A stretch of 64,000 nt of DNA from Coleofasciculus chthonoplastes F2-STO-03 (GCA_040222015.1 JAVJWO010000193.1:1-64000), one strand, 5' to 3'; positions 1 through 64,000 are shown, counted from the stretch's first letter. Translations and numbers: made by a program. The notes: generated from the sequence alone by a model not told the origin.

Positions 1-312
1 TACAGATTGGGTTGACGATAACGCGATTAATTTAGTCCGCGCAGGCGGACTTTGTTTGTGTAGCTGCGATTTCCTTTTCAACAGTGGGAGGGCAGGTTTT
101 GTACGAAAGTTATCGGTTCTGTTTTGATAGGTTAGTTCCTAAACCCGCCCCTACAGATTGGGTTGACGATAACGCGATTAATTTAGTCCGCGCAGGCGGA
201 CTTTGTTTGTGTAGCTGCGATTTCCTTTTCAACAGTGGGAGGGCAGGTTTTGTACGAAAGTTATCGGTTATGTTTTGATATGTTAGTTCCTAAACCCGCC
301 CCTACAGATTGG
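1..312. repeat. 151-bp tandem repeat (at least 2 copies; runs off the left edge) built from REP-like palindromic modules
   Basis: TACAGATTGG recurs at 1, 152 and 303, and the units are near-identical. Each contains GGGCAGGTTT...AAACCCGCCCCTAC inverted arms and TAGTCCGCGCAGGCGGACT. Confidence 0.9.
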
Positions 313-1019
313 CGTTTACGGGAAGCTATACCGACACCCGCAAGTGCGATTAAACCCATAATAGACGCAGGTTCAGGGACAGACTGAGAGGAATTGATTT
401 GATCTCCTGTGACCAAAATGTTATCAAACGACAACAACTCTGTGGATGCAGTCGTGTTAAGCTGCACTTTCACTTGTAATGTACTACCATCACCGATCGC
501 TTGATTCACCGTTTGATTCGTGAAAAGTCCAGACTGGGTAATTAAGTCAGCCGCCAGAAACTCAACATCATCCAGTAAATAGGACACAATAAAGTAATCT
601 TTTTCACCAATCGGGCTGTTTTCCTCGTGTTCAAAACTGACATCACTGGCGAAAGCATCCAACGATAACGCCAGGTTCGTAAATCCAGAAATATCGATTT
701 CTGGACTCAGCCACGCTGGAAATAAGGGATTAAGATTACCCCCAGAGGTACATCTTACATTCGGACAACCCGCGTTTGTATCACGAGCGGTGAAGGCTTC
801 AGCCTCGACTCTGAAGTAATCTTTGGAGTCAAAGAGAGCCGCATCATTCAACTCAATTGACCAATCCACGCCAACTACGTCTGTAGCCGCTCCGCCTGTT
901 GCTCCTTTGCCGTTTTGACCAGAGAAGTCTTCCCCATACAAGGTAAGGGCTTGTACATTCTCAGGAACAAAGATTAAACCTAAGACCAAACTTAAACTTG
1001 CCAATACTGTTTTTTTCAT
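261..1019 (-). CDS. PEP-CTERM sorting-domain secreted protein
   Basis: N-terminal signal peptide (MKKTVLASLSLVLGL...VQA) and C-terminal VPEPASIMGLIALAGVGIASRKR motif. Confidence 0.9.
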   Translation of the reverse strand: MKKTVLASLSLVLGLIFVPENVQALTLYGEDFSGQNGKGATGGAATDVVGVDWSIELNDAALFDSKDYFRVEAEAFTARDTNAGCPNVRCTSGGNLNPLFPAWLSPEIDISGFTNLALSLDAFASDVSFEHEENSPIGEKDYFIVSYLLDDVEFLAADLITQSGLFTNQTVNQAIGDGSTLQVKVQLNTTASTELLSFDNILVTGDQINSSQSVPEPASIMGLIALAGVGIASRKRQSVGAGLGTNISKHNR

Positions 1020-1301
1020 AGCCTCTTAAGCATCATACTGATAACTGTACTGTCTTCTATGGTAGAGTGATCACGTTTTGCCAAGCAAGCGGATTAACTT
1101 AACTTTATCAGTTTTTTATATAACCTCAACTAAACTATAATGAAAGTATTACTGGAAATTATGCCCCAAATGTCCGGCTGTAGTTAGTTTGGCGATAATG
1201 TCTAGAATCATTTCCCGGATTTTCTCTTTTATTTAGGGGAGTCTAGATGTTTACACAAACTTTATCAAATGTCGGTTTTTGACGGTTTCCCAATCCCATC
1301 C

Positions 1302-2627
1302 TCAAAAAGACGCCATTCCCAGCATCGCCATAAACGCCCAATAGGAAATCCAGCCGCTGACTAGAACCATCACCGGAACCAATAACGCGGCTGTCTTTTC
1401 TGATAAATTTGCGATCTGTGTGCAACCACTATACAGCGTCAGAATCGTGTAGCAGCTAGTGAATACAGTGATCATCACCATAAGTTGACTCGGCAAATTG
1501 GACGAAATCCCATTAGCGATCGCTAAAATAGTTAATGGCATCAGTGTCGCCCCAGCCAGAAAACTATCCCCCGCCAAACTACCAGGATGACGCCGAATTA
1601 ATCGCGCGATCGCACTCATCAAGACTAGAATGATAAACGGCATCATACCCACGCCAATTAACGGAATCAGGGAAACAGAAACCACATCCCGCCAACCCGT
1701 ATAAATACCCCAGACAAAACAAGCATCAAAAATCGCCGCCAATAGGAATCCTACCACCATAGCACGTTGAGCATCGAGACGGGCAAAACTGGGTAAGAGT
1801 CCCCCCATGGGATTCAGTAAAAAAGACTTGAGAGTTGCCAGGATATCCCCCAGTAATTCTTTGAGATAATGGAGCGGATTTCGTTTCTTCAACCCTCCCC
1901 ATTTTCCTTGGGATTGCTTCAGCGTTTTCAAGGTTTCTTGAACTAACCGATATCCTGTTTTATCTCCTTGTTCACGTAACAATTGTGCCGCTTGGTGAAA
2001 ATCCGCGATCGCGCTTTCAAATTCTTTCAAATCTTTATGGGCTAAACCGCGCTGATAGTAAGCTTTAGCATGAGTAGAATCATACGCGATCGCTTGAGTA
2101 TAGGCATCAATCGCCGCCTGACTATATCCCAGTCGATAACGCGCTCTCCCTTGGTAATAATAAGCTGGGGCAAACTGAGAATTAATCCTTAATGCCTGAT
2201 TACAATCTTGTAGTGTTACCCTCGCATTTCCTAGTTTATAGTACGCGGCACCCCGTTCCACGTAGGCGTCCACAAACTGAGGATTTATGGAAATCGCTTG
2301 ATTACAATCCTTAACCACCCCCTGATACTTTTTAGCCAACGCCTTACTAACCGCCCGCACATAGAAATCTTGAGCCGTCATTGACTCCCTTTTAGGCGGA
2401 TTAGACTGAGGTTGAACCTCTTCGTCATACTGACGCCGCTTTACCTCATCCGACAGCACCTGATACGCCTCACAAATCACCTTAAATCGCTCCGTGGCGT
2501 CTGAATTATCAGGATGCAAATCTGGATGGTATTGACGCACGAGACGGCGATAAGCCTGTTTAATCTCCTCTAGAGTTGCACCGGGAGAAACCGCCAAAAT
2601 TTTATAGTAATTACGAGAATCATGCAT
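1302..2627 (-). CDS. DnaJ-domain + TPR + C-terminal multi-pass membrane protein
   Basis: NYYKILAVS...YHPD J-domain, several TPR repeats (AYYYQGRARYRLG) and a hydrophobic C-terminal third. Confidence 0.88.
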   Translation of the reverse strand: MHDSRNYYKILAVSPGATLEEIKQAYRRLVRQYHPDLHPDNSDATERFKVICEAYQVLSDEVKRRQYDEEVQPQSNPPKRESMTAQDFYVRAVSKALAKKYQGVVKDCNQAISINPQFVDAYVERGAAYYKLGNARVTLQDCNQALRINSQFAPAYYYQGRARYRLGYSQAAIDAYTQAIAYDSTHAKAYYQRGLAHKDLKEFESAIADFHQAAQLLREQGDKTGYRLVQETLKTLKQSQGKWGGLKKRNPLHYLKELLGDILATLKSFLLNPMGGLLPSFARLDAQRAMVVGFLLAAIFDACFVWGIYTGWRDVVSVSLIPLIGVGMMPFIILVLMSAIARLIRRHPGSLAGDSFLAGATLMPLTILAIANGISSNLPSQLMVMITVFTSCYTILTLYSGCTQIANLSEKTAALLVPVMVLVSGWISYWAFMAMLGMASF

Positions 2628-2867
2628 CTGAATTTTGTCGAGACATATCCTGCTACGTCTGTTACTAAACGGAGTATTTAACGAATACTGTAACCACGAC
2701 TATCATTTCCGCTTATTTCCCCAATTCTATAAAAGTTCATTCACATCAGCCAACTTCCTCTGCGCCCTCTGCGTAAACCTCTGCGCCCCTCTGCGTTAAA
2801 AAAACATAATTCCGTAACCAATTTTACTGAAGAAAAGGGCGCAAGCCTTGCGCCCCTACATTTGGGT

Positions 2868-4769
2868 TTAATTTACCACCCCAGAATGACCATTAATTTC
2901 ACCAATCGGTTCAAAGCGTCCCTCTAAATACTTACTGAGAAACTCTTCCGCGATCGCGAAAAAATGCAGCCGATTCTCTGGACGAGCAAATCCATGTCCT
3001 TCATCCGTATAAAGAGCATATTCAACAGGTTTACTTGCCTTTCGCATCGCCTCAACAATTTGTTCACTTTCCGCTTGTTTCACCCGTGGATCATTTGCCC
3101 CTTGACCAATCAGTAACGGCTTCTGAATCCGGTCAATAAAAAACAAAGGCGATCGCGCCTTAAGAAACTCCTCCTCAGTCTCCAAATCACCCAAGCGATG
3201 GGCAAATAAGGCTTTCATCGGTGCCCAGTAGGGAGGTATACTTTGCATTAACGTCACTAAATTACTCGGACCAACAATATCCACCCCAGCGGCAAATACA
3301 TCTGGGGTAAACGCTAATCCGACTAATGTGGCATATCCGCCATACGATCCCCCCATAATTGCCACCTTATTCCGATCACCAATTCCTTGGTCTACAATCC
3401 AATTGACGGCATCAATTAAATCATCATGCATCTTTGCCGCCCATTCACGATTTCCGGCATTTAGGAATGCTTTCCCGTACCCTGTAGAGCCTCGGAAATT
3501 GACTTGCAGCACCGCATAACCTCGGTTTGCCAACCATTGTACCATTGGACTATAGCCCCAAGTATCTCGCGCCCAGGGTCCACCGTGAACCAACAGCACT
3601 GTGGGTAAATTTTTCGCCTCAATCCCAACAGGTGTGGTGAGATAGCCGTGAATAGTTAAACCATCCCGCGCTGGGTAGGAAATGGGTTGCATTGATGCGA
3701 GTTGCAACGTTTCCAATTCCGGTTGATTGCTAAATAACAAGGAGTGGGTTTTAGCCTCACGGTTATACACATAATAATAAACCGGACCATCATCCGTGGC
3801 GTAGCCAACCAACCAGGTATCATCAGCTAACGTGCGATTAGTGATGGCGAATTCACCCTCTCGGATTTGCGCGATCGCCTTAAAATCATCAGCAATGCTG
3901 TCATCGAGAATTTGCCATTCCACTTTATCCTTATAAAAGGACACCGCCTGAATCCGTCGCTGAGTGGGATGAATGACCACACCACCGATATCATACTGTT
4001 CATCAGCCGCCATAACTGTTTCTTGGCGGGAGGTTAAATCTAAAGCAATTAACCGTTGAGCATTGGCATCGTGCGATCCACTAATATACAGAGTTTTGCC
4101 ATCCTGAGAAAAGCTTACCGCCGATCCTTCATCATCGGGTCCCCAATGGCGTAATAATTCAAAGGATTGATCAGGAGTCTCGCGAAATAACAGATCAGAA
4201 CCGCCATCTGGCGTCGCTGCGATCGCGCCCCGAATCTGGAATTGAGCATCAGCCACCCAACTGACGATATTACCGGGGTTATCAGTCTCAAACTCCACTG
4301 CGCCATTATTCAGATTAACCCGATACACATCAAATTTTTGGCGATCGTTGAGATTCATTCCCACCAAGACTTGATCAGGAAAGTCTGGATCAAGGTCAAT
4401 CGGTTGGGCTTTCACGCCTTGGAAGGGGGTTAAATCGCGCACTAACTTGGATTGGACATTCACCAAATAGAGGTGAAAGTTTTCGTCGCCGTCTGAGTCT
4501 TGCAGATAAATAAGCTGGTTCGGATTATAAGTCCAGACATAAAGGCGAATCCCCCGCTTTTGATCCACCGTTAGCTGCTGATCATCATCTTTTCCCACGG
4601 TTCGCAACCAGACTTGCAACACATTCTTCTCGTCAGGGGCGACATAAGCCAAATACTTACCATCGGGCGATAGCTGCGGGCGGGTGCGATCGGGGTTTCC
4701 GAATAGAGTTTCGCGGGGAATTAAGGGAGGTAGTGCTTGGGATACTGGAGAAGTCGTTGCCGTTGCCAT
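2868..4769 (-). CDS. S9 family (prolyl oligopeptidase / acylaminoacyl) serine peptidase
   Basis: VHGGPW, GGSYGG nucleophile elbow, NDPRV and DEGHGF catalytic motifs. Confidence 0.93.
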   Translation of the reverse strand: MATATTSPVSQALPPLIPRETLFGNPDRTRPQLSPDGKYLAYVAPDEKNVLQVWLRTVGKDDDQQLTVDQKRGIRLYVWTYNPNQLIYLQDSDGDENFHLYLVNVQSKLVRDLTPFQGVKAQPIDLDPDFPDQVLVGMNLNDRQKFDVYRVNLNNGAVEFETDNPGNIVSWVADAQFQIRGAIAATPDGGSDLLFRETPDQSFELLRHWGPDDEGSAVSFSQDGKTLYISGSHDANAQRLIALDLTSRQETVMAADEQYDIGGVVIHPTQRRIQAVSFYKDKVEWQILDDSIADDFKAIAQIREGEFAITNRTLADDTWLVGYATDDGPVYYYVYNREAKTHSLLFSNQPELETLQLASMQPISYPARDGLTIHGYLTTPVGIEAKNLPTVLLVHGGPWARDTWGYSPMVQWLANRGYAVLQVNFRGSTGYGKAFLNAGNREWAAKMHDDLIDAVNWIVDQGIGDRNKVAIMGGSYGGYATLVGLAFTPDVFAAGVDIVGPSNLVTLMQSIPPYWAPMKALFAHRLGDLETEEEFLKARSPLFFIDRIQKPLLIGQGANDPRVKQAESEQIVEAMRKASKPVEYALYTDEGHGFARPENRLHFFAIAEEFLSKYLEGRFEPIGEINGHSGVVN

Positions 4770-4871
4770 TTTAGTTTACGGGTTCAATTGCTGTGATTGT
4801 CTTAAAGACACTGTAACGAATCTGGCGTGTTAGAAGCTACTCAGCGGGTAAGCCCAATTACAGCCACTCGG

Positions 4872-4960
4872 TAAGCTAAAACGCATTTAAATTGTGTATT
4901 CCCTGTTGCCTGTTGCCTTTCAGGGTTTTAGGTATCCCAGTTTAAATGCCGAACAGCTTA
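4872..4960. mobile_element. Miniature inverted-repeat element, TAAGCT...ACAGCTTA family
   Basis: Ends TAAGCT-AAAACGCATTTAAA and TTTAAATGCCGAACAGCTTA match the copy at 40568-40690. Confidence 0.55.
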
Positions 4961-5218
4961 TTCAGAGTGACAATCAATCTAAAAACTTTGATAAATAAAG
5001 CTTTACCCGCTATTGTCTCCCTCCAAATGAGCGCTTATTGACAAAAAACGGTCTGAATTGCCTTTGCCTTGATCACTGGAGTTTAGACTACGATGGTAAT
5101 AATAGGACACGGCAATGCCGTGTCCCTACCACAGCTTAGGAATAATTGATTGGGTAGGGGCACTTCGAGTATCGTGCCCTGATCTAGTTTCCTCCCAGGT
5201 TCCCAGGCATCATTTATA

Positions 5219-5313
5219 TATAGCGGTTCTCATGCAGGTGAGGTACACCGGAATGTAGGGGCGCAAGGCTTGCGCCCTTATCGATGTACCGCATTAGACT
5301 GGAAATCGCTGTA
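5219..5313. mobile_element. MITE-like element (TATAGCGGTT...ATCGCTGTA) carrying an internal GTAGGGGCGCAAGGCTTGCGCCC REP
   Basis: Imperfect terminal inverted repeats around a REP palindrome; same architecture as 38735-38838 and 62510-62615. Confidence 0.5.
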
Positions 5314-5397
5314 TCATGGGTTAGTCTAAACACCAGTGATCATGAAACCATGATATATTGCCAGGTAACTTCATAAAACTACACAAATTAAAAAACC

Positions 5398-5726
5398 ATG
5401 GCAGTATTAGACTTCAGTGAGCAAGCCTTAACCGGAAATAACTTTAACGGTCAGTTTCCGTTAGTGATGTAAACTCATCCCTGAGTCAACCCCCCACAGA
5501 TTTTCAACTCACATTTCAGGGTGCTGATTTTAGTGATGGAGCGGACACTGATACTATTGGCGCTGATTTAACTGGTATTTCATTGGTTGATGGGATTGCT
5601 ACCAATGCTGATTTTGAAAATGCTCTCCTCGTCAACGCTGACTTAACCAAGGCAAACTTCACGGGTGCTAACTTGACTGGCGCTGACTTGACTGGCGCAA
5701 TTACAGTTGACGCGATTGGATTGTAA
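5398..5726 (+). pseudogene. Frameshifted pentapeptide-repeat protein
   Basis: The ATG at 5398 reads MAVLDFSEQALTGNNFNGQF then stops at 5470-72. A shifted frame from ~5455 reads ...FQGADFSD...GADLTG...NADFENALLVNADLTKANFTGANLTGADLTGA to TAA at 5724-26. Confidence 0.75.
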
Positions 5727-6082
5727 CAAAGCAACATCAAAGTTAAGTACCAGTGAGACAAACTGAGTTTATAAATTTAGTTTGCCTCACTGGTACATTA
5801 GTAATAATAACCCCTAAAAAATACTGAACGAGACGCTACAATGGTTCCTCGTTTCCTTTCCTGACTACACATTTCCTCACCAAGCCCTAAGTGTTTATAG
5901 GGAAGACAGCGCAACGACAAACTTAATTTTCTTTCCGCCGCCTTAAAACTGGATGGGCTAGGCTAATAATGAACAGCGCCATGCTATGCCATGCTTTGTA
6001 GCTAGGTAAAGAAAAGTTAAAAAATTGCCCTTGTCTGGCGTGAGAACAGTTATGGTTCAATTAGTTCTCGAACGGAAATTGA

Positions 6083-7510
6083 GTGGCTCTGGGCATGACA
6101 CTGGATTTGTTGCAATTCTATGAATTACTTGATCCGACCAAACCGTTGGCGGTGGAGAATCCAGAAGAGAAGCAATACTACATTGACTTTTCTCCCGTCA
6201 GAGGCAGCAATATTATTAAGGACTTAAGGGATAAAATTACGTTTTTCTCCCGGGGACAGCCGACGTGTCAGCTATTTACCGGACATATTGGCTGCGGGAA
6301 GTCTACGGAGTTGTTGGGACTCAAAGCCGAATTAGAACAGGCGGGTTACCATCTGGTGTATTTTGAGTCGAGTCAGTATCTGGAAATGGGGGATGTCGAT
6401 GTTACCGATATTCTTCTGGCGATCGCGCGTCGGGTGAGTGAGAGTCTCAATCGGATAGAAATTGCTGAACCGAAGGGGTTGAAAGCGATTCTCCGAGGTG
6501 CAGCGAAGCTGTTGCAAACGGAATTGGAACTGTCAGCTCAAGCTTCGGTTCCCGGTATTGGCAAAATTGAGGCGAACACCGAGGGAGAGTTTTTGGCAGA
6601 TGTGGGAATTCCAGGGATCGGTCAAGTCACGGCGAGTGACAAAGAAGGCGTGTCCCTGGTTGCACTGGGAATCGGTAAGATTACCGCGAAAGCCAAAGAT
6701 AGTCCAGACTTGCGGAATAAGTTACGGGAATATCTAGAACCGCGCACCAAGGGAATTATTGACGCGATTAACCAGGAACTACTGATACCCGCCCAAGACA
6801 GCCTAAAACAACAGGGAAAAAAAGGTCTTGTGGTGATTGTAGATAATTTGGATCGGGTTGAGACAGTGAAAAAACCCTGGGGGCGAACTCAACCGGAATA
6901 CTTGTTTGTGGATCGAGCCGAACAGTTACGCCAACTGAATTGTCACGTTGTTTATACCCTACCTTTAGGCTTAATTTTCTCCAATGACTATGGTAGATTA
7001 ACCGAACGATTTGGGGTTGATCCGAAAGTATTACCTATGGTTCCGGTGCGATCGCGCGATGGTGCTGTCTGTGAGGCTGGGATGGCGCTATTACGACAAA
7101 TGGTGTTGGTGAGAGCGTTTCCAGAGGTTGAACCTCAGCAGCGATTAACCTTAATTTCCGAGATTTTTGACCAACCCGAAACATTAGATCGATTATGCCA
7201 TGTCAGTGGGGGCCATGTGCGGGAATTGCTGAGACTGCTGAATGAGTGGATTGAACAAGAACGACAAATTCCCCTCTCCCGTGAAGGTTTAGAAAATGCG
7301 ATTAGAAGTCGTCGCAATCAGATGAAATTAGCGATTGATGATCGGGAGTGGAACCTGCTGCGTCAAGTGCAACAGCGCAAACAAGTGAGTGGGGATGAGG
7401 GCTACCAATTACTAATCCGTAGTCGCTTTGTCTATGAATATCGAGATCAGCAAGGGTCTTGGTTTGATATTAATCCAATTTTATTGCAAGCACCGGAGTT
7501 TCAGGAATGA
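6083..7510 (+). CDS. P-loop ATPase (AAA/KAP-like), partner of the downstream STAND protein; probable start ATG 6095
   Basis: Walker A GHIGCGKS, Walker B VVIVDNLDR and SGGHVRELL. Stop overlaps the next start (ATGA). Confidence 0.85.
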   Translation: MALGMTLDLLQFYELLDPTKPLAVENPEEKQYYIDFSPVRGSNIIKDLRDKITFFSRGQPTCQLFTGHIGCGKSTELLGLKAELEQAGYHLVYFESSQYLEMGDVDVTDILLAIARRVSESLNRIEIAEPKGLKAILRGAAKLLQTELELSAQASVPGIGKIEANTEGEFLADVGIPGIGQVTASDKEGVSLVALGIGKITAKAKDSPDLRNKLREYLEPRTKGIIDAINQELLIPAQDSLKQQGKKGLVVIVDNLDRVETVKKPWGRTQPEYLFVDRAEQLRQLNCHVVYTLPLGLIFSNDYGRLTERFGVDPKVLPMVPVRSRDGAVCEAGMALLRQMVLVRAFPEVEPQQRLTLISEIFDQPETLDRLCHVSGGHVRELLRLLNEWIEQERQIPLSREGLENAIRSRRNQMKLAIDDREWNLLRQVQQRKQVSGDEGYQLLIRSRFVYEYRDQQGSWFDINPILLQAPEFQE

Positions 7511-10500
7511 GTGAACATGAGGTGAACCAGAATAACGCCAATTCCTTAGCAGCTTTAGTTTGGGCAATTCGAGCCTCTCAAGGCAAATTTTCCCTAATTT
7601 TGGCACGGTGTAACTCTACCACCGTGCGATCGCAGATAGTGCAGCAGTTGCGAGACAATTCCCCGGTTAAGTGGCGGGAAGTGGTTTTAGATCAATCGGT
7701 GAAGCGATTATTTGCCACCCTTAAAGTTCAATTGGGGGATGAACAGCCATCGGCTTTAATGGTATTTGGGTTGGAAGCCTTATTCAATTTGGATTCAGTC
7801 CTCACGGCGGCTAACCAGGTGCGAGAAGAGTTCCGCAAACAGTTCTCGTTTCCGATTGTATGGTGGGTGACTGATGACGTTTTGCGTCAGTTGATGCAGT
7901 TAGCGCCAGATTTGGAAAGTTGGACAAAAACCATTCGTTTTTCCAGTAGTCCAGAACAGTTAATTCAGTTAATTCAGCAAACGGCGAATCAGATTTTTAG
8001 CCAAGTCTTAGAGACAGGTGCAGGTAAATTATTAAGTAATGTGGCGCTAAATTTAGGGAAAGGGTCTCCCCTTCGCGCCGAACTCAAATCCGCTTACCAA
8101 GAACTGCAACATCAGGGAATCACATTAACCCCAGAACTAGAAGCCAATTGGCAATTTATTTTAGGTCGAATAGCCGATGGCGTGTCTGACGAGTCACAGC
8201 AACACTATGAGCAAAGTTTAGCACTGTGGCAGCACTGTTTGTCGGGGAATTCAGATGATCCAGAGTCAGAAAAACAGACCACGGTTTCCCCCGACATCTC
8301 CTCTCGAACTCAATACATTAACCAGCGTCTCGGATGCGTTCTGTACAGTGTAGGAATCGGCTGGCGCACCTATGCAGTTAGACATCGGGCTGAGTATGAA
8401 ATGGCGTGCGATCGCGCTAAGGGGTATTTTCAACAATGTGTGGCAGTATTTGAACAATGTCAACAGCCAGAATTAGTGGCTAAATTTATTAATGCTTTAG
8501 GCGAAATCCTCCAACGGTTAAAACAGTGGGATGAGTTAGCCGCGTTAGCTGAAAAGGCGTTGGAACTGCATCAAACTCATTCTGAACCCTTTAGACTAGC
8601 GCGGGTGTATGGCTTTTTGGCGGAAGTTGCTTTAGCTAAATCGGATTGGAGTGAAGCGCAAACCTTAGCTCAAAACGCTCTCACCTTAGTCCAATCTTAT
8701 CTGGAATCGAGTTCCGATTCCCCCTCTACAGGAGATGTAGACTGGGTGCGTTTTTATGATCAAGGGTGGTATCATTTCGCCTTAGCGAGAGCGCAACGAG
8801 GTTTAGGTCAAAATGCTAAGGCGATAGACCAGCTTGAAACCGCTAGGAAACAAACCCAACCTCACTATGAACCAGAACTGTATATTCAAATTTTACAAGC
8901 ATTACGAGACACTTACTTCCAGGACGGTCAGTATTTAAAGGCTTTTGACATTAAGCAAAAACAGCGGGAAATTGAACAGCGCTATGGCTTTCGAGCCTTC
9001 ATTGGTGCAGGTCGGTTACAACCCAAACAAGAAGCCATCAGTTCAAGTTTGCTACCTGGCGAAACGAAAGAGACAATAATTCAAGAAATAGCCGCCTCTG
9101 GGAGACAACAAGATGTTCAACGTTTAGTGGAACGCCTCGGGCGCATTGATCACAAACTGACGGTTATTTATGGGCAATCTGGGGTAGGCAAAAGCTCAAT
9201 TGTCCAAGCTGGCTTAATTCCTGTGTTACAAGGGGAAGCGATCGGTATTCGCGATGTTCTACCTATTTTGCTGCAAGTCTATACTGATTGGCGTCAGGAA
9301 TTGGGTCAATGTTTTACTGAATCTCTTAAAGCGGTTAGAGCTATTCATTTCACTGAACCGCTAGATACAACAGCCGTGATTGAAGAATTGAAAAAGAATG
9401 GGGAGCGAAATCTGCTAACGGTTTTAATTTTCGATCAGTTTGAAGAGTTTTTCTTTGTCTATAAAGACACTCAGCAACGGTTGCCGTTTTATGAGTTTCT
9501 GCGAGACTGTTTAGATATTCCCTATGTCAAGGTTATCTTATCGCTGCGCGAGGACTATCTCCATTACTTGTTAGAGTTTAACCGACTGACAATGTTGGAG
9601 GTGATCAACAATAATATTCTGGATAAGTTAATCATTTATTACTTGGGCAATTTTTCTCCAGCAGATACTAAGTCAGTAATTCAAAGTTTAACCGCCCAAA
9701 GTCAGTTCTTCTTAGAGGAAGCGCTGATCGATGAATTGGTGAGCGATTTAGCGGGACATTTAGGAGAAGTCCGTCCCATCGAGTTACAGGTTGTGGGAGC
9801 GCAGTTACAAACCGAGAAAATTACCACCCTAGAACAATATCGTGAAAATGGTCCCAAGGAAGCACTGGTCGGACGATTTTTAGAGGAAGTTGTTCAAGAT
9901 TGTGGTTCTGAAAATGAACAAATTGCCAAATTAGTCTTATATTTATTAACCGATGAGAATAATACTCGTCCCCTGAAAACCCGTGCTGATTTAGAATTAG
10001 AGCTTGACGTTAAACTAGAAACCCTGACCCTAGTGTTAGATGTCTTAGTGAAATCAGGATTAGTGTTGAGAGTACCCGCTTCTCCGGCTGACCGCTATCA
10101 ACTGGTTCATGATTATTTAGTTCCATTTGTTCGTCAGCAGCAATCAGCGCGATTAGTCGCTGAATTGGAGAAGGAAAGAGAACAAAGAAAGCTAACTGAA
10201 GCCAAGTTAAATCAAGTTTTAAAACGACAACTTAGAAAAGCCATAATGGCAGGCATGGCAATGACAGTTTTGGCAGCTTTAGCAGGAGTATTCGGGCTGC
10301 AAGCAACAATTAGTAGAACTAATGCTGAACTGAGTGAACTCAGCACATTAGCAGAATCACTATTTGAGCAAAACAAAGAGTTAGATGCGCTTACCAAAGG
10401 ATTAAGGGCAGCCAAAAAACTGGAATCATTTTTTTGGAAAGATTCTGACACAACAATGAAGGTGTTAGCTAAACTGCAACAAATCATTTATGGGATGAGA

Positions 10501-13377
10501 GAAATCAACCGCTTAGAAGGGCATAATGATACTGTTACCAGTGTAAGGTTTAGTCCTAATGACAAAAAAATTGTCTCAACCAGCGCAGACAAAACCATAA
10601 AATTATGGAACTCCTCTGATGGCAGTTTAATCAAAACTCTAGAAGGGCACCAGGATATTGTAACCAGCGCTAGTTTTAGCCCTAATGGTGAAATAATTGC
10701 CTCAACCAGTGTAGACAAAACCATAAAATTATGGAACTCCTCTGATGGCAAGTTAATTAAACCTTTAGAGGGTCATAACAATGGTATTGTCAGTGCTACA
10801 TTCAGTCCTAACGGCGAAATTATTGCTTCAATTAGTAAAGATGGTAATTTGAAACTTTGGCAGTATAATGATAGTAATATTGAACCTATAAATATTGCTG
10901 ATATTGGTCAATTTGAGTTTAGCGCTGATGGCAAAAAAATAATTACTTTAAATAAATTTAACGATAGAGTCAACCATAGGATTATAAAGATATGGAGTAT
11001 CAATGGTACTCTTATCCGAGAAGAAAAAGTCTATATAGGAATTGATTTTGAAAAAGATTGGGATAGTAAATTTGTATTTACTACAGATAAAAAGTATGCA
11101 TTTTTTGGTAATGGTGACTCAGTTGAAATCGTAAGTATTCAGAATATAATAAATGGTCCAAATTCAATTAATTCTATTACCAAACTAAAAGCTCATGTTT
11201 CAAAAGTCACCGCTCTAAGTTTTACTTCAGATGGAAAAATACTAGCTTCTGCAAGTCAGGACAAAACAATAAAACTATGGACAGTCGGTGCAGATGTTTT
11301 GAAAGATATTAAAACTACTGAAATAAAGAGTGTGTTTGTTAGTCCGAATGGTCAGAGAATTGCTGAAATTATTCAAGACAACAGCATCAATATTTTGCAA
11401 ATTAATAGTACTACAAACAAAGTACTTCATGGATATAGTGAAAGTGTGAGTTGGAGTCCTGATGAGAATTTTATCGCTTCTGCAAGTATGGATGAGAGAA
11501 TTCAATTGTGGCGTCGTGATCATCGTCGTAATTATACTTTAAGAAAAACTATTGATTTGCCTAATATCAAAAGGAATACGATTGAATTTAGTCCTGATTA
11601 TCAGTTGTTCATTGCTTTGAGTATAGACAATAAACTTAAACTCTGGCGTCGTGATGGCACTTTTATCAAAACCATTGCTAAATTGGGTGATGATGTTTCA
11701 TCTATAAGATTCAGTCCTGATAGTCAAATCATTGCCTCTTTTCATAAAAAAGGTATTATAAAAATGTGGAATCATGATGGTATTCAAATTGCCGAAATAG
11801 AAGAAAAAAGTGATAATGAAATTACAAGTTTTGACTTTAGTCCTGATGGTAAGTTAATTTTCTATCCCGCTCTTGACGAATATGGGGTATATAATGGAAG
11901 TAATAAAAATTTAAAATTCTTTAGTGTTGCTGGTAAGTTTCTGTATGAGTTTAAGGGGAATGATGACTTTTACAATTACATGAGATTTCATTTCAGTCCC
12001 AATGAAAAAACAATTGGTATAATTAGTTTTGATAAAACGATTAAACTTTGGAATCCTGAGAAGAACCGCGTTACAACATTCCAAGATATCAATAATTTAT
12101 TTGTGGGAATGAGTTTGAGTCCTGATGGCCAATTTATTGCTGGGGCAAGTATTAACGGTTCAGTGGTACTCTGGAACCGTGACGGTAAACGGTTAAGAAC
12201 CCTCAACAATGATGTTCCAGTTTTAGATGTTCGTTTTAGTCCTGACAGTCAAATTCTTGCTTTGGTGGGTCTAGGCAAGACAGTGAAACTCTGGAACCGT
12301 AATGGGACATTACTGAACATTCTAGAACACGAAGCTATGATTGATGATGTGGTGAATTTTGGTGCTAATGGACAAATGTTGACAAAAAGTGAAGATGGTG
12401 TAATTAAGCTTTGGAGTCAAGATGGTAAATTCCTACAAACATTCAATACTTCTGATGGTTCAGAGATAAATTTCAGCTCTGATGGAAATAGTATTTTTTC
12501 CATCTCTTCCGATAGAAAAGATATGGAAGTCTGGAGTAACGATGGTACTTTAGCTACTTCTTTCGACTTAGAAAGTGGATCAATAATTACTGTCAGTCCT
12601 GATGGTCAAGAAATTCTTTCAGATAATGGAGACCCAGTTGTTAAGATCTGGAAGGGTGACGGCACTGTATACAAGCACTTAAAAGGTCATGAAGAAAAGA
12701 TAAACAGTGTTAGTTTTAGCCCGGATGGTAAGATGCTTGCCTCCGCAAGCGATGACAAAACCGTGAAACTTTGGAAAATTGACGGGACTTTATACAAGAC
12801 GCTAAAAGGTCATGAGGAAAAGGTAAACAGTTTTAGTTTTAGCCCGGATGGTAAGATGCTTGCCTCCGCAAGCGATGACAAAACCGTGAAACTTTGGAAA
12901 ATTGATGGGACTTTATACAAAACTCTTGACCAACACATAAAGAGTGTTAATAGTGTCACATTTAGTCAGGATAGCAAGACGATTGCTTCAGCAAGCGATG
13001 ACAATACGGTCAAACTTTGGAAGAGAGACGGGACTTTCATCACCACCCTTCAAGGTCATGACAACAGTGTCAATAGTGTCAGTTTTAGCCCCAATGGTAA
13101 CCTTATTGCTTCGGCAGATTCTAATACAGTATACTTATGGAACCGTGATGGCAAATTAATCAATAAATACCGTAGTTTTGGAAAAAGGAGTGTCAGTTTC
13201 AGCCCTAACGGCAAAACTATTATTGCGGCTAGTGACAGCGGAACCTTAATTTGGAGTTTGGATTTAGACAATTTACTAAAACGCGGCTGTGATTGGGCAA
13301 GAGATTATCTCAAGAATAACCCCAAGATACCTAAGAGCGATCGCACTCTCTGTGATGGTATTGGCACTCCAAAGTAA
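7507..13377 (+). CDS. TPR + nSTAND-type NTPase + TM segment + WD40 beta-propeller protein
   Basis: TPR-like helices, Walker A GQSGVGKSS, LIFDQFEE, YQLVHDYL, a hydrophobic segment, then many GH...FSPDG...WD-type repeats. Confidence 0.9.
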   Translation: MSEHEVNQNNANSLAALVWAIRASQGKFSLILARCNSTTVRSQIVQQLRDNSPVKWREVVLDQSVKRLFATLKVQLGDEQPSALMVFGLEALFNLDSVLTAANQVREEFRKQFSFPIVWWVTDDVLRQLMQLAPDLESWTKTIRFSSSPEQLIQLIQQTANQIFSQVLETGAGKLLSNVALNLGKGSPLRAELKSAYQELQHQGITLTPELEANWQFILGRIADGVSDESQQHYEQSLALWQHCLSGNSDDPESEKQTTVSPDISSRTQYINQRLGCVLYSVGIGWRTYAVRHRAEYEMACDRAKGYFQQCVAVFEQCQQPELVAKFINALGEILQRLKQWDELAALAEKALELHQTHSEPFRLARVYGFLAEVALAKSDWSEAQTLAQNALTLVQSYLESSSDSPSTGDVDWVRFYDQGWYHFALARAQRGLGQNAKAIDQLETARKQTQPHYEPELYIQILQALRDTYFQDGQYLKAFDIKQKQREIEQRYGFRAFIGAGRLQPKQEAISSSLLPGETKETIIQEIAASGRQQDVQRLVERLGRIDHKLTVIYGQSGVGKSSIVQAGLIPVLQGEAIGIRDVLPILLQVYTDWRQELGQCFTESLKAVRAIHFTEPLDTTAVIEELKKNGERNLLTVLIFDQFEEFFFVYKDTQQRLPFYEFLRDCLDIPYVKVILSLREDYLHYLLEFNRLTMLEVINNNILDKLIIYYLGNFSPADTKSVIQSLTAQSQFFLEEALIDELVSDLAGHLGEVRPIELQVVGAQLQTEKITTLEQYRENGPKEALVGRFLEEVVQDCGSENEQIAKLVLYLLTDENNTRPLKTRADLELELDVKLETLTLVLDVLVKSGLVLRVPASPADRYQLVHDYLVPFVRQQQSARLVAELEKEREQRKLTEAKLNQVLKRQLRKAIMAGMAMTVLAALAGVFGLQATISRTNAELSELSTLAESLFEQNKELDALTKGLRAAKKLESFFWKDSDTTMKVLAKLQQIIYGMREINRLEGHNDTVTSVRFSPNDKKIVSTSADKTIKLWNSSDGSLIKTLEGHQDIVTSASFSPNGEIIASTSVDKTIKLWNSSDGKLIKPLEGHNNGIVSATFSPNGEIIASISKDGNLKLWQYNDSNIEPINIADIGQFEFSADGKKIITLNKFNDRVNHRIIKIWSINGTLIREEKVYIGIDFEKDWDSKFVFTTDKKYAFFGNGDSVEIVSIQNIINGPNSINSITKLKAHVSKVTALSFTSDGKILASASQDKTIKLWTVGADVLKDIKTTEIKSVFVSPNGQRIAEIIQDNSINILQINSTTNKVLHGYSESVSWSPDENFIASASMDERIQLWRRDHRRNYTLRKTIDLPNIKRNTIEFSPDYQLFIALSIDNKLKLWRRDGTFIKTIAKLGDDVSSIRFSPDSQIIASFHKKGIIKMWNHDGIQIAEIEEKSDNEITSFDFSPDGKLIFYPALDEYGVYNGSNKNLKFFSVAGKFLYEFKGNDDFYNYMRFHFSPNEKTIGIISFDKTIKLWNPEKNRVTTFQDINNLFVGMSLSPDGQFIAGASINGSVVLWNRDGKRLRTLNNDVPVLDVRFSPDSQILALVGLGKTVKLWNRNGTLLNILEHEAMIDDVVNFGANGQMLTKSEDGVIKLWSQDGKFLQTFNTSDGSEINFSSDGNSIFSISSDRKDMEVWSNDGTLATSFDLESGSIITVSPDGQEILSDNGDPVVKIWKGDGTVYKHLKGHEEKINSVSFSPDGKMLASASDDKTVKLWKIDGTLYKTLKGHEEKVNSFSFSPDGKMLASASDDKTVKLWKIDGTLYKTLDQHIKSVNSVTFSQDSKTIASASDDNTVKLWKRDGTFITTLQGHDNSVNSVSFSPNGNLIASADSNTVYLWNRDGKLINKYRSFGKRSVSFSPNGKTIIAASDSGTLIWSLDLDNLLKRGCDWARDYLKNNPKIPKSDRTLCDGIGTPK

Positions 13378-13492
13378 TTTCGCTTAGAAATGCTTCCCAA
13401 GAACGTCTCTACGGGTTTATGATTTCACCGCGCCCAGATGTAAATAAAACCGCCCCGACTCAAGTTGTTAGACTTCCCGTGGAAAGCCAGAT

Positions 13493-13948
13493 CTATGTTG
13501 ATGCAGTCGTCGATTCTGTTTCCGAATCCGCAGAAAATTTCTGGGTAATCCCAGCCGTCAAAATGTGAGATAGCAATCCAATCGGTCCAGCAAATAAACA
13601 AAGAAGCAGGGAATGAATCGTCCACACCCCAGTCTGCTGCCCTTCCCAGTAAATCCACCGCCCCACAAACAAATCCAAGACGAGAAAGTGAGTCCATCCG
13701 GCTGCGGCGATGATTTCGTCCCCAAAGAAGCGGGCAATATCAGCAAGCTGGGGATTGGATAAGGCTTGAGCAGATTCTGGTGTTATGCTGTTCGCGAAAA
13801 AGTAGATGTACAACCCGGCTAATGGAACAAACGGCAGATAGGATTCCATCACTTTTCGAGTAATTCCCCAGTTGGGAAGCAGAATCATCAGTAGCCAGAA
13901 GGGTAAAACGAAGAGATTCACGATGGTAAAGAGTAGACTCGGTGTCAT
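13493..13948 (-). CDS. ABA4-like (DUF4281) membrane protein
   Basis: PFWLLMILLPNW, GWTHFLVLDLFVGRWIY and CLFAGPIGLL motifs. Confidence 0.85.
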   Translation of the reverse strand: MTPSLLFTIVNLFVLPFWLLMILLPNWGITRKVMESYLPFVPLAGLYIYFFANSITPESAQALSNPQLADIARFFGDEIIAAAGWTHFLVLDLFVGRWIYWEGQQTGVWTIHSLLLCLFAGPIGLLSHILTAGITQKFSADSETESTTAST

Positions 13949-14073
13949 AGCGTTAAAATCAAAGAGACTTAATAAATAATAAGTTATAAACTGGAGAATT
14001 AGGCAGTTTATGTTACGATTTTAATCGACATAAGTGACATTTTATTTTTTTTGAGCCAGCAGAGGAGAAATCT

Positions 14074-14676
14074 ATGAGTTCTTGGCGCGATCGCTTCAAT
14101 AAACTGAGTGGCAAAACCCGACTCGTTGTCTGTCGGTTGTTTGTTCATTTAAGCGGTACAGAAGTCGCACCGTTATTGGGAGTGCTTAATCAGGCGGCGC
14201 GAGATGCGGTTGAATCCGGCGGAGACTTAGGCGTTCTCGGAGAAGGACTGGTGGATATTTGCCAGAACCTCTTACAGTACAATACCTATTGGCAATCGGC
14301 GGCGAATGAAGGAGATGTGTTTTGGGATGAAGGGGAGGCGGGAGATTTTGTGAGTGAGTTATTTACTGACTCGGCACAACGGTATTTGAGTGAGCCTAAC
14401 TTCAATGGATGTTCATCGGAGAATGAACCGCTATCGTTACCCGTCACTCGTAATTTAATTGTCATGATTACTGTGGCATTTGAGGGGGAAGTGCCAGAAA
14501 TGGAAACCAATCTGGCAGATATGGAGGCACTAGAAGAGGGGCTCAAAGCATTAATTAATCTTCATTACCAAAACCACTTGCGAGCCATCCAAGTCCACTT
14601 TTCGCCAGCTCAATTTGGTGATGAATTAACCGATGAACAACTGTTAGTTAATTTTCCAGAACTGATTCCGCTATAA
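14074..14676 (+). CDS. Conserved cyanobacterial protein, probably DUF1517 family
   Basis: GAGGAG RBS and C-terminal ...FSPAQFGDELTDEQLLVNFPELIPL typical of DUF1517. Confidence 0.7.
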   Translation: MSSWRDRFNKLSGKTRLVVCRLFVHLSGTEVAPLLGVLNQAARDAVESGGDLGVLGEGLVDICQNLLQYNTYWQSAANEGDVFWDEGEAGDFVSELFTDSAQRYLSEPNFNGCSSENEPLSLPVTRNLIVMITVAFEGEVPEMETNLADMEALEEGLKALINLHYQNHLRAIQVHFSPAQFGDELTDEQLLVNFPELIPL

Positions 14677-14918
14677 GGGAAATATTAATATAGTGTTAAA
14701 TTGGTCTTGTCGGAATTATGGCGGTTGTAGGGGCGAGTCGCTGTTCATAGTCGGTGGTGTCTCCACTTAACTATCTCGACTCGCCCCTGTCTAAATGTAC
14801 GTGGTTTCAGATTATTACCGATACCTGATACAGGGCGACCCGATCAGATTAATGGGCGAGTCTTGTTAATTTTGTGCGGCGGGTCGCCCCTACGGTGTCA
14901 ACCAACTAACCTATTCCC

Positions 14919-15023
14919 TGACAAATGACAAATGACGAATGACGAATGACAAATGACGAATGACGAATGACGAATGACGAATGACGAATGACGAATGACG
15001 AATGACGAATGACGAATGACGAA
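14919..15023. repeat. Heptamer short tandem repeat (TGACGAA/TGACAAA) x15
   Basis: Read directly; abuts the stop codon at 15024. Confidence 0.95.
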
Positions 15024-17945
15024 TTAGAGTCTAGTCATTTCACAGAGTTTAAGATAATTCAGTGCTGCTCTATCGTGCCAATTAATTTCTAAAATCTCTT
15101 GAAATATGCTAAATGCGACATCAATTTTATTTTGATTAAAAGTGACAATTCCCTTTTCAAAGCTAGTTTTTGTTTGTTCTTTTAATTGAATAATTGAATC
15201 CGGTTCTGCATCAAACACTTCAAAAACTGGCACCAGATGTTTTTTGCCTTTAACCTGCACCTGACCGATAAATCGATAGTGATACTGACTTTGATCCGCT
15301 AAACAAAATAAAGTATAACCACTAATTAAAATTGATGCCCCATAGACTTTGGTCAAATCTTCTAAGCGTGACGCTAGGTTAACCGTATCAGAAATTACTG
15401 TAGTTTCCATGCGCTGCTGTTCCCCAATGGTTCCTAACATCAAACTACCTGTATTTAAGCCAATGCCAATAGTAATTGAAGGATACCCGGCTTTTTCGCG
15501 ATCGCGATTATAGCATGTCACTTGTTTCTGGATTTCAATCGCTGCTTTTAAGCCATCATCGGCGGTGGCGGGAAACAGCGCCATGATTGCGTCACCAATG
15601 TATTTATCAATAAACCCCTGATGCTTACGGATAATTGGTCCAACTTGTTTTAAATAAGAATTGAGAAAGTTAAAATTCTCCTGGGGAGACATACTCTCCG
15701 ACAGCGTGGTAAAGTTGCGAATATCCGCAAACATAATCGACATCTCCTGCTGAACCTGATCCCCCAACCGTACATCCACGATACTTTCATACCCCAAAAA
15801 GCGCAGAAATTCCTGGGGAATAAAGCGCCCGTAAGCCCTATTAATTTTCGACAGATAAAGATGGGTTTTAATCCGGGCAATCAATTCATGTTTAGAAATT
15901 GGTTTCGTTAAATAATCATTCGCCCCCACACTCAAACCTTCCACCAAATCCGAGACTTGCTCCTTCGCCGTCAACATGATAATTGGCATTTCAGTCGCCG
16001 GGAATCGTTGGCGGATTTTTTGGCACACTTCGTAGCCCGACATTTTGGGCATCATAATATCCAGAATCACCAAATCCGGGATGAAGCCCCGCTCAATTTT
16101 GGCTAAAGCCTCCATACCATTAGTTGCTTGTACAATGGTGTAGTTTTGGACAGACAAATGATTAGCAACCACTTGCAAATTAATCGGTTCGTCATCTACG
16201 ACTAAAATCGTGAATTCCCCAGTTTTAGGAACCTGTGGCAAAGATTCGCTGGGGAATAGACCGCTATAGTCCCGCACTTTGGTGATTTCCGTACTGAGTT
16301 CTGATCCAGGTTCAATCGGTTGCGAACTGATAGAAAGCATGAAAATAAATCGTGAACCTTGACCCAACTCTGACTCAACGCGAATGGTTCCGCCGTGGAG
16401 TTCAATCAGTTGTTTGGTAATACTTAGTCCTAATCCAGTACCCCTGGAGGGACGGGAAACAGAGGCGTCAAGTTGCTCAAAGGATTTAAAAATATCCTCG
16501 AATTTATCTGGGGCAATACCAATCCCTGTATCCGCCACCGTCACTTCTGCCATATTCTGCTTCTGGGTTGCTGACACCGTAACTGACCCAGATTCAGTAA
16601 ACTTAATCGCATTTCCAACCAGATTGTACATGATTTGTTGCAACCGATTCTCGTCGCCATCGATTCCGGGGAAATCTTCGGGTATCTCATTTTTCAAGTC
16701 TAGAGCTTTGCCGCTAATCAGGGGGCGAGACAGGGTAAGCACGACTTCAGTGATTTGGCGAAAATCCACCGATTTGCGGTGTAATTCGATATCGTGGTTT
16801 TTCAGTTTGGCGAAATCTAAAATATCATTAATTAGACTGTGCAGGCGCTTCCCACTAGAAACAACCATTGCCAGATTCGTTATTTGCACTGGAGAAAGAG
16901 TACCCGCCGCCCCATCGATGAGGGATTCAGTAATACCAATAATGCCATTCAGGGGAGTCCGTAGTTCGTGGGAGGTGTTGGCTAAAAACTCATCTTTGAG
17001 TTGATCTAGGCGCTGCAACGCCGTATTCTGTTGTTCTAAGGTTTGGGTAAACTGAATCCGTTCCGCTTCAGCTTGTTTGTGAGGAGTGATATCTTGAAAA
17101 GCGGCAATAGCATAGATAACATTACCTTGGTGATCAAAAATGGGAGTTGCCCAGACCTCCAACGGGATAATCTTATCGCCCTGATGGATTTCCATGTCAT
17201 CAACCGTTGACTGTTCACCCCGAAGCGCCCGTAAAATTGGGTCGCGATGACTGGGATAAACTTGTTCTGTTCCCGCCAGATAAACTTGATAAATTTTAGC
17301 CAGTTGTTCGGATGGGTTTTTGGATACCACTCCTTTCCCCAGTAACTCCTGTCCTATCTGGTTAACATAGTAGGGTTGACCATTGACATCAATGACAAAT
17401 AAACCCACGGGTACAGCTTCCAGAAATTGCGCCAACTGTCTCTCACTCGCCCGCAGCGCCTCTTGGACTCGCTGGCGCTCAATCACTTCTTGGCGTAAAT
17501 TTTCTAATAAGTCGGCTTGTGCCTGTTGTGCCAAATATTCCTGATGTTGCGCGGCTTTGAGCTGTTGCACATGGTTTAGGGTTTTATGGGTGGTAATCTC
17601 TAAATCGCGGAAATCAATGGGTTTGGTGAGGAAATCAAAGGCGCCCAGATTCATGGCTTTGCGGATATTTTCCATATCCCCATACGCAGAAAGAATTACA
17701 GCTTTAGTGGTGGGATAATTTTGGGCGAGGTGCGTCAGTAAGATTAACCCATCCATTTCGGGCATATTAATATCGGTTAAAACCATATCAATATCCGGTT
17801 GGGCGTGCAGCGTTTCTAAGGCGTCTTTACCATTACGGGCAAAAATAAACTGGAGTTCCTGACGCCGAATTTTTTTTCTAAACTTCTGGCGAATTAGGAG
17901 TGCTAAATCAGGTTCATCATCGACAACCAGTATTTTTGCTGGCAT
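15024..17945 (-). CDS. Hybrid REC-PAS-HisKA-HATPase-REC-adenylate/guanylate cyclase
   Basis: [19 protein letters not shown]-box, [16 protein letters not shown], second REC (LDIMMP), and class III cyclase motifs FADIRNFT / DKYIGDAIMA / [10 protein letters not shown]. Confidence 0.93.
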   Translation of the reverse strand: MPAKILVVDDEPDLALLIRQKFRKKIRRQELQFIFARNGKDALETLHAQPDIDMVLTDINMPEMDGLILLTHLAQNYPTTKAVILSAYGDMENIRKAMNLGAFDFLTKPIDFRDLEITTHKTLNHVQQLKAAQHQEYLAQQAQADLLENLRQEVIERQRVQEALRASERQLAQFLEAVPVGLFVIDVNGQPYYVNQIGQELLGKGVVSKNPSEQLAKIYQVYLAGTEQVYPSHRDPILRALRGEQSTVDDMEIHQGDKIIPLEVWATPIFDHQGNVIYAIAAFQDITPHKQAEAERIQFTQTLEQQNTALQRLDQLKDEFLANTSHELRTPLNGIIGITESLIDGAAGTLSPVQITNLAMVVSSGKRLHSLINDILDFAKLKNHDIELHRKSVDFRQITEVVLTLSRPLISGKALDLKNEIPEDFPGIDGDENRLQQIMYNLVGNAIKFTESGSVTVSATQKQNMAEVTVADTGIGIAPDKFEDIFKSFEQLDASVSRPSRGTGLGLSITKQLIELHGGTIRVESELGQGSRFIFMLSISSQPIEPGSELSTEITKVRDYSGLFPSESLPQVPKTGEFTILVVDDEPINLQVVANHLSVQNYTIVQATNGMEALAKIERGFIPDLVILDIMMPKMSGYEVCQKIRQRFPATEMPIIMLTAKEQVSDLVEGLSVGANDYLTKPISKHELIARIKTHLYLSKINRAYGRFIPQEFLRFLGYESIVDVRLGDQVQQEMSIMFADIRNFTTLSESMSPQENFNFLNSYLKQVGPIIRKHQGFIDKYIGDAIMALFPATADDGLKAAIEIQKQVTCYNRDREKAGYPSITIGIGLNTGSLMLGTIGEQQRMETTVISDTVNLASRLEDLTKVYGASILISGYTLFCLADQSQYHYRFIGQVQVKGKKHLVPVFEVFDAEPDSIIQLKEQTKTSFEKGIVTFNQNKIDVAFSIFQEILEINWHDRAALNYLKLCEMTRL

Positions 17946-18050
17946 TGTTTTTACCTGATAAGGATGGACTGTAGAGACGCGCCATGGCGCGTCTGGGGGG
18001 AGATGGGGGAGATGGGGAAGATGGGGAAGTTAACTCAAAATTCTACCTTA

Positions 18051-18157
18051 CCTATTCCCTATTCCCTATTCCCTGTTCCCTGTTCCCTATTCCCTGTTCC
18101 CTATTCTCTGACAAATGACCAATGACAAATGACCAATGACAAATGACAAATAACCAA
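18051..18157. repeat. Adjacent heptamer tandem repeats (CCTATTC/CCTGTTC and TGACAAA/TGACCAA)
   Basis: Read directly; intergenic, abutting the stop at 18158. A GATGGGGRA repeat also lies at ~18002-18029. Confidence 0.9.
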
Positions 18158-19342
18158 TCACTGCTGTTTAAGAATAAGTAAGGTAATATCATCATGAACT
18201 TTCTGGTTTCCAATATGCTGCCACACTTGGTCAATAACTGCCTGTTTAATCTCACAGACTGACTTGTGCCAGTTGTTGCTTAAGACGTGACACAGCCGTT
18301 CTAGTCCATATTGCACCCCATTCATATCTTCGGCTTCAGTAATCCCATCGGTATAGAGGACAACTCCATCACCGGGATACAACTGTACAGTTGCTTCCGC
18401 CACAAAGTCGGCAATCGCCTCTGCCAAACCAATCGGGAACCCCAAATCAATCGTATCAATTCGCTCAATCTTCCCCTCAGAGCGTAGCACAATCAGTTGT
18501 TCATGTTGTCCACTCACCGTTAGAGTCCCCTGATGATAGTCGATTAAGACGAGGCTTAAGTTCTTGTCGGAGCGCATCCGTTGTAGGTTGTGGTAAATCG
18601 TTTGGTTGAGGGTACTTAAAAAGTTAACGGTGTTGGTCTCATTATTCACCAGCAATGTCCGCACCGCCGTTTGTACCATCAGCATGAGGACACCACTGGC
18701 TAACCCATGACCGGTGATATCGCCGATGCCAATTTTCACCCTGCCATTGTGTTGCAGTACGTCGTAATAGTCTCCCCCGACTTCATCGGCTGGTTGCATA
18801 TACCCCGCGATATCGAGTCCCTGAATTTGACTTAGTTCTGTCTCTGTGGGCAACAGCATCTGTTGCAGTCGTCGGGTAATATCGAGTTCGGTGCTGAGGC
18901 GGAGGTTTTCGGCTTCTAAACGCTTGAGATAGTTTTCTTGTGCTAACGCTTGTTTGATTTGCTGGACATGGTTTAGGGTTTTGTAGGTGGTAATTTCTAA
19001 GTCTTGAAAATCAATCGGTTTAGTGAGAAAGTCAAATGCCCCTAAGTTCATCGCCGCTCGAATATTATCCATATCTCCATAAGCGGACAGGATTACAGTT
19101 TTAACCCCTGGATAGTCCGCTGCCAGTTTCATCAGCAAAGCTAACCCATCCATTTGGGGCATATTAATATCGGTTAAAACCATATCAATATCGGAATCAG
19201 CCTGTAGCTTTTCTAGGGCGTCCACACCATTACAGGCAAAAAGAAACTGGAGTTCTTTTTGGCGAATCTTTTTTCTAAATTTTTGACAGATTAGGGGTTC
19301 TATGTCGGGTTCATCATCGACAACCAGTATTTTAGCTGGCAT
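18158..19342 (-). CDS. Response regulator-SpoIIE/PP2C phosphatase (RsbU-like)
   Basis: N-terminal REC, then EVGGDYYD, GDITGHG, LYTDGITEA and DDITL PP2C motifs. Confidence 0.93.
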   Translation of the reverse strand: MPAKILVVDDEPDIEPLICQKFRKKIRQKELQFLFACNGVDALEKLQADSDIDMVLTDINMPQMDGLALLMKLAADYPGVKTVILSAYGDMDNIRAAMNLGAFDFLTKPIDFQDLEITTYKTLNHVQQIKQALAQENYLKRLEAENLRLSTELDITRRLQQMLLPTETELSQIQGLDIAGYMQPADEVGGDYYDVLQHNGRVKIGIGDITGHGLASGVLMLMVQTAVRTLLVNNETNTVNFLSTLNQTIYHNLQRMRSDKNLSLVLIDYHQGTLTVSGQHEQLIVLRSEGKIERIDTIDLGFPIGLAEAIADFVAEATVQLYPGDGVVLYTDGITEAEDMNGVQYGLERLCHVLSNNWHKSVCEIKQAVIDQVWQHIGNQKVHDDITLLILKQQ

Positions 19343-19372
19343 TGGTTTCTGGTCGGCTAAGTTGTGGATAAA

Positions 19373-19750
19373 TTATAAATTAAATATTTTTTCTTTGAGT
19401 TGGTCAAAGTCAACGGGTTTATGAATATAATCATCGGCTCCGTATTCTTGGGAAATGCGATAGTTTTCGTCGTCGCCGTAAGCCGTAATCATAAAAACTT
19501 TTAAGTTGGGAAATTTTATTTTGATTGTTTTAAGTAATTCTAAGCCGTTTATCTCCGGCATATTAATATCTGAAAGAATCAAGACAACACAATTTTCTTT
19601 TTTACTTTCCATTTCCAGATAGTAGAGGGCTTCCTTGGCTGAGAAAGCAAAGTGAAATTCAATTTTGCCTTGTCTAATCTCTTTTCTAAAGCGTTGTCGA
19701 AACAGCAACAAAACATCTTTTTCATCATCAACTACCATGACTTTCATCAT
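19373..19750 (-). CDS. Single-domain response regulator
   Basis: VVDDE, LSDINMP, MITAYG and HKP motifs. Confidence 0.92.
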   Translation of the reverse strand: MMKVMVVDDEKDVLLLFRQRFRKEIRQGKIEFHFAFSAKEALYYLEMESKKENCVVLILSDINMPEINGLELLKTIKIKFPNLKVFMITAYGDDENYRISQEYGADDYIHKPVDFDQLKEKIFNL

Positions 19751-19967
19751 TCTTTCCTCTCAATTCATCGGGAGTGACATAAGCTGTTCGGCATTTAAAC
19801 CTTAATGTCAAGAATTGCAAAATTCTTGTCTGTAGTAAAGGGCAACCTAGTTAATTATAGGGCGACCCGAGCCGATTGAGTGGATTCTAGTTGTTCGTTG
19901 GTACAGCGGGTCGCCCCTACAGTACACCGTTCAAGACGCGCCATGGCTAGACTTATCTTACTTTTGG

Positions 19968-20145
19968 TCCTCTCTCCAAACCTCTCTCCAAACCTATCTC
20001 CTACAAGGAGAGAGGCTTTGAATTCTCGCCCTTCTGTGCAACAAAAGTGAAACATCTTCTCTCCTCCCCCGTGCAACAAAAGCTCCCGCATCCTCTGTCC
20101 TCCCGAGGGGGGTAGGGGGGAACGAGGGGGGTAGGGGCGTTAGGT
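19968..20145. repeat. Dispersed repeat modules (CCTCTCTCC...GGAGAGAGG hairpin and GCAACAAAAGCTC-GCATCCTCTGTCCTCCC)
   Basis: Near-identical copy of the first module at ~44932-45000 and an inverted copy of the second at ~42340-42445. Confidence 0.65.
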
Positions 20146-20187
20146 TTGATATCGATTTTTCTAGATGGCGTGAAAAGTCAGCTACAA

Positions 20188-23100
20188 TTATCGGGGCAAA
20201 ATCAGCTTAAACTCGGTATACTCGCCCAATTCGGTTGCTACCTGAATCTCCCCTTGATGCTCTCCCACAATGATATCGTGACTAATGGATAATCCCAACC
20301 CTGTTCCTTGACCTGTGGGTTTGGTGGTAAAGAAGGGATTGAATATTTTATCTCGGATGTCTGCTGGGATGCCATTGCCATTATCTCGGACACGGATTTC
20401 GACTTTATCGCCTAGATTTTTGGTAGTAACGGAGAGTGTGGGGGTAAAGTCTGTGCCAACAGCTTTTTTCTTGTCATGGGCAGCATAACAGGCATTATTG
20501 ATGATATTGAGAAAGACGCGACTGATGTTCTGCGGCACAATATTAACTTGACCAATAGTGGGGTCATAGTGGGTTTCAATCGTGATGTTAAATGAGGAGT
20601 CTTTGGCACGCATACCGTGATATGCCAGATTAACATATTCGGCGAGAAGTGCATTAATGTCGGTGAGTTGGTGTTCGTTCCCTTGACCCCGTGAATGCAT
20701 CAGCATCCCGCGCACAATATTGTCGGCGCGTTTGCCATGTTCGTTGATTTTTTTGACGTTTTGTCCTAAGTCACTGAGTATTTCTTCGATGTATTCTGTG
20801 CTTTCCGGGTCTAATCGTTCTTTTTGACTGTCGAGTTCTGCTAAGAGTTCTTCGGTTAACTCAGCCGACAGTTCGGCGAAGTTATTGACAAAGTTTAAGG
20901 GATTTTTAATTTCATGGGCAATCCCGGCGGTTAATGCACCGAGGGAGGCGAGTTTCTCTTGGGCGATAATTTGGTCTTGGGTGGCTTTGAGTTTTTTCAG
21001 GGTAGCGGAGAGTTCCTGATTTTTCTCTTGGAGTTCCTGGGTTCTTTCATCGACTTTAAGTTCTAGGGTACGGCTATAATCCTCTAATTGTTGGTAGAGA
21101 CGGGAGTTTTCAATTGAGATAGAAATTTGAGCAGATAAAACTCTTAACAGTTCAACCCGTTCTTGAGTAAATGCGCCCGTTGTCAAATTATTTTCAAGAT
21201 AAAGAATACCACTAAGTCTACCTTGATTCAGCAAAGGAGTACATAAAATTGACTTAGGCTTGACCGTCCAAATATAAGGGTCACGAATAAATTGTCCTTC
21301 ATGGGTGGCATCATTTAAAACCACGGTTTCATGACTATGGATAACATAGTTAATAATACCAGCAGAGAGCAGAGGTTTTTCAGAATCAGAGATTGCTGAT
21401 TGTATCGGAATCGATTGCTGCATCGTCACATCTTCAGAGTCAACGACTCCTTCGGCTTCGATAACCCAATTGCCTTCTTGCTCCAAAATCAGAAATCCTT
21501 TTTGAGCGCCAGCATTTTCAATAACTATTTTCATTAAGGTTTGCAGTAGGCGTCCTAAAACAATTTCGCTGGAAATGCTTTGACTAGCTTTCAAAACAGT
21601 AACTAAATCTAGGGCTTCACTTGAACCACTACCGGTTGATTCAGTGGTATTAGACATTGCCTCTAGGGTCGATTTAGATTTTATCGGTAGAAACTGAGAA
21701 TACTCGTCTAGAAATAGTTCAACTTTACGTATAGCCCCCCAAAGTTGATATCCATGGTGAGCTTTTGCCAGATAAAGTTTAGCAAACTCTTCTTTACCTT
21801 GATTTAGCCAAAATTTAGCTGCCAATTCATTCGCTAAGGCTTCATTTTGGATAAATTTATTTTCTTTCGCCTTCGCAATAGCTTGATCATACAATTTTAT
21901 CGCGCCCAGATCTTGTCCAGTAATTCGAGCCATCTCAGCTTGGACTAATAGATACTTGTGCAGTGAGTTTTCTGGGCAGTTTTCAGCCCAAATCCTGAGT
22001 TTCTGTTGATTCAACTCTAATTGACGCCAGTATTTCTTTTGCTGAGATTTTGAGGCGGACACATAAACCGCTGCTAAACTCAGAGAATAATAAAAGTTAT
22101 ATTCTACCAACTGATTATGACCCACTGCATAAACTAATAAATTTTCCGCTTCATGAGAACATTGAAGGGCTTCATTATAGTGTTCATAAAGATAGAGTGC
22201 TTGGGATTTGAGAATCTGATGGGTACAGATGGCTAGAAAGCTTTGATGAGACTGACAAACTTGAAAATATTGCTCTTGGTTGCTAATTGCCTCTGTGGTA
22301 AAATCCCATTGATTAGCAGTCAGTCCACTCAGATTCAAAATAACAGCTTGCGCTCCCAACAAAATATCAATTGACCAGTTATTTTCTGTTTTGGCATTGA
22401 ACTGTAAAAAATTAGGAATATCGGCGGCTAAGATTTCCATGTTTTTACCTTGAAAAAATTGATTCAGGAGTTTATACATGAGAATGTAACCAGCCCATTG
22501 CAATTCTCCCGACTCTAAACCTGCCTGAAATCCGGAATCTAGAATTGCATCTGCCCAACTGAGATGATTGACCCAAATTCCAATTTCTGTGCTAACAATT
22601 AAAGCAATTTTGCATCGTTGGCTTAAATTGTTGGTTTCCACGGTTAGGTTTTGGGCTAACATGGCAAACTCATATCCTAATCGATACTCACCGCGAGAGA
22701 CTAGGACAAGACCATGATTAGCAATCCCAATTGGTGACTCAGAGGAAAAACCATATTTTAGAGATAGATTAGATGATTTTAAGTTAACGATGGGAAAAAG
22801 GTCTTGGTCAGCGACAAAGGTAGGCGCGGCTAAATTGGCTAGCAATTTGATGGCTACTTTTTTTTCTGGATCAGTGACTTCTCCTTGAGTAATTAGTGAA
22901 GCCACCTGACGATCGCCTAAATTATTTTTGGCTTCATTAAGTTCAGCAATAAGATATTGCTGAACATTATCTTGAGGTAAATCAATACCAATTAATGATA
23001 ACGCTTTGCGACCTATTTGAATAGCTTCTAAACATTTAGCGCTTAGAGTATATTGAACAATTAATAAGCGATAAAGTTCAGCTTTTTCTAAGATAGTTTT

Positions 23101-25575
23101 TGCTTGAGATACTGTTTGATAAATTAAGGCTTCTGATTTCTCAAAATTTCCCGTTAAATACTCAACTTCAGCCAGTTCTTTATAGATTTCAAAGGTTAAA
23201 TTATACTGAACTTGCCAACTTGTATCGGTTAAATTTTTGATACCTAGGGTTAAATACTGCTGAGCAGCTTGGTAAGCTGTGGCATCTTTGGCTTTTTGAC
23301 CGGCTTCTAGGTTTAAGCGAATTAAGTTATGTTTTTCGGATGGGTTTACAATTAACTCTTGTCCCAAATTGAGATGATCGACAACCTCAAAAAGTCGATC
23401 AGAACGCTCTTGTGATTCTAGATTTTCTAATAAAAGTTTACCAATTTGTAAATGAACGGCTTTTTTCTGATCTGGATCAATTAAGGCATAAGCGGCTTGC
23501 TGAACACGGTCATGTAGAAATTTGAAATTGAGAATTAGCAATTGAGAGTTAATAACTTCATCATCATTCATTTCTAATTCTGATGTAGGAATAACCAAGC
23601 CTTCCTGAATTGCCTGCATTAAATCCCGAAAGGTTTGATCGGTTAATTTTTCATAGACAATAGCTAAGGTATTCAGGGCAAAGCGGTTACCGACACAAGC
23701 CGCTAATCGTAATACATCTTGTGTATTAGCGGGTAATTTCTTCAATTTCCGGATCATTAAATCAACCACGTTATCCGTGATATCGATTCTCTCGATTTCA
23801 GCGATATCCCATTGCCATTGTCCTTGTCCTTTAGTTTGATAAACTGTGAATTTTAGGAGGTTTTCTTGATATAGCGTCGTCAGAAACTGATTCACAAAGA
23901 AGGGATTTCCATTAGTTTTTCGTACCACTAATTCAGCGAGAGATTTGACGCTATGAGGTTCACGGGATAATGTGTCAGCAATCAAGTGGGTAATATGTTC
24001 AAGTTCTAAGGATGTTAAGGTAATTTGGTTAATAATCGCTGATTTTTGGCGGAGTCCCTCAAGGGTCATCATCAAAGGATGGGTTGAGTTGACCTCGTTA
24101 TCCCGATAGGCACCAATGAGAAAGAGGTGGTGGGTGTTCTCATCCGTCATCATGAGTTCGATTAAATTCAGCGTAGCCGAATCTACCCATTGCAAATCAT
24201 CTAGAAATAAAACCAAAGGATGTTCAGGTTGGCAAAAAACGCGAATGAAGTTTTGAAAGACTAAATTAAAACGGTTTTGGGATTCAGCGGCTCCTAACTC
24301 TTGGACAGGTTGTTGTTTACCAACAATCCATTCAACTTCAGGAATTACATCAATAATGATTTGTCCATTAGTTCCCACAGCCGCTAAAAGTTTCTGTTTC
24401 CACTGATTGAGTTTTGCTTCACTTTCCGTTAACAGTTGTCGAACTAATTCTTGAAACGCGCTGACAACGGCTGAATAAGGAATAGTGCGTTGAAATTGAT
24501 CAAATTTACCGGAAATAAAATACCCGCGTTTTTCCGTCATGGGTTTATGAACTTCAGCAACCAGCGCCGATTTACCCATTCCAGAATATCCGGCAACCAA
24601 TTGCAACACTGTATCCCCTAGACTACTTTGCTCAAAGGCGCCCATTAAAGTGGCAATTTCACGATCGCGACCATACAGTTTTTGCGGAATTTGAAACTTG
24701 TCAGACTGATCGTCCTGACCCAACTCAAATAGGTCAATATGACCCTTTTCAATTAATTCATACCAACAGCGTTCTAAATCGGCTTTGAGTCCCCAAGCAC
24801 TTTGATACCGTTCCTCTGCGGTTTTTGCCATGAGTTTCATGACAATATTAGAAACAGATTTAGGAATATCTGCTAATTGATGCACGGGGAAAGGTTGTCT
24901 AGCCAGATGACAATGAACCAATTCCATGGCATCATGAGTGTCAAATGGTAGTCGATTCGTGAGTAATTCATAAAAGGTTACACCCAAAGAATAGAAATCC
25001 GTGCGGTAATCCATAGATCGATTCATCCGACCCGTTTGTTCGGGAGACATATAGGCTAATGTCCCTTCGATCACATTGGGATTTCGCATCGTCGGATTTT
25101 CCCGTGATAAGACAGTAGAAATGCCAAAGTCGATGATTTTTAGTTGTGCCGTGTTGCGGTTATAAACAAGATTGGATGGATTAATATCTTTGTGAATAAT
25201 ATTAGCGGCGTGGACGGCGCCTAGACTCGTGGTTATTTTAATCGCCAGTTCCAGAACATCGGCTAACGCAAATGGCTGCTGGTTGATCAGCAGTTTTAAG
25301 GACTCTCCACCAAAATCCTCCAACACCATTACCAGTGTATTTTGATAGCGCTGCAAGTGATAAGCTTTAATCACGCCATCCAGATGGAGAGAACGGGTAA
25401 TTTCATATTCTTGCTTATATTGGGTGAGTTTGGCTGGTGTGGGATAATCTTCCTTGAGAACCTTGAGGATAACCGGTTGATCATCACCCTGACGAATACC
25501 CCGATAGACTAGGGAATTGGTGCTTTCATCAATTGGGTGGAAAACTTGATAGCCGCTAATTTTACTCATCGCCAT
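20188..25575 (-). CDS. Trifunctional Ser/Thr kinase-AAA ATPase-GAF-histidine kinase (HstK-type)
   Basis: HKDINPSN / DFG / YMSPEQTGR kinase, AGYSGMGKS P-loop, LFLDDLQW, GAF (SILCTPL...LYLEN), AHEIKNPL H-box and GTGLGLS. Confidence 0.93.
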   Translation of the reverse strand: MAMSKISGYQVFHPIDESTNSLVYRGIRQGDDQPVILKVLKEDYPTPAKLTQYKQEYEITRSLHLDGVIKAYHLQRYQNTLVMVLEDFGGESLKLLINQQPFALADVLELAIKITTSLGAVHAANIIHKDINPSNLVYNRNTAQLKIIDFGISTVLSRENPTMRNPNVIEGTLAYMSPEQTGRMNRSMDYRTDFYSLGVTFYELLTNRLPFDTHDAMELVHCHLARQPFPVHQLADIPKSVSNIVMKLMAKTAEERYQSAWGLKADLERCWYELIEKGHIDLFELGQDDQSDKFQIPQKLYGRDREIATLMGAFEQSSLGDTVLQLVAGYSGMGKSALVAEVHKPMTEKRGYFISGKFDQFQRTIPYSAVVSAFQELVRQLLTESEAKLNQWKQKLLAAVGTNGQIIIDVIPEVEWIVGKQQPVQELGAAESQNRFNLVFQNFIRVFCQPEHPLVLFLDDLQWVDSATLNLIELMMTDENTHHLFLIGAYRDNEVNSTHPLMMTLEGLRQKSAIINQITLTSLELEHITHLIADTLSREPHSVKSLAELVVRKTNGNPFFVNQFLTTLYQENLLKFTVYQTKGQGQWQWDIAEIERIDITDNVVDLMIRKLKKLPANTQDVLRLAACVGNRFALNTLAIVYEKLTDQTFRDLMQAIQEGLVIPTSELEMNDDEVINSQLLILNFKFLHDRVQQAAYALIDPDQKKAVHLQIGKLLLENLESQERSDRLFEVVDHLNLGQELIVNPSEKHNLIRLNLEAGQKAKDATAYQAAQQYLTLGIKNLTDTSWQVQYNLTFEIYKELAEVEYLTGNFEKSEALIYQTVSQAKTILEKAELYRLLIVQYTLSAKCLEAIQIGRKALSLIGIDLPQDNVQQYLIAELNEAKNNLGDRQVASLITQGEVTDPEKKVAIKLLANLAAPTFVADQDLFPIVNLKSSNLSLKYGFSSESPIGIANHGLVLVSRGEYRLGYEFAMLAQNLTVETNNLSQRCKIALIVSTEIGIWVNHLSWADAILDSGFQAGLESGELQWAGYILMYKLLNQFFQGKNMEILAADIPNFLQFNAKTENNWSIDILLGAQAVILNLSGLTANQWDFTTEAISNQEQYFQVCQSHQSFLAICTHQILKSQALYLYEHYNEALQCSHEAENLLVYAVGHNQLVEYNFYYSLSLAAVYVSASKSQQKKYWRQLELNQQKLRIWAENCPENSLHKYLLVQAEMARITGQDLGAIKLYDQAIAKAKENKFIQNEALANELAAKFWLNQGKEEFAKLYLAKAHHGYQLWGAIRKVELFLDEYSQFLPIKSKSTLEAMSNTTESTGSGSSEALDLVTVLKASQSISSEIVLGRLLQTLMKIVIENAGAQKGFLILEQEGNWVIEAEGVVDSEDVTMQQSIPIQSAISDSEKPLLSAGIINYVIHSHETVVLNDATHEGQFIRDPYIWTVKPKSILCTPLLNQGRLSGILYLENNLTTGAFTQERVELLRVLSAQISISIENSRLYQQLEDYSRTLELKVDERTQELQEKNQELSATLKKLKATQDQIIAQEKLASLGALTAGIAHEIKNPLNFVNNFAELSAELTEELLAELDSQKERLDPESTEYIEEILSDLGQNVKKINEHGKRADNIVRGMLMHSRGQGNEHQLTDINALLAEYVNLAYHGMRAKDSSFNITIETHYDPTIGQVNIVPQNISRVFLNIINNACYAAHDKKKAVGTDFTPTLSVTTKNLGDKVEIRVRDNGNGIPADIRDKIFNPFFTTKPTGQGTGLGLSISHDIIVGEHQGEIQVATELGEYTEFKLILPR

Positions 25576-25602
25576 GTCCCGTTACAACAATTCCCCAATG
25601 TA

Positions 25603-26694
25603 CTACCGCGAGTCATTCAGATAAAAACGCACCGGATTATCCCAAAGAATTTTCTGCACAGTCTTTCTCGGTAGACGCTCCTGAAGGGCAATTGCCTCTT
25701 TGATTGTGTCTGGTTCATGATCCAGATGGGGAAAATCTGAGCCAACCATCACATTATCAGTGCCAATATAATCGATCATCTGGTGCAGATACGGCTCCGA
25801 TGGCTCAATACCAATAAAACACTGACGGCGAAAATATTCCGATGGCTTCATTTTGACTGTTTCTCTAACTTCCCACGCTAGATTTTTATACTCTACCTCA
25901 TCTAGTCGCCATAACCAGTAGGGTAACCAACCACACCCCGATTCCAGAAATCCAACTCTCAATTGGGGATGACGTTCTAGCACTCCGCCTTCAATCAGCG
26001 CCAGCAACGCCATCATCTGTTCCATGGGATGAGAGCAAGCGTGCATGGCAAAACGGGTATTAAATCGATCAGCACCCGTTGAAGGTAAACAACAATGGGT
26101 GGCTTCATGAATACTTACTGCCATGTTAAGCTGTTCGCAAGCTGTCCAAAAAGGTTCATAGGCGGGATCACTGAGCAATCGTCCCTTCACTGGATTGGGT
26201 CGTAAACACACGGTTTTCCAGCCAAACTCATTGACCCGCTGCAATTCTTGCACCATCTCTTGGGGAGCATGACAATTGATGGCTCCCACGCCTCTGAGGA
26301 TTTGTGGGTTATAGTTACAAAAATCTCGTAACCAATTATTGTAAGCACGGGTAAAGGCTCCCGCTAATTCTGGTGTCATCGTATCTACGGCTAATAGCCA
26401 CAGACCTACAGTTGGATACAAAAAAGCCATATCCACTCCCATGCGCTGAATGGCTTTAACCTGAGATTCTGGATCATACTGATGAATACCATAGGTGGTC
26501 ACATCTCGCACCTTTGCCTTAAACCCTTCCACCCAGAGTTCATGGGAAAGCTTATTGACAATTGTCTGTCCCTGGACAGTTAAATCTGCCGATAGTGCTG
26601 ACTCTTTAAAGGCAGGTTCGAGGTACTCTGACCACATCGTCATGGGTTCGAGTACATGGCAATCCGCATCAATAATTTTATAGTCCTGAAGCAT
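25603..26694 (-). CDS. Amidohydrolase_2 family metallohydrolase/decarboxylase
   Basis: IIDADCH, IHE, FLESGCGW and GSDFPHLD motifs. Confidence 0.9.
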   Translation of the reverse strand: MLQDYKIIDADCHVLEPMTMWSEYLEPAFKESALSADLTVQGQTIVNKLSHELWVEGFKAKVRDVTTYGIHQYDPESQVKAIQRMGVDMAFLYPTVGLWLLAVDTMTPELAGAFTRAYNNWLRDFCNYNPQILRGVGAINCHAPQEMVQELQRVNEFGWKTVCLRPNPVKGRLLSDPAYEPFWTACEQLNMAVSIHEATHCCLPSTGADRFNTRFAMHACSHPMEQMMALLALIEGGVLERHPQLRVGFLESGCGWLPYWLWRLDEVEYKNLAWEVRETVKMKPSEYFRRQCFIGIEPSEPYLHQMIDYIGTDNVMVGSDFPHLDHEPDTIKEAIALQERLPRKTVQKILWDNPVRFYLNDSR

Positions 26695-26713
26695 CTGATT
26701 TAAGCTGAGGCGT

Positions 26714-28957
26714 TTAGAAAAAAATTGGATAGGGGTTTAACTGTTCCTGATCATGAGGTTCAGTCAACCATTCCATTTGCACAGGAACATCATACAACCG
26801 ACCTGGAGCAAATCGGGGCCAAAAATGCCGCATTCCTGGAACAATGACTTTGACAACCTGGAGATCGATATCAGGACGAGTTTGGTCTACGACGATGAGT
26901 TCCAATCCCTGCTGTTGGGCAAGAGTGATACAGTATCGAATATCTACAGCTAGATCATCACTGAAATATTGAGGATAATCCTTTGGAGTTTTCGGGTTGA
27001 GGGTCTGATCAGGTAGGAGATAGGGTTGATTGTTTAGCGTTGCTGTTTCCCACCAAGCGATCGCCTCTGGATCATAACCCGAATCAGAACTCGGCGTACC
27101 CTGAAACACAGCCGGAAGCATTTGATTCAATTCCGTTAAAGCGCGGGAAATTGCCAGGGTGGGATCGAGGTGCGCTCCAAATCCAAGAATAATATCTTCT
27201 ACCTCTTGGTCATATCGAGCCGATACGGCGACAAAGGCGGGAATCGGCAAATCACTGCTAACATCTAAAACCCATAGGTGACGATGCAGGCTTTGATAAC
27301 AGGTTACCAGTTCTTGAAAATAAGGTTGCTCAAAACTTGAGAGATCCACCCCCGGTTTCTTTAAGCGATTGTACCACCACAACGCCACACTATCTCGCTC
27401 AACTAACTCCAAAAATCCCTGCAAAATTGCCTCTTCTTTGGTCGTCCCTGCGGCACATCCATTACCATCTGCTCGCGCCACAAGATAACCCGATGGGGAG
27501 GTATACCCGTAGTAACAGTAGGCGGTTGGGACATAGCAGCGTCGGTGATGGGTTAATGACCAAGCCGGACTCCATTCAATCCTTTGACTCGGATCAAAGG
27601 GTTCTGGCACCCAGGTACAGCGTGAACCGCGAGCATTCCATTGGTCGCGATCGGCAAACTGCTGTTCACTAAAAAGCATACAAGCATTGGGAGCAATTCC
27701 ATGATCTAACTGTGCCAACTGAGCCGGAGTTCGAGCTTCATCTCCCTGAAACACCGCCACATAACGCTCTATTGACTCACACAGCGCACTCGTTTTCGCC
27801 TGAATCTCACTCTTCCCTTTCCCCCCACATCGACTCCGCAAACTTTCCCGTAAGAAATAGAGGGTGTCGTCCATCAAGACGAAATTGTAATCCGTGACAT
27901 ACGAATAGATCGGTATGTTTTCATCTCCCACCGCATTTCGCGTCACAGCACTGGTGATTCCAGTAATCGGACTGATGTGATCAGCTAATTTATTAAACGT
28001 GGCTTCTGGCGCACAACTCCGATGTCCACCATCACTGGTAAATGATTTCTTTTGGCTTTGCAGAATAATCGGTGCGGACTGTTGTACCGATAATAACTGG
28101 GGATGACCACAACAAGAACATTGGGGACGCCGAATCAGACGGTTATGGCGCTTTTGCCAGGATAAGGTATTCAGCGTCAGGATAGTACCGTCAAGGTGAG
28201 AATTTGTGTCATCCACTATCCACTTAGCTGTCTCCGTCGCCGCTATACCGAAAGCGATTTGTTGGGTTGAGGGAAGTACAGAGAGTGAGGTTGACAAGGG
28301 TTGAGTCGTGTTTTTTTGCCGCTGTAGGTAGTTTTCAACCTGGCGATGTCCTCGAAGTCGATGTCTCAAGCATTCCCAGCACCCGGTTAGACCGGGACGA
28401 AATATCGGACCTATCCAAAGCTCAATTCCCACGGGTTTGACTAACATCCAGGAATACCCGTGACGGTGAGCATTCTGATTAAACGCCTCCAAACCCTCGT
28501 GCAAGTAATCATCGGTTAGCACCACCCATAGATCACCCGGATCCCCCACTCGCACTCCCATAGATTCCAGCAGGGTTTTGAAGGGGGTGGGGTCAAGTTT
28601 ACCCCAGGACGCCACAGAAATTGTTGTATGTTGTAGGTTTTTCGCCGCCACATCCGGTGTGATATCAAGCATTCCCCAAAACGCCTGCTGTTCGCTGGGT
28701 AAGGACGGGTTAGCATCAACCACATATCCCTCGCGGCGCAAGTTATCCAGTAGGAATAATAGGTCTAGCGGCGAAAATTGTGCCTGAAGGATAGTGCAAA
28801 TTTCCGTTAGCGTATGTTGACCATCCAAAAGCGACGCTAGTTGGATATAGGATTCTCCCCGCAGCAGGATATAGTTTTTCTCAGATAGTAAAAAGACGCC
28901 TTGTGCCGGAACAATTTCACAACGAAAGTAGGGCGGAAACCTGGGGCGACTTGTCAT
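26714..28957 (-). CDS. Fused TOMM cyclodehydratase (RRE/E1-like + YcaO; PatD/TruD-like)
   Basis: WIGP...GCWECL and RRPQCSCCG Zn motifs, DGGHR, GKG...SALCESIERY, GNGCAAG...ELVERD, and a Pro-rich C-terminus (NPYPIFF). Confidence 0.93.
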   Translation of the reverse strand: MTSRPRFPPYFRCEIVPAQGVFLLSEKNYILLRGESYIQLASLLDGQHTLTEICTILQAQFSPLDLLFLLDNLRREGYVVDANPSLPSEQQAFWGMLDITPDVAAKNLQHTTISVASWGKLDPTPFKTLLESMGVRVGDPGDLWVVLTDDYLHEGLEAFNQNAHRHGYSWMLVKPVGIELWIGPIFRPGLTGCWECLRHRLRGHRQVENYLQRQKNTTQPLSTSLSVLPSTQQIAFGIAATETAKWIVDDTNSHLDGTILTLNTLSWQKRHNRLIRRPQCSCCGHPQLLSVQQSAPIILQSQKKSFTSDGGHRSCAPEATFNKLADHISPITGITSAVTRNAVGDENIPIYSYVTDYNFVLMDDTLYFLRESLRSRCGGKGKSEIQAKTSALCESIERYVAVFQGDEARTPAQLAQLDHGIAPNACMLFSEQQFADRDQWNARGSRCTWVPEPFDPSQRIEWSPAWSLTHHRRCYVPTAYCYYGYTSPSGYLVARADGNGCAAGTTKEEAILQGFLELVERDSVALWWYNRLKKPGVDLSSFEQPYFQELVTCYQSLHRHLWVLDVSSDLPIPAFVAVSARYDQEVEDIILGFGAHLDPTLAISRALTELNQMLPAVFQGTPSSDSGYDPEAIAWWETATLNNQPYLLPDQTLNPKTPKDYPQYFSDDLAVDIRYCITLAQQQGLELIVVDQTRPDIDLQVVKVIVPGMRHFWPRFAPGRLYDVPVQMEWLTEPHDQEQLNPYPIFF

Positions 28958-28982
28958 GGGTCGTTTTCAAATAATTCATGGC

Positions 28983-29028
28983 TCAGGGTTCAGGATTTAT
29001 TGTATGATCTATAAACTATGAACCCTGA
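28983..29028. terminator. Inverted repeat between precursor and YcaO (possible attenuator or mRNA-stabilising stem)
   Basis: 10-bp perfect arms TCAGGGTTCA (28983-92) and TGAACCCTGA (29019-28). Confidence 0.45.
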
Positions 29029-29056
29029 ACATTCGATAGGCAAATTAATCTCTAGC

Positions 29057-29389
29057 TCACGTTCCTCGAATGATACCAAATAACCCATCTCGATCGAGGA
29101 GTGAAGCCAGTTGTTCCGGATTTAATTCTCCTAATCTCTCTGATTCTCCTAATCTCTCTGGTGGATTAGGAATTCCAAATACACCTTCTCCTTGCTCAAG
29201 GATAACAACACAATGAGGCTGAACAGGTTCGTTTTCTCTACAGGCATACGTCTCAATTGTCTCCTTTGGATCTTGTCTCAATAAATCGAGGAACTCTGGG
29301 GTTTGCCAAGCAAAGGCAAGAACATTAGCCCAGGCTGTCTGTAACTCTTCTGGATATCTTCTGGTGTAATTTACTGGATCATAAGGCAT
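29057..29389 (-). CDS. Putative RiPP precursor with NHLP-like (nitrile hydratase-type) leader
   Basis: WANVLAFAWQTPEFLDLLRQDPKETIE resembles the NHLP-clan A-W-x-D-x-x-F...L-L-x-D-P motif and is followed by IPNPP. GGAG RBS; lies directly upstream of YcaO. Confidence 0.7.
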   Translation of the reverse strand: MPYDPVNYTRRYPEELQTAWANVLAFAWQTPEFLDLLRQDPKETIETYACRENEPVQPHCVVILEQGEGVFGIPNPPERLGESERLGELNPEQLASLLDRDGLFGIIRGT

Positions 29390-29595
29390 GGGTTTTCTCC
29401 GTTTATCTCAACTTGCAACGGACGCGATACTATAATATTTATCACACTTTACCGTTGTTGGATAAAGACTATACATTTTTTAAAGAAAATTGACAAAATC
29501 AAGCTTAACTGGTATATAACGAAGGGTAAGTGGCTGTGGTGCAGGTCAATGTCAGCCAAACGATGATCATCACAATCTAAATTCTAAAATCAGAT

Positions 29596-31062
29596 ATGTC
29601 CGTTGATTTAACCAAAACTAACATTGAAGTCAAAGAGTATCAATTGCTACTGGAGGATTTACAAGGCAATATTTTGCAAGGGTACGAACAGGACTACGCC
29701 GTCCAGATTTTCCTAAAATTTGAGTCTGATGCTCAGGCGACTCGACAATGGATTAGGGACTTTGCCGCAGAATTTGTGACATCGGCGCAGCATCAGTTAA
29801 ATGAGCCGCAAAAATATAGCCAAGATTCTTCTCAAAACTTCCCTAAACTCTGGGCTAATTTTTTCCTATCAGCTCATGGATATCAAGCGCTGGGATTTGA
29901 GTTAAAAGGTAAGCGACTACAGTTCCCAAGTTGGACTTTTCTGGCGGGAATGAAAGCGTTCAAACCGATTTTAAGTGATCCGCCAATTGACCAATGGCAA
30001 GATGGATTTCGGGGAGATATTGATGCATTAATTTTACTAGCGGCTGATCAGTCAGAGTATTTACAGCAGCAGGCAAAAACGGTGATGAAAGCGGTTAGTC
30101 ATGTCGCCTGTATTGTCAATACGGAAGTGGGACATATTCTCAGGAATGCTCAGATTCAGCCGAATGGCAAAGGACAAACCATTGAACACTTTGGTTTCAG
30201 AGATGGTATCAGCCAGCCGTTATTTTTTAAACAGGATATTGAGCAAAGACAACAGCAGGGGAATGACCAATGGGATGCTTGTGCGCCATTAGAATTGGTT
30301 CTGGTTAAAGATCCATTTGGTCAGGGAGAAAATAGCTATGGGAGCTATTGTGTTTACCGCAAACTCAAACAAGATGTACAAGGCTTTCGCCAAAGAGAAA
30401 AACAATTGGTACAAAAACTGGGATTGACCGGAAACGATGCTGAACGTGCTGGTGCTTTGGTAATCGGGCGGTTTAGAGATGGAACGCCAATTACGCTTTC
30501 TAACTCTGGACAAGGAGATACTACTATTGTTAATAATTTTAATTATGCTGATGATACAGAAGGCACAAAATGTCCGTTTCATGCTCACATTCGTAAGACG
30601 AATCCTAGAGGTGATAGAGGAGATAGTGTAGAGTCTTTAGAAGAACAGCGCCAACATCGAATTGTGCGTCGAGCAATTCCCTATGGTGGAACGTCGCCGG
30701 AACAACAAACCTTAACCTCCGCAATCTCACGTTTACGGGAACACTTAACCTCTTTACCGCACGAAGCTCTACGGGTAGAGAACAATGAGGGGGTTGGCTT
30801 ACTGTTTTTGTGTTTTCAACGGGATATATTTAATCAGTTTATGTTTATGCAAAAATCCTGGGTCAACCAAAAAAACTTTGTCAAGTATGACACAGGTCTT
30901 GATCCAGTCGCTGGTCAGGGAAAACAGTTGGATGGAGGACAAAAGTGGTCAAAGGAGTGGGGACAAGAAGAAAAAGTATCCTTTGAATTTAATAATTTTG
31001 TCAGGATGCAAGGGGGTGAATTCTTTTTTGCTCCTAGCATCAGTTTTTTGGCAAACATCTAG
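29596..31062 (+). CDS. DyP-type (dye-decolourising) heme peroxidase
   Basis: DLQGNIL, EHFGFRDGISQP (GxxDG), CPFHAHIRKTNPR, IVRRAIPYG and GLLFLCFQ. Confidence 0.92.
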   Translation: MSVDLTKTNIEVKEYQLLLEDLQGNILQGYEQDYAVQIFLKFESDAQATRQWIRDFAAEFVTSAQHQLNEPQKYSQDSSQNFPKLWANFFLSAHGYQALGFELKGKRLQFPSWTFLAGMKAFKPILSDPPIDQWQDGFRGDIDALILLAADQSEYLQQQAKTVMKAVSHVACIVNTEVGHILRNAQIQPNGKGQTIEHFGFRDGISQPLFFKQDIEQRQQQGNDQWDACAPLELVLVKDPFGQGENSYGSYCVYRKLKQDVQGFRQREKQLVQKLGLTGNDAERAGALVIGRFRDGTPITLSNSGQGDTTIVNNFNYADDTEGTKCPFHAHIRKTNPRGDRGDSVESLEEQRQHRIVRRAIPYGGTSPEQQTLTSAISRLREHLTSLPHEALRVENNEGVGLLFLCFQRDIFNQFMFMQKSWVNQKNFVKYDTGLDPVAGQGKQLDGGQKWSKEWGQEEKVSFEFNNFVRMQGGEFFFAPSISFLANI

Positions 31063-31134
31063 AAATTATCTGTATTCTCAAAGACATTGTCGTTTTTTCT
31101 ATTTTCGCCATGAGTTGGTGAATGACTAAAATAG

Positions 31135-31385
31135 CTACAATCCATAAAAACGAACCAGGCTGGGATAGAGAAATGATATATCAACTCCCATCTGCATCAT
31201 TGCCCTAACTTGAGATTCTGAGTCAAAACCATTGGGTATGGCAGATGTGGGGTGATTGCGTCCAATATTTCTTACGGCATAATTGTGAATATCATTAGAC
31301 ATTTTGCTGTAAATTTTTTCACCCTGAATCGTTATATTGGGTGACGTTAGGGCAAACCGCTTTAACCCTGGTTCTAGGTACTGTC
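31135..31385 (-). pseudogene. Amidohydrolase N-terminal fragment (paralog of 25603-26694)
   Basis: QYLEP...TIQGEKIYSKMS...DSESQVRAMMQMGVDISFLYPS aligns with EYLEP...TVQGQTIVNKLS...DPESQVKAIQRMGVDMAFLYPT. Confidence 0.8.
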
Positions 31386-31590
31386 CACCGCGCGATCGCA
31401 CCGCCGACTTATCGCCGCAAATACGGGAATAGTCAAATCACTGGTAATATCCAGCACCCAGAGTTCCCGATGCAGGCTTTGGTAATACTCGTTTAACTGA
31501 TGAAAATAGGGGTCATCAAAACTCTCTAAATCAACCTTGGGGCGTTGAATCCGGTTATACCACCATAACGCCACTCCTGACGAGTTTCAT
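31374..31590 (-). pseudogene. YcaO internal fragment (paralog of 26714-28957)
   Basis: VALWWYNRIQRPKVDLESFDDPYF...YQSLHRELWVLDITSDLTIPVFAAIS aligns with VALWWYNRLKKPGVDLSSFEQPYF...YQSLHRHLWVLDVSSDLPIPAFVAVS. Confidence 0.85.
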
Positions 31591-31926
31591 ATTGACTGGC
31601 GCTAAAATTCATACAGGTATTCGGATGAATCGCGCGATCGCACAGTGGTGCAAGCAGGAGGAACATACCTCACAACATAAGGCTTGGCGTCAAATCCTCT
31701 CTGGCTTATTGAGTGCGACAGTAGAGAAGCTGTTGATGACGAACCTTAACACCCTAGAACCTTCAGCCTCTCCAGTCACCAAAGCCATGGTGCAAAATGC
31801 GATTGAGCCAGGAAAATCCTTTGATTGAACGACCGCCAAAACAAGACAGGGGTGCGATCGCTTTATTCGCCCCTGGCTTGGCTGCATATCTTCTTGTCGC
31901 CAATGCGATCGCGTCTGACTCAGACT

Positions 31927-34900
31927 TTAACCGTTTAACCATTGACAGCGCTGAATATAGAAACAAGCCGCTTGATCCTGTGGGTTGATTTGGCTGATTT
32001 CTGTAAAAAATTGAAACGCTAATGATAATTTTCCCTGGTGATATAGTATAATTGCCTCTTCAAATTTTTGCTTCGTTTGCTGCTTTAACCGTCGGCTATC
32101 AACCGGATCAGTCTCAAACACCTCAAAGATAGGCACTAAATCCTTTTTACCTTTGACCTGAACTTGACCCATAAACCGATACTCATACTGGTTGGAATCA
32201 TCCAAGTCAAATAATGTATGTCCACTCACCAGAATCGCCGCCCCATAGACTTTAGTTAAATCTTCCAGCCGGGATGCTAGGTTCACCGTATCAGAAATCA
32301 CTGTACTTTCCATCCGTTGTTTTTCCCCAATCGTTCCTAGCATCAAACTCCCCGTATGCACGCCAATACCAATGGTTACTGGCGGATATCCAGCGTTTTG
32401 GCGATCGCGATTATATCGGGCTACCTCCTGTTGCATCTCAATCGCGGCTTGCAAGGCGTCATCAGGGGTATGGGGAAACAATGCCATCACTGCATCGCCA
32501 ATATATTTATCAATAAAACCCTGATGCTGGCGAATCACCGGACCGACTCGTTTTAAATACGCATTAATAAAGTTAAAATTTTCCTTGGGAGACATTTGTT
32601 CCGACAAGGTGGTAAAGTTACGAATATCCGCAAACAACACCGACATCTCCTGCTGCACCTGATCCCCTAGCTGGACATCAACAATACTTTCACGTCCCAG
32701 AAAGCGGAGGAATTCATGGGGAACAAAGCGACTATAGGCAGTATTGATTTTTGATAACCGCAGATGGGTTTTAATCCGTGCTAGCAATTCATTTTTCAGC
32801 ACCGGTTTGGTGACATAATCATTAGCCCCCACTTCTAACCCAGCCACCAAATCAGACACCTGATTTTTCGCCGTTAACATCACAATCGGCATTTCTGACG
32901 CCGAAAACTGCTGGCGAATTGCGCGGCAAACCTGATAACCTGACATTTTGGGCATCATCAGATCCAGGATAATTAAATCGGGTCTTAATCCCTTTTGAAT
33001 CTGATCTAAGGTTTCCATCCCATTCGTGGCGCGAATAATCCGATAGTTTTGGACAGAAAGGTGATTAGCAACGACTTGCAGATTAATCGGTTCATCATCA
33101 ACGACTAAAATGGTTAATTTTTGATTAGACGCGATCGTTGTCTCTTCCGGTAATGATGTCGGAAGTTGGATCGGGTTTGGTCGCACTTTGCTAATCAATT
33201 GGCTGATATTTAATGTCGGTTCTGGGGAGTTAGCACTAATGGGTAAGGTAAAGATAAATCGAGATCCCTGTCCCAATTCAGACTCAACCCGAATTGTACC
33301 ACCATGGAGTTCAACTAATTGTTTAGTAATACTCAAACCCAAACCCGTACCACTGTAAGATCGGGAGAGGGAGGTATCAACCTGTTCAAAGGATTTGAAA
33401 ATAGCCTCAAATTTATTTTCTTGAATCCCGATTCCTGTGTCCGCCACGGTGACTTCAATCTGGTTATTTCTTACCTGTGCGGATACGGTAACGAACCCGG
33501 ATTCAGTAAATTTAATTGCATTCCCCACTAAGTTATACATAATTTGTTGCAAGCGATTCTCATCCCCATCAACAGCAGATAAATTAGCTGGAATCTGGTT
33601 TTGCAGATGCAAGGATTTACCCATAACTAAGGGTTGACAAAGGGTAAGAACGACCTCAACAATTTGCTGAAAATCGACGGATGTACGTTGCAGTTGGATA
33701 TCTTGGTTTTTCAGTTTAGAGAAATCCAGGAGATCATTAACCAGATTGGAGAGGCGCTTTCCACTAGAGACAATCATCGCCAAGTTCGCAATTTGCATCT
33801 CAGACAGCGCCCCGGCTGCACCATCGATCAAGGATTCAGCAATACCAATAATCCCGTTCAGAGGCGTGCGGAGTTCGTGGGAGGTATTGGCGAGAAATTC
33901 GTCCTTGAGTTGGTCGAGGCGTTGCAGGGCGGCGTTTTTGGCTTCTAGTTCCTGAGTAAACTGGAGGCGATCGCGTTCAGCTTGTTTGCGTTGGGTGATA
34001 TCTTGAAACGCCGCGATCGCATAAATAATATTCCCCTGATCATCATAAATGGGTGTCCCCCAAGCTTCTAAGGGAACAATCCGATCCGGTTGATGAACTT
34101 CTACATCATCAATGATTGTTTTTTCTCCCCGCAATGCCCGAACTAAGGGTAAGTTTTCTGTGGGATATAACTTATCCGTCCCCGCGATATAAACCTGATA
34201 GGCTTGGGAGAGATTCTCAATTAATCCTTCTTTAGGAGCATCTAAACCATGTAATTCTAACCCCGTTTGATTCATATTAATCCATTTTCCCATGGCGTCA
34301 ATCACGCCAATTCCGACGGGAATCGCTTCTAGAATTTGGTTAAGTCTTCTCTCATTTTCCCGCAGCAGTACCGTTTCTTGTTCCTGCGCCCTAATTCTCC
34401 ACTGCACATAGCCGAAAACTGTACTGACTAAAGCCAAAACATACAAGGTGTAAGCCCATCCGGTTTTCCAGGGAGGCGGCGAAATAATCAGCTTAATCGA
34501 TGTCCCTTGTTCATTCCAAACCCCGTCATTATTTGACCCTTTTATTCTAAAGATGTACGTCCCACCATCGAGGTTAGTATAGGTGGCATAGCGTCTTGTT
34601 CCAGCCTGAATCCAGTCATGATCAAAGCCTTCTAATTTGTAGGCGTACTTATTTTTAGCTGGATTGCTATAGTCAAGGGCAGCAAATTCAAAGCCAAAGA
34701 AGTTCTCTTTGTAGGATAAGTGTAGTTTTTGAGTTTCTGAAATAGCGGTATCTAGTTTGACACTCTGGTTAAATTTCTGGAAATCTGTGATCACAATGGG
34801 CGGAATATGGGGATTATCCTTCACTTGCTCTGGATCAAAAAACGTGAATCCGTTGTCGCTGCCAAAAAACAGTTCATTGTTTGAGCTTTTGTAATAGGCT

Positions 34901-36927
34901 AACGTGTTACATTGATTACTCGCCAACCCATCATCAACATCGTAGTTTCTAATGGTTTCCGTTTGGGGATTAATTTTTGATAATCCCTTGACACTACTTA
35001 CCCAGAGATTTCCAAAGTCATCAGTTATAATAGCACAGAGAAAATCACTCTTCAGACCGTCTTTCTCGGTGTAGTGGGTAAAATTTTTATGTTCAGGATC
35101 AAATTTATTCAGTCCGGCTTCCGTGGCAATCCAAAGGGTTCCGGATTGGTCTTCCGATATTCCGACTACTCGATTACTACTCAAGCTATTTGGTTGATTC
35201 GGGTCATGTTGGTAATGGATAAATGTACCAGTGGCGCGATCAAATTGGTTGAGTCCTCCCCCATAGGTAGCAATCCAGAATCGATTCAAAGTGTCTTCAT
35301 AAATGGCTAAAATCTGATTTACGCTCAAGCTATTGGATTCATTCGGTTGATGAACCCAATGGGTAAATTTACCCGTCGTGGGATCGAATTGGTTGAGTCC
35401 ACCCCCAAATGTGCCAATCCATAAAGTTCCAGAACGGTCTTCATAAATGACTAGCACAGTATTATCACTGAGGCTATTTGAGTCATTTGGATCGTGGATA
35501 TAATGGACAAATTTTTCTGTGCGAGGGTCAAATCGATTTAATCCCTCATCTCCGCCGATCCAGAATTGACCCGAACTGTCTTGATAAATTGACCAGATAC
35601 TTTCACCCCTCAAGCTGTTGTAATCATTTGGGTTGTTGGTGTAATGGGTCAATTTCCCCGTGGTGCGATTCAGTTTATAAAGACCGCCATTATTCATACC
35701 TACCCAGACGAGACCCAAGTGGTCTTCATAAACTGCCCAAACCCCATCACCCTGTAAGCCATTGGGATTATCCGGTTCAATTTTGTAAGATTTAAATTTT
35801 TGTTTGGCTGGGTCAAATCGATTCACCCCATTTAACCAAGTACCAATCCAGATAGCACCTGTTGGATCAGCATAGATGGATAAAACATTATCACCACTTA
35901 AACTATTAGGTTGGGTGGGATTGTTGGAGTAATGCGTCCATTGTTCTCGCCGGGAATCAAGCAGGTCAACACCTTTACCCGTATAACTAGCATTCCATGT
36001 TCCTGAGCCAATCCAGAGCTGACCCCAACTGTCTTCAGTAATCGCACTTACGTTATCACAACTTAAACTGTTGGGATTATTGGGGTCATGAAGATAGTGA
36101 GTAAATTCTTGAGTGTCTGGGTGAAACTGATTCAGTCCACCCCCATTCGTACCAATCCATAAGACACCAGAAGCATCTTCATAAATTGCACTGATTCGAT
36201 TATCACTCAAGCTATTTGGATTATTCGGTTCATGGAGATAGTGAGTAAATTCTTGAGTGTCTGGGTGAAACTGATTAAGTCCACCTCCATTCGTGCCAAT
36301 CCATAAAACCCCCGCACTATCTTCATAAATGGTACTGATTCGATTATCACTCAAGCTATTCGGATTATTCGGTTCATGGAGATAGTGAGTAAATTCTTGA
36401 GTGTCTGGATTAAACTGATTAAGTCCACCCCCATCGGTGCCAATCCACAAGACACCAGAAGCATCTTCATAAATGGTACTGATTCGATTATCACTTAAGC
36501 TATTAAGATCATTGGGTTCATGAATATAATGAGTAAATTGCTCAGTTAAACGATCAAATCGGTTCAGTCCACCAGTTTGAGTCCCTATCCAGAGAAACCC
36601 TGATGAATCTTCGTAGAGAGATGAGACCCAATTATCCGACAGTGAATTCGGCTGTTCCGGCTCGTGTTTGTAAATTGTAAAATTGTATCCATCGTACTTA
36701 TTCACACCTTCTTGGGTACAAAACCAAATAAATCCTTTCCTGTCTTGTAAAACACAGTTTATCCCCACTAACCCATTGTCAGGCGGCAGGTGATCAAACG
36801 TCAGGTTCACAGCTTGAGCATACCCATGACTTGGGCAAATTAGTATAATTAACAAACTCAGCAGGAGAATTTGAAGCCCTCGGAGAATTTTGCTGCGGAT
36901 TTGGGAACCTAGGCTTCGGATGTCCAT
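31927..36927 (-). CDS. Membrane sensor: beta-propeller (two-component regulator propeller) + YYY + TM + PAS-HisKA-HATPase-REC-adenylate cyclase
   Basis: Signal peptide, repeats of [30 protein letters not shown]...[28 protein letters not shown] and cyclase motifs. Confidence 0.93.
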
Positions 36928-37074
36928 GGGATACTTTACGCATTCTTGGTTGAGATACCTAGCTAACGTTTAGCTTAACTCCAACTTAATGTCAGCAGGG
37001 GTCGCTCGTTATACCGGAGGTTAACGGGTGGGGAATGCTGACCCGTATAAAAGGGCGAAGCATCCGCTTTATTT

Positions 37075-38358
37075 TCAGGTTTGATATTCATAGCCATCAG
37101 CTTTGTGGATATTTGCTAAATATTTGGGATGGACATCAAAACGCTTATTTGGCAGCAGTAGCATGAAACTTGGTCTAAATCTGATAGCGATTCGTCCTGT
37201 ATGTTTACCTGTATATTTACCTTTTGGGATATCGGCTTTAACCATATTGCCCGTCGTAAATCCCATAAAAAATTTAGATTTTGGGGCATGACGTGCAGGA
37301 AAACCATATTTGTCAGGACGGCATCGTTGTCTAGTTCCGTGTCCTTTTGCTACAACTTTTAGAGGCTTAATTCCTCTAATTAATAACTGCTCAGGGGTGG
37401 ATGCTCCCACACAAGAAGCATCAGTCCAGTGTTGCTTTTCAATCCCTCTGGTTTTACGGTTAAACTTGGTGCGACCTCCTGAACCTACTTCTACGGGTAA
37501 GCCAGTTGATTGCAGTCTTCTGAATAACTCCCAGCGAGTAGCATTAACTGCAGCCGCATCTTTAAGAGGTGCTAAGAGGTGAGCTAGGACTCCCTTGAGG
37601 ATGTCAGGCTTCTTTTTCAGGAATTCTTCAACGGGTCTGTTCCCTTTAGCTTGGTTGCAAGAATGACAACTAAGACTCATATTACTGACTCGGTTTGAGC
37701 CACCCTTACTTTTTGCCAGAATGTGTTCAATCTCGAACGGAACATTTTTAGCGCCACAGTAAGCACATTTTCTGTCCCATTTGTGAAGTAAATACTCTTT
37801 AACTTCAAAACCCAATAACTCACCCCTTTGGTACTCAACCCCGCTAATTTCAGGATTTTGCATTTGCTGAAGGTCAAACCTTACCAGTTCTTGAGAGATG
37901 GCTGAAATCGGACAGAGTTCTCTAATCCGTCGTACCCAAGTTTCAATGTTGGCAATCCGACTCTCCAGCGATGGTGGTAGCCATCCGGTTTTACGGGTTC
38001 TGTTTAAGAAACGAGGCTGGCGGTAACGGGTTTTACGGTTACGGCGTCCCCTTCTTAATGACCTGCGAGCTAAGAGGGAATTTTTAATTTGTTGCCCTCG
38101 GTGTGAGATTTCCATGGCGTTTGTTACTCGCCCCGTTTCTTCTTGAACGATGGCAAATCCAGTTACTTTACTGCCAGGATCAATTTTGATCCGATGTGGG
38201 TGCGTGACTGATTCTTCAACGGTTCTGTCTTGCAGGACAATAGTAAATGGATAGCGCTTGAATACTTTAGCCCTCCCTTTGTTCAGTAATTCTCTTGCTC
38301 TCGCTGGATGCGTTGGGTCAAGAGGTTGTAGGTCTTTGTCTAGAACGAAAACTCGCAT
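37075..38358 (-). CDS. iscB: RNA-guided endonuclease IscB (likely start ATG 38358, not 38427)
   Basis: VFVLD...PLDPTHPARAR PLMP-type domain, IDPGS RuvC-I, RRSLRRGRR bridge helix, ELVRFD RuvC-II, CAYC...EHI...GGSN...N...CHSCN HNH and HWTDA RuvC-III. Confidence 0.95.
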   Translation of the reverse strand: MRVFVLDKDLQPLDPTHPARARELLNKGRAKVFKRYPFTIVLQDRTVEESVTHPHRIKIDPGSKVTGFAIVQEETGRVTNAMEISHRGQQIKNSLLARRSLRRGRRNRKTRYRQPRFLNRTRKTGWLPPSLESRIANIETWVRRIRELCPISAISQELVRFDLQQMQNPEISGVEYQRGELLGFEVKEYLLHKWDRKCAYCGAKNVPFEIEHILAKSKGGSNRVSNMSLSCHSCNQAKGNRPVEEFLKKKPDILKGVLAHLLAPLKDAAAVNATRWELFRRLQSTGLPVEVGSGGRTKFNRKTRGIEKQHWTDASCVGASTPEQLLIRGIKPLKVVAKGHGTRQRCRPDKYGFPARHAPKSKFFMGFTTGNMVKADIPKGKYTGKHTGRIAIRFRPSFMLLLPNKRFDVHPKYLANIHKADGYEYQT

Positions 38359-38361
38359 TAC

Positions 38362-38631
38362 TTTGAGACTCTCATTACTGGTTAAGTTTGCCTCGCCTTT
38401 GATATCTTGGCTTTTTACACTCAGCACACTGCTCGGAATACCCGTCCTTGCTGGTTAATGCTGAACAACAGAGCTACAAACTGGCTTAAGTTGGCTAGAC
38501 ACGTATTCGTAGGTGTTATGACCGAGATATCGATTACCCTCGAAAAGCCTTTTATCGAGGGAGGCTGGTCAACGTAGGGCTTTTTCAAGCCCCCGTTATA
38601 CCGCCTAAGCGGTTAACGGCGGGTCGTTGAC
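38362..38631 (-). ncRNA. omega-RNA (HEARO-like) scaffold of IscB
   Basis: About 270 nt upstream of iscB. Begins GTCAAC...GTTGACCAG (paired), contains internal hairpins such as CCCTCGATAAAAGGCTTTTCGAGGG, and ends near GGCGAGGCAAAC. Confidence 0.8.
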
Positions 38632-38982
38632 GCTCTACTATAATTTTCTCAGTTATAGCAACTTGTTCAAGTGAAACCTCAGAACGCAGAAACTCAACCC
38701 GTCTGCAAGGTTGAGTGGTTGATTATAGCTTATATATAGCGTTTTCATTTGAATTGTGAACCCCACCCCTGCCCTCCCCTTGCTAAGGGGAGGGCAGGGG
38801 TGGGGTAATATTTTCATGAATCATCTGTAAACACTATATAGAACAGGTTACAGAACTTTATACTACGGTGTATTACAGTAGCCAGGAAAAAACCCTAATT
38901 CTTGTTGGTGCGTATTACATCGAGTCTGAAACCGCTGTCATCATCACTATTGCTGAACAGTTAGTAACCCAGCCAAAATAGT

Positions 38983-39010
38983 GTAGAGACGTGCCATGGC
39001 ACGTCTCTAC
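38983..39010. repeat. REP palindrome GTAGAGACGTGCCATGGCACGTCTCTAC (family copies also at ~17971 and ~62548)
   Basis: Perfect palindrome with GTAG feet. Confidence 0.8.
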
Positions 39011-39073
39011 ATTGCTATAGAGTCTCAGGAAGTAGTATTGGGTTAACTGGTGGGTAAGTAGAGCTGAACAGGT

Positions 39074-39292
39074 CTACACACAGGGAACTTCAGTATCATC
39101 GCCAAACTGTCGGGCGCGTTCATCAACTAGCAAGCGAGTAAAATTATCTTCCCCCCCTTGTTTGATCAACTCTTTCTGCTCATCTGTCAAATCATACTCA
39201 TTGAGTACAGAATCAGGATCACTACCGAACGTTTGCAGTTTGTTGGGATCTTGCGCTAAATCGGCTAACAGATTAAATAAAGCAGATGCCAT
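39074..39292 (-). CDS. Small LigA-like / SonA-like helical-bundle protein; putative RiPP precursor 1
   Basis: LFNLLADLAQDPNKLQTFGSDPDSVLNEYDLTDEQKELIKQG pattern, AGGAG RBS, and clear paralogy to 40713-40937. Confidence 0.75.
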   Translation of the reverse strand: MASALFNLLADLAQDPNKLQTFGSDPDSVLNEYDLTDEQKELIKQGGEDNFTRLLVDERARQFGDDTEVPCV

Positions 39293-39412
39293 AATCCTTA
39301 TCTCCTGTGTCAGGTTTTGCTGTTCAAAGAACTATTTTACTTGCCAATGAGTCAGCGAGTAACTCGAGCAATATACCATATCGGGTTTATGGTCTGATGT
39401 ATCCCGGTTGAC

Positions 39413-40552
39413 CTAGGATTGACGTATTTCATTCCCCAAATACACAGACATGATTTCTCGACTCATCTTACCGTAGTCACCGTCGTACCGGGACACATCA
39501 TAGCAACCCAAGGGATTCTCGACTAAGTTAATCCGGCATTTCTCACAATAGCTGCAAGGCTGATCTGGGCTATCTTTTCCTTGGGCAAATTGTTGCACCA
39601 AGTCAGGGTTAGCAATGAGGGCGCGGGCTAACGTGACGCCATCGCAATATCCACCATGAATCACTTGACGAATATAGGTCGCCGTTTGAAACCCTCCTGT
39701 ACACAACACAGGGATATGAACCGACTGTTTAATAGAATGGCTTCTATCAATATGGTCTCCCTTAATATCCAAAGGGAAATGGTTGTTCGCCGCTTGGGGA
39801 TAGGGGACTTTGCTCCCCAGATGTAGCGCATCCGCTCCAGCTTGTTCAATCCACTGACACAGTTGTACAGAATTCTCGCGAGTATCCAACGCCCCAACTT
39901 TGACCTGGACATGAAAATCCTGTCCCACCTGTTGACGGATCATTTTCAGGGTATCCAGTAAAAAGCGCGATCGCTCTTTTAATGAACCCCCATACTCATC
40001 CTCTCGCTGATTGACCGTAGGACTAAGAAACTGACCGATCAGATTCACCGGAACTCTAGTTCCCCCTGATTCCAAATCCCCTAAAAGTCGTCCCGTTCCT
40101 CCACTCGTTCCATCCACTTCCACGCCGTCTAATCCCGCTTCCCGCGCCCGTCTAGTTGCATCAGCAAACCATTGCATCGTTTCTTGAATTTGCTCAAGGG
40201 TCATCCTTTGACTCAGATTACCTAAGTGAGAACCACCGTAGCTAATTTGTAGGATATACTTACAGTCCCATTTGTGGACCGCCTCAGCCACCTGTCGCCA
40301 AAATGGAATCGTGCGATCGCTCTCAATCGTGGCACAGTGAGGAGCCATGCGTCCTTGGTTATGGATGGGTGCAACTCCGGAAAGGATCGCTCCCACACCC
40401 CCCTGAGCAAACCGTTCTTCCCATCGGAGACGTGCAGGAGTCCCTAATCCATCAGGATCATCAAAATTTCCGTAAGTATTAGCGCGAAAGATACGGTTTT
40501 TTACCGTAAGATTCCGAAATTTCAACGGTTCAAAGATAATATCATTGACCAT
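39413..40552 (-). CDS. NADH:flavin oxidoreductase (old yellow enzyme family), atypical active site
   Basis: IFEPL...LTVKNRIFRA, AGLDGVEV, QFLSP..NQREDEYGGSL..R.RF, ARALIANPDL and C-terminal CSYCEKC. Confidence 0.88.
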   Translation of the reverse strand: MVNDIIFEPLKFRNLTVKNRIFRANTYGNFDDPDGLGTPARLRWEERFAQGGVGAILSGVAPIHNQGRMAPHCATIESDRTIPFWRQVAEAVHKWDCKYILQISYGGSHLGNLSQRMTLEQIQETMQWFADATRRAREAGLDGVEVDGTSGGTGRLLGDLESGGTRVPVNLIGQFLSPTVNQREDEYGGSLKERSRFLLDTLKMIRQQVGQDFHVQVKVGALDTRENSVQLCQWIEQAGADALHLGSKVPYPQAANNHFPLDIKGDHIDRSHSIKQSVHIPVLCTGGFQTATYIRQVIHGGYCDGVTLARALIANPDLVQQFAQGKDSPDQPCSYCEKCRINLVENPLGCYDVSRYDGDYGKMSREIMSVYLGNEIRQS

Positions 40553-40567
40553 GAGCAGATGCGTGAT

Positions 40568-40690
40568 AAGCTGTTCGGCATTTAAACCTTAATGTCAATA
40601 ATAACGAAATCCTTGTTGTGTGAGCATCTTGCTCACTGCATTGAGCATCTTGCTCGCTACCCATTCCCAATTTAAATGCATGACAGCTTA
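40568..40690. mobile_element. Miniature inverted-repeat element TAAGCTGTTCGGCATTTAAA...TTTAAATGCATGACAGCTTA
   Basis: Terminal inverted repeats and internal GAGCATCTTGCTC palindromes. Partial copies at 19780 and ~43585-43630. Confidence 0.7.
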
Positions 40691-40712
40691 CCTTGATGAG
40701 ATAAGAATTAAA

Positions 40713-40937
40713 CTACATAAACGAATTGCCCAGTCGTTTAGCTCGTTCTGCCAGCATCAGTTTAATATAGTTCTCAGTCCCCCCAACTCGGATTAAATCT
40801 TTCTGCTCTTCGGTCAAGTCATACTCCTCAATTAGAGCGTCTTTTTGATTCAGATATTTATCAAATATCTCTGGGTCTTCTGCCATATCCACCAATAGCT
40901 TAAATACAGCCGATCCGGGCATATTGGTTTGCTCCAT
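40713..40937 (-). CDS. Small LigA-like / SonA-like protein; putative RiPP precursor 2 (start ATG 40937)
   Basis: AAGGAGG RBS before ATG 40937; SAVFKLLVDMAEDP...EEYDLTEEQKDLIRVGG...ERAKRLG parallels the 39074-39292 protein. Confidence 0.75.
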   Translation of the reverse strand: MEQTNMPGSAVFKLLVDMAEDPEIFDKYLNQKDALIEEYDLTEEQKDLIRVGGTENYIKLMLAERAKRLGNSFM

Positions 40938-41058
40938 TGCCAAAAAACCTCCTTTTTTTTGCGACAAACACGATTTATTGATCAACAGTATCATAAATTT
41001 TGTTATTTCTGTAATTCTAGACGTTCCACCGAAACGTCTCTAATGTCCTTCCTAATCC

Positions 41059-42219
41059 TTATGCCAGTGGCAGATAAAATCGAAACGTACTACCTACTCC
41101 CAACTGACTGTCCACCTCAATCTCACCTCCTTGCAATTCCACCAACCGCTTCGAGATCGCTAACCCAATTCCCGTTCCCCCAGTGTTCGGATTGCGCGAC
41201 TTTTCCGCCCGCCAGAACCGTTCAAACACATGAGGAATATCCTCTGGGACAATCCCCATACCTGTATCCGTTACCGCAATCCATAACCGAGGCATTAGTC
41301 CTTTTCTCCCGTCCCGTTCTACCCACACCCGCACCGTAATCGCACCCGTTTGAGTATGGCGAATCGCATTCCCTAGAAGATTCACTAGTACCTGTTCTAA
41401 TCGGTCACTATCTGCCAATATCCGAGGCAATTTCTCAGGACAATCTAACTGCAATATGGGACTTTCTTCCAACACCTGATCTGCAAATTTTTGCACCAGG
41501 GATTCTAACAGGGGACACACATTCACGGGTTCAACTTTAATCGGCAGATAACCCGCTTCTGCTTTCGAGAGTTCCTGTAAATCATTAATTAATCGTTCCA
41601 ACCGTCGCGTTTCTTTTGCCAACTGCTGATACATCGCAGGCGTTGCGTCCATCCGTTGGGCAGCAAGTTCTTCTAAATAACCCCGAAGTACCGTCAGTGG
41701 GGTTCGCAGTTCATGGGTTAAATCACTGACTAAATCTCGCCGTCGCTGTTCCACATCTTCTAAACTCACTGCCATTTGGTTAAAACTGCTGGCAAGTTGA
41801 TTAATTTCGGGAATTTCACTGGGCGGAAGTCGTTTATCCAGCTTACCCGCTGCAAATTGTTGCGTAATGTCTTCAATTTGAGTTAGGGGTTTTACGATGC
41901 GACGAGACAACCAGTAACTGAGTCCCCCCGCCGCCGTCGTGCCAACAATAACCGACCAAAACGTGCCGCGATTCCATGCGGTTTGAAATCCTTGTAGTAA
42001 GGAAGTACGAGCAACGCGAAAGATGACACCTTTGCCTTCTAATTGTTGCAAATGCAAAATAAAGAAGCGCGGCGAAGACAATTTACTGATAATTAACAGG
42101 GAACCCACGCCGACAATCATCACCAATAAATGGGAGAGAAACAGGCGCGAGACTAAGGGTAACGATTTGCGGCGGCGTAAACCGGTTTTACTCATGATTA
42201 AAGAAGAATGATGTAACAA
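41059..42219 (-). CDS. HAMP-domain sensor histidine kinase (probable start ATG 42195)
   Basis: Two TMs, [22 protein letters not shown] and GTGIGL. Confidence 0.92.
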   Translation of the reverse strand: MLHHSSLIMSKTGLRRRKSLPLVSRLFLSHLLVMIVGVGSLLIISKLSSPRFFILHLQQLEGKGVIFRVARTSLLQGFQTAWNRGTFWSVIVGTTAAGGLSYWLSRRIVKPLTQIEDITQQFAAGKLDKRLPPSEIPEINQLASSFNQMAVSLEDVEQRRRDLVSDLTHELRTPLTVLRGYLEELAAQRMDATPAMYQQLAKETRRLERLINDLQELSKAEAGYLPIKVEPVNVCPLLESLVQKFADQVLEESPILQLDCPEKLPRILADSDRLEQVLVNLLGNAIRHTQTGAITVRVWVERDGRKGLMPRLWIAVTDTGMGIVPEDIPHVFERFWRAEKSRNPNTGGTGIGLAISKRLVELQGGEIEVDSQLGVGSTFRFYLPLA

Positions 42220-42486
42220 CCCGTAAAAATGACCCGCTCGACCTAATCTATAAACATTAGAAACAGGGCGGGTTTACATCAGTTACAAGTTTTTGCTTGT
42301 ATTTTATGTCTATCTACTCCTCAACATTTCCCCCTCATCCCCTAACCCCAACTCCGGTCCCCTCGTTCCCCCCTACCCCCCTCGTTCCCCCTGCTACAAG
42401 AGGGGGGAGGACAGAGGATGCGAGAGCTTTTGTTGCAGGGGTGAGGGGTTGAGCTTAAGTTGACACGGGTGTTGGAGACCAAACCC

Positions 42487-43218
42487 CTACGGGGTGTCTT
42501 CAAATTTATAACCAACACCGATAACCGTTTTAACAAAGGTCGGATTACTGGGGTCTGGTTCTATTTTTTTCCGCAATCGGGCGACATGGGTATCAACCAC
42601 CCGTTCATCGCCAAAAAAGTCATTCCCCCACAGTTTATCAATCAGTTGAGTACGATTCCAAACTCGACCGGGTTGACTGATAAAGGTTGCCAACAGATTA
42701 AATTCTAACGTGGTTAAATCCAGGGGTTCTGATTCCCCAGAATCGAGTTGGCGACTAGCCGTATGCTGATCCACATCCACAGTAAAATGTTGGGTACGGT
42801 AGACAAGGGACTGTCCGCCATGACGCAAACTACGCCGCAATAGCGCCCGGACTCTAGCCACCAGTTCGGTAGGGCTAAAGGGTTTGACGAGGTAATCATC
42901 AGCACCTGTTGATAGCCCAATCACGCGGTCAATTTCCTCTCCCTTCGCCGTCAGCATTAGAATATACGGGTCTTTGGGTCCCGGTTTTTGGCGAATTCGG
43001 GCGCAAACTTCCAATCCATCCAATCCCGGTAGCATTAAGTCGAGAATAATCACATCCGGTTGCTGGGTTTGGAAGGCTTGCAAGGCGGCTAATCCATCGC
43101 GATAGGAGTAGCAGGTGAATCCTTCCCGTTCTAGGGTAAGTTGGATGAGTTTGGCGATTTCCGCTTCGTCTTCAACGATTAAAATATCCATACAGGAACT
43201 CTGGCGACTGGACGTCAC
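42487..43218 (-). CDS. OmpR-family response regulator (probable start ATG 43191)
   Basis: ILIVEDE, LDLMLP, KPFS and winged helix VDTHVARLRKKIE...TVIGVGYKF. Confidence 0.93.
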   Translation of the reverse strand: MTSSRQSSCMDILIVEDEAEIAKLIQLTLEREGFTCYSYRDGLAALQAFQTQQPDVIILDLMLPGLDGLEVCARIRQKPGPKDPYILMLTAKGEEIDRVIGLSTGADDYLVKPFSPTELVARVRALLRRSLRHGGQSLVYRTQHFTVDVDQHTASRQLDSGESEPLDLTTLEFNLLATFISQPGRVWNRTQLIDKLWGNDFFGDERVVDTHVARLRKKIEPDPSNPTFVKTVIGVGYKFEDTP

Positions 43219-43815
43219 AGCTACACAAACTTTCGTCCGCCTGTGCGGACTGAATTATAAAGGGGGTAGTCAATCCGGATTTGGTATTAGACGCCGCATT
43301 GGGGATGGCTTTTGCCTGTGCTTGTTTCTACGATACCTCATCCCCATTCATCAGACGACAGCGAGGAAGCCCAACACTACTGCAAGGGATAGGGGAGCAT
43401 GTTCCAGATGCGCCATGGCGCGTCTGGGGAGAATAAATGAAATTAGATCTCGCGGCGAGCAGGATTGGGAAGCCCAAGTTTTGTTGAGGAGGGGTTGATT
43501 CATGAATCGTTGTTTTTGTCAAGACAAAACGAATAGGATCAGGGCGGCTTTTTTCGGCTTATTATATTTTTATCTCATCCTTGTAGTGCGAGCATCTTGC
43601 TCGCTACTAATACCCAATTTAAATGCATGATAAGTAGTCGGACAAAAGTTGAGTAAAGGGCGACCCGACCCCATTGAATGGACTGATGTTGTTAATTAGG
43701 TCAAGCGGGTCGCCCCTACAGGGGAATTATAAATGTTGCTTTCATCCGTTGCCGATGCGATCGCTAATTTAGATCCCCAACCTTCAAGAAGTCGAGGATC
43801 GGGTAGGGGAATGGA

Positions 43816-44748
43816 TTATAAGCCTAATTTCTCTAAAACAGGTCGCGTAGATACAATATGCTTACTCAACCCCAACTCCTTAGGCGGAATACCGAGCGCC
43901 AAAGCTACCAATTGCGGTAAATGCAATACAGGTAATCCCAGCTTACGCTCAATCACCTTTTCCACTTCCGGTTGACGAGAGTCAAGATTAAGGTGGCACA
44001 ACGGGCAAGGCGTCACCATACAATCTGCCCCGGCGTCAATGGCTTCTTGGATATTTTTTCCTGCCATTTGAAATGATTGCTCAGTCGCATAACTAGCAAT
44101 GGGCCAACCACAACATTGGGTTCGTCCCCGATAATAGACCGGAGTTGCGCCAACGGATCGGAATACATTTTCCATCGATTCGGGGTGAAACGGGTTGTCA
44201 TAGGGGATTGTGGTTTGTCCTCGGAGCAAATAACAGCCATAGAAGGCGGCACATTTTAACCCGCTTAGCTTTCGGGTAACCCGTTCTTGTATGGCGTCTA
44301 GTCCATAATCGGTGACTAACGCCCACAGCAAGTGCTTGACTTCGCTATTCCCTTTATAAGGAGAACACCCCTCTTTTTTCAGTAAGCCATTAACTTGATC
44401 AATATAGCCCGGATCACTCTGTTGAAAGTCCTTCAAGCGTTCATCCACATGACCAATAACCCCCTGACAGGTGCTGCAATGGGTTAACAGGGGTAGATTC
44501 AGTTCCTCCGCCAAGGTAATATTACGGGCATTTACGGTATCTTCCAGCAATCGGGAATCTTCCTTAAATGTGCCAGAACCGCAACAGGAAGCTTTTTTCA
44601 GTTCAATCAGTTCAATGCCCAAGGCTTGAGTCAAGGCGGCGGTGGATTGGTACAATTCTCGGCAAGCGCCTTGGGCGACACAACCGGGGAAGTAAGCGTA
44701 TTTTAGGGTTTGAGATGGCATGGCAGTTAATCTGGATGTCAGGTTCAA
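43816..44748 (-). CDS. hdrB: Heterodisulfide reductase subunit B-like CCG-domain Fe-S protein (probable start ATG 44721)
   Basis: YAYFPGC, SCCG, CSTC, FYGC, QCCG and PCPLCHLNLD. Confidence 0.85.
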   Translation of the reverse strand: MNLTSRLTAMPSQTLKYAYFPGCVAQGACRELYQSTAALTQALGIELIELKKASCCGSGTFKEDSRLLEDTVNARNITLAEELNLPLLTHCSTCQGVIGHVDERLKDFQQSDPGYIDQVNGLLKKEGCSPYKGNSEVKHLLWALVTDYGLDAIQERVTRKLSGLKCAAFYGCYLLRGQTTIPYDNPFHPESMENVFRSVGATPVYYRGRTQCCGWPIASYATEQSFQMAGKNIQEAIDAGADCMVTPCPLCHLNLDSRQPEVEKVIERKLGLPVLHLPQLVALALGIPPKELGLSKHIVSTRPVLEKLGL

Positions 44749-45277
44749 TTATCCCATTGCTCATCCTAATGGGTAGCGTGGGCAATTTTGGAATTTTTGG
44801 TTGAGTAAAGGGCGACCCGATCCCATTGAGTGGATACAGGCGTTGATTGGTGCCGTGCGGGTCGCCCCTACACGAACTGTTGGGGATCGCCTCCACCCTT
44901 GATATACCGCCTTACTTTTCACGGGATCTGGAAAACCTCTCTCCAAACCTCTCTCCTGCAAGGAGAGAGGCTTTGAATTCTCCCCCTTCTGTGCAAAAAA
45001 AAAGTGAAAAGTCAGGATATACCGTAGGGTGGGCATTGCCCACCAACCTTAAGGAGTGTGTCTTTTGACTTAAGATGAATGCCACTGACACTGACTTTAG
45101 AGTTTGTAGTAAGCGCTGTCTTCGCTTCTGGCACTAAAGTGCCTACTACGAACCCAGCTTAAGTCAGTGACATTTGACTTAAGATGACAGGCTCCCGTCG
45201 GATAGGGCGCAGCATCATACCATAGAGAATTGGTACGACCTGTTTCCTTGCCAAAACGTTTGAACGCACCACCGTTT

Positions 45278-46072
45278 ATGTATCAAACCGATCCCCCCCG
45301 CCCTCCTCAGGAAACCCTACCCACCATGTATGATCTACCCAGTGAAATGGTGGAGGAACCAGGTTTGCCCGATGAGTTTCACCGACTGCAGGCTGACTTG
45401 CTGAGCCAAACTTGCCAACCCCCGAATCAGCCTATGGATCAAGTGTTTGTCGCCAGTGACTTGAACCTTTACTATGATCCGCGTCATCCCCGTTGGTACA
45501 AGCGTCCTGATTGGTTTGTTGTTCTTGGGGTGCGCCGATTTACCCAGCAACAGGATTTGCGCTGGAGTTATGTGATTTGGCAAGAGGGGGTTACGCCTTT
45601 GCTCGTGGTTGAGTTGCTCTCCCCCGGTACAACACCGGAAGATTTGGGGCAGACATTGCGGGAGGTGAACCAACCGCCGACGAAGTGGGAGGTCTACGAG
45701 CGAATTTTGCGTATTCCTTATTATGTGGTGTTTGATCGGTATGTTAATCAGTTTAGGGCTTTTTGTTTATCGGGTACTCGTTATCAGGAGTTATCACTAC
45801 AAAATCAGCGGCTGTGGTTGGACGAATTACAGCTAGGGTTAGGCATTTGGCAAGGGGTGTTTGAGGAGACTACAGGTTTGTGGTTACGTTGGTATGATCG
45901 GACTAATCGCTGGATACCTACACCCGCAGAGCAAGCACAGCAGGAACAACAACGGGCTGAGCAATTGGAAATGCAGTTAGAGCAGGAGCGTCAGCGAAGT
46001 GAGCGGTTGGCAGAACGGTTGCGGGGGTTGGGGATTGATCCAGATGCTTTGAGTGAGGATGACCTAGGATAA
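45278..46072 (+). CDS. Uma2 (DUF820) family endonuclease-fold protein
   Basis: LPTMYDLPSE, PDWFVV, SYVIWQEG, VELLSPGT, KWEVYE and a coiled-coil tail LAERLRGLGIDPD. Confidence 0.9.
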   Translation: MYQTDPPRPPQETLPTMYDLPSEMVEEPGLPDEFHRLQADLLSQTCQPPNQPMDQVFVASDLNLYYDPRHPRWYKRPDWFVVLGVRRFTQQQDLRWSYVIWQEGVTPLLVVELLSPGTTPEDLGQTLREVNQPPTKWEVYERILRIPYYVVFDRYVNQFRAFCLSGTRYQELSLQNQRLWLDELQLGLGIWQGVFEETTGLWLRWYDRTNRWIPTPAEQAQQEQQRAEQLEMQLEQERQRSERLAERLRGLGIDPDALSEDDLG

Positions 46073-46293
46073 TGATGTTGCTGACATTATACTGGGGAGC
46101 AAGGTTTCGCGATCGCGAGATGATGGATTGAGCCTTGAATCACTCGTCTGATTGGGTTAGCGAAAGTCGGGGCGGGTTTAGTCACATCTGGGTGTAACCG
46201 AAAAGATAGTAGTGAAACCCGCCCCTACAGACTCATGCACCGTGCCCTCAAGGGTTGTGAAGGGTCAATGCGCCACATACCGTGAAAAGTAAT

Positions 46294-47292
46294 CTAAACG
46301 ATCGCGCTTGTCGCCTGGAGATAAATTTCCGCGATCGCGATCGCCATGAGTACCCCGACTAAACTGAACCAACTCCCCAGAGTGCCGAGAGTGGTGATTA
46401 ATAAGACAATCATACTGGTGGCAATCAGGTAGGTGAGAGCAACTTGGCGATGAGTCCAACCGGATTGTTGAAGCCGCTGGTAAATGTGACTACGATGCCC
46501 TTTAAAGATGTTTTCTTGGCGGATCAGGCGACGGATAATAGTGTAGATGGCATCAGCGGTGAGTGGGAGGGTGACAGCCAAAGCAGACCAGGCTTGTACG
46601 GAATTATGGCTGTTGAGCAGGGCGATGGCGACACTGGCTCCCAGGACGGTGCTACCTGCATCGCCCATAAAGATTTTCGCGGGAGACCAATTCCACCAGA
46701 GAAAACCAAGGAGGGCGGCGGTAAGCAGCCAGAATAAGGGTTGGTTGAGGTATAGTGCTAGGAATGCCATCTGGAGGGCGGTGACGCTGGCAACTAGACC
46801 ATCTAAACCATCCATGAAGTTGTAGAAGTTGATTAGGGCGGTGATGCCAATTAGGGTGAGTGCGATCGCGATTATTTGACCGACTAGACCGAAGTTAGAG
46901 AGCCAGGGTAGGGGGAAGGAACCGAAACACGCGATCGCGAGGCTGGCGACAGACAGATGCACTAGGTAGCGTATTCTGGCGGGAAGCCCTTGGCGGTCAT
47001 CAATGATACCAATGATGGCTAGGGGGGTGAGGATGAGCCAGAGGAAGGTTGGGTTGGGGTTAATTAGGGGGTGGGATAGGAGTTGAGGGAAATAACTGGC
47101 GAATAGAGAGGCAATTAATCCCGTTATGGCAAACGCTAGGATGAAACCCAAGCCACCACCACGGGGAGTGGGTTGGGTATGGGAACTGCGATCGTTGGGG
47201 ATGTCTAGTAAGTGGTTGCTGAAGCGTCGTTTAATGAGATTAGTCAGGAGGATACTCGCCAGAAAACTGGCAGCCGCAAGAACAGTTAACAT
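46294..47292 (-). CDS. MraY/WecA-like (WbpL-type) undecaprenyl-phosphate sugar-1-phosphate transferase
   Basis: DIPNDRSSH..PTPRGGG, GIIDD, NFYNFMDGLDG, IFMGDAGS and HRSHIYQ. Confidence 0.92.
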   Translation of the reverse strand: MLTVLAAASFLASILLTNLIKRRFSNHLLDIPNDRSSHTQPTPRGGGLGFILAFAITGLIASLFASYFPQLLSHPLINPNPTFLWLILTPLAIIGIIDDRQGLPARIRYLVHLSVASLAIACFGSFPLPWLSNFGLVGQIIAIALTLIGITALINFYNFMDGLDGLVASVTALQMAFLALYLNQPLFWLLTAALLGFLWWNWSPAKIFMGDAGSTVLGASVAIALLNSHNSVQAWSALAVTLPLTADAIYTIIRRLIRQENIFKGHRSHIYQRLQQSGWTHRQVALTYLIATSMIVLLITTLGTLGSWFSLVGVLMAIAIAEIYLQATSAIV

Positions 47293-47502
47293 GCTTGTCT
47301 ATTACACTTCTCACACACACATCTTTTACTATATGACCTATTCGTTTCCGGTGATTTCCGTTAGAGAGGTATACTTCGCACGGTCAAATTTGTCATTCTG
47401 AAAGGAGCGATAGCGGAGTGAAGAATCTCACGACTATGTTACGCTGTACTTCACTAAGCTCTGCATGAAAAAAGCTCAGTTTTTGACCGCGAACAGTATA
47501 CA

Positions 47503-48477
47503 TCAGCGCAAGGTTTTTGAGAGTCCTTCGTCCACTGTGTAGGGAGGTTCCCAGTTGAGGGTGTTTCGGATGTGGCTGCTGTCAACGATTAGGGAACCTA
47601 GCAGGCGGTCAATGGTTGAACTATTCAGAGGTAGGGGGCGTTTGGTGAATTGCTCGATGGTATCTCCTAGATGACCTGCTAGTTTGAGCAGGCTGGGTGG
47701 TACTGGGAGCAGGTGACAAGGGCGTTCTAAGTGGTAGGCTATCTTGTGGATTAGTTCGGGTGTGGAGAGATCTTGACCATCGCTAACCAGGAACGTTTGA
47801 TTTTTGGCGTTGGGGTGAGTTAGACAAGTCGCGATCGCATCAACGAGATTACCGACGTAGAGAAGGCTGCGGCGGTTATTGACTAGACCGAAGGGTAAGG
47901 GTAAGCCTCGATTGATGAGTTTAATTAGGCGTTCCATGTTGCCAGGGTTGCCAGAACCGTAGACTAAGGTAGGGCGTAGAATAGTCCATGTCATGCTGCT
48001 TTGGCTGGCAAGCTCGATTAGGGCTTGTTCGGCTTGGAGTTTGCTGCGTCCGTAAGGAGTATCGGGTTGGCAAGGGGAGGTTTCCGTGAGAGGATGGTCG
48101 CTTAGGGTTGCCATTGCACCGATGGAGCTGATAAAGACAAAGTGCTTTACTCCTGCGGCAATAGATTGTTTGACAAGGTTTGCAGTTCCTGTGGTGTTAA
48201 CTTTGAAAAATTCTTGTTCTTTTTCATGGTGATTTTTCTCTTTGGTAAAAATATGAGCGCTTCCAGCTAAATGAACTAATAAATTAATGTCTTTGAGAGA
48301 TTCTGTCCAGTCAGTTGTTTCATTGATGTTATCAATTACACTAATGTTTATCGATGGCAATTTTTCATTGGATATGTGACGTATTGCCAGCTTTACCCGC
48401 CAATTTAAATCTTGAAGTCTAGTGATTAAGTGACGACCGATAAAACCTGTTGCTCCCGTAACTAAGATATATTTCAC
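47503..48477 (-). CDS. NAD-dependent epimerase/dehydratase (extended SDR)
   Basis: TGATGFIG, FISS, YGRSK and RPTLVYG. Confidence 0.9.
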   Translation of the reverse strand: MKYILVTGATGFIGRHLITRLQDLNWRVKLAIRHISNEKLPSINISVIDNINETTDWTESLKDINLLVHLAGSAHIFTKEKNHHEKEQEFFKVNTTGTANLVKQSIAAGVKHFVFISSIGAMATLSDHPLTETSPCQPDTPYGRSKLQAEQALIELASQSSMTWTILRPTLVYGSGNPGNMERLIKLINRGLPLPFGLVNNRRSLLYVGNLVDAIATCLTHPNAKNQTFLVSDGQDLSTPELIHKIAYHLERPCHLLPVPPSLLKLAGHLGDTIEQFTKRPLPLNSSTIDRLLGSLIVDSSHIRNTLNWEPPYTVDEGLSKTLR

Positions 48478-48496
48478 TGGACCTCCAATTTTTTGA

Positions 48497-49579
48497 TCAG
48501 GGTGTTTTCTCTAACTCGTAACCTGATTCTAAAAAATAATTTTCGTCAATTTTAAGAATGTGAATACGGAAAAGTTGCTGAGTATATCCCCACGCATGAG
48601 CAATTGGAATTGTTGTCAACACTACCCAACATAGTGAGCATCTTTTAAGAAAACTTGGAAACTGACTATTTTCTCCTCGCCAAAATTCATCTTTACACGA
48701 ATCATAAAATTTGACATTAATTTGGATAGCCTCTATAATACAGAGAATGACTATCATAGCATCAAGACTAACAATATACGATAAGTTTCTAAAACTTGCC
48801 CAGTTTACTATAAAAAGCAATAAATTTATAACTAAACAATGAAATGGAAGATTACTGCGTTTTGGAAGTTTGTTAGGATACCGACGATTGATCAAACAAC
48901 ATCCTCTTCCGTATTTTACATACTGGTTCCATAAAGCTTTCCAGTTAGAACGCGGGAAATACCAGACTTTAATACTAGAACAGATATAAATAGCTTGAGT
49001 ATTTTTATCCAACAAACGCAAGTTAAGTTCTGTATCTTCCTTACGAGTTAAGTAATATCCTCCAACTTCTAGTAATGCTTTGAGCCAGAAGCAACCTAGA
49101 AAAACTGTATCTGCATATCCTGTATAATTAGGGTTACGGTACTTTGCTTTTCCACTCCCCAGAGGACTACGAGATGCCAGGGCAACCGCAAGCTGAAAAG
49201 GATTTTTAGCTAAAAATCGTTGGGCACCTCCAACATTTAAACTTCCAGAATATTGTAATGCTTCAACACAACGCTCAACGTAGTCAGGAGCATATTCGCA
49301 ATGAGCATCTACTCGTAGAAAAATATCTCCTTTAGATACTTGACTCATAAGCTGAAGGGCTGCTGACTGAATCCGCAGGCGGTTATCGAGTAGTTTTATA
49401 CGGGAATCCTCAAAAATTAATCCTTCAACTATTTGGCGAGTGTTGTCATTACTTCTACCATCTGCAATAATAATCTCTATTATCTCAGGATATGAAGAAT
49501 TCAGAAAGCAACGGATTACTTTTCCAATATGCTTTTCTTCATTATAGGTAGGTATGGCAATTGTAACTGTTGGATTCAT
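48497..49579 (-). CDS. GT2 glycosyltransferase (ExoA-like)
   Basis: IPTYNEE, DGRSND, RVDAH and EDTELNLRL. Confidence 0.88.
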   Translation of the reverse strand: MNPTVTIAIPTYNEEKHIGKVIRCFLNSSYPEIIEIIIADGRSNDNTRQIVEGLIFEDSRIKLLDNRLRIQSAALQLMSQVSKGDIFLRVDAHCEYAPDYVERCVEALQYSGSLNVGGAQRFLAKNPFQLAVALASRSPLGSGKAKYRNPNYTGYADTVFLGCFWLKALLEVGGYYLTRKEDTELNLRLLDKNTQAIYICSSIKVWYFPRSNWKALWNQYVKYGRGCCLINRRYPNKLPKRSNLPFHCLVINLLLFIVNWASFRNLSYIVSLDAMIVILCIIEAIQINVKFYDSCKDEFWRGENSQFPSFLKRCSLCWVVLTTIPIAHAWGYTQQLFRIHILKIDENYFLESGYELEKTP

Positions 49580-49813
49580 GTAGACAAGCCCTAGAAAACA
49601 AGTTGAGTTAATTCTCTCATTTTGGCAAGCAATAACAGTACAATTGTTTTTAATTTTGGAACTGCCATAGACTTCGCAATATTCAATATTTTGTGAGCTA
49701 CCCTGCCTGAATGACGTATCAACATTTTAATTTTAACAGTATATCTTATTCCTGGACTTTCTGTATCCTTTGTTTTTGTAAGTTAGTTAATTAATGTTAT
49801 TCTACTTACCAGT

Positions 49814-51031
49814 TCAATATTTATATCGATTTGACAGATGAATCGATATCGCCCCAAAAAGTATATAGGAATCTTTGAGTTCACCTAACACATTCCAAAT
49901 AAGTAAGTAAAACAAGGTGTATAGAGAAAAAGCAAGCGCCCGTGAGTTATATGTATAAAAAATAATAATCATAGCATTACAGATAAACTGTATTAATATC
50001 ATGCTTAATATTATTAGTCCTGCGATACCTGCACAGATCCACACTTCGAGAAAAATGTTGTGAGGTATACTCTTAAATATAGCTTGATATGTCTGTAAAC
50101 CATGACCGAATAATGGTTTATCTAAAATTGTTTGAAATGTATCTCTATATATAACTATTCTTGGTTCTTCGCTTACATTTGTAAATAATCTTGTTAATCT
50201 GGATTCTAATATTTCAGAGCTTAAATTGGTTAATAAGTAGAACACCCAAAACATCAAGAAAATTAAGATTGTAATAAACTTAAATAACCTTGCTTTATTC
50301 AAGGTTATCAGAGATGAAAAAATTTTGGGTGTAAAAATGAATATAAGGTAGAATGATATAATTATAACTGGAAACAGTATTGATGCTCTTCCTGGCCAGC
50401 TTACTAATACTTTTAAGTTGATCAAGAAAACAGAAGCCCAACAAATTTTACTTATCAAGTTTGATTGGTTAAGAAATATCAATGCAAAACAGCAAACTAG
50501 GCTAGCTCCAAGGGGCATACTGAGGGGCGCATAATTTCTTCCTTGTAATATACCATCGATATTTATTGCCATCAATGACAAGATCACTCCCCATGCAATC
50601 TGTAGATAGATAATGATCGGTATATGTTCTTTTTGAGTAAAGAATGTTAAACCTAAAACAAATAGAAAGACACTCAAATACTGCAAAGCTGGCTCTAAGC
50701 TAAGCAGTACTATATGCTCGCTCCACAGTCCCGATGCTATTAAAATACTATATAAACTAAGCCATAGTAAAATAAAATCTCTTTTTTGTCTACTTAGCTT
50801 AATACTGGTAAAAACTAGGTTGATACGACTTGTGTTTGTGCAATTTAATAGCCCCGTAATGTACAAGCCAATTAAAGCAAATAAGTTAAATAAAGGGCTA
50901 GATATAGTAAAGTAAAGAGAAAAAAAAGATTTTACACTAGGAAGGTTGAGAACAAAAAAACTGAAAAATGATACGCATATAGAGAAAAAACTAGAGGCAT
51001 TGACAAAATTTTTTTTACTTTTCATAGTCAA
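49814..51031 (-). CDS. O-antigen polymerase/ligase family membrane protein (Wzy/WaaL)
   Basis: Multi-TM protein with R..IY...KPLFGHG...PHNIFLE...G..G motif. Confidence 0.8.
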   Translation of the reverse strand: MTMKSKKNFVNASSFFSICVSFFSFFVLNLPSVKSFFSLYFTISSPLFNLFALIGLYITGLLNCTNTSRINLVFTSIKLSRQKRDFILLWLSLYSILIASGLWSEHIVLLSLEPALQYLSVFLFVLGLTFFTQKEHIPIIIYLQIAWGVILSLMAINIDGILQGRNYAPLSMPLGASLVCCFALIFLNQSNLISKICWASVFLINLKVLVSWPGRASILFPVIIISFYLIFIFTPKIFSSLITLNKARLFKFITILIFLMFWVFYLLTNLSSEILESRLTRLFTNVSEEPRIVIYRDTFQTILDKPLFGHGLQTYQAIFKSIPHNIFLEVWICAGIAGLIILSMILIQFICNAMIIIFYTYNSRALAFSLYTLFYLLIWNVLGELKDSYILFGAISIHLSNRYKY

Positions 51032-51047
51032 CTAAGGTTGTTTATAT

Positions 51048-51854
51048 TTATCTTCTTATTGAGTCAAAATTATAAATTTTATCAATGAACTTAATTTTCC
51101 GACCCCTGAAAAAAAAGTAAACTACTTCATAGCCTTTATCACCTAAAAAAACATAAGCAATTAGCTTTAAAAAGAACCTCGTTAAAACACTTACTTTGTT
51201 TTTGCGGAATTGCAAATTTTCACGGAATCTATCTAGTAAGTATTTACTGCTTGTAGATATTCCACCAAAAGAGCTAACTGATATATAATTATCGATGAAT
51301 AAAATATCATGCTTTTCTGGTAGATAACGAGTCCAAAGTTCACTATCAGCGCAATATTTAAACATAGTATCAAAATGAAATTTATCGAAATCTTTTCTTG
51401 CCATAAAGAGCGCTTGATGTGGTAATTTTCTGGAAGAAGGTTTGGTTTCTATAATATATTTAGTATAATTGCTAACGAATAAGTTTTTACCACAAATTGA
51501 TTTGAATGGTTTCCTCATCTCTAAAAAAGGAAGCTCTTCAATTGTTTTAGGCGAAAAAAAAACATCTCCTGCATTTAAAAAATTAACATAATCACCTGAT
51601 GCTAAATTGAATGCTTTGTTCATAGCTTCAAATATACCATTATCAACTTCACTCTTCCATATATTAATAAATTGATCATACTGTTTTATTATTTCTAATG
51701 TTCCATCTGTAGAACCACCATCTATAACAATGTACTCTATATTAGAATAGGTTTGCATTGCAACAGATAAAATTGTTTCTTCGATATATTTAACCGCATT
51801 TAGGGTTACCGTTACAACAGATACTTTTGGTAGGTAATTATTTGGCATATTCAC
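51048..51854 (-). CDS. GT2 glycosyltransferase
   Basis: IDGGSTDGT, GIFEAMNKA, FLNAGD and HQA. Confidence 0.88.
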   Translation of the reverse strand: MNMPNNYLPKVSVVTVTLNAVKYIEETILSVAMQTYSNIEYIVIDGGSTDGTLEIIKQYDQFINIWKSEVDNGIFEAMNKAFNLASGDYVNFLNAGDVFFSPKTIEELPFLEMRKPFKSICGKNLFVSNYTKYIIETKPSSRKLPHQALFMARKDFDKFHFDTMFKYCADSELWTRYLPEKHDILFIDNYISVSSFGGISTSSKYLLDRFRENLQFRKNKVSVLTRFFLKLIAYVFLGDKGYEVVYFFFRGRKIKFIDKIYNFDSIRR

Positions 51855-51921
51855 AATTAAAAATTGTACATAATAGATACTTTATTTTATTTAGATAATT
51901 AATTTATTCCAATCAAATATT

Positions 51922-52683
51922 TCAATGATGGATAAATAGACTATCCTGTTGTAGGATTCGTCCATTGGCGGCACTGTATAATTGTCCAAGTGAACCGGCA
52001 TACATAAATCCCCAGCTAGTCAGTTTCTCGTATATATCATAAAATAGTGGCTGACATTTGTATAGCTCATTGAAAGATGTTTCTACTATAATTATTTTTG
52101 CTCTTCTAATAGTTTTTTCTCCACCTTGCAACACTCTATCTTCATAACCTTGAACGTCCATTTTAATGCAAAGTGGGTCACAAATATTGATTTCTTCAGC
52201 AATAGTATCTAGTTTTCTGACCTCCACTTTGAGTGGCTTGCTATGAGCAGTCTGAGAAAACTCGGTTTTATGTAGTTCAGTCATCTTCAAAAGGGATGAT
52301 GATTGAGAAAAGTTATTTTCCTCCATTTCTAAACTTCCTTCATGATTTCCAACGGCTATGTTAAACCCTTTGAATTTATCTACATTTGCCATTCTGGATT
52401 GAAGCTTTGAAAAACAGTCAGGCAATGGCTCAAATGAGTAAATTTTAGAGTTAGGGAAAGCTGAATTAACCGTAACAGTGAACTGACCGCAGTTAGCACC
52501 AATATCAATAAAAGTTTTTATGTCTAGTGATTTAAACCAAGTTTGATTGAGTGATCTAAATATATGAATTGATCCACCTTTAAGCTTGAGCAATAATAAT
52601 TTTGGATTTTCAATTATGCAGGATATTCTTTCTATGTTTTGAGCGATCTTAGTGATTGTAGACATAGCTATGTGTGTTGTCAA
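51922..52683 (-). CDS. FkbM-family methyltransferase
   Basis: DIGANCG, SFEP and KMDVQGYE. Confidence 0.88.
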   Translation of the reverse strand: MTTHIAMSTITKIAQNIERISCIIENPKLLLLKLKGGSIHIFRSLNQTWFKSLDIKTFIDIGANCGQFTVTVNSAFPNSKIYSFEPLPDCFSKLQSRMANVDKFKGFNIAVGNHEGSLEMEENNFSQSSSLLKMTELHKTEFSQTAHSKPLKVEVRKLDTIAEEINICDPLCIKMDVQGYEDRVLQGGEKTIRRAKIIIVETSFNELYKCQPLFYDIYEKLTSWGFMYAGSLGQLYSAANGRILQQDSLFIHH

Positions 52684-52710
52684 TTTGTTATATCTTAGGC
52701 GGCTTATCTA

Positions 52711-54000
52711 TTACTTAGATTTATTACTTAGAGTATTGTAATTTTTCGCAAAAAGGCTTTTTGTCTTGTATAAGATTTTACGAATGCGACTGTAACCATA
52801 TTTATTTTCAGACATCCATATTGTCTTTGCTACTATAGAAGCTTCATAAACATTAGATAATTCCATGTCAAAAAGATTAATTCCTCTAGTATTAAAAAAA
52901 GTGTTAATTACAAACAAAATTTGTTTTGTTTTATAAAAAATACGTAACATTTGTAATGTATTAGATTGCAAGAAATTAAGTTTTATTCCATGTTTTTCAA
53001 GTATCAAATTTACCCATTTTTCTACTTCATCGTAGTGCTGATCTTTCGCGCTTATAAGTGCTAGGTTTAGTTGCTTATTCATGTTTATTTTTAAGTTCTT
53101 TCTATAGTGTAAAAATGTGGCTTGTAAATAAGATTCATATACCATTACTTGGAGAGATTCTGTAAACTTTTTAGTACATTCTAATTGAAGAGATTTGTGT
53201 ATAGGTATATTACCTTCTGAATAAAATTTTTGTACAGGAGAGTTGTAAGTATTTTTATTTTTGAAGTGTGATGTTCCTGTGCTGTGGTGGGAAGCACCAT
53301 TAATTGCTAATGGTTCATATAAGTAAAGATACTTGTCTAAAAACAAAGCTAATGCAATTGCACTATAAACATCAGGAATCATGGATTTATAAAAAATACC
53401 TTTAGCATCCTCTTTTTTTAACTTATTAATAATATCCATACTAACAAAGCCACCCTGGTAAAGCATTGGTAGTTGATCGTAACTAGCTGTCCCATTCATC
53501 ACTTTCAATAGCCACTTTTTACAATCTCTTATCTCATAACCTTTTTTTATTGGCACAGTAAAATAAGAATTGCGATTTGAGTTCAAGGATGGCCAGGAAT
53601 ATTTACATAAACTCGATTGAACAGCATATACATTATTATTATTTTGGATAATAGAACTTACTCTTGAGATTGCTGAAGGAAGCAAGGCATCATCATCACC
53701 AATAATGGTAACCCAGCCATCTTTGACATGAGATAAAGCAAATTCCCAATTATGAGACATACTTACTCGTTTGCCAGTATTCAGGTATTTAATGCGTGAG
53801 TCTTTTTGTTGATAACTTCGTATCAATTTATCGGTATGATCTTCACTGAAATTGTCGCTTACAATGATGTCGAGGTTATGATACTTTTGGGCAGTTACTG
53901 TTTTCAGACAGTGTTCTAGAGTATCTGGTCGCTGCCGCGTTGGAATTATTACAGAAAATTTAATTGCAGAATCCATGTTTTGTTGGTTTCTATTGTACAC
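52711..54000 (-). CDS. GT2 glycosyltransferase
   Basis: SVIIPTR, VSDNFS, NWEFAL and GDDD. Confidence 0.85.
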   Translation of the reverse strand: MYNRNQQNMDSAIKFSVIIPTRQRPDTLEHCLKTVTAQKYHNLDIIVSDNFSEDHTDKLIRSYQQKDSRIKYLNTGKRVSMSHNWEFALSHVKDGWVTIIGDDDALLPSAISRVSSIIQNNNNVYAVQSSLCKYSWPSLNSNRNSYFTVPIKKGYEIRDCKKWLLKVMNGTASYDQLPMLYQGGFVSMDIINKLKKEDAKGIFYKSMIPDVYSAIALALFLDKYLYLYEPLAINGASHHSTGTSHFKNKNTYNSPVQKFYSEGNIPIHKSLQLECTKKFTESLQVMVYESYLQATFLHYRKNLKINMNKQLNLALISAKDQHYDEVEKWVNLILEKHGIKLNFLQSNTLQMLRIFYKTKQILFVINTFFNTRGINLFDMELSNVYEASIVAKTIWMSENKYGYSRIRKILYKTKSLFAKNYNTLSNKSK

Positions 54001-54026
54001 CTAGTTTTAGCACCCATTTAAAACAC

Positions 54027-55550
54027 TTATTTTTCTATCCGTTTCGGTGGCGAAAGCGTTAAAAAAGAAAGAATAATTAACCAAGCCCGTTCCCTTACTC
54101 TGTTCGCGGCTAGGACTGTCGCGGTGCATGTGCATATTGAGGCTACGGCTAGCGTCGCCAGTTGAGGCAGAATTCGGACAGAATCAGGCAATATCCAGCC
54201 GATTGTAGTGGCTACAACCAAAGCAGCCAATAGCGGGTACAGAACATCCTGCCGATACCAGTGCCACTTCTCGGTTTTCAAAATGCGACGGTACATGAAA
54301 TGTATCCCAATCAAAACGTAGCCTAAGTTCAGGCTGACCCAGACCCAAGCAGCCCCCACAGCACCATAGCGAGGGGTTGCCCAAAAAATAGCCGGAACGA
54401 TCAGCAAAACAGATACAATGTTAATACACACCGTAAGCTTAGTCCAGCCATGGGCAAGTTGGGTTTGGTAGGGAATCCACATCAGACCATTGAGTAAATT
54501 GCCTAGTACCAGTAGTCTGAGCAAGGGAGCAGTGTTCTTAACAAGTTCGGGATTCTGAGTCCAAAGCTGGAGAAAAGTCTCCGAGAAAACTATAAGTACT
54601 AGGGCAGTACTACCCAAGGTCACCGTAACCAATTGTGCTCCTTGATGATAGGTACGAATTAGACCAGGGGAATCTTGTGTTGCGTATAGCTGAGTCAGGC
54701 GAGGAAACCAAGCCTGGGTAATTGGGGAAACCAGCATATACAAAGCCCCAGCCACTGATGCGGCTAGAGTGTAGTAGCCATAGTTAGTCAGCGTCAGCAG
54801 CCTAGCGAGAAGAATTTTATCAATCTTAGTCAGCAGTAGAGCCAGAAAAGTGATTCCCATCATACCCCCAGCAAATTGCCAAATATTACGCAGAACTAAC
54901 CATGAAAACCGACCCGGACGCTTGCCTCTGGGCAAGATGTTGTAGATAGTGAAGGCGAGAATGGAGAGAGTGGCGATTGAAATTAACCCTTGCCAAAGGA
55001 AGAATGCTTGGATTGTTGGTGAAACCCACGCCAGAATAGCCACTGCACCAAAACCACGCAGCGTTGCCATGACACCGTTGATGGTGTTGAATAGCACCTG
55101 TCGCTGTAAACCGACGATGCTGCTACGGTACAACCCTTCGATAAACCGTAGAGCCGTGACCATACCCATAATGCTAAACGCCTGAGCCACCACAGCGACT
55201 GGTAGTTCCTCTGCCCTAAGCCAAGAATTGGCTAGCCATTGAGAACTTAGGGCAATGACACCTGCGAATAAAATCGCAATCATTAATGCAATAGTTTCTA
55301 TGGTGCGTAGTAAATCCCGGATTGACGTTGCTGTGTGTTCGCCCCCTGTAAAGCGAGCCATCTCCCGCGCCAAGGTAGGGGTCATCCCCATATCGAGCAA
55401 GCTCAACCAAGCAGTCACCACTGCAAATAGACCAATTAGACCATAGGCTTCAATCCCGATAAATCGGATATAGAGGGGAATGAACGCAAAACCCATCAAG
55501 GCGATCCACCCTTGACCAAGGTAATTGGCGAGCAGGTTTCGTTTAAGCAT
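54027..55550 (-). CDS. wzx: Wzx-type oligosaccharide flippase
   Basis: LKRNLLANY, LDMG, DKILL...YGYY and a predominantly hydrophobic multi-TM sequence. Confidence 0.85.
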   Translation of the reverse strand: MLKRNLLANYLGQGWIALMGFAFIPLYIRFIGIEAYGLIGLFAVVTAWLSLLDMGMTPTLAREMARFTGGEHTATSIRDLLRTIETIALMIAILFAGVIALSSQWLANSWLRAEELPVAVVAQAFSIMGMVTALRFIEGLYRSSIVGLQRQVLFNTINGVMATLRGFGAVAILAWVSPTIQAFFLWQGLISIATLSILAFTIYNILPRGKRPGRFSWLVLRNIWQFAGGMMGITFLALLLTKIDKILLARLLTLTNYGYYTLAASVAGALYMLVSPITQAWFPRLTQLYATQDSPGLIRTYHQGAQLVTVTLGSTALVLIVFSETFLQLWTQNPELVKNTAPLLRLLVLGNLLNGLMWIPYQTQLAHGWTKLTVCINIVSVLLIVPAIFWATPRYGAVGAAWVWVSLNLGYVLIGIHFMYRRILKTEKWHWYRQDVLYPLLAALVVATTIGWILPDSVRILPQLATLAVASICTCTATVLAANRVRERAWLIILSFLTLSPPKRIEK

Positions 55551-55603
55551 TATGCCTACTTGAGAATTCTAGCTTCATAACGTTGCAAAAACTAAGGAGG
55601 TAT

Positions 55604-56344
55604 TCAACTAACTCGTTTCAAGTAGCCATCGGGGGCAACTGTAATCAAAAGCTTGTGTTGGATGTTTTTATCGATTTTAAACTCAGGGTGGGTTTTGAGG
55701 TATTCCCAGACGGCAGTTTTGGGATTGTTCCCCTTACCCCAAGGACGATCAGGAAACATATCATCGGGTAAATCTTCAATGATGGTATCGAAGACAACGC
55801 AGTAACTCCCCACAGACGTTAATAGTGCATAAGCTTCTAGTTCAGCCAGAACGTGGTCGTGGGTATGATTACTATCCAGACAGACTAATATTTTATGCTT
55901 ATTCGCGGCTTTCTCCTTAACCAGATCAACAACTTCTGGGGCAATACTAGACCCTTCAATCATTGAGATGCGCTTAAACATGGGATGCGCTTCAATGGCT
56001 TCTCGGTTGTGGCTACGGATATCAATATCAATCCCTATCACCTCAGCATCTTGAGAACCACCACAAATAGCATTAAGCTCTAACATTGAAGCCGAAAAAA
56101 TAAGTGATCCCCCGTGAGCAATACCTGTTTCTATAATCAAATCAGGTTGGACAAACCAGATTAACTCCTGGGTAGCAATTATATCTTGAGGATACTGAAT
56201 GATGGGACGACCAAGCCAAGAAAAATTGTAAGAGTATTTTTGATAATTTGATGATTTTATGAAAGCATCCGTACTAGCCACTAGATTGAGGTTTTTTATG
56301 TTAGCCATGATTCGTTGACGCCGCTCTTGTTCAAATCGTTCCAT
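55604..56344 (-). CDS. Cephalosporin hydroxylase (CmcI)-family protein, probable sugar O-methyltransferase
   Basis: WLGRPIIQYPQD, IETGIAHGGS and LDSNHTHDHV. Confidence 0.88.
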   Translation of the reverse strand: MERFEQERRQRIMANIKNLNLVASTDAFIKSSNYQKYSYNFSWLGRPIIQYPQDIIATQELIWFVQPDLIIETGIAHGGSLIFSASMLELNAICGGSQDAEVIGIDIDIRSHNREAIEAHPMFKRISMIEGSSIAPEVVDLVKEKAANKHKILVCLDSNHTHDHVLAELEAYALLTSVGSYCVVFDTIIEDLPDDMFPDRPWGKGNNPKTAVWEYLKTHPEFKIDKNIQHKLLITVAPDGYLKRVS

Positions 56345-57404
56345 AATCCACAGTTAAATAATTGTATTGATTGCCAGTCATATCAATTATCTCAGACAAA
56401 TAGTTACTATTCATAACTAAAATGTCCGCCCCTTTGCTAAGGTGTTTCATTGCTTCCGTTGGGGAATAAACCTTAATTCCTGTAGCTGCTAAATACTTCT
56501 CTTGCTTGGCAGGGTTTATGTCAATAACAATTTTTAAATCAACTCCATGACGTTGCATAAATAAAGAAAAGATGACGCCCTTAGATGCACCTCCCCATAC
56601 AGCAATACTTTTAGATGCTTTATGTTTCAGTATCCTTGCATATTGACTGACTGTATCAATAAAATCCTTAGGAAATGTAATCACATCATCAGCATCTCTT
56701 TGGGGAACTCTGAGTGTACTTAGATCGGCTATCACATATAGATATTGTCCACCAAAAATATGCCCTACCTCATAAATTTTTTCAAACATTCTATAAAAGT
56801 CTAATTCTCTGAAATAATTGACATGCTCATAGAATATATCAAACCAAGCTCTATGTTTAATAATCCATTCAAAACATGGAACTTCAATGTAGATCTTACC
56901 ACCACCATTGGCATCACGAATTTTAGAGCAAAATCCAATTGGGTTTTGAGTATGTTCAAGGACATGCCTTAGTATAACGCCATCAAACTTAATTCCTATA
57001 TTTGGAGTGAAGTAGTCCTTGATGATAGAATTATTTGAGCCTTCGTAGGTTGGATCAATACCTAAAACATTCAATCCAGATTCTTGTAAAAGCTCAACAA
57101 AATAACCCTTACCACAGCCCACTTCAATCAATGAATGTCCTTCAAAGTGCTTTTCAATAAGTCTCTTAACAGAATTTAAATGCTCTCGAAAAACACGGCT
57201 ACCGGCTTGTTCATTCTGGTAGTCAGTATCATACAACATTAGTTCCGGCTGAAAAGCTTTATTAAAAACCAAACCTGTTTTTAGGCTTTGAACCAAATAA
57301 ATGTCGCCTTTTCCACAATTTATTGCTTCATATTCTGTATTAAACATCCGATTTTGAAAAACAGGTAGTTGTTCTACTCTGTAAATTTCTCGATAGTGCT
57401 TCAA
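56331..57404 (-). CDS. Class I SAM methyltransferase (C-methyltransferase-like)
   Basis: EVGCGKG, RHVLEH, FYEH and WGGASKG. Confidence 0.82.
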   Translation of the reverse strand: MKHYREIYRVEQLPVFQNRMFNTEYEAINCGKGDIYLVQSLKTGLVFNKAFQPELMLYDTDYQNEQAGSRVFREHLNSVKRLIEKHFEGHSLIEVGCGKGYFVELLQESGLNVLGIDPTYEGSNNSIIKDYFTPNIGIKFDGVILRHVLEHTQNPIGFCSKIRDANGGGKIYIEVPCFEWIIKHRAWFDIFYEHVNYFRELDFYRMFEKIYEVGHIFGGQYLYVIADLSTLRVPQRDADDVITFPKDFIDTVSQYARILKHKASKSIAVWGGASKGVIFSLFMQRHGVDLKIVIDINPAKQEKYLAATGIKVYSPTEAMKHLSKGADILVMNSNYLSEIIDMTGNQYNYLTVDYGTI

Positions 57405-58243
57405 AATTCCTCCAGAAATCGATCAAGTTTTCTTCGAGTACCCCAAAATGCCATAGGTTCATGTTCAGGGTAAGGATAATAGCCAAGGTTTAACTGAATT
57501 TCCCAGCCATGAGTTTCTATCCAATATTCGACTAATCTGCGAATAGAGATAGGATTGCCTGAGCAAATATTCACAATACCTATATTTCTGGACTTTAAGG
57601 CAAGTTTTACCAAAATTTTTGCAATCTCGCTCACAGGTAAGTAATCGCGTAACTGCTCACCTCCTGACATATTAAATACATCATGTCTATTTTCAATGGC
57701 ACTTTTGAGTTGAGAAAAAAGCGTAGTTTGAGGCTGTCCATCACCGTACATATAGAATAACCTTGCCCAAGCCAACTTAAATGGTTGCTGAGATTGAAGA
57801 TATTCAAGTTGACAGCGCAAAGCATTCTTGGCATAGCCATAGGGAGTACAGGGACAGGTTACAAGTGTCTCTTCTAAAGCTCCTGATTGCATACCATACT
57901 CAAAGCAAGTTCCAGCAACAATAAGATTAGATAAGCCTGATTGTATCAGTTCTTTTAAGAATTGGTATTGGCAAGGCAATTCTTGTTCAAAGTGATGCAA
58001 AGATTGGTAATTAGGTAATCCTCCCCATGCGAGATGGATTAATATATCTGGGGAACCCAGTAAATTAAATAGGTCAGTCGGTGGCTCACATAAATCAACA
58101 GTAACTACTTTTCCAGCAAAGTCTTTGATGATATTGCTGTTAGAATCACGAACCAGTGCCACAACATCTACTGGATATCGGTACAGTTGGGCAAGAACAT
58201 GACGACCGATAAAGCCAGTGGCTCCAGTCACAGCCACCTTCAC
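57401..58243 (-). CDS. NAD-dependent epimerase/4-reductase (likely GTG start 58243)
   Basis: TGATGFIG, HLAW, GTCFEYG and YGYAK. GGAGG RBS and GTGA overlap with the upstream stop. Confidence 0.87.
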   Translation of the reverse strand: MKVAVTGATGFIGRHVLAQLYRYPVDVVALVRDSNSNIIKDFAGKVVTVDLCEPPTDLFNLLGSPDILIHLAWGGLPNYQSLHHFEQELPCQYQFLKELIQSGLSNLIVAGTCFEYGMQSGALEETLVTCPCTPYGYAKNALRCQLEYLQSQQPFKLAWARLFYMYGDGQPQTTLFSQLKSAIENRHDVFNMSGGEQLRDYLPVSEIAKILVKLALKSRNIGIVNICSGNPISIRRLVEYWIETHGWEIQLNLGYYPYPEHEPMAFWGTRRKLDRFLEEF

Positions 58244-59475
58244 TTTATCACCTCCAGTTGAGGAACTGCCGTTACAAACTGCCCACCCCACTCCCGAATA
58301 TACCCTAGCTGATTCATGACCTCAGTCTTCAGATTCCACGGCAAAATAACAATATAATCTGGTTTCATTTCTTGAATAGATAATTCTTCCACAATTGGAA
58401 TTCGACTACCGGGCATAAACTTCCCTTGCTTTACAGGATTACGATCCACCACAAACGATAGTAAATCCGGACGAATTCCTGCATAATTCAACAATGTATT
58501 CCCCTTTGCTGCCGCACCATAGCCAGCCACAACCTTTTCCTGACGTTTAGCCTTCAGCAAAAAAGTTAAAAAATCATCCTTTACCCGATTAGCTCGTTTC
58601 TGAAAACCCGAGTAAAAATCAGCATTTGATAAACCAACCTTTAACTCCTCATCCAGTAACCCATCAACACGACTTGTCAACGAGTGCGAACCCGAATCCC
58701 TATGCTGGGCAAAAACCCTCAAACTGCCTCCGTGGGTTGAATGTTCTTCAACATCAAAAATACTCAAACCATTCACAGTAAAAATCTGCTGAACTGCTGT
58801 TAATGATAAATAAGAAAAATGTTCATGATAGACTGTATCAAACTGATTTCCTTCAATTAATCTCAATAAGTGAGGGAACTCAAACGTGGCTACTCCTTGA
58901 GGTTTAAGCAACATAGCAAAACCTGAAACAAAATCGTTAATATCCGGAACGTGGGCTAAAACATTATTAGCCGCTATCAAATCCGCTTGTTTACCACAAT
59001 TGACTAACTTACGAGCAAGGCGAACGCTAAAGAAATCTTCAACAACCTCAATCCCCTTTCTCCTAGCTGCCGCAGCAGTGCTGGCTGTGGGTTCAACTCC
59101 CAAACAAGCAATATTATGATCTTTAAAATATTGCAGCAAATAGCCATCATTAGCTGCAACCTCAACCACATAACTATCACCATTGAGATCAAATCGACTC
59201 ATCACATCCGCTACATACCGCTCCGCGTGAGCCAACCAAGTCTGAGAAAAAGAGCTGAAGTAAGCATAACTAGCATCGAAAAGTTCCGCCGCATCTGTAA
59301 AATCTTCCGTCTGTACAAGCCAGCAATTTGTACACACCAAAACCCGCAGAGGAAACCACTTTTCCGAGGCGTGAAGTTGTTCTGGGGTTAAATAGGCATT
59401 GGATGGTGGCGCACTTCCTAAATCAATAAAAGATAGCTTCAATGTCTCATGACAGTGACGACATTTCATAGACAC
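58240..59475 (-). CDS. NDP-hexose C3-methyltransferase
   Basis: CRHC...CTNC Zn site, EVAANDG, NNVLAHVPD, YHEH, HGGSLR and GYGAAAKG. Confidence 0.9.
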   Translation of the reverse strand: MSMKCRHCHETLKLSFIDLGSAPPSNAYLTPEQLHASEKWFPLRVLVCTNCWLVQTEDFTDAAELFDASYAYFSSFSQTWLAHAERYVADVMSRFDLNGDSYVVEVAANDGYLLQYFKDHNIACLGVEPTASTAAAARRKGIEVVEDFFSVRLARKLVNCGKQADLIAANNVLAHVPDINDFVSGFAMLLKPQGVATFEFPHLLRLIEGNQFDTVYHEHFSYLSLTAVQQIFTVNGLSIFDVEEHSTHGGSLRVFAQHRDSGSHSLTSRVDGLLDEELKVGLSNADFYSGFQKRANRVKDDFLTFLLKAKRQEKVVAGYGAAAKGNTLLNYAGIRPDLLSFVVDRNPVKQGKFMPGSRIPIVEELSIQEMKPDYIVILPWNLKTEVMNQLGYIREWGGQFVTAVPQLEVIK

Positions 59476-60032
59476 ACCCCACCAAACTGAGAGTCATGAA
59501 TGAATGGATGGGCGCGATCGCGTTGAGATAATTCCATAATGGGTAAAGGCCAAGCAATATTGAGATCGGGGTCTTGAACGTGCAAACCTCCCTCAAACTC
59601 AGGTTGATAAGATGACGTATGTAAATATAGCAGTTCACAATCGTCTGTCAAGGTTTGAAAACCGTGGGCAAACCCTTCTGGAATACAAAGGCTTTTGTAG
59701 TTATCAGCCGATAAGACCTCCCCATACCAATGCACAAAAGTGGGCGATCCTTTTCGCAGATCCACCGCCACATCAAAAACCTCTCCCTGTAAGCAGCTAA
59801 CAATCTTTGCCTCAGCATAGGGCGGGTATTGGAAGTGAAGCCCCCGTACAGTTCCCTTCGAGCGAGTCAAGGAATGATTGATTTGAACAATGGTTTTGCC
59901 AAAACCGACGCGACTCAATTCATCGATGCAGTACATACGGCTAAATTCCCCTCGATGGTCTGAGTTCGCCTGTCGTTTGGCTACCAAGAGTCCTGATAAG
60001 GAAGTCGGTTGAAAGCTAAAGCGATTACTCAT
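59466..60032 (-). CDS. rfbC: NDP-4-keto-6-deoxyglucose 3,5-epimerase (RmlC/RfbC family)
   Basis: DHRGEF, RGLHFQ, DVAVDLR and GFAHGF. Confidence 0.9.
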   Translation of the reverse strand: MSNRFSFQPTSLSGLLVAKRQANSDHRGEFSRMYCIDELSRVGFGKTIVQINHSLTRSKGTVRGLHFQYPPYAEAKIVSCLQGEVFDVAVDLRKGSPTFVHWYGEVLSADNYKSLCIPEGFAHGFQTLTDDCELLYLHTSSYQPEFEGGLHVQDPDLNIAWPLPIMELSQRDRAHPFIHDSQFGGVCL

Positions 60033-60035
60033 ACC

Positions 60036-61136
60036 TTATCGACCCTCTTGATAAGCAAGAATTTGACCTAGGGAATATTGCTGCATATCCTTTTCTTGCT
60101 GCCAGACTCGATACCACTCAACGGTCTGTCTAAGAGCTCGATCTAATGACCAATGCGATCGCCACCCTAAGTGAGTCCACGCTTTTGTCGTATCTAGGCG
60201 TAGGAGACTCGCTTCATGGGGATGAAAATTCAACTTATCAACTTTAATTTCGCCATATCCCCATAATTCAACCACCTGTCGTGCCACTCTCTCAACGGTT
60301 GCTTCATTGGCAGGGTCTGGACCAAAATTCCAACTATCAGCGTAGATTGCAGAAGGTTGGAGCCATAACTGCTGAGTGAGCATTAAGTAACCTGCTAAAG
60401 GATCGAGAACGTGCTGCCAAGGGCGTACTGCACTTGGATAACGCAAGAAAATTGGCTGATCTAGCATTAATGCTCGAATACAGTCGGGAATCAAGCGGAA
60501 TTCAGCCCAATCTCCACCTCCAATTACATTTCCCGCTCGAACGGTGGCGATCGCAGCTTGCTGACTTGCATCCGAGCCAGTTGTAAAAAAACTCGCTCGA
60601 TAAGACCGTGTGACTATTTCGGCACAAGCTTTACTAGCACTATAGGGGTCATGTCCGCCCAGTGGATCGTTTTCTCGATAAGGATAACACCATTCGCGAT
60701 TTTCATAACACTTGTCAGTGGTGACGTTAATAACAGCCCGAACGCTAGGATTAGCACGAACCGCCTCTAACAAATTAACTGTTCCAAGTACATTGACAGC
60801 ATAAGTTTCTACCGGCTCTTTGTAGGAATAACGGACTAACGACTGTGCTGCCAGATGAAATACAATGTCTGGCTGAACGCACTTCATTGCATCTGCCAAC
60901 CTTGCTCCGTTACGAATATCACCAAAGGTATTGCTCGCGAGCAAATCTGCAACTTGTGCTACTTCATAAAAACTCGGTTGAGTTGGAGGTTGTAAGGAAT
61001 AACCATGAACCTCTGCTCCTAGGGACTGAAGCCAAAGCGATAGCCATCCCCCCTTAAAGCCCGTGTGACCTGTTAGAAAGACTTTTTTATTCTGCCAAAA
61101 ATCAGGATTTATACCCATACTTTCCACGGAGCACAA
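60036..61136 (-). CDS. rfbG: CDP-glucose 4,6-dehydratase
   Basis: TGHTGFKG, TTDKCY, DPYSASK, RAGNVIGGGD and RPWQHVL. Confidence 0.95.
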   Translation of the reverse strand: MCSVESMGINPDFWQNKKVFLTGHTGFKGGWLSLWLQSLGAEVHGYSLQPPTQPSFYEVAQVADLLASNTFGDIRNGARLADAMKCVQPDIVFHLAAQSLVRYSYKEPVETYAVNVLGTVNLLEAVRANPSVRAVINVTTDKCYENREWCYPYRENDPLGGHDPYSASKACAEIVTRSYRASFFTTGSDASQQAAIATVRAGNVIGGGDWAEFRLIPDCIRALMLDQPIFLRYPSAVRPWQHVLDPLAGYLMLTQQLWLQPSAIYADSWNFGPDPANEATVERVARQVVELWGYGEIKVDKLNFHPHEASLLRLDTTKAWTHLGWRSHWSLDRALRQTVEWYRVWQQEKDMQQYSLGQILAYQEGR

Positions 61137-61882
61137 TTCTCTTTCCAGAGTGATTCAAGATAATTTTTATCCCTCAACGTATCCATTGGTTGCCAAAAAC
61201 CCCTGTGTTTATATGCCAATAATTGACCTTTGCTGGCAATAATTTGTAAGGGTTCCCTTTCCCACGAGGTTTGATCGCCGCTAATGAACTCGAAAACTTG
61301 TGGCTCTAACACAAAAAAACCACCATTAATCCAGGCATTATCTCCTTGAGGCTTTTCTTGAAATGCGATGACGGCATCGTCTACAGAAAGTCTAATCGCT
61401 CCGTACCGTCCTGGCGGTTGTACAGCCGTTAATGTAGCCCATCGCCCTTTTTTTTGGTGAAGTTGAACTAATGCACGAATGTTAACATCAGCTACCCCAT
61501 CTCCATAAGTAAAACAGAAGGTTTGATCGCCAATATGCGATTGGATGCGCTTTAGTCGCCCTCCAGTCATCGTATCATCTCCTGTATCAACTAAGGTTAC
61601 TTTCCATGGTTCTGCTTGTTGACGATGCACTTCCATACGATTTTCATCCATATGAAAAGTTACATCAGACATATGAAGAAAATAATTCGCAAAATATTCT
61701 TTAATAATATATCCTTTGTAACCACAACAAATAATAAATTCATTGATTCCATAAAATGAGTAGATTTTAAGGATATGCCATAAGATTGGTTTTCCGCCAA
61801 TTTCGAGCATGGGTTTTGGTTTAAGATGGGTTTCTTCCGCTAAACGAGTTCCAAACCCACCTGCAAGAATTACAGCTTTCAC
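61109..61882 (-). CDS. rfbF: Glucose-1-phosphate cytidylyltransferase
   Basis: ILAGGFGTRLAEET..KPKP, TYGDG, INGGFF and FWQPMDTLRD. Confidence 0.95.
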   Translation of the reverse strand: MKAVILAGGFGTRLAEETHLKPKPMLEIGGKPILWHILKIYSFYGINEFIICCGYKGYIIKEYFANYFLHMSDVTFHMDENRMEVHRQQAEPWKVTLVDTGDDTMTGGRLKRIQSHIGDQTFCFTYGDGVADVNIRALVQLHQKKGRWATLTAVQPPGRYGAIRLSVDDAVIAFQEKPQGDNAWINGGFFVLEPQVFEFISGDQTSWEREPLQIIASKGQLLAYKHRGFWQPMDTLRDKNYLESLWKENCAPWKVWV

Positions 61883-62310
61883 GAGTGTCTTTAATGTATA
61901 ATTTTTTTAAACTATTTACTTCAATAAAGGTAGTCCAAATCGACGAAACTGAGGTCAAATCCAACTATAACACCCAAACGCAGCAGATCAACATCACCGT
62001 GCGATCGCCCGATACCCGTTTTCTCGCTGAAGCCGCCCCCCAAGTCTCTACCCTCCTCCTGTAGAAGTTTCCAGCCCCATTAGGTCACGCGATCGCTAAT
62101 AGTCTATGCCCCATCGAGCTATAAATCAACCAGCCGCAACAGATTCTCGAACAGCTAGACCAACCAATTGCTCAAGTTCGCGACTCCAACAGCATCGATC
62201 CCCAACCGATTAGAACCGCTCCCTAGTACAAATAATAGTACTGGATGCGATCGCCAGTTTTTCTCCAGCCAATAGGGGAGAGGCGGGCGACCCGACAAAT
62301 TGAGGGGAAT

Positions 62311-62403
62311 GGAGTTTTCATTAGTGCCAGCGGGTCGCCCCTACCTGACCCCAGGTGTTTTGGCTTATCCCTAACGAGTGCGATCGCGTCCGGGGGAGAC
62401 TCC
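62311..62403. repeat. ~90-bp direct repeat, copy 1 (copy 2 at 63907-64000)
   Basis: TTCATTAGTGCCAGCG...TGCGATCGCGTCCGGGGGAGACTCC is present in both copies. Confidence 0.85.
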
Positions 62404-62509
62404 TATCTGACCAAATTTCATCCTTGCTCGTTTCCCCTTGCCAATACTACGGGCAAATCCATTAATTTTCTTGAGGAACCCGCATCTTTTGTTAACCCGG
62501 ATTCAATGG

Positions 62510-62615
62510 TATAGCAACCGCCATGGCTGTTAGGACACATCATTTATGTAGAGACGCGCCATGGCGCGTCTCTACAATGGTGCCGAACGTCCTAATCGAT
62601 GTGTCTATTGCTATA
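62510..62615. mobile_element. MITE-like element TATAGCAA...TTGCTATA with an internal REP
   Basis: Terminal inverted repeats enclose GTAGAGACGCGCCATGGCGCGTCTCTAC. Confidence 0.6.
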
Positions 62616-62684
62616 ACTGGGTGGGTTACGGCGGATTTATCATTGAATGGTTCATTTCCTCAATTTAATACCGCCTAACCCACC

Positions 62685-62792
62685 CTACGGGTCTGGGGAA
62701 ATATGTATCTTTTTGTAAACCGAACACAACAGTTGCAATTGCCTAATTTTTGCTAAAGCGATTAGGGGACTAGCATTAGAAACCACAATCAT
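62685..62792 (-). pseudogene. Truncated DUF3368-type PIN toxin
   Basis: MIVVSNASPLIALAKIRQLQLL...IHISPDP*. ATGA-coupled to the upstream gene and cut at a GTAGGGTGGGTTAG repeat. Confidence 0.75.
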
Positions 62793-63073
62793 TCTTCAGT
62801 TGTATTCAATAGGGTTTCTAGGAGATGTACCTCGGCAACTAAATCTTCTGGTGTTTGATTAAAATAAGGAACATTATATCGGCTCAAAAGCTGAATAAAA
62901 TCCCATTTAGAAATTCCGACTAATTCTCCACCTTTGCCTGAAGAAATCCTCCCTTCTCGAAATAACTCAAGGGCAATCAATTCTCGGATACGCTTTTCCA
63001 AGCCAGTTTACGAGACATCAAGTACCCTAAGTAAATCACGGGGTAAATTTAAACGAACCGTTAATTCGTCCAT
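62789..63073 (-). pseudogene. UPF0175-family antitoxin with in-frame stop
   Basis: MDELTVRLNLPRDLLRVLDVS*TGLEKRIRELIALELFREGRISSGKGGEL..., with TAA at 63010-63008. Confidence 0.8.
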
Positions 63074-63166
63074 GTTTCAATCTTGATTATTTGCGATCAA
63101 ATTTTAATCGACGCTGGTAACATAAATCTACACCTAATCGCTACAGATGGTAACGGCTAACTGGGG

Positions 63167-63696
63167 TTATTGGAGCGACGCTCTAGATAATTCCTCAACA
63201 AATGTCTGATATTCTGGGGAACCGAGTCCCTCCTGTAGCACAGTCAGAACTCGCGACATGTCTCCCTGCAACAGTGACTGCACATCCAACCGTAACCCTG
63301 GCAAAAATGGACTACTCAACACCTCGGCTCCGCTCGGTGTTGACGCTGAGCGGAGCCGAAGCGTCAACATCCCCAACGAATCCGGTTGCTGCTGTCGATA
63401 CTCTCCCTGATCCAAAATATACCAGCGAAACGCTCTATCCTGCACCAACCACACCAAATACTCCCGCACCCCATTGCGCCGATAAGCCCGTAATTTATCA
63501 TGCAGATCGTAAGACGCACTACTGGCGGCAATTTCAACAATTAGCTCTGGCGCTCCTTCAACATAGTCATCCTCACTAATCCGCGATCGCCCCCCACTCT
63601 CTTCCTCTTATAGCGCCGCTCAAACTCAGCACGACTCAAGCGATCGCCATTCTCTAAAGCAGGAATTAATTTTTGGTCAAGACTAGCCGGATTCAC
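63167..63696 (-). pseudogene. Uma2-family pseudogene with internal deletion/frameshift and in-frame palindromic insertion
   Basis: GTG 63696 reads IPALENGDRLSRAEFERRY. The frame then jumps at ~63607 to SRISEDDYVEGAPELIVEIAASSASYDLHDKLRAYRRNGVREY. Confidence 0.85.
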
Positions 63697-63906
63697 GAGC
63701 GCACCTCCACTAAGCGTCACCTTCAGGATACTTTGTCACCAATCAAGCTCCCCCTTCCCACCCCTTCGGGGAAGCAAGCTACGCAGGGAAGGGGGCTGGG
63801 GGGTTAGGTTTTTCCAATTCGCCAGCAAAGTCCTCCAAGAAGTCGGGGATCTGTCTGTGTACCTCACTTACCTGAAAAGCGCTGTATGTAAACCTGCCCT
63901 GTTTCT

Positions 63907-64000
63907 GGAGTTGTTCATTAGTGCCAGCGAGTTGCCCCTACCTGACTACAGGTGTTTCGGATCATCCCTAACGGGTGCGATCGCGTCCGGGGGAGACTCC
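63907..64000. repeat. ~90-bp direct repeat, copy 2 (runs to the window edge)
   Basis: Matches 62311-62403. Confidence 0.85.

Follow-up and report, generated by a model that had tools for sequence, protein, structure and literature searches.

The window, the 64,000-nucleotide stretch of Coleofasciculus chthonoplastes F2-STO-03 DNA analysed here, carries four closely spaced genes on the minus strand, which encode a 110-aa protein (29057..29389), a YcaO enzyme (26714..28957), a protein annotated as amidohydrolase_2 (25603..26694) and a 1795-aa Ser/Thr kinase (20188..25575). An earlier, sequence-only reading of the region had placed these genes in this order with gaps of 99, 19 and 27 bp; the gaps hold, and all of the genes it named were found at the places and on the strands it gave. 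The kinase gene is followed, after a gap of 437 bp with a genome-wide repeat inside, by minus-strand genes for a stand-alone receiver (REC; 19373..19750), a receiver-PP2C (SpoIIE) phosphatase (18158..19342) and a REC-PAS-His kinase-REC-class III cyclase (15024..17945), all assigned by Pfam and separated by 30 bp and 212 bp, respectively. On the other side lies a divergent gene for a DyP-type peroxidase (29596..31062, plus strand; TIGR01413 111 bits, cut-off 100.5). Overlooked in the earlier reading were a decayed second YcaO gene (31383-31574), a decayed second decarboxylase gene (31155-31434) and a gene for IscB (37075..38427, minus strand; NF040563 460 bits, cut-off 175), an RNA-guided endonuclease and mobile element that is an unrelated insertion in the interval.

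The reported lack of SagB, PatA/G and a C39 exporter was confirmed for the 25 ORFs scanned (window positions 1-47300). Elsewhere in the genome, SagB-type domains are present on C40, C72 and C200 and an NHLM-type C39 exporter on C77. No PatA, PatG or PatE-type precursor was found at the locus; a separate cyanobactin cluster, on C40, has a PatE-like precursor of its own, and the C40 proteases were for this reason dropped as processors of the 110-aa protein. Scans for promoters and terminators returned sites no commoner than in shuffled sequences (31 versus 33.5, and 12 versus 17.2). A 126-bp element upstream of both REC and the Old-yellow-enzyme (OYE) gene was rejected as a common promoter, having 247 genome matches. 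RNA-library contigs left much of the kinase, the DyP and the downstream cascade uncovered, which is uninformative.

Further minus-strand genes encode a beta-propeller sensor His kinase-REC-cyclase (31927..36927; Pfam) and the OYE flavin oxidoreductase (39413..40552; Pfam PF00724), which lies between the genes for a 72-aa LigA-like protein ending EVPCV (39074..39292; LigA E 7e-4, below cut-off) and its 74-aa paralogue (40713..40937; 44% identity). These genes had been taken as parts of the YcaO system. They form a separate, rarer module, which is missing at this place in most congeners, and the LigA-like/OYE/LigA-like trio recurs in genome G016 at 76%. The sensor part of the propeller kinase is mosaic, its DNA identity to G007 rising from 53-70% over the first 2.25 kb to 83-97% beyond. 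The top seven PDB matches of the 72-aa protein are LigA-domain/SonA chains, all weak (E ~0.01), and it is a candidate folded RiPP precursor of this second module. No SonM-type alpha-N-methyltransferase, as in a split borosin, adjoins the LigA-like genes, the OYE gene standing in its place; in distant relatives a methyltransferase of this kind is present (matching SonM-type chains at E 2e-58).

The 110-aa protein ends in DGLFGIIRGT, with Thr110 as the last residue, and is the predicted substrate (precursor) of the modifying enzymes. A profile of 31 relatives matches nitrile hydratase (NHase) alpha (E 5e-9) and NHLP 8TB1 (E 1e-4), and assignment to the NHase-alpha fold (NHLP clan) was made from this profile search; the AlphaFold model is mediocre (pLDDT 68), and no match at E 0.001 was returned when it was submitted to Foldseek. 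An R-x-[S/T/C] tail is present in 27 of 30 relatives. S, T or C is the final residue of 71/81 locus precursors against a background of 13%, a count that is partly circular because seeds bearing tails of this sort were used to build the profiles; of the ten others, seven end in Phe. The window has a single precursor gene, tandem precursors occur in eight related loci and ~190-200-aa forms in two, and the bodies in related loci are large and folded (90-416 aa), often as tandem pairs. The window precursor has no hydrophobic or signal segment (highest 19-residue hydropathy 0.74) and no double-glycine site, GG or GA falls within the last 30 residues in only 9/81 precursors, and no signal or membrane segment was found in the kinase.

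The YcaO protein is a fused RRE-E1-YcaO azoline cyclodehydratase of the LynD/MusD/TruD type, scoring above both family cut-offs (TIGR03604 261.7 bits, cut-off 219.25; TIGR03882 154.9 bits, cut-off 36.9), matching MusD and LynD at E 1e-208 and carrying a proline-rich C-terminal tail, NPYPIFF. The product of the next gene is not an amidohydrolase, as had been supposed, and is instead a BarH/LynB7-type diiron oxidative decarboxylase. The metal ligands of LynB7 are D11, H13, H197, E252, D320, H323 and D325 (PMC10127204), and all seven are matched at nearly identical positions in the window enzyme (D11, H13, H196, E251, D320, H323 and D325), where they are invariant in 10/10 aligned sequences. The enzyme thus carries the N-terminal D-x-H motif, the inner His and Glu ligands and the C-terminal D-x-P-H-x-D/E motif described for this family (PMC10127204; PMC13154177), and the last of these, reported absent from characterised hydrolases of the fold (PMC13154177), is present in 81/81 locus homologues. 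PtmU3 is the nearest solved structure (E 1e-43), and relatives at 68-71% identity are named 'BarH protein' at source. In vitro, a thiazoline-4-carboxylate is decarboxylated by E0U9F9, a member with a YcaO neighbour (PMC13154177); the assays of LynB7 and E0U9F9 employed small thiazolines only. By analogy, the last residue of the precursor is likely cyclised by the YcaO and then probably cut back to a terminal azole by the diiron enzyme. With an oxidative decarboxylase in place of an amidohydrolase, the absence of a dehydrogenase/SagB and of a protease is chemically explained.

The kinase gene is mosaic and encodes, by Pfam, Ser/Thr kinase, AAA_16 NTPase, TPR-like solenoid, GAF and His kinase regions. 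The protein is HstK-like in that a single chain combines the Ser/Thr kinase with GAF and the His kinase, the catalytic motifs having been located, and Pfam identified no cyclase domain inside it. Its score against TIGR03903 (TOMM kinase/cyclase fusion) is 141.7 bits, below the cut-off of 705.75, with the best stretch at residues 299-739. Residues 735-1335 (21571..23373, minus strand) are modelled by AlphaFold2 as an all-helical TPR-like alpha-solenoid (mean pLDDT 91), for which the Foldseek matches are mostly TPR-type solenoids; no relative of solved structure was matched by a sequence profile of this block. Atlas matches to the block score 0.90 or lower and are leads only. Residues 801-1200 form a hypervariable block that is predicted to recognise the modified tail. 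Modelling of residues 735-1299 in complex with the unmodified precursor scored 0.00, a value that weighs neither for nor against binding. Among 43 full-length linked kinases, the output domain is a His kinase in 13, PP2C in 8 and AAA_35 in 22.

In an unbiased, evenly drawn sample of the phylum, the decarboxylase gene is patchily distributed (24/400 genomes), and a Ser/Thr kinase-NTPase-TPR-GAF gene lies downstream of it in 23 of the 24. Given four such kinases in the window genome, ~0.001 would be expected by chance, and the linkage is therefore beyond chance. YcaO is present at 21/24 of these loci, the precursor at 22/24, and kinase, YcaO and precursor together at 20/24; in a similarity-ranked set, the linkage was found in 35/48 fully flanked loci. 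The YcaO unit beside this type of kinase is conserved across cyanobacteria, many filamentous strains among them. The DyP gene goes with the precursor subtype of the window, being present in 12/79 loci (11 with that subtype and one decayed copy). A role for DyP in cross-linking the tail through dityrosine was entertained but rejected, given that single-precursor loci that keep DyP (the window, L074 and L075) have Phe at that place. A ThcOx dehydrogenase is encoded at 14/79 loci, often ones without a same-strand downstream kinase.

As judged by comparison with congeners, the block from DyP through the first ~1500 codons of the kinase has replaced a native allele, remnants of which persist. These are minus-strand fragments detected by tblastn, one of a native YcaO (31383..31574; 95-97% DNA identity to YcaO of six congeners) and one of a native decarboxylase (31155..31434; 89-98% DNA identity to four congeners over 31155-31380). 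The crossover in the kinase gene lies near codon 1500 (window ~21075). Identity to congeners in 100-residue blocks is 22-77% up to residue 1500 and 87-97% beyond it, and DNA identity turns from 39-75% to 84-100% near nt 4500. Within the genus, a common His-kinase end (90-97%) is found in four kinase alleles, each accompanied by a precursor and a decarboxylase of its own. The downstream genes are native to the genus, with identities in congeners of 93-98% for the REC, 91-95% (six congeners) for the REC-PP2C and 86-90% for the kinase-cyclase.

The precursor and the TPR block vary together. Among pairs of loci with kinase domains at least 72% identical, a similar precursor was found in 76% of the 50 pairs with similar TPR blocks and in 6% of the 78 pairs with different ones. 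In three Nostoc loci, the decarboxylase (93-95%) and kinase residues 1-500 (85-94%) and 1201-1500 (87-96%) are conserved, whereas the precursor (52-59%) and kinase residues 801-1200 (39-56%) diverge. Likewise, two Microcoleus loci have decarboxylases that are 97% identical, while the precursor (40%) and TPR block (21-37%) on either side have changed. In the TPR tree, five tandem-type loci from three families group together with support of 99. The relationship has exceptions: at G008, the precursor is 54-56% identical to the closest allele and the TPR block 88-93%, and precursors are dissimilar in 12/56 pairs with a similar TPR block. Over all 52 loci, rank correlations with the precursor are modest (TPR blocks 0.30-0.35, NTPase 0.31, kinase 0.17), and no P value is claimed for them because the loci are related. 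Separate fast divergence of two variable regions could mimic the pairing. In these alignments, a joint change of precursor and TPR block despite 85-97% identity of the genes between them is what would be expected of a ligand-receptor pair.

The tail of the small protein and the repeat domain of the kinase, co-varying by strain, are therefore likely a matched in-cell signal and receptor. We estimate a probability of roughly one half that the small folded protein, with a predicted azole last residue, serves in the cell as a ligand, matched by allele, for the TPR solenoid of the downstream kinase. The sequence-supported base of this reading is the substrate gene, the LynD-type YcaO, the BarH/LynB7-type enzyme and the kinase, adjacent on one strand and conserved together. 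From the characterised homologues, the YcaO would use ATP to cyclise Thr110 onto Gly109, giving a methyloxazoline-4-carboxylate (-18.011 Da), and the diiron enzyme, with Fe2+ and O2, would decarboxylate this to a terminal 5-methyloxazole (-64.016 Da in total). This predicted chemistry needs a free C-terminus, so that no SagB, follower peptide or protease would be required. On the strength of the co-variation, the capped tail may then bind the TPR block (residues ~800-1200) and switch the NTPase, ligand-switched NTPases being known in other STAND proteins. Gene order in the host genus suggests that the signal would pass via the His kinase to the REC, REC-PP2C and kinase-cyclase; in other cyanobacteria, PP2C or AAA_35 would provide the output in its stead.

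The sequence-only reading had proposed that the modified peptide is an intracellular ligand or regulator of an HstK-cAMP circuit. Given the conserved kinase linkage, the lack of an export signal or double-glycine site and the co-variation, an intracellular ligand or regulator is favoured over a secreted toxin. A route to cAMP through the His kinase does not hold in general, as outputs vary and only the minority of full-length linked kinases counted above have a His kinase; the set of REC, REC-PP2C and kinase-cyclase was confirmed in the host genus only. Because alleles of substrate and reader are both exchanged, in the manner of quorum-sensing peptide dialects, a strain-specific self-signal is favoured over a metabolic relay.

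The same chemistry and co-variation would also serve a pheromone, in which an unlinked housekeeping protease frees the azole-capped tail and the short peptide exits, or moves along the filament, to be read by a cytoplasmic TPR kinase; the Rap-Phr/RRNPP peptides of Firmicutes are the model. Several discordant pairs have unlike precursor bodies and like tails (PYIPVSSS, PYIPVTSS, PYIPATSS), which suggests that recognition may depend on the tail alone, and the genome does have the C39 exporter on C77. However, the precursor lacks a signal segment and a double-glycine site (GG/GA being rare in the set, as above), no recurrent protease family was seen around the 79 loci, just 8 of which have a recurrent ABC transporter nearby, and the large folded bodies have been retained, often in tandem. 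We consider this reading unlikely, though the strongest of the alternatives.

Somewhat less probable is an ordinary RiPP cluster that makes a small azole metabolite, with a kinase that regulates it or senses something else and co-variation produced by block recombination. Its tailoring enzymes do vary in the manner of natural-product clusters (radical SAM/SPASM at 10, ThcOx at 14 and DyP at 12 of 79 loci), the whole block was swapped as one piece in the window genome, and the G008 precursor changed alone. A single block swap cannot, however, yield a precursor and TPR block that change around genes and domains 85-97% identical; moreover, the core would be just a few residues, and the kinase output is exchanged freely while the N-terminal part stays linked to the locus.

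A little further down the scale is a guard or defence role, in which the modified mini-protein keeps an NLR-like kinase inactive, or is a decoy, and attack by a phage or competitor triggers the response. An NTPase with TPRs and fast allele turnover are features of immune receptors, and the patchy distribution would fit. Nevertheless, the PADLOC matches are to the generic Ser/Thr kinase domain only, with none on the other five proteins, and the outputs are signalling modules, no nuclease, TIR or pore domain being among the Pfam matches listed for the 43 kinase C-termini. That the PF04909 enzyme is a PurAH-like (bottromycin) amidohydrolase removing a leader or follower, so that the product keeps its azoline, would suit the database annotation and the otherwise missing protease but is very improbable, with dinuclear oxygenase motifs at both ends of the enzyme, LynB7 reported as just 14% identical to PurAH, and no residue beyond the cyclisable one in the window precursor.

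The closest known systems are the NHLP-Burk clusters (2010, PMC2887384) and the YcaO-linked BarH clade (2026, PMC13154177). The former, the BMA_0021-family 'two-chain' TOMM clusters (TIGR03795, TIGR03903), were described by Haft, Basu & Mitchell (2010, PMC2887384), and the locus shares with them an NHase-alpha-like precursor of ~110 aa with motif 1, P-x-x-P, a short suffix, no double-glycine motif and a cyclisable C-terminal residue, relatives with tandem or fused precursors, a fused cyclodehydratase beside a large Ser/Thr kinase, and the lack of a matching exporter. In contrast, the window precursor scores 12.7 bits on TIGR03795 (cut-off 41; relatives reach at most 19.3) and the kinase likewise falls below its family cut-off. 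The window also has a single Thr-ending precursor rather than a tandem or fused pair with one Cys ending, linked kinases end in GAF plus His kinase, PP2C or AAA_35, and a BarH-type enzyme and DyP are present, the word 'amidohydrolase' being absent from PMC2887384. The available part of that paper proposes no receptor role.

The window decarboxylase shares fold, ligands and motifs with LynB7, BarH, DolJ and the E0U9F9 clade (PMC10127204; PMC13154177), although LynB7, BarH and DolJ finish NRPS products. A 'thiazoline synthase' neighbours ~69% of the dominant clade, and the YcaO-linked clade is stated to be without a known natural product (PMC13154177); section 13 and the supplement text of that paper mention no precursors or kinases for it. 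The YcaO is the same RRE-E1-YcaO fusion as LynD, TruD and MusD of cyanobactins, and the leader is of the NHLP type seen in proteusins such as nostatin A (PMC11583998), but cores in those clusters are long and are accompanied by PatA/G proteases in cyanobactins or by an oxidase in the case of nostatin A. The main text of the nostatin paper contains none of the words 'kinase', 'BarH' and 'amidohydrolase'. Daptides, in the part of PMC12338566 available, also combine C-terminal oxidative decarboxylation with YcaO action, but use other enzymes, and decarboxylation and transamination come first, before the YcaO makes an imidazoline. Dual kinases of the HstK type have the same single-chain combination of domains, as set out in the available part of PMC1262709, but 30/43 linked proteins lack the His kinase; no ligand for the HstK middle region was found in that part of the HstK literature. 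The literature search, with most subscription papers outside its reach, found no account of the precursor family, a protein-borne terminal azole or the kinase pairing.

In RRNPP systems (Rap-Phr, PlcR-PapR) and agr dialects, alleles of TPR receptor and peptide vary together, and the peptides are exported. Here, in contrast, the candidate ligand is a folded protein with no export signal and a predicted terminal azole, and the receptor would be an NTPase-kinase.

A broader proposal can be made only tentatively, and we judge it less likely than not, at about one chance in three: cyanobacterial STAND-TPR kinases may be receptors for enzyme-modified mini-proteins that bear a RiPP-type azole cap and are never exported, an allele-matched TPR block reading strain identity or an O2/iron-dependent signal, and parallel versions would be found where LigA-fold mini-proteins and large kinases adjoin borosin methyltransferases and radical SAM enzymes of the RiPP kind. 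The locus thus offers a candidate ligand for the middle region of large HstK-type kinases in filamentous cyanobacteria, a candidate for the natural substrate of the YcaO-linked BarH clade, left product-less in PMC13154177, and a concrete chemical and functional model for NHLP-Burk-type clusters, described bioinformatically in 2010. The two enzymes would constitute a compact route to a terminal azole on a protein, and the natural Nostoc allele sets permit comparison of cognate with non-cognate pairs. If the pairing is true, RiPP enzymes here would be making tags of identity for use inside the cell instead of drugs for secretion.

The gene set described in the sequence-only reading, with its strands and its gaps of 99, 19 and 27 bp, was confirmed in the window. 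A gene for a 110-aa precursor of the NHLP clan (29057..29389) is followed by a YcaO gene (26714..28957), a gene labelled 'amidohydrolase' (25603..26694), hereafter the decarboxylase, and a gene for a 1795-aa Ser/Thr kinase-AAA_16 NTPase-TPR-like solenoid-GAF-His kinase protein (20188..25575), all on the reverse strand. REC starts 437 bp past the kinase, followed by REC-PP2C and a hybrid kinase-cyclase; in this genus, where the cyclases were checked, the trio lies behind the kinase in six of the seven congeners carrying the locus, and the contig of the seventh ends.

Among 400 genomes drawn evenly from the phylum, the decarboxylase was found at E 1e-100 in 24, and the surrounding DNA was read. 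A same-strand kinase lies downstream in 23, YcaO (one a fragment) within the locus in 21, a precursor in 22 (one beyond the kinase on its far side), and YcaO, precursor and kinase together in 20. The linkage to the kinase, for which a synteny check across cyanobacteria had been proposed, is thus conserved; with four kinases of this type in the source genome, the expectation by chance is ~0.001. In a second sample that overlaps the first, the best 79 loci of 536 relatives from a partial GTDB scan, YcaO was present in 69, the downstream kinase in 55 and the precursor in 64; for the 48 loci flanked by 5 kb or more on each side, these numbers were 47, 39 and 42, with all three in 35. The C-terminal output of 43 complete linked kinases is a His kinase (13), PP2C (8) or AAA_35 (22). 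Genes present at only some of the loci encode radical SAM/SPASM (10), ThcOx (14) and the peroxidase DyP (12); DyP accompanies the window's precursor subtype in 11 of 12 loci, the exception being cut by a contig end, and there is one decayed copy.

Compared with congeners, DNA identity is 84-97% in both flanks of the window and at the remnants described below, and only 63-74% for matches across ~21500-31100; identity switches around nucleotide 4500 of the kinase gene, immediately past the GAF domain. A low-identity stretch between high-identity flanks, with this switch, points to an incoming block from DyP (29596..31062, forward strand) to kinase codon 1500. The block, which comprises DyP, precursor, YcaO, decarboxylase and kinase codons 1-1500, is fused to the native His kinase, and the old YcaO and decarboxylase have decayed, leaving short remnants of these second copies between DyP and the propeller kinase (31927..36927, reverse strand). 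The native layout is present in Coleofasciculus records L107 and L138. Three more alleles occur among congeners, with the switch near nucleotide 3750; the precursor and the decarboxylase are particular to each allele, YcaO is 91-96% identical between two of them, and the His-kinase end is common to all (90-97%). An exception is the related genome G008, in which the precursor has changed (54-56%) and the kinase has not (88-93% in the middle region). A gene remnant of an Rpn-family putative transposase lies at 31634-31857, and is intact in the related genome G007 (90% DNA identity).

The precursor, the predicted substrate, falls under the cut-off of every precursor model (TIGR03795, 12.7 bits against 41). 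A profile of 31 relatives matched the structure of an NHLP leader at E 1e-4 and, with a best E of 5e-9, nitrile hydratase alpha chains, in which DSMIG, the closing element of the hydratase fold, aligns to DGLFG of the precursor. The tail past the folded body is only ~5 residues. R-x-[S/T/C] forms the C-terminus in 27 of 30 relatives, and CC followed by a single residue does so in the remaining three. Profiles grown on fetched loci connect the subtype to longer forms (up to 416 aa) with tails such as PYIPLSCT. S/T/C is the last residue in 71 of 81 distinct precursors and lies within the last three in 80 (background 13%), counts that are partly circular because the precursor profiles were seeded with such tails. 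An 18-bp tandem duplication within the gene (29125-29160, ERLGES) is missing from P0001 and the X2 and X6 run contigs, and hence is a strain polymorphism, located in a loop. Contigs of four RNA libraries from three studies match the precursor gene with 0-4 differences, one extending ~0.9 kb into ycaO, a weak hint of expression given that the runs were chosen by matching this region and may hold DNA, and that a contig is not proof of a single transcript.

Kinase residues 735-1335 are predicted to form an all-helical solenoid (pLDDT 91), whose structural neighbours are for the most part TPR-type proteins (best TM-score 0.46), several of which have solved structures that include C-terminal peptides. 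Precursor similarity was compared with that of each kinase part at 52 loci, leaving out L126, L135 and L145 (divergent kinase), L061 and L067 (decarboxylase missing), L078 and L107 (likely duplicates), and loci without a long kinase or a same-strand precursor having S/T/C in its last three residues. Correlation by rank was highest with the helical blocks (0.30-0.35) and the NTPase region (0.29-0.31), and lower with GAF (0.20) and the kinase domain (0.17). In pairs whose kinase domains are at least 72% identical, precursors were alike in 76% where the TPR block (residues 801-1200) is also similar (50 pairs) and in 6% where it differs (78 pairs), percentages that are descriptions rather than tests because the thresholds were author-chosen and the loci are related. 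Where precursors were most alike (28 pairs), the block was common to 26; of the 56 pairs that share the block, 12 have precursors that are not alike, and in most of these the bodies differ and the tails are similar. The clearest cases are non-contiguous. In Nostoc L106, L112 and L125, the precursor (52-59%) and kinase residues 801-1200 (39-56%) vary, and the decarboxylase (93-95%) and residues 1-500 (85-94%) and 1201-1500 (87-96%) are nearly constant; in Microcoleus L073 and L075, differences lie on either side of a 97% identical decarboxylase. The two loci whose precursors are nearest to the window's also have the nearest TPR blocks (63-69%, against 44% for the next), and tails grouped across families in the TPR tree.

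These sequence comparisons suggest allele-matched signal and receptor, and the modified product and the TPR kinase are probably functionally paired (roughly 0.65). NTPase-TPR proteins are known as switches, and RRNPP and agr systems offer comparisons. The chances are about even that the ligand is the intact intracellular protein; a signal or membrane segment was looked for in the precursor and none was found, and GG or GA occurs among the last 30 residues in 9 of 81 precursors. A cleaved pheromone is unlikely. Phe-ending precursors (e.g. PLTFF, PSTF) at L090, L091, L117, L137, L146 and L079, where the decarboxylase gene is kept, would need trimming or other end chemistry. A conventional metabolite cluster to which a regulator is linked appears improbable, and a guard system slightly more so.

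The chemistry proposed for the product begins with YcaO, a fused RRE-E1-YcaO protein that exceeds both TOMM cut-offs and is close to MusD and LynD (E 1e-208). The 'amidohydrolase' label did not hold. The nearest solved structure is PtmU3, a diiron monooxygenase (E 1e-43), and D11, H13, H196, E251, D320, H323 and D325, unchanged across all 10 aligned sequences, are equivalent to the metal ligands D11, H13, H197, E252, D320, H323 and D325 reported for LynB7 of lyngbyapeptin biosynthesis, which uses Fe2+ and O2 to convert thiazoline-4-carboxylates to thiazoles (PMC10127204, available portions). Relatives at 68-71% identity carry the source name 'BarH protein', and the locus homologues have D-x-P-H-x-D/E (81/81) and D-[ASG]-D-x-H (76/81). 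In the available portions of a 2026 paper, the same motifs are treated as dinuclear-oxygenase marks, a 'thiazoline synthase' adjoins ~69% of the dominant BarH-like clade, and E0U9F9 is shown to perform the reaction, with no product known according to its authors (PMC13154177). A protease role for this PF04909 enzyme is accordingly very improbable. A cyclisable C-terminal residue, a cyclodehydratase and an enzyme needing a free azoline carboxylate are consistent with a single pathway, in which Thr110 would be converted to a methyloxazoline carboxylate (-18.011 Da) and then to a terminal 5-methyloxazole (-64.016 Da), oxazoline and protein being predicted substrates. Terminal azole chemistry at the precursor C-terminus is likely.

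The LigA-like peptides and OYE, previously counted as part of the YcaO system, occur as a trio in only one other genome among 51 of the family and are absent from this position in most congeners, which places them outside the unit. In G007 (L051:14271-19901), a 71-aa LigA-like gene and a TIGR03975 RiPP radical SAM C-methyltransferase (674 bits) replace the trio before a mosaic propeller kinase whose sensor half differs and whose output half is >90% identical; neither gene type was found at that position in G001, G002, G005 or G008. Distant LigA-like genes directly precede a large Ser/Thr kinase-NTPase gene like that of the YcaO unit, together with long helical/TPR-like genes, at L189:7657-11330, L191:8174-11826, L192:6061-8673 and L194:82-3952; three of the four have a methyltransferase (SonM-type in L189), and the arrangement appears to be a borosin counterpart of the YcaO unit. 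The second module echoes the YcaO unit in having a folded mini-protein, a modifying enzyme and a large sensor. An intact-looking IscB gene (37075-38427) lies between a LigA-like gene and the propeller kinase, and an intergenic repeat with 247 genome matches lies just upstream of OYE (40565-40690) and REC (19779-19829). Elsewhere in the source genome are a paralogous OYE amid several uncharacterised, possibly heme-binding genes (C134:11600-20801), a second DyP, a 680-aa fusion adjoining other large unannotated genes (C115:1488-8296), and a cyanobactin cluster (C40:46227-60212) with PatA-, PatD-, PatE-, two PatF- and PatG-like genes and a precursor with repeated cores.

According to the available text of Haft et al., NHLP-Burk precursors are tandem or fused, end in Cys and have as neighbours a large Ser/Thr kinase and a cyclodehydratase, no matching exporter being present (PMC2887384); that of Cox et al. 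describes the precursors likewise, the kinase being unmentioned (PMC4603692). The window locus works alike, yet misses the family models of that system. The available portions of PMC12537861, PMC8429565, PMC1262709, PMC7159879, PMC11583998, PMC8939145 and PMC12338566 do not describe the YcaO/decarboxylase/kinase unit, and a literature search, with most subscription papers outside its scope, found no published account of the precursor family or its kinase pairing. The unit is genuine and widespread, an as yet uncharacterised variant among kinase-linked NHLP/YcaO clusters, and the chemical prediction for it is well-grounded.
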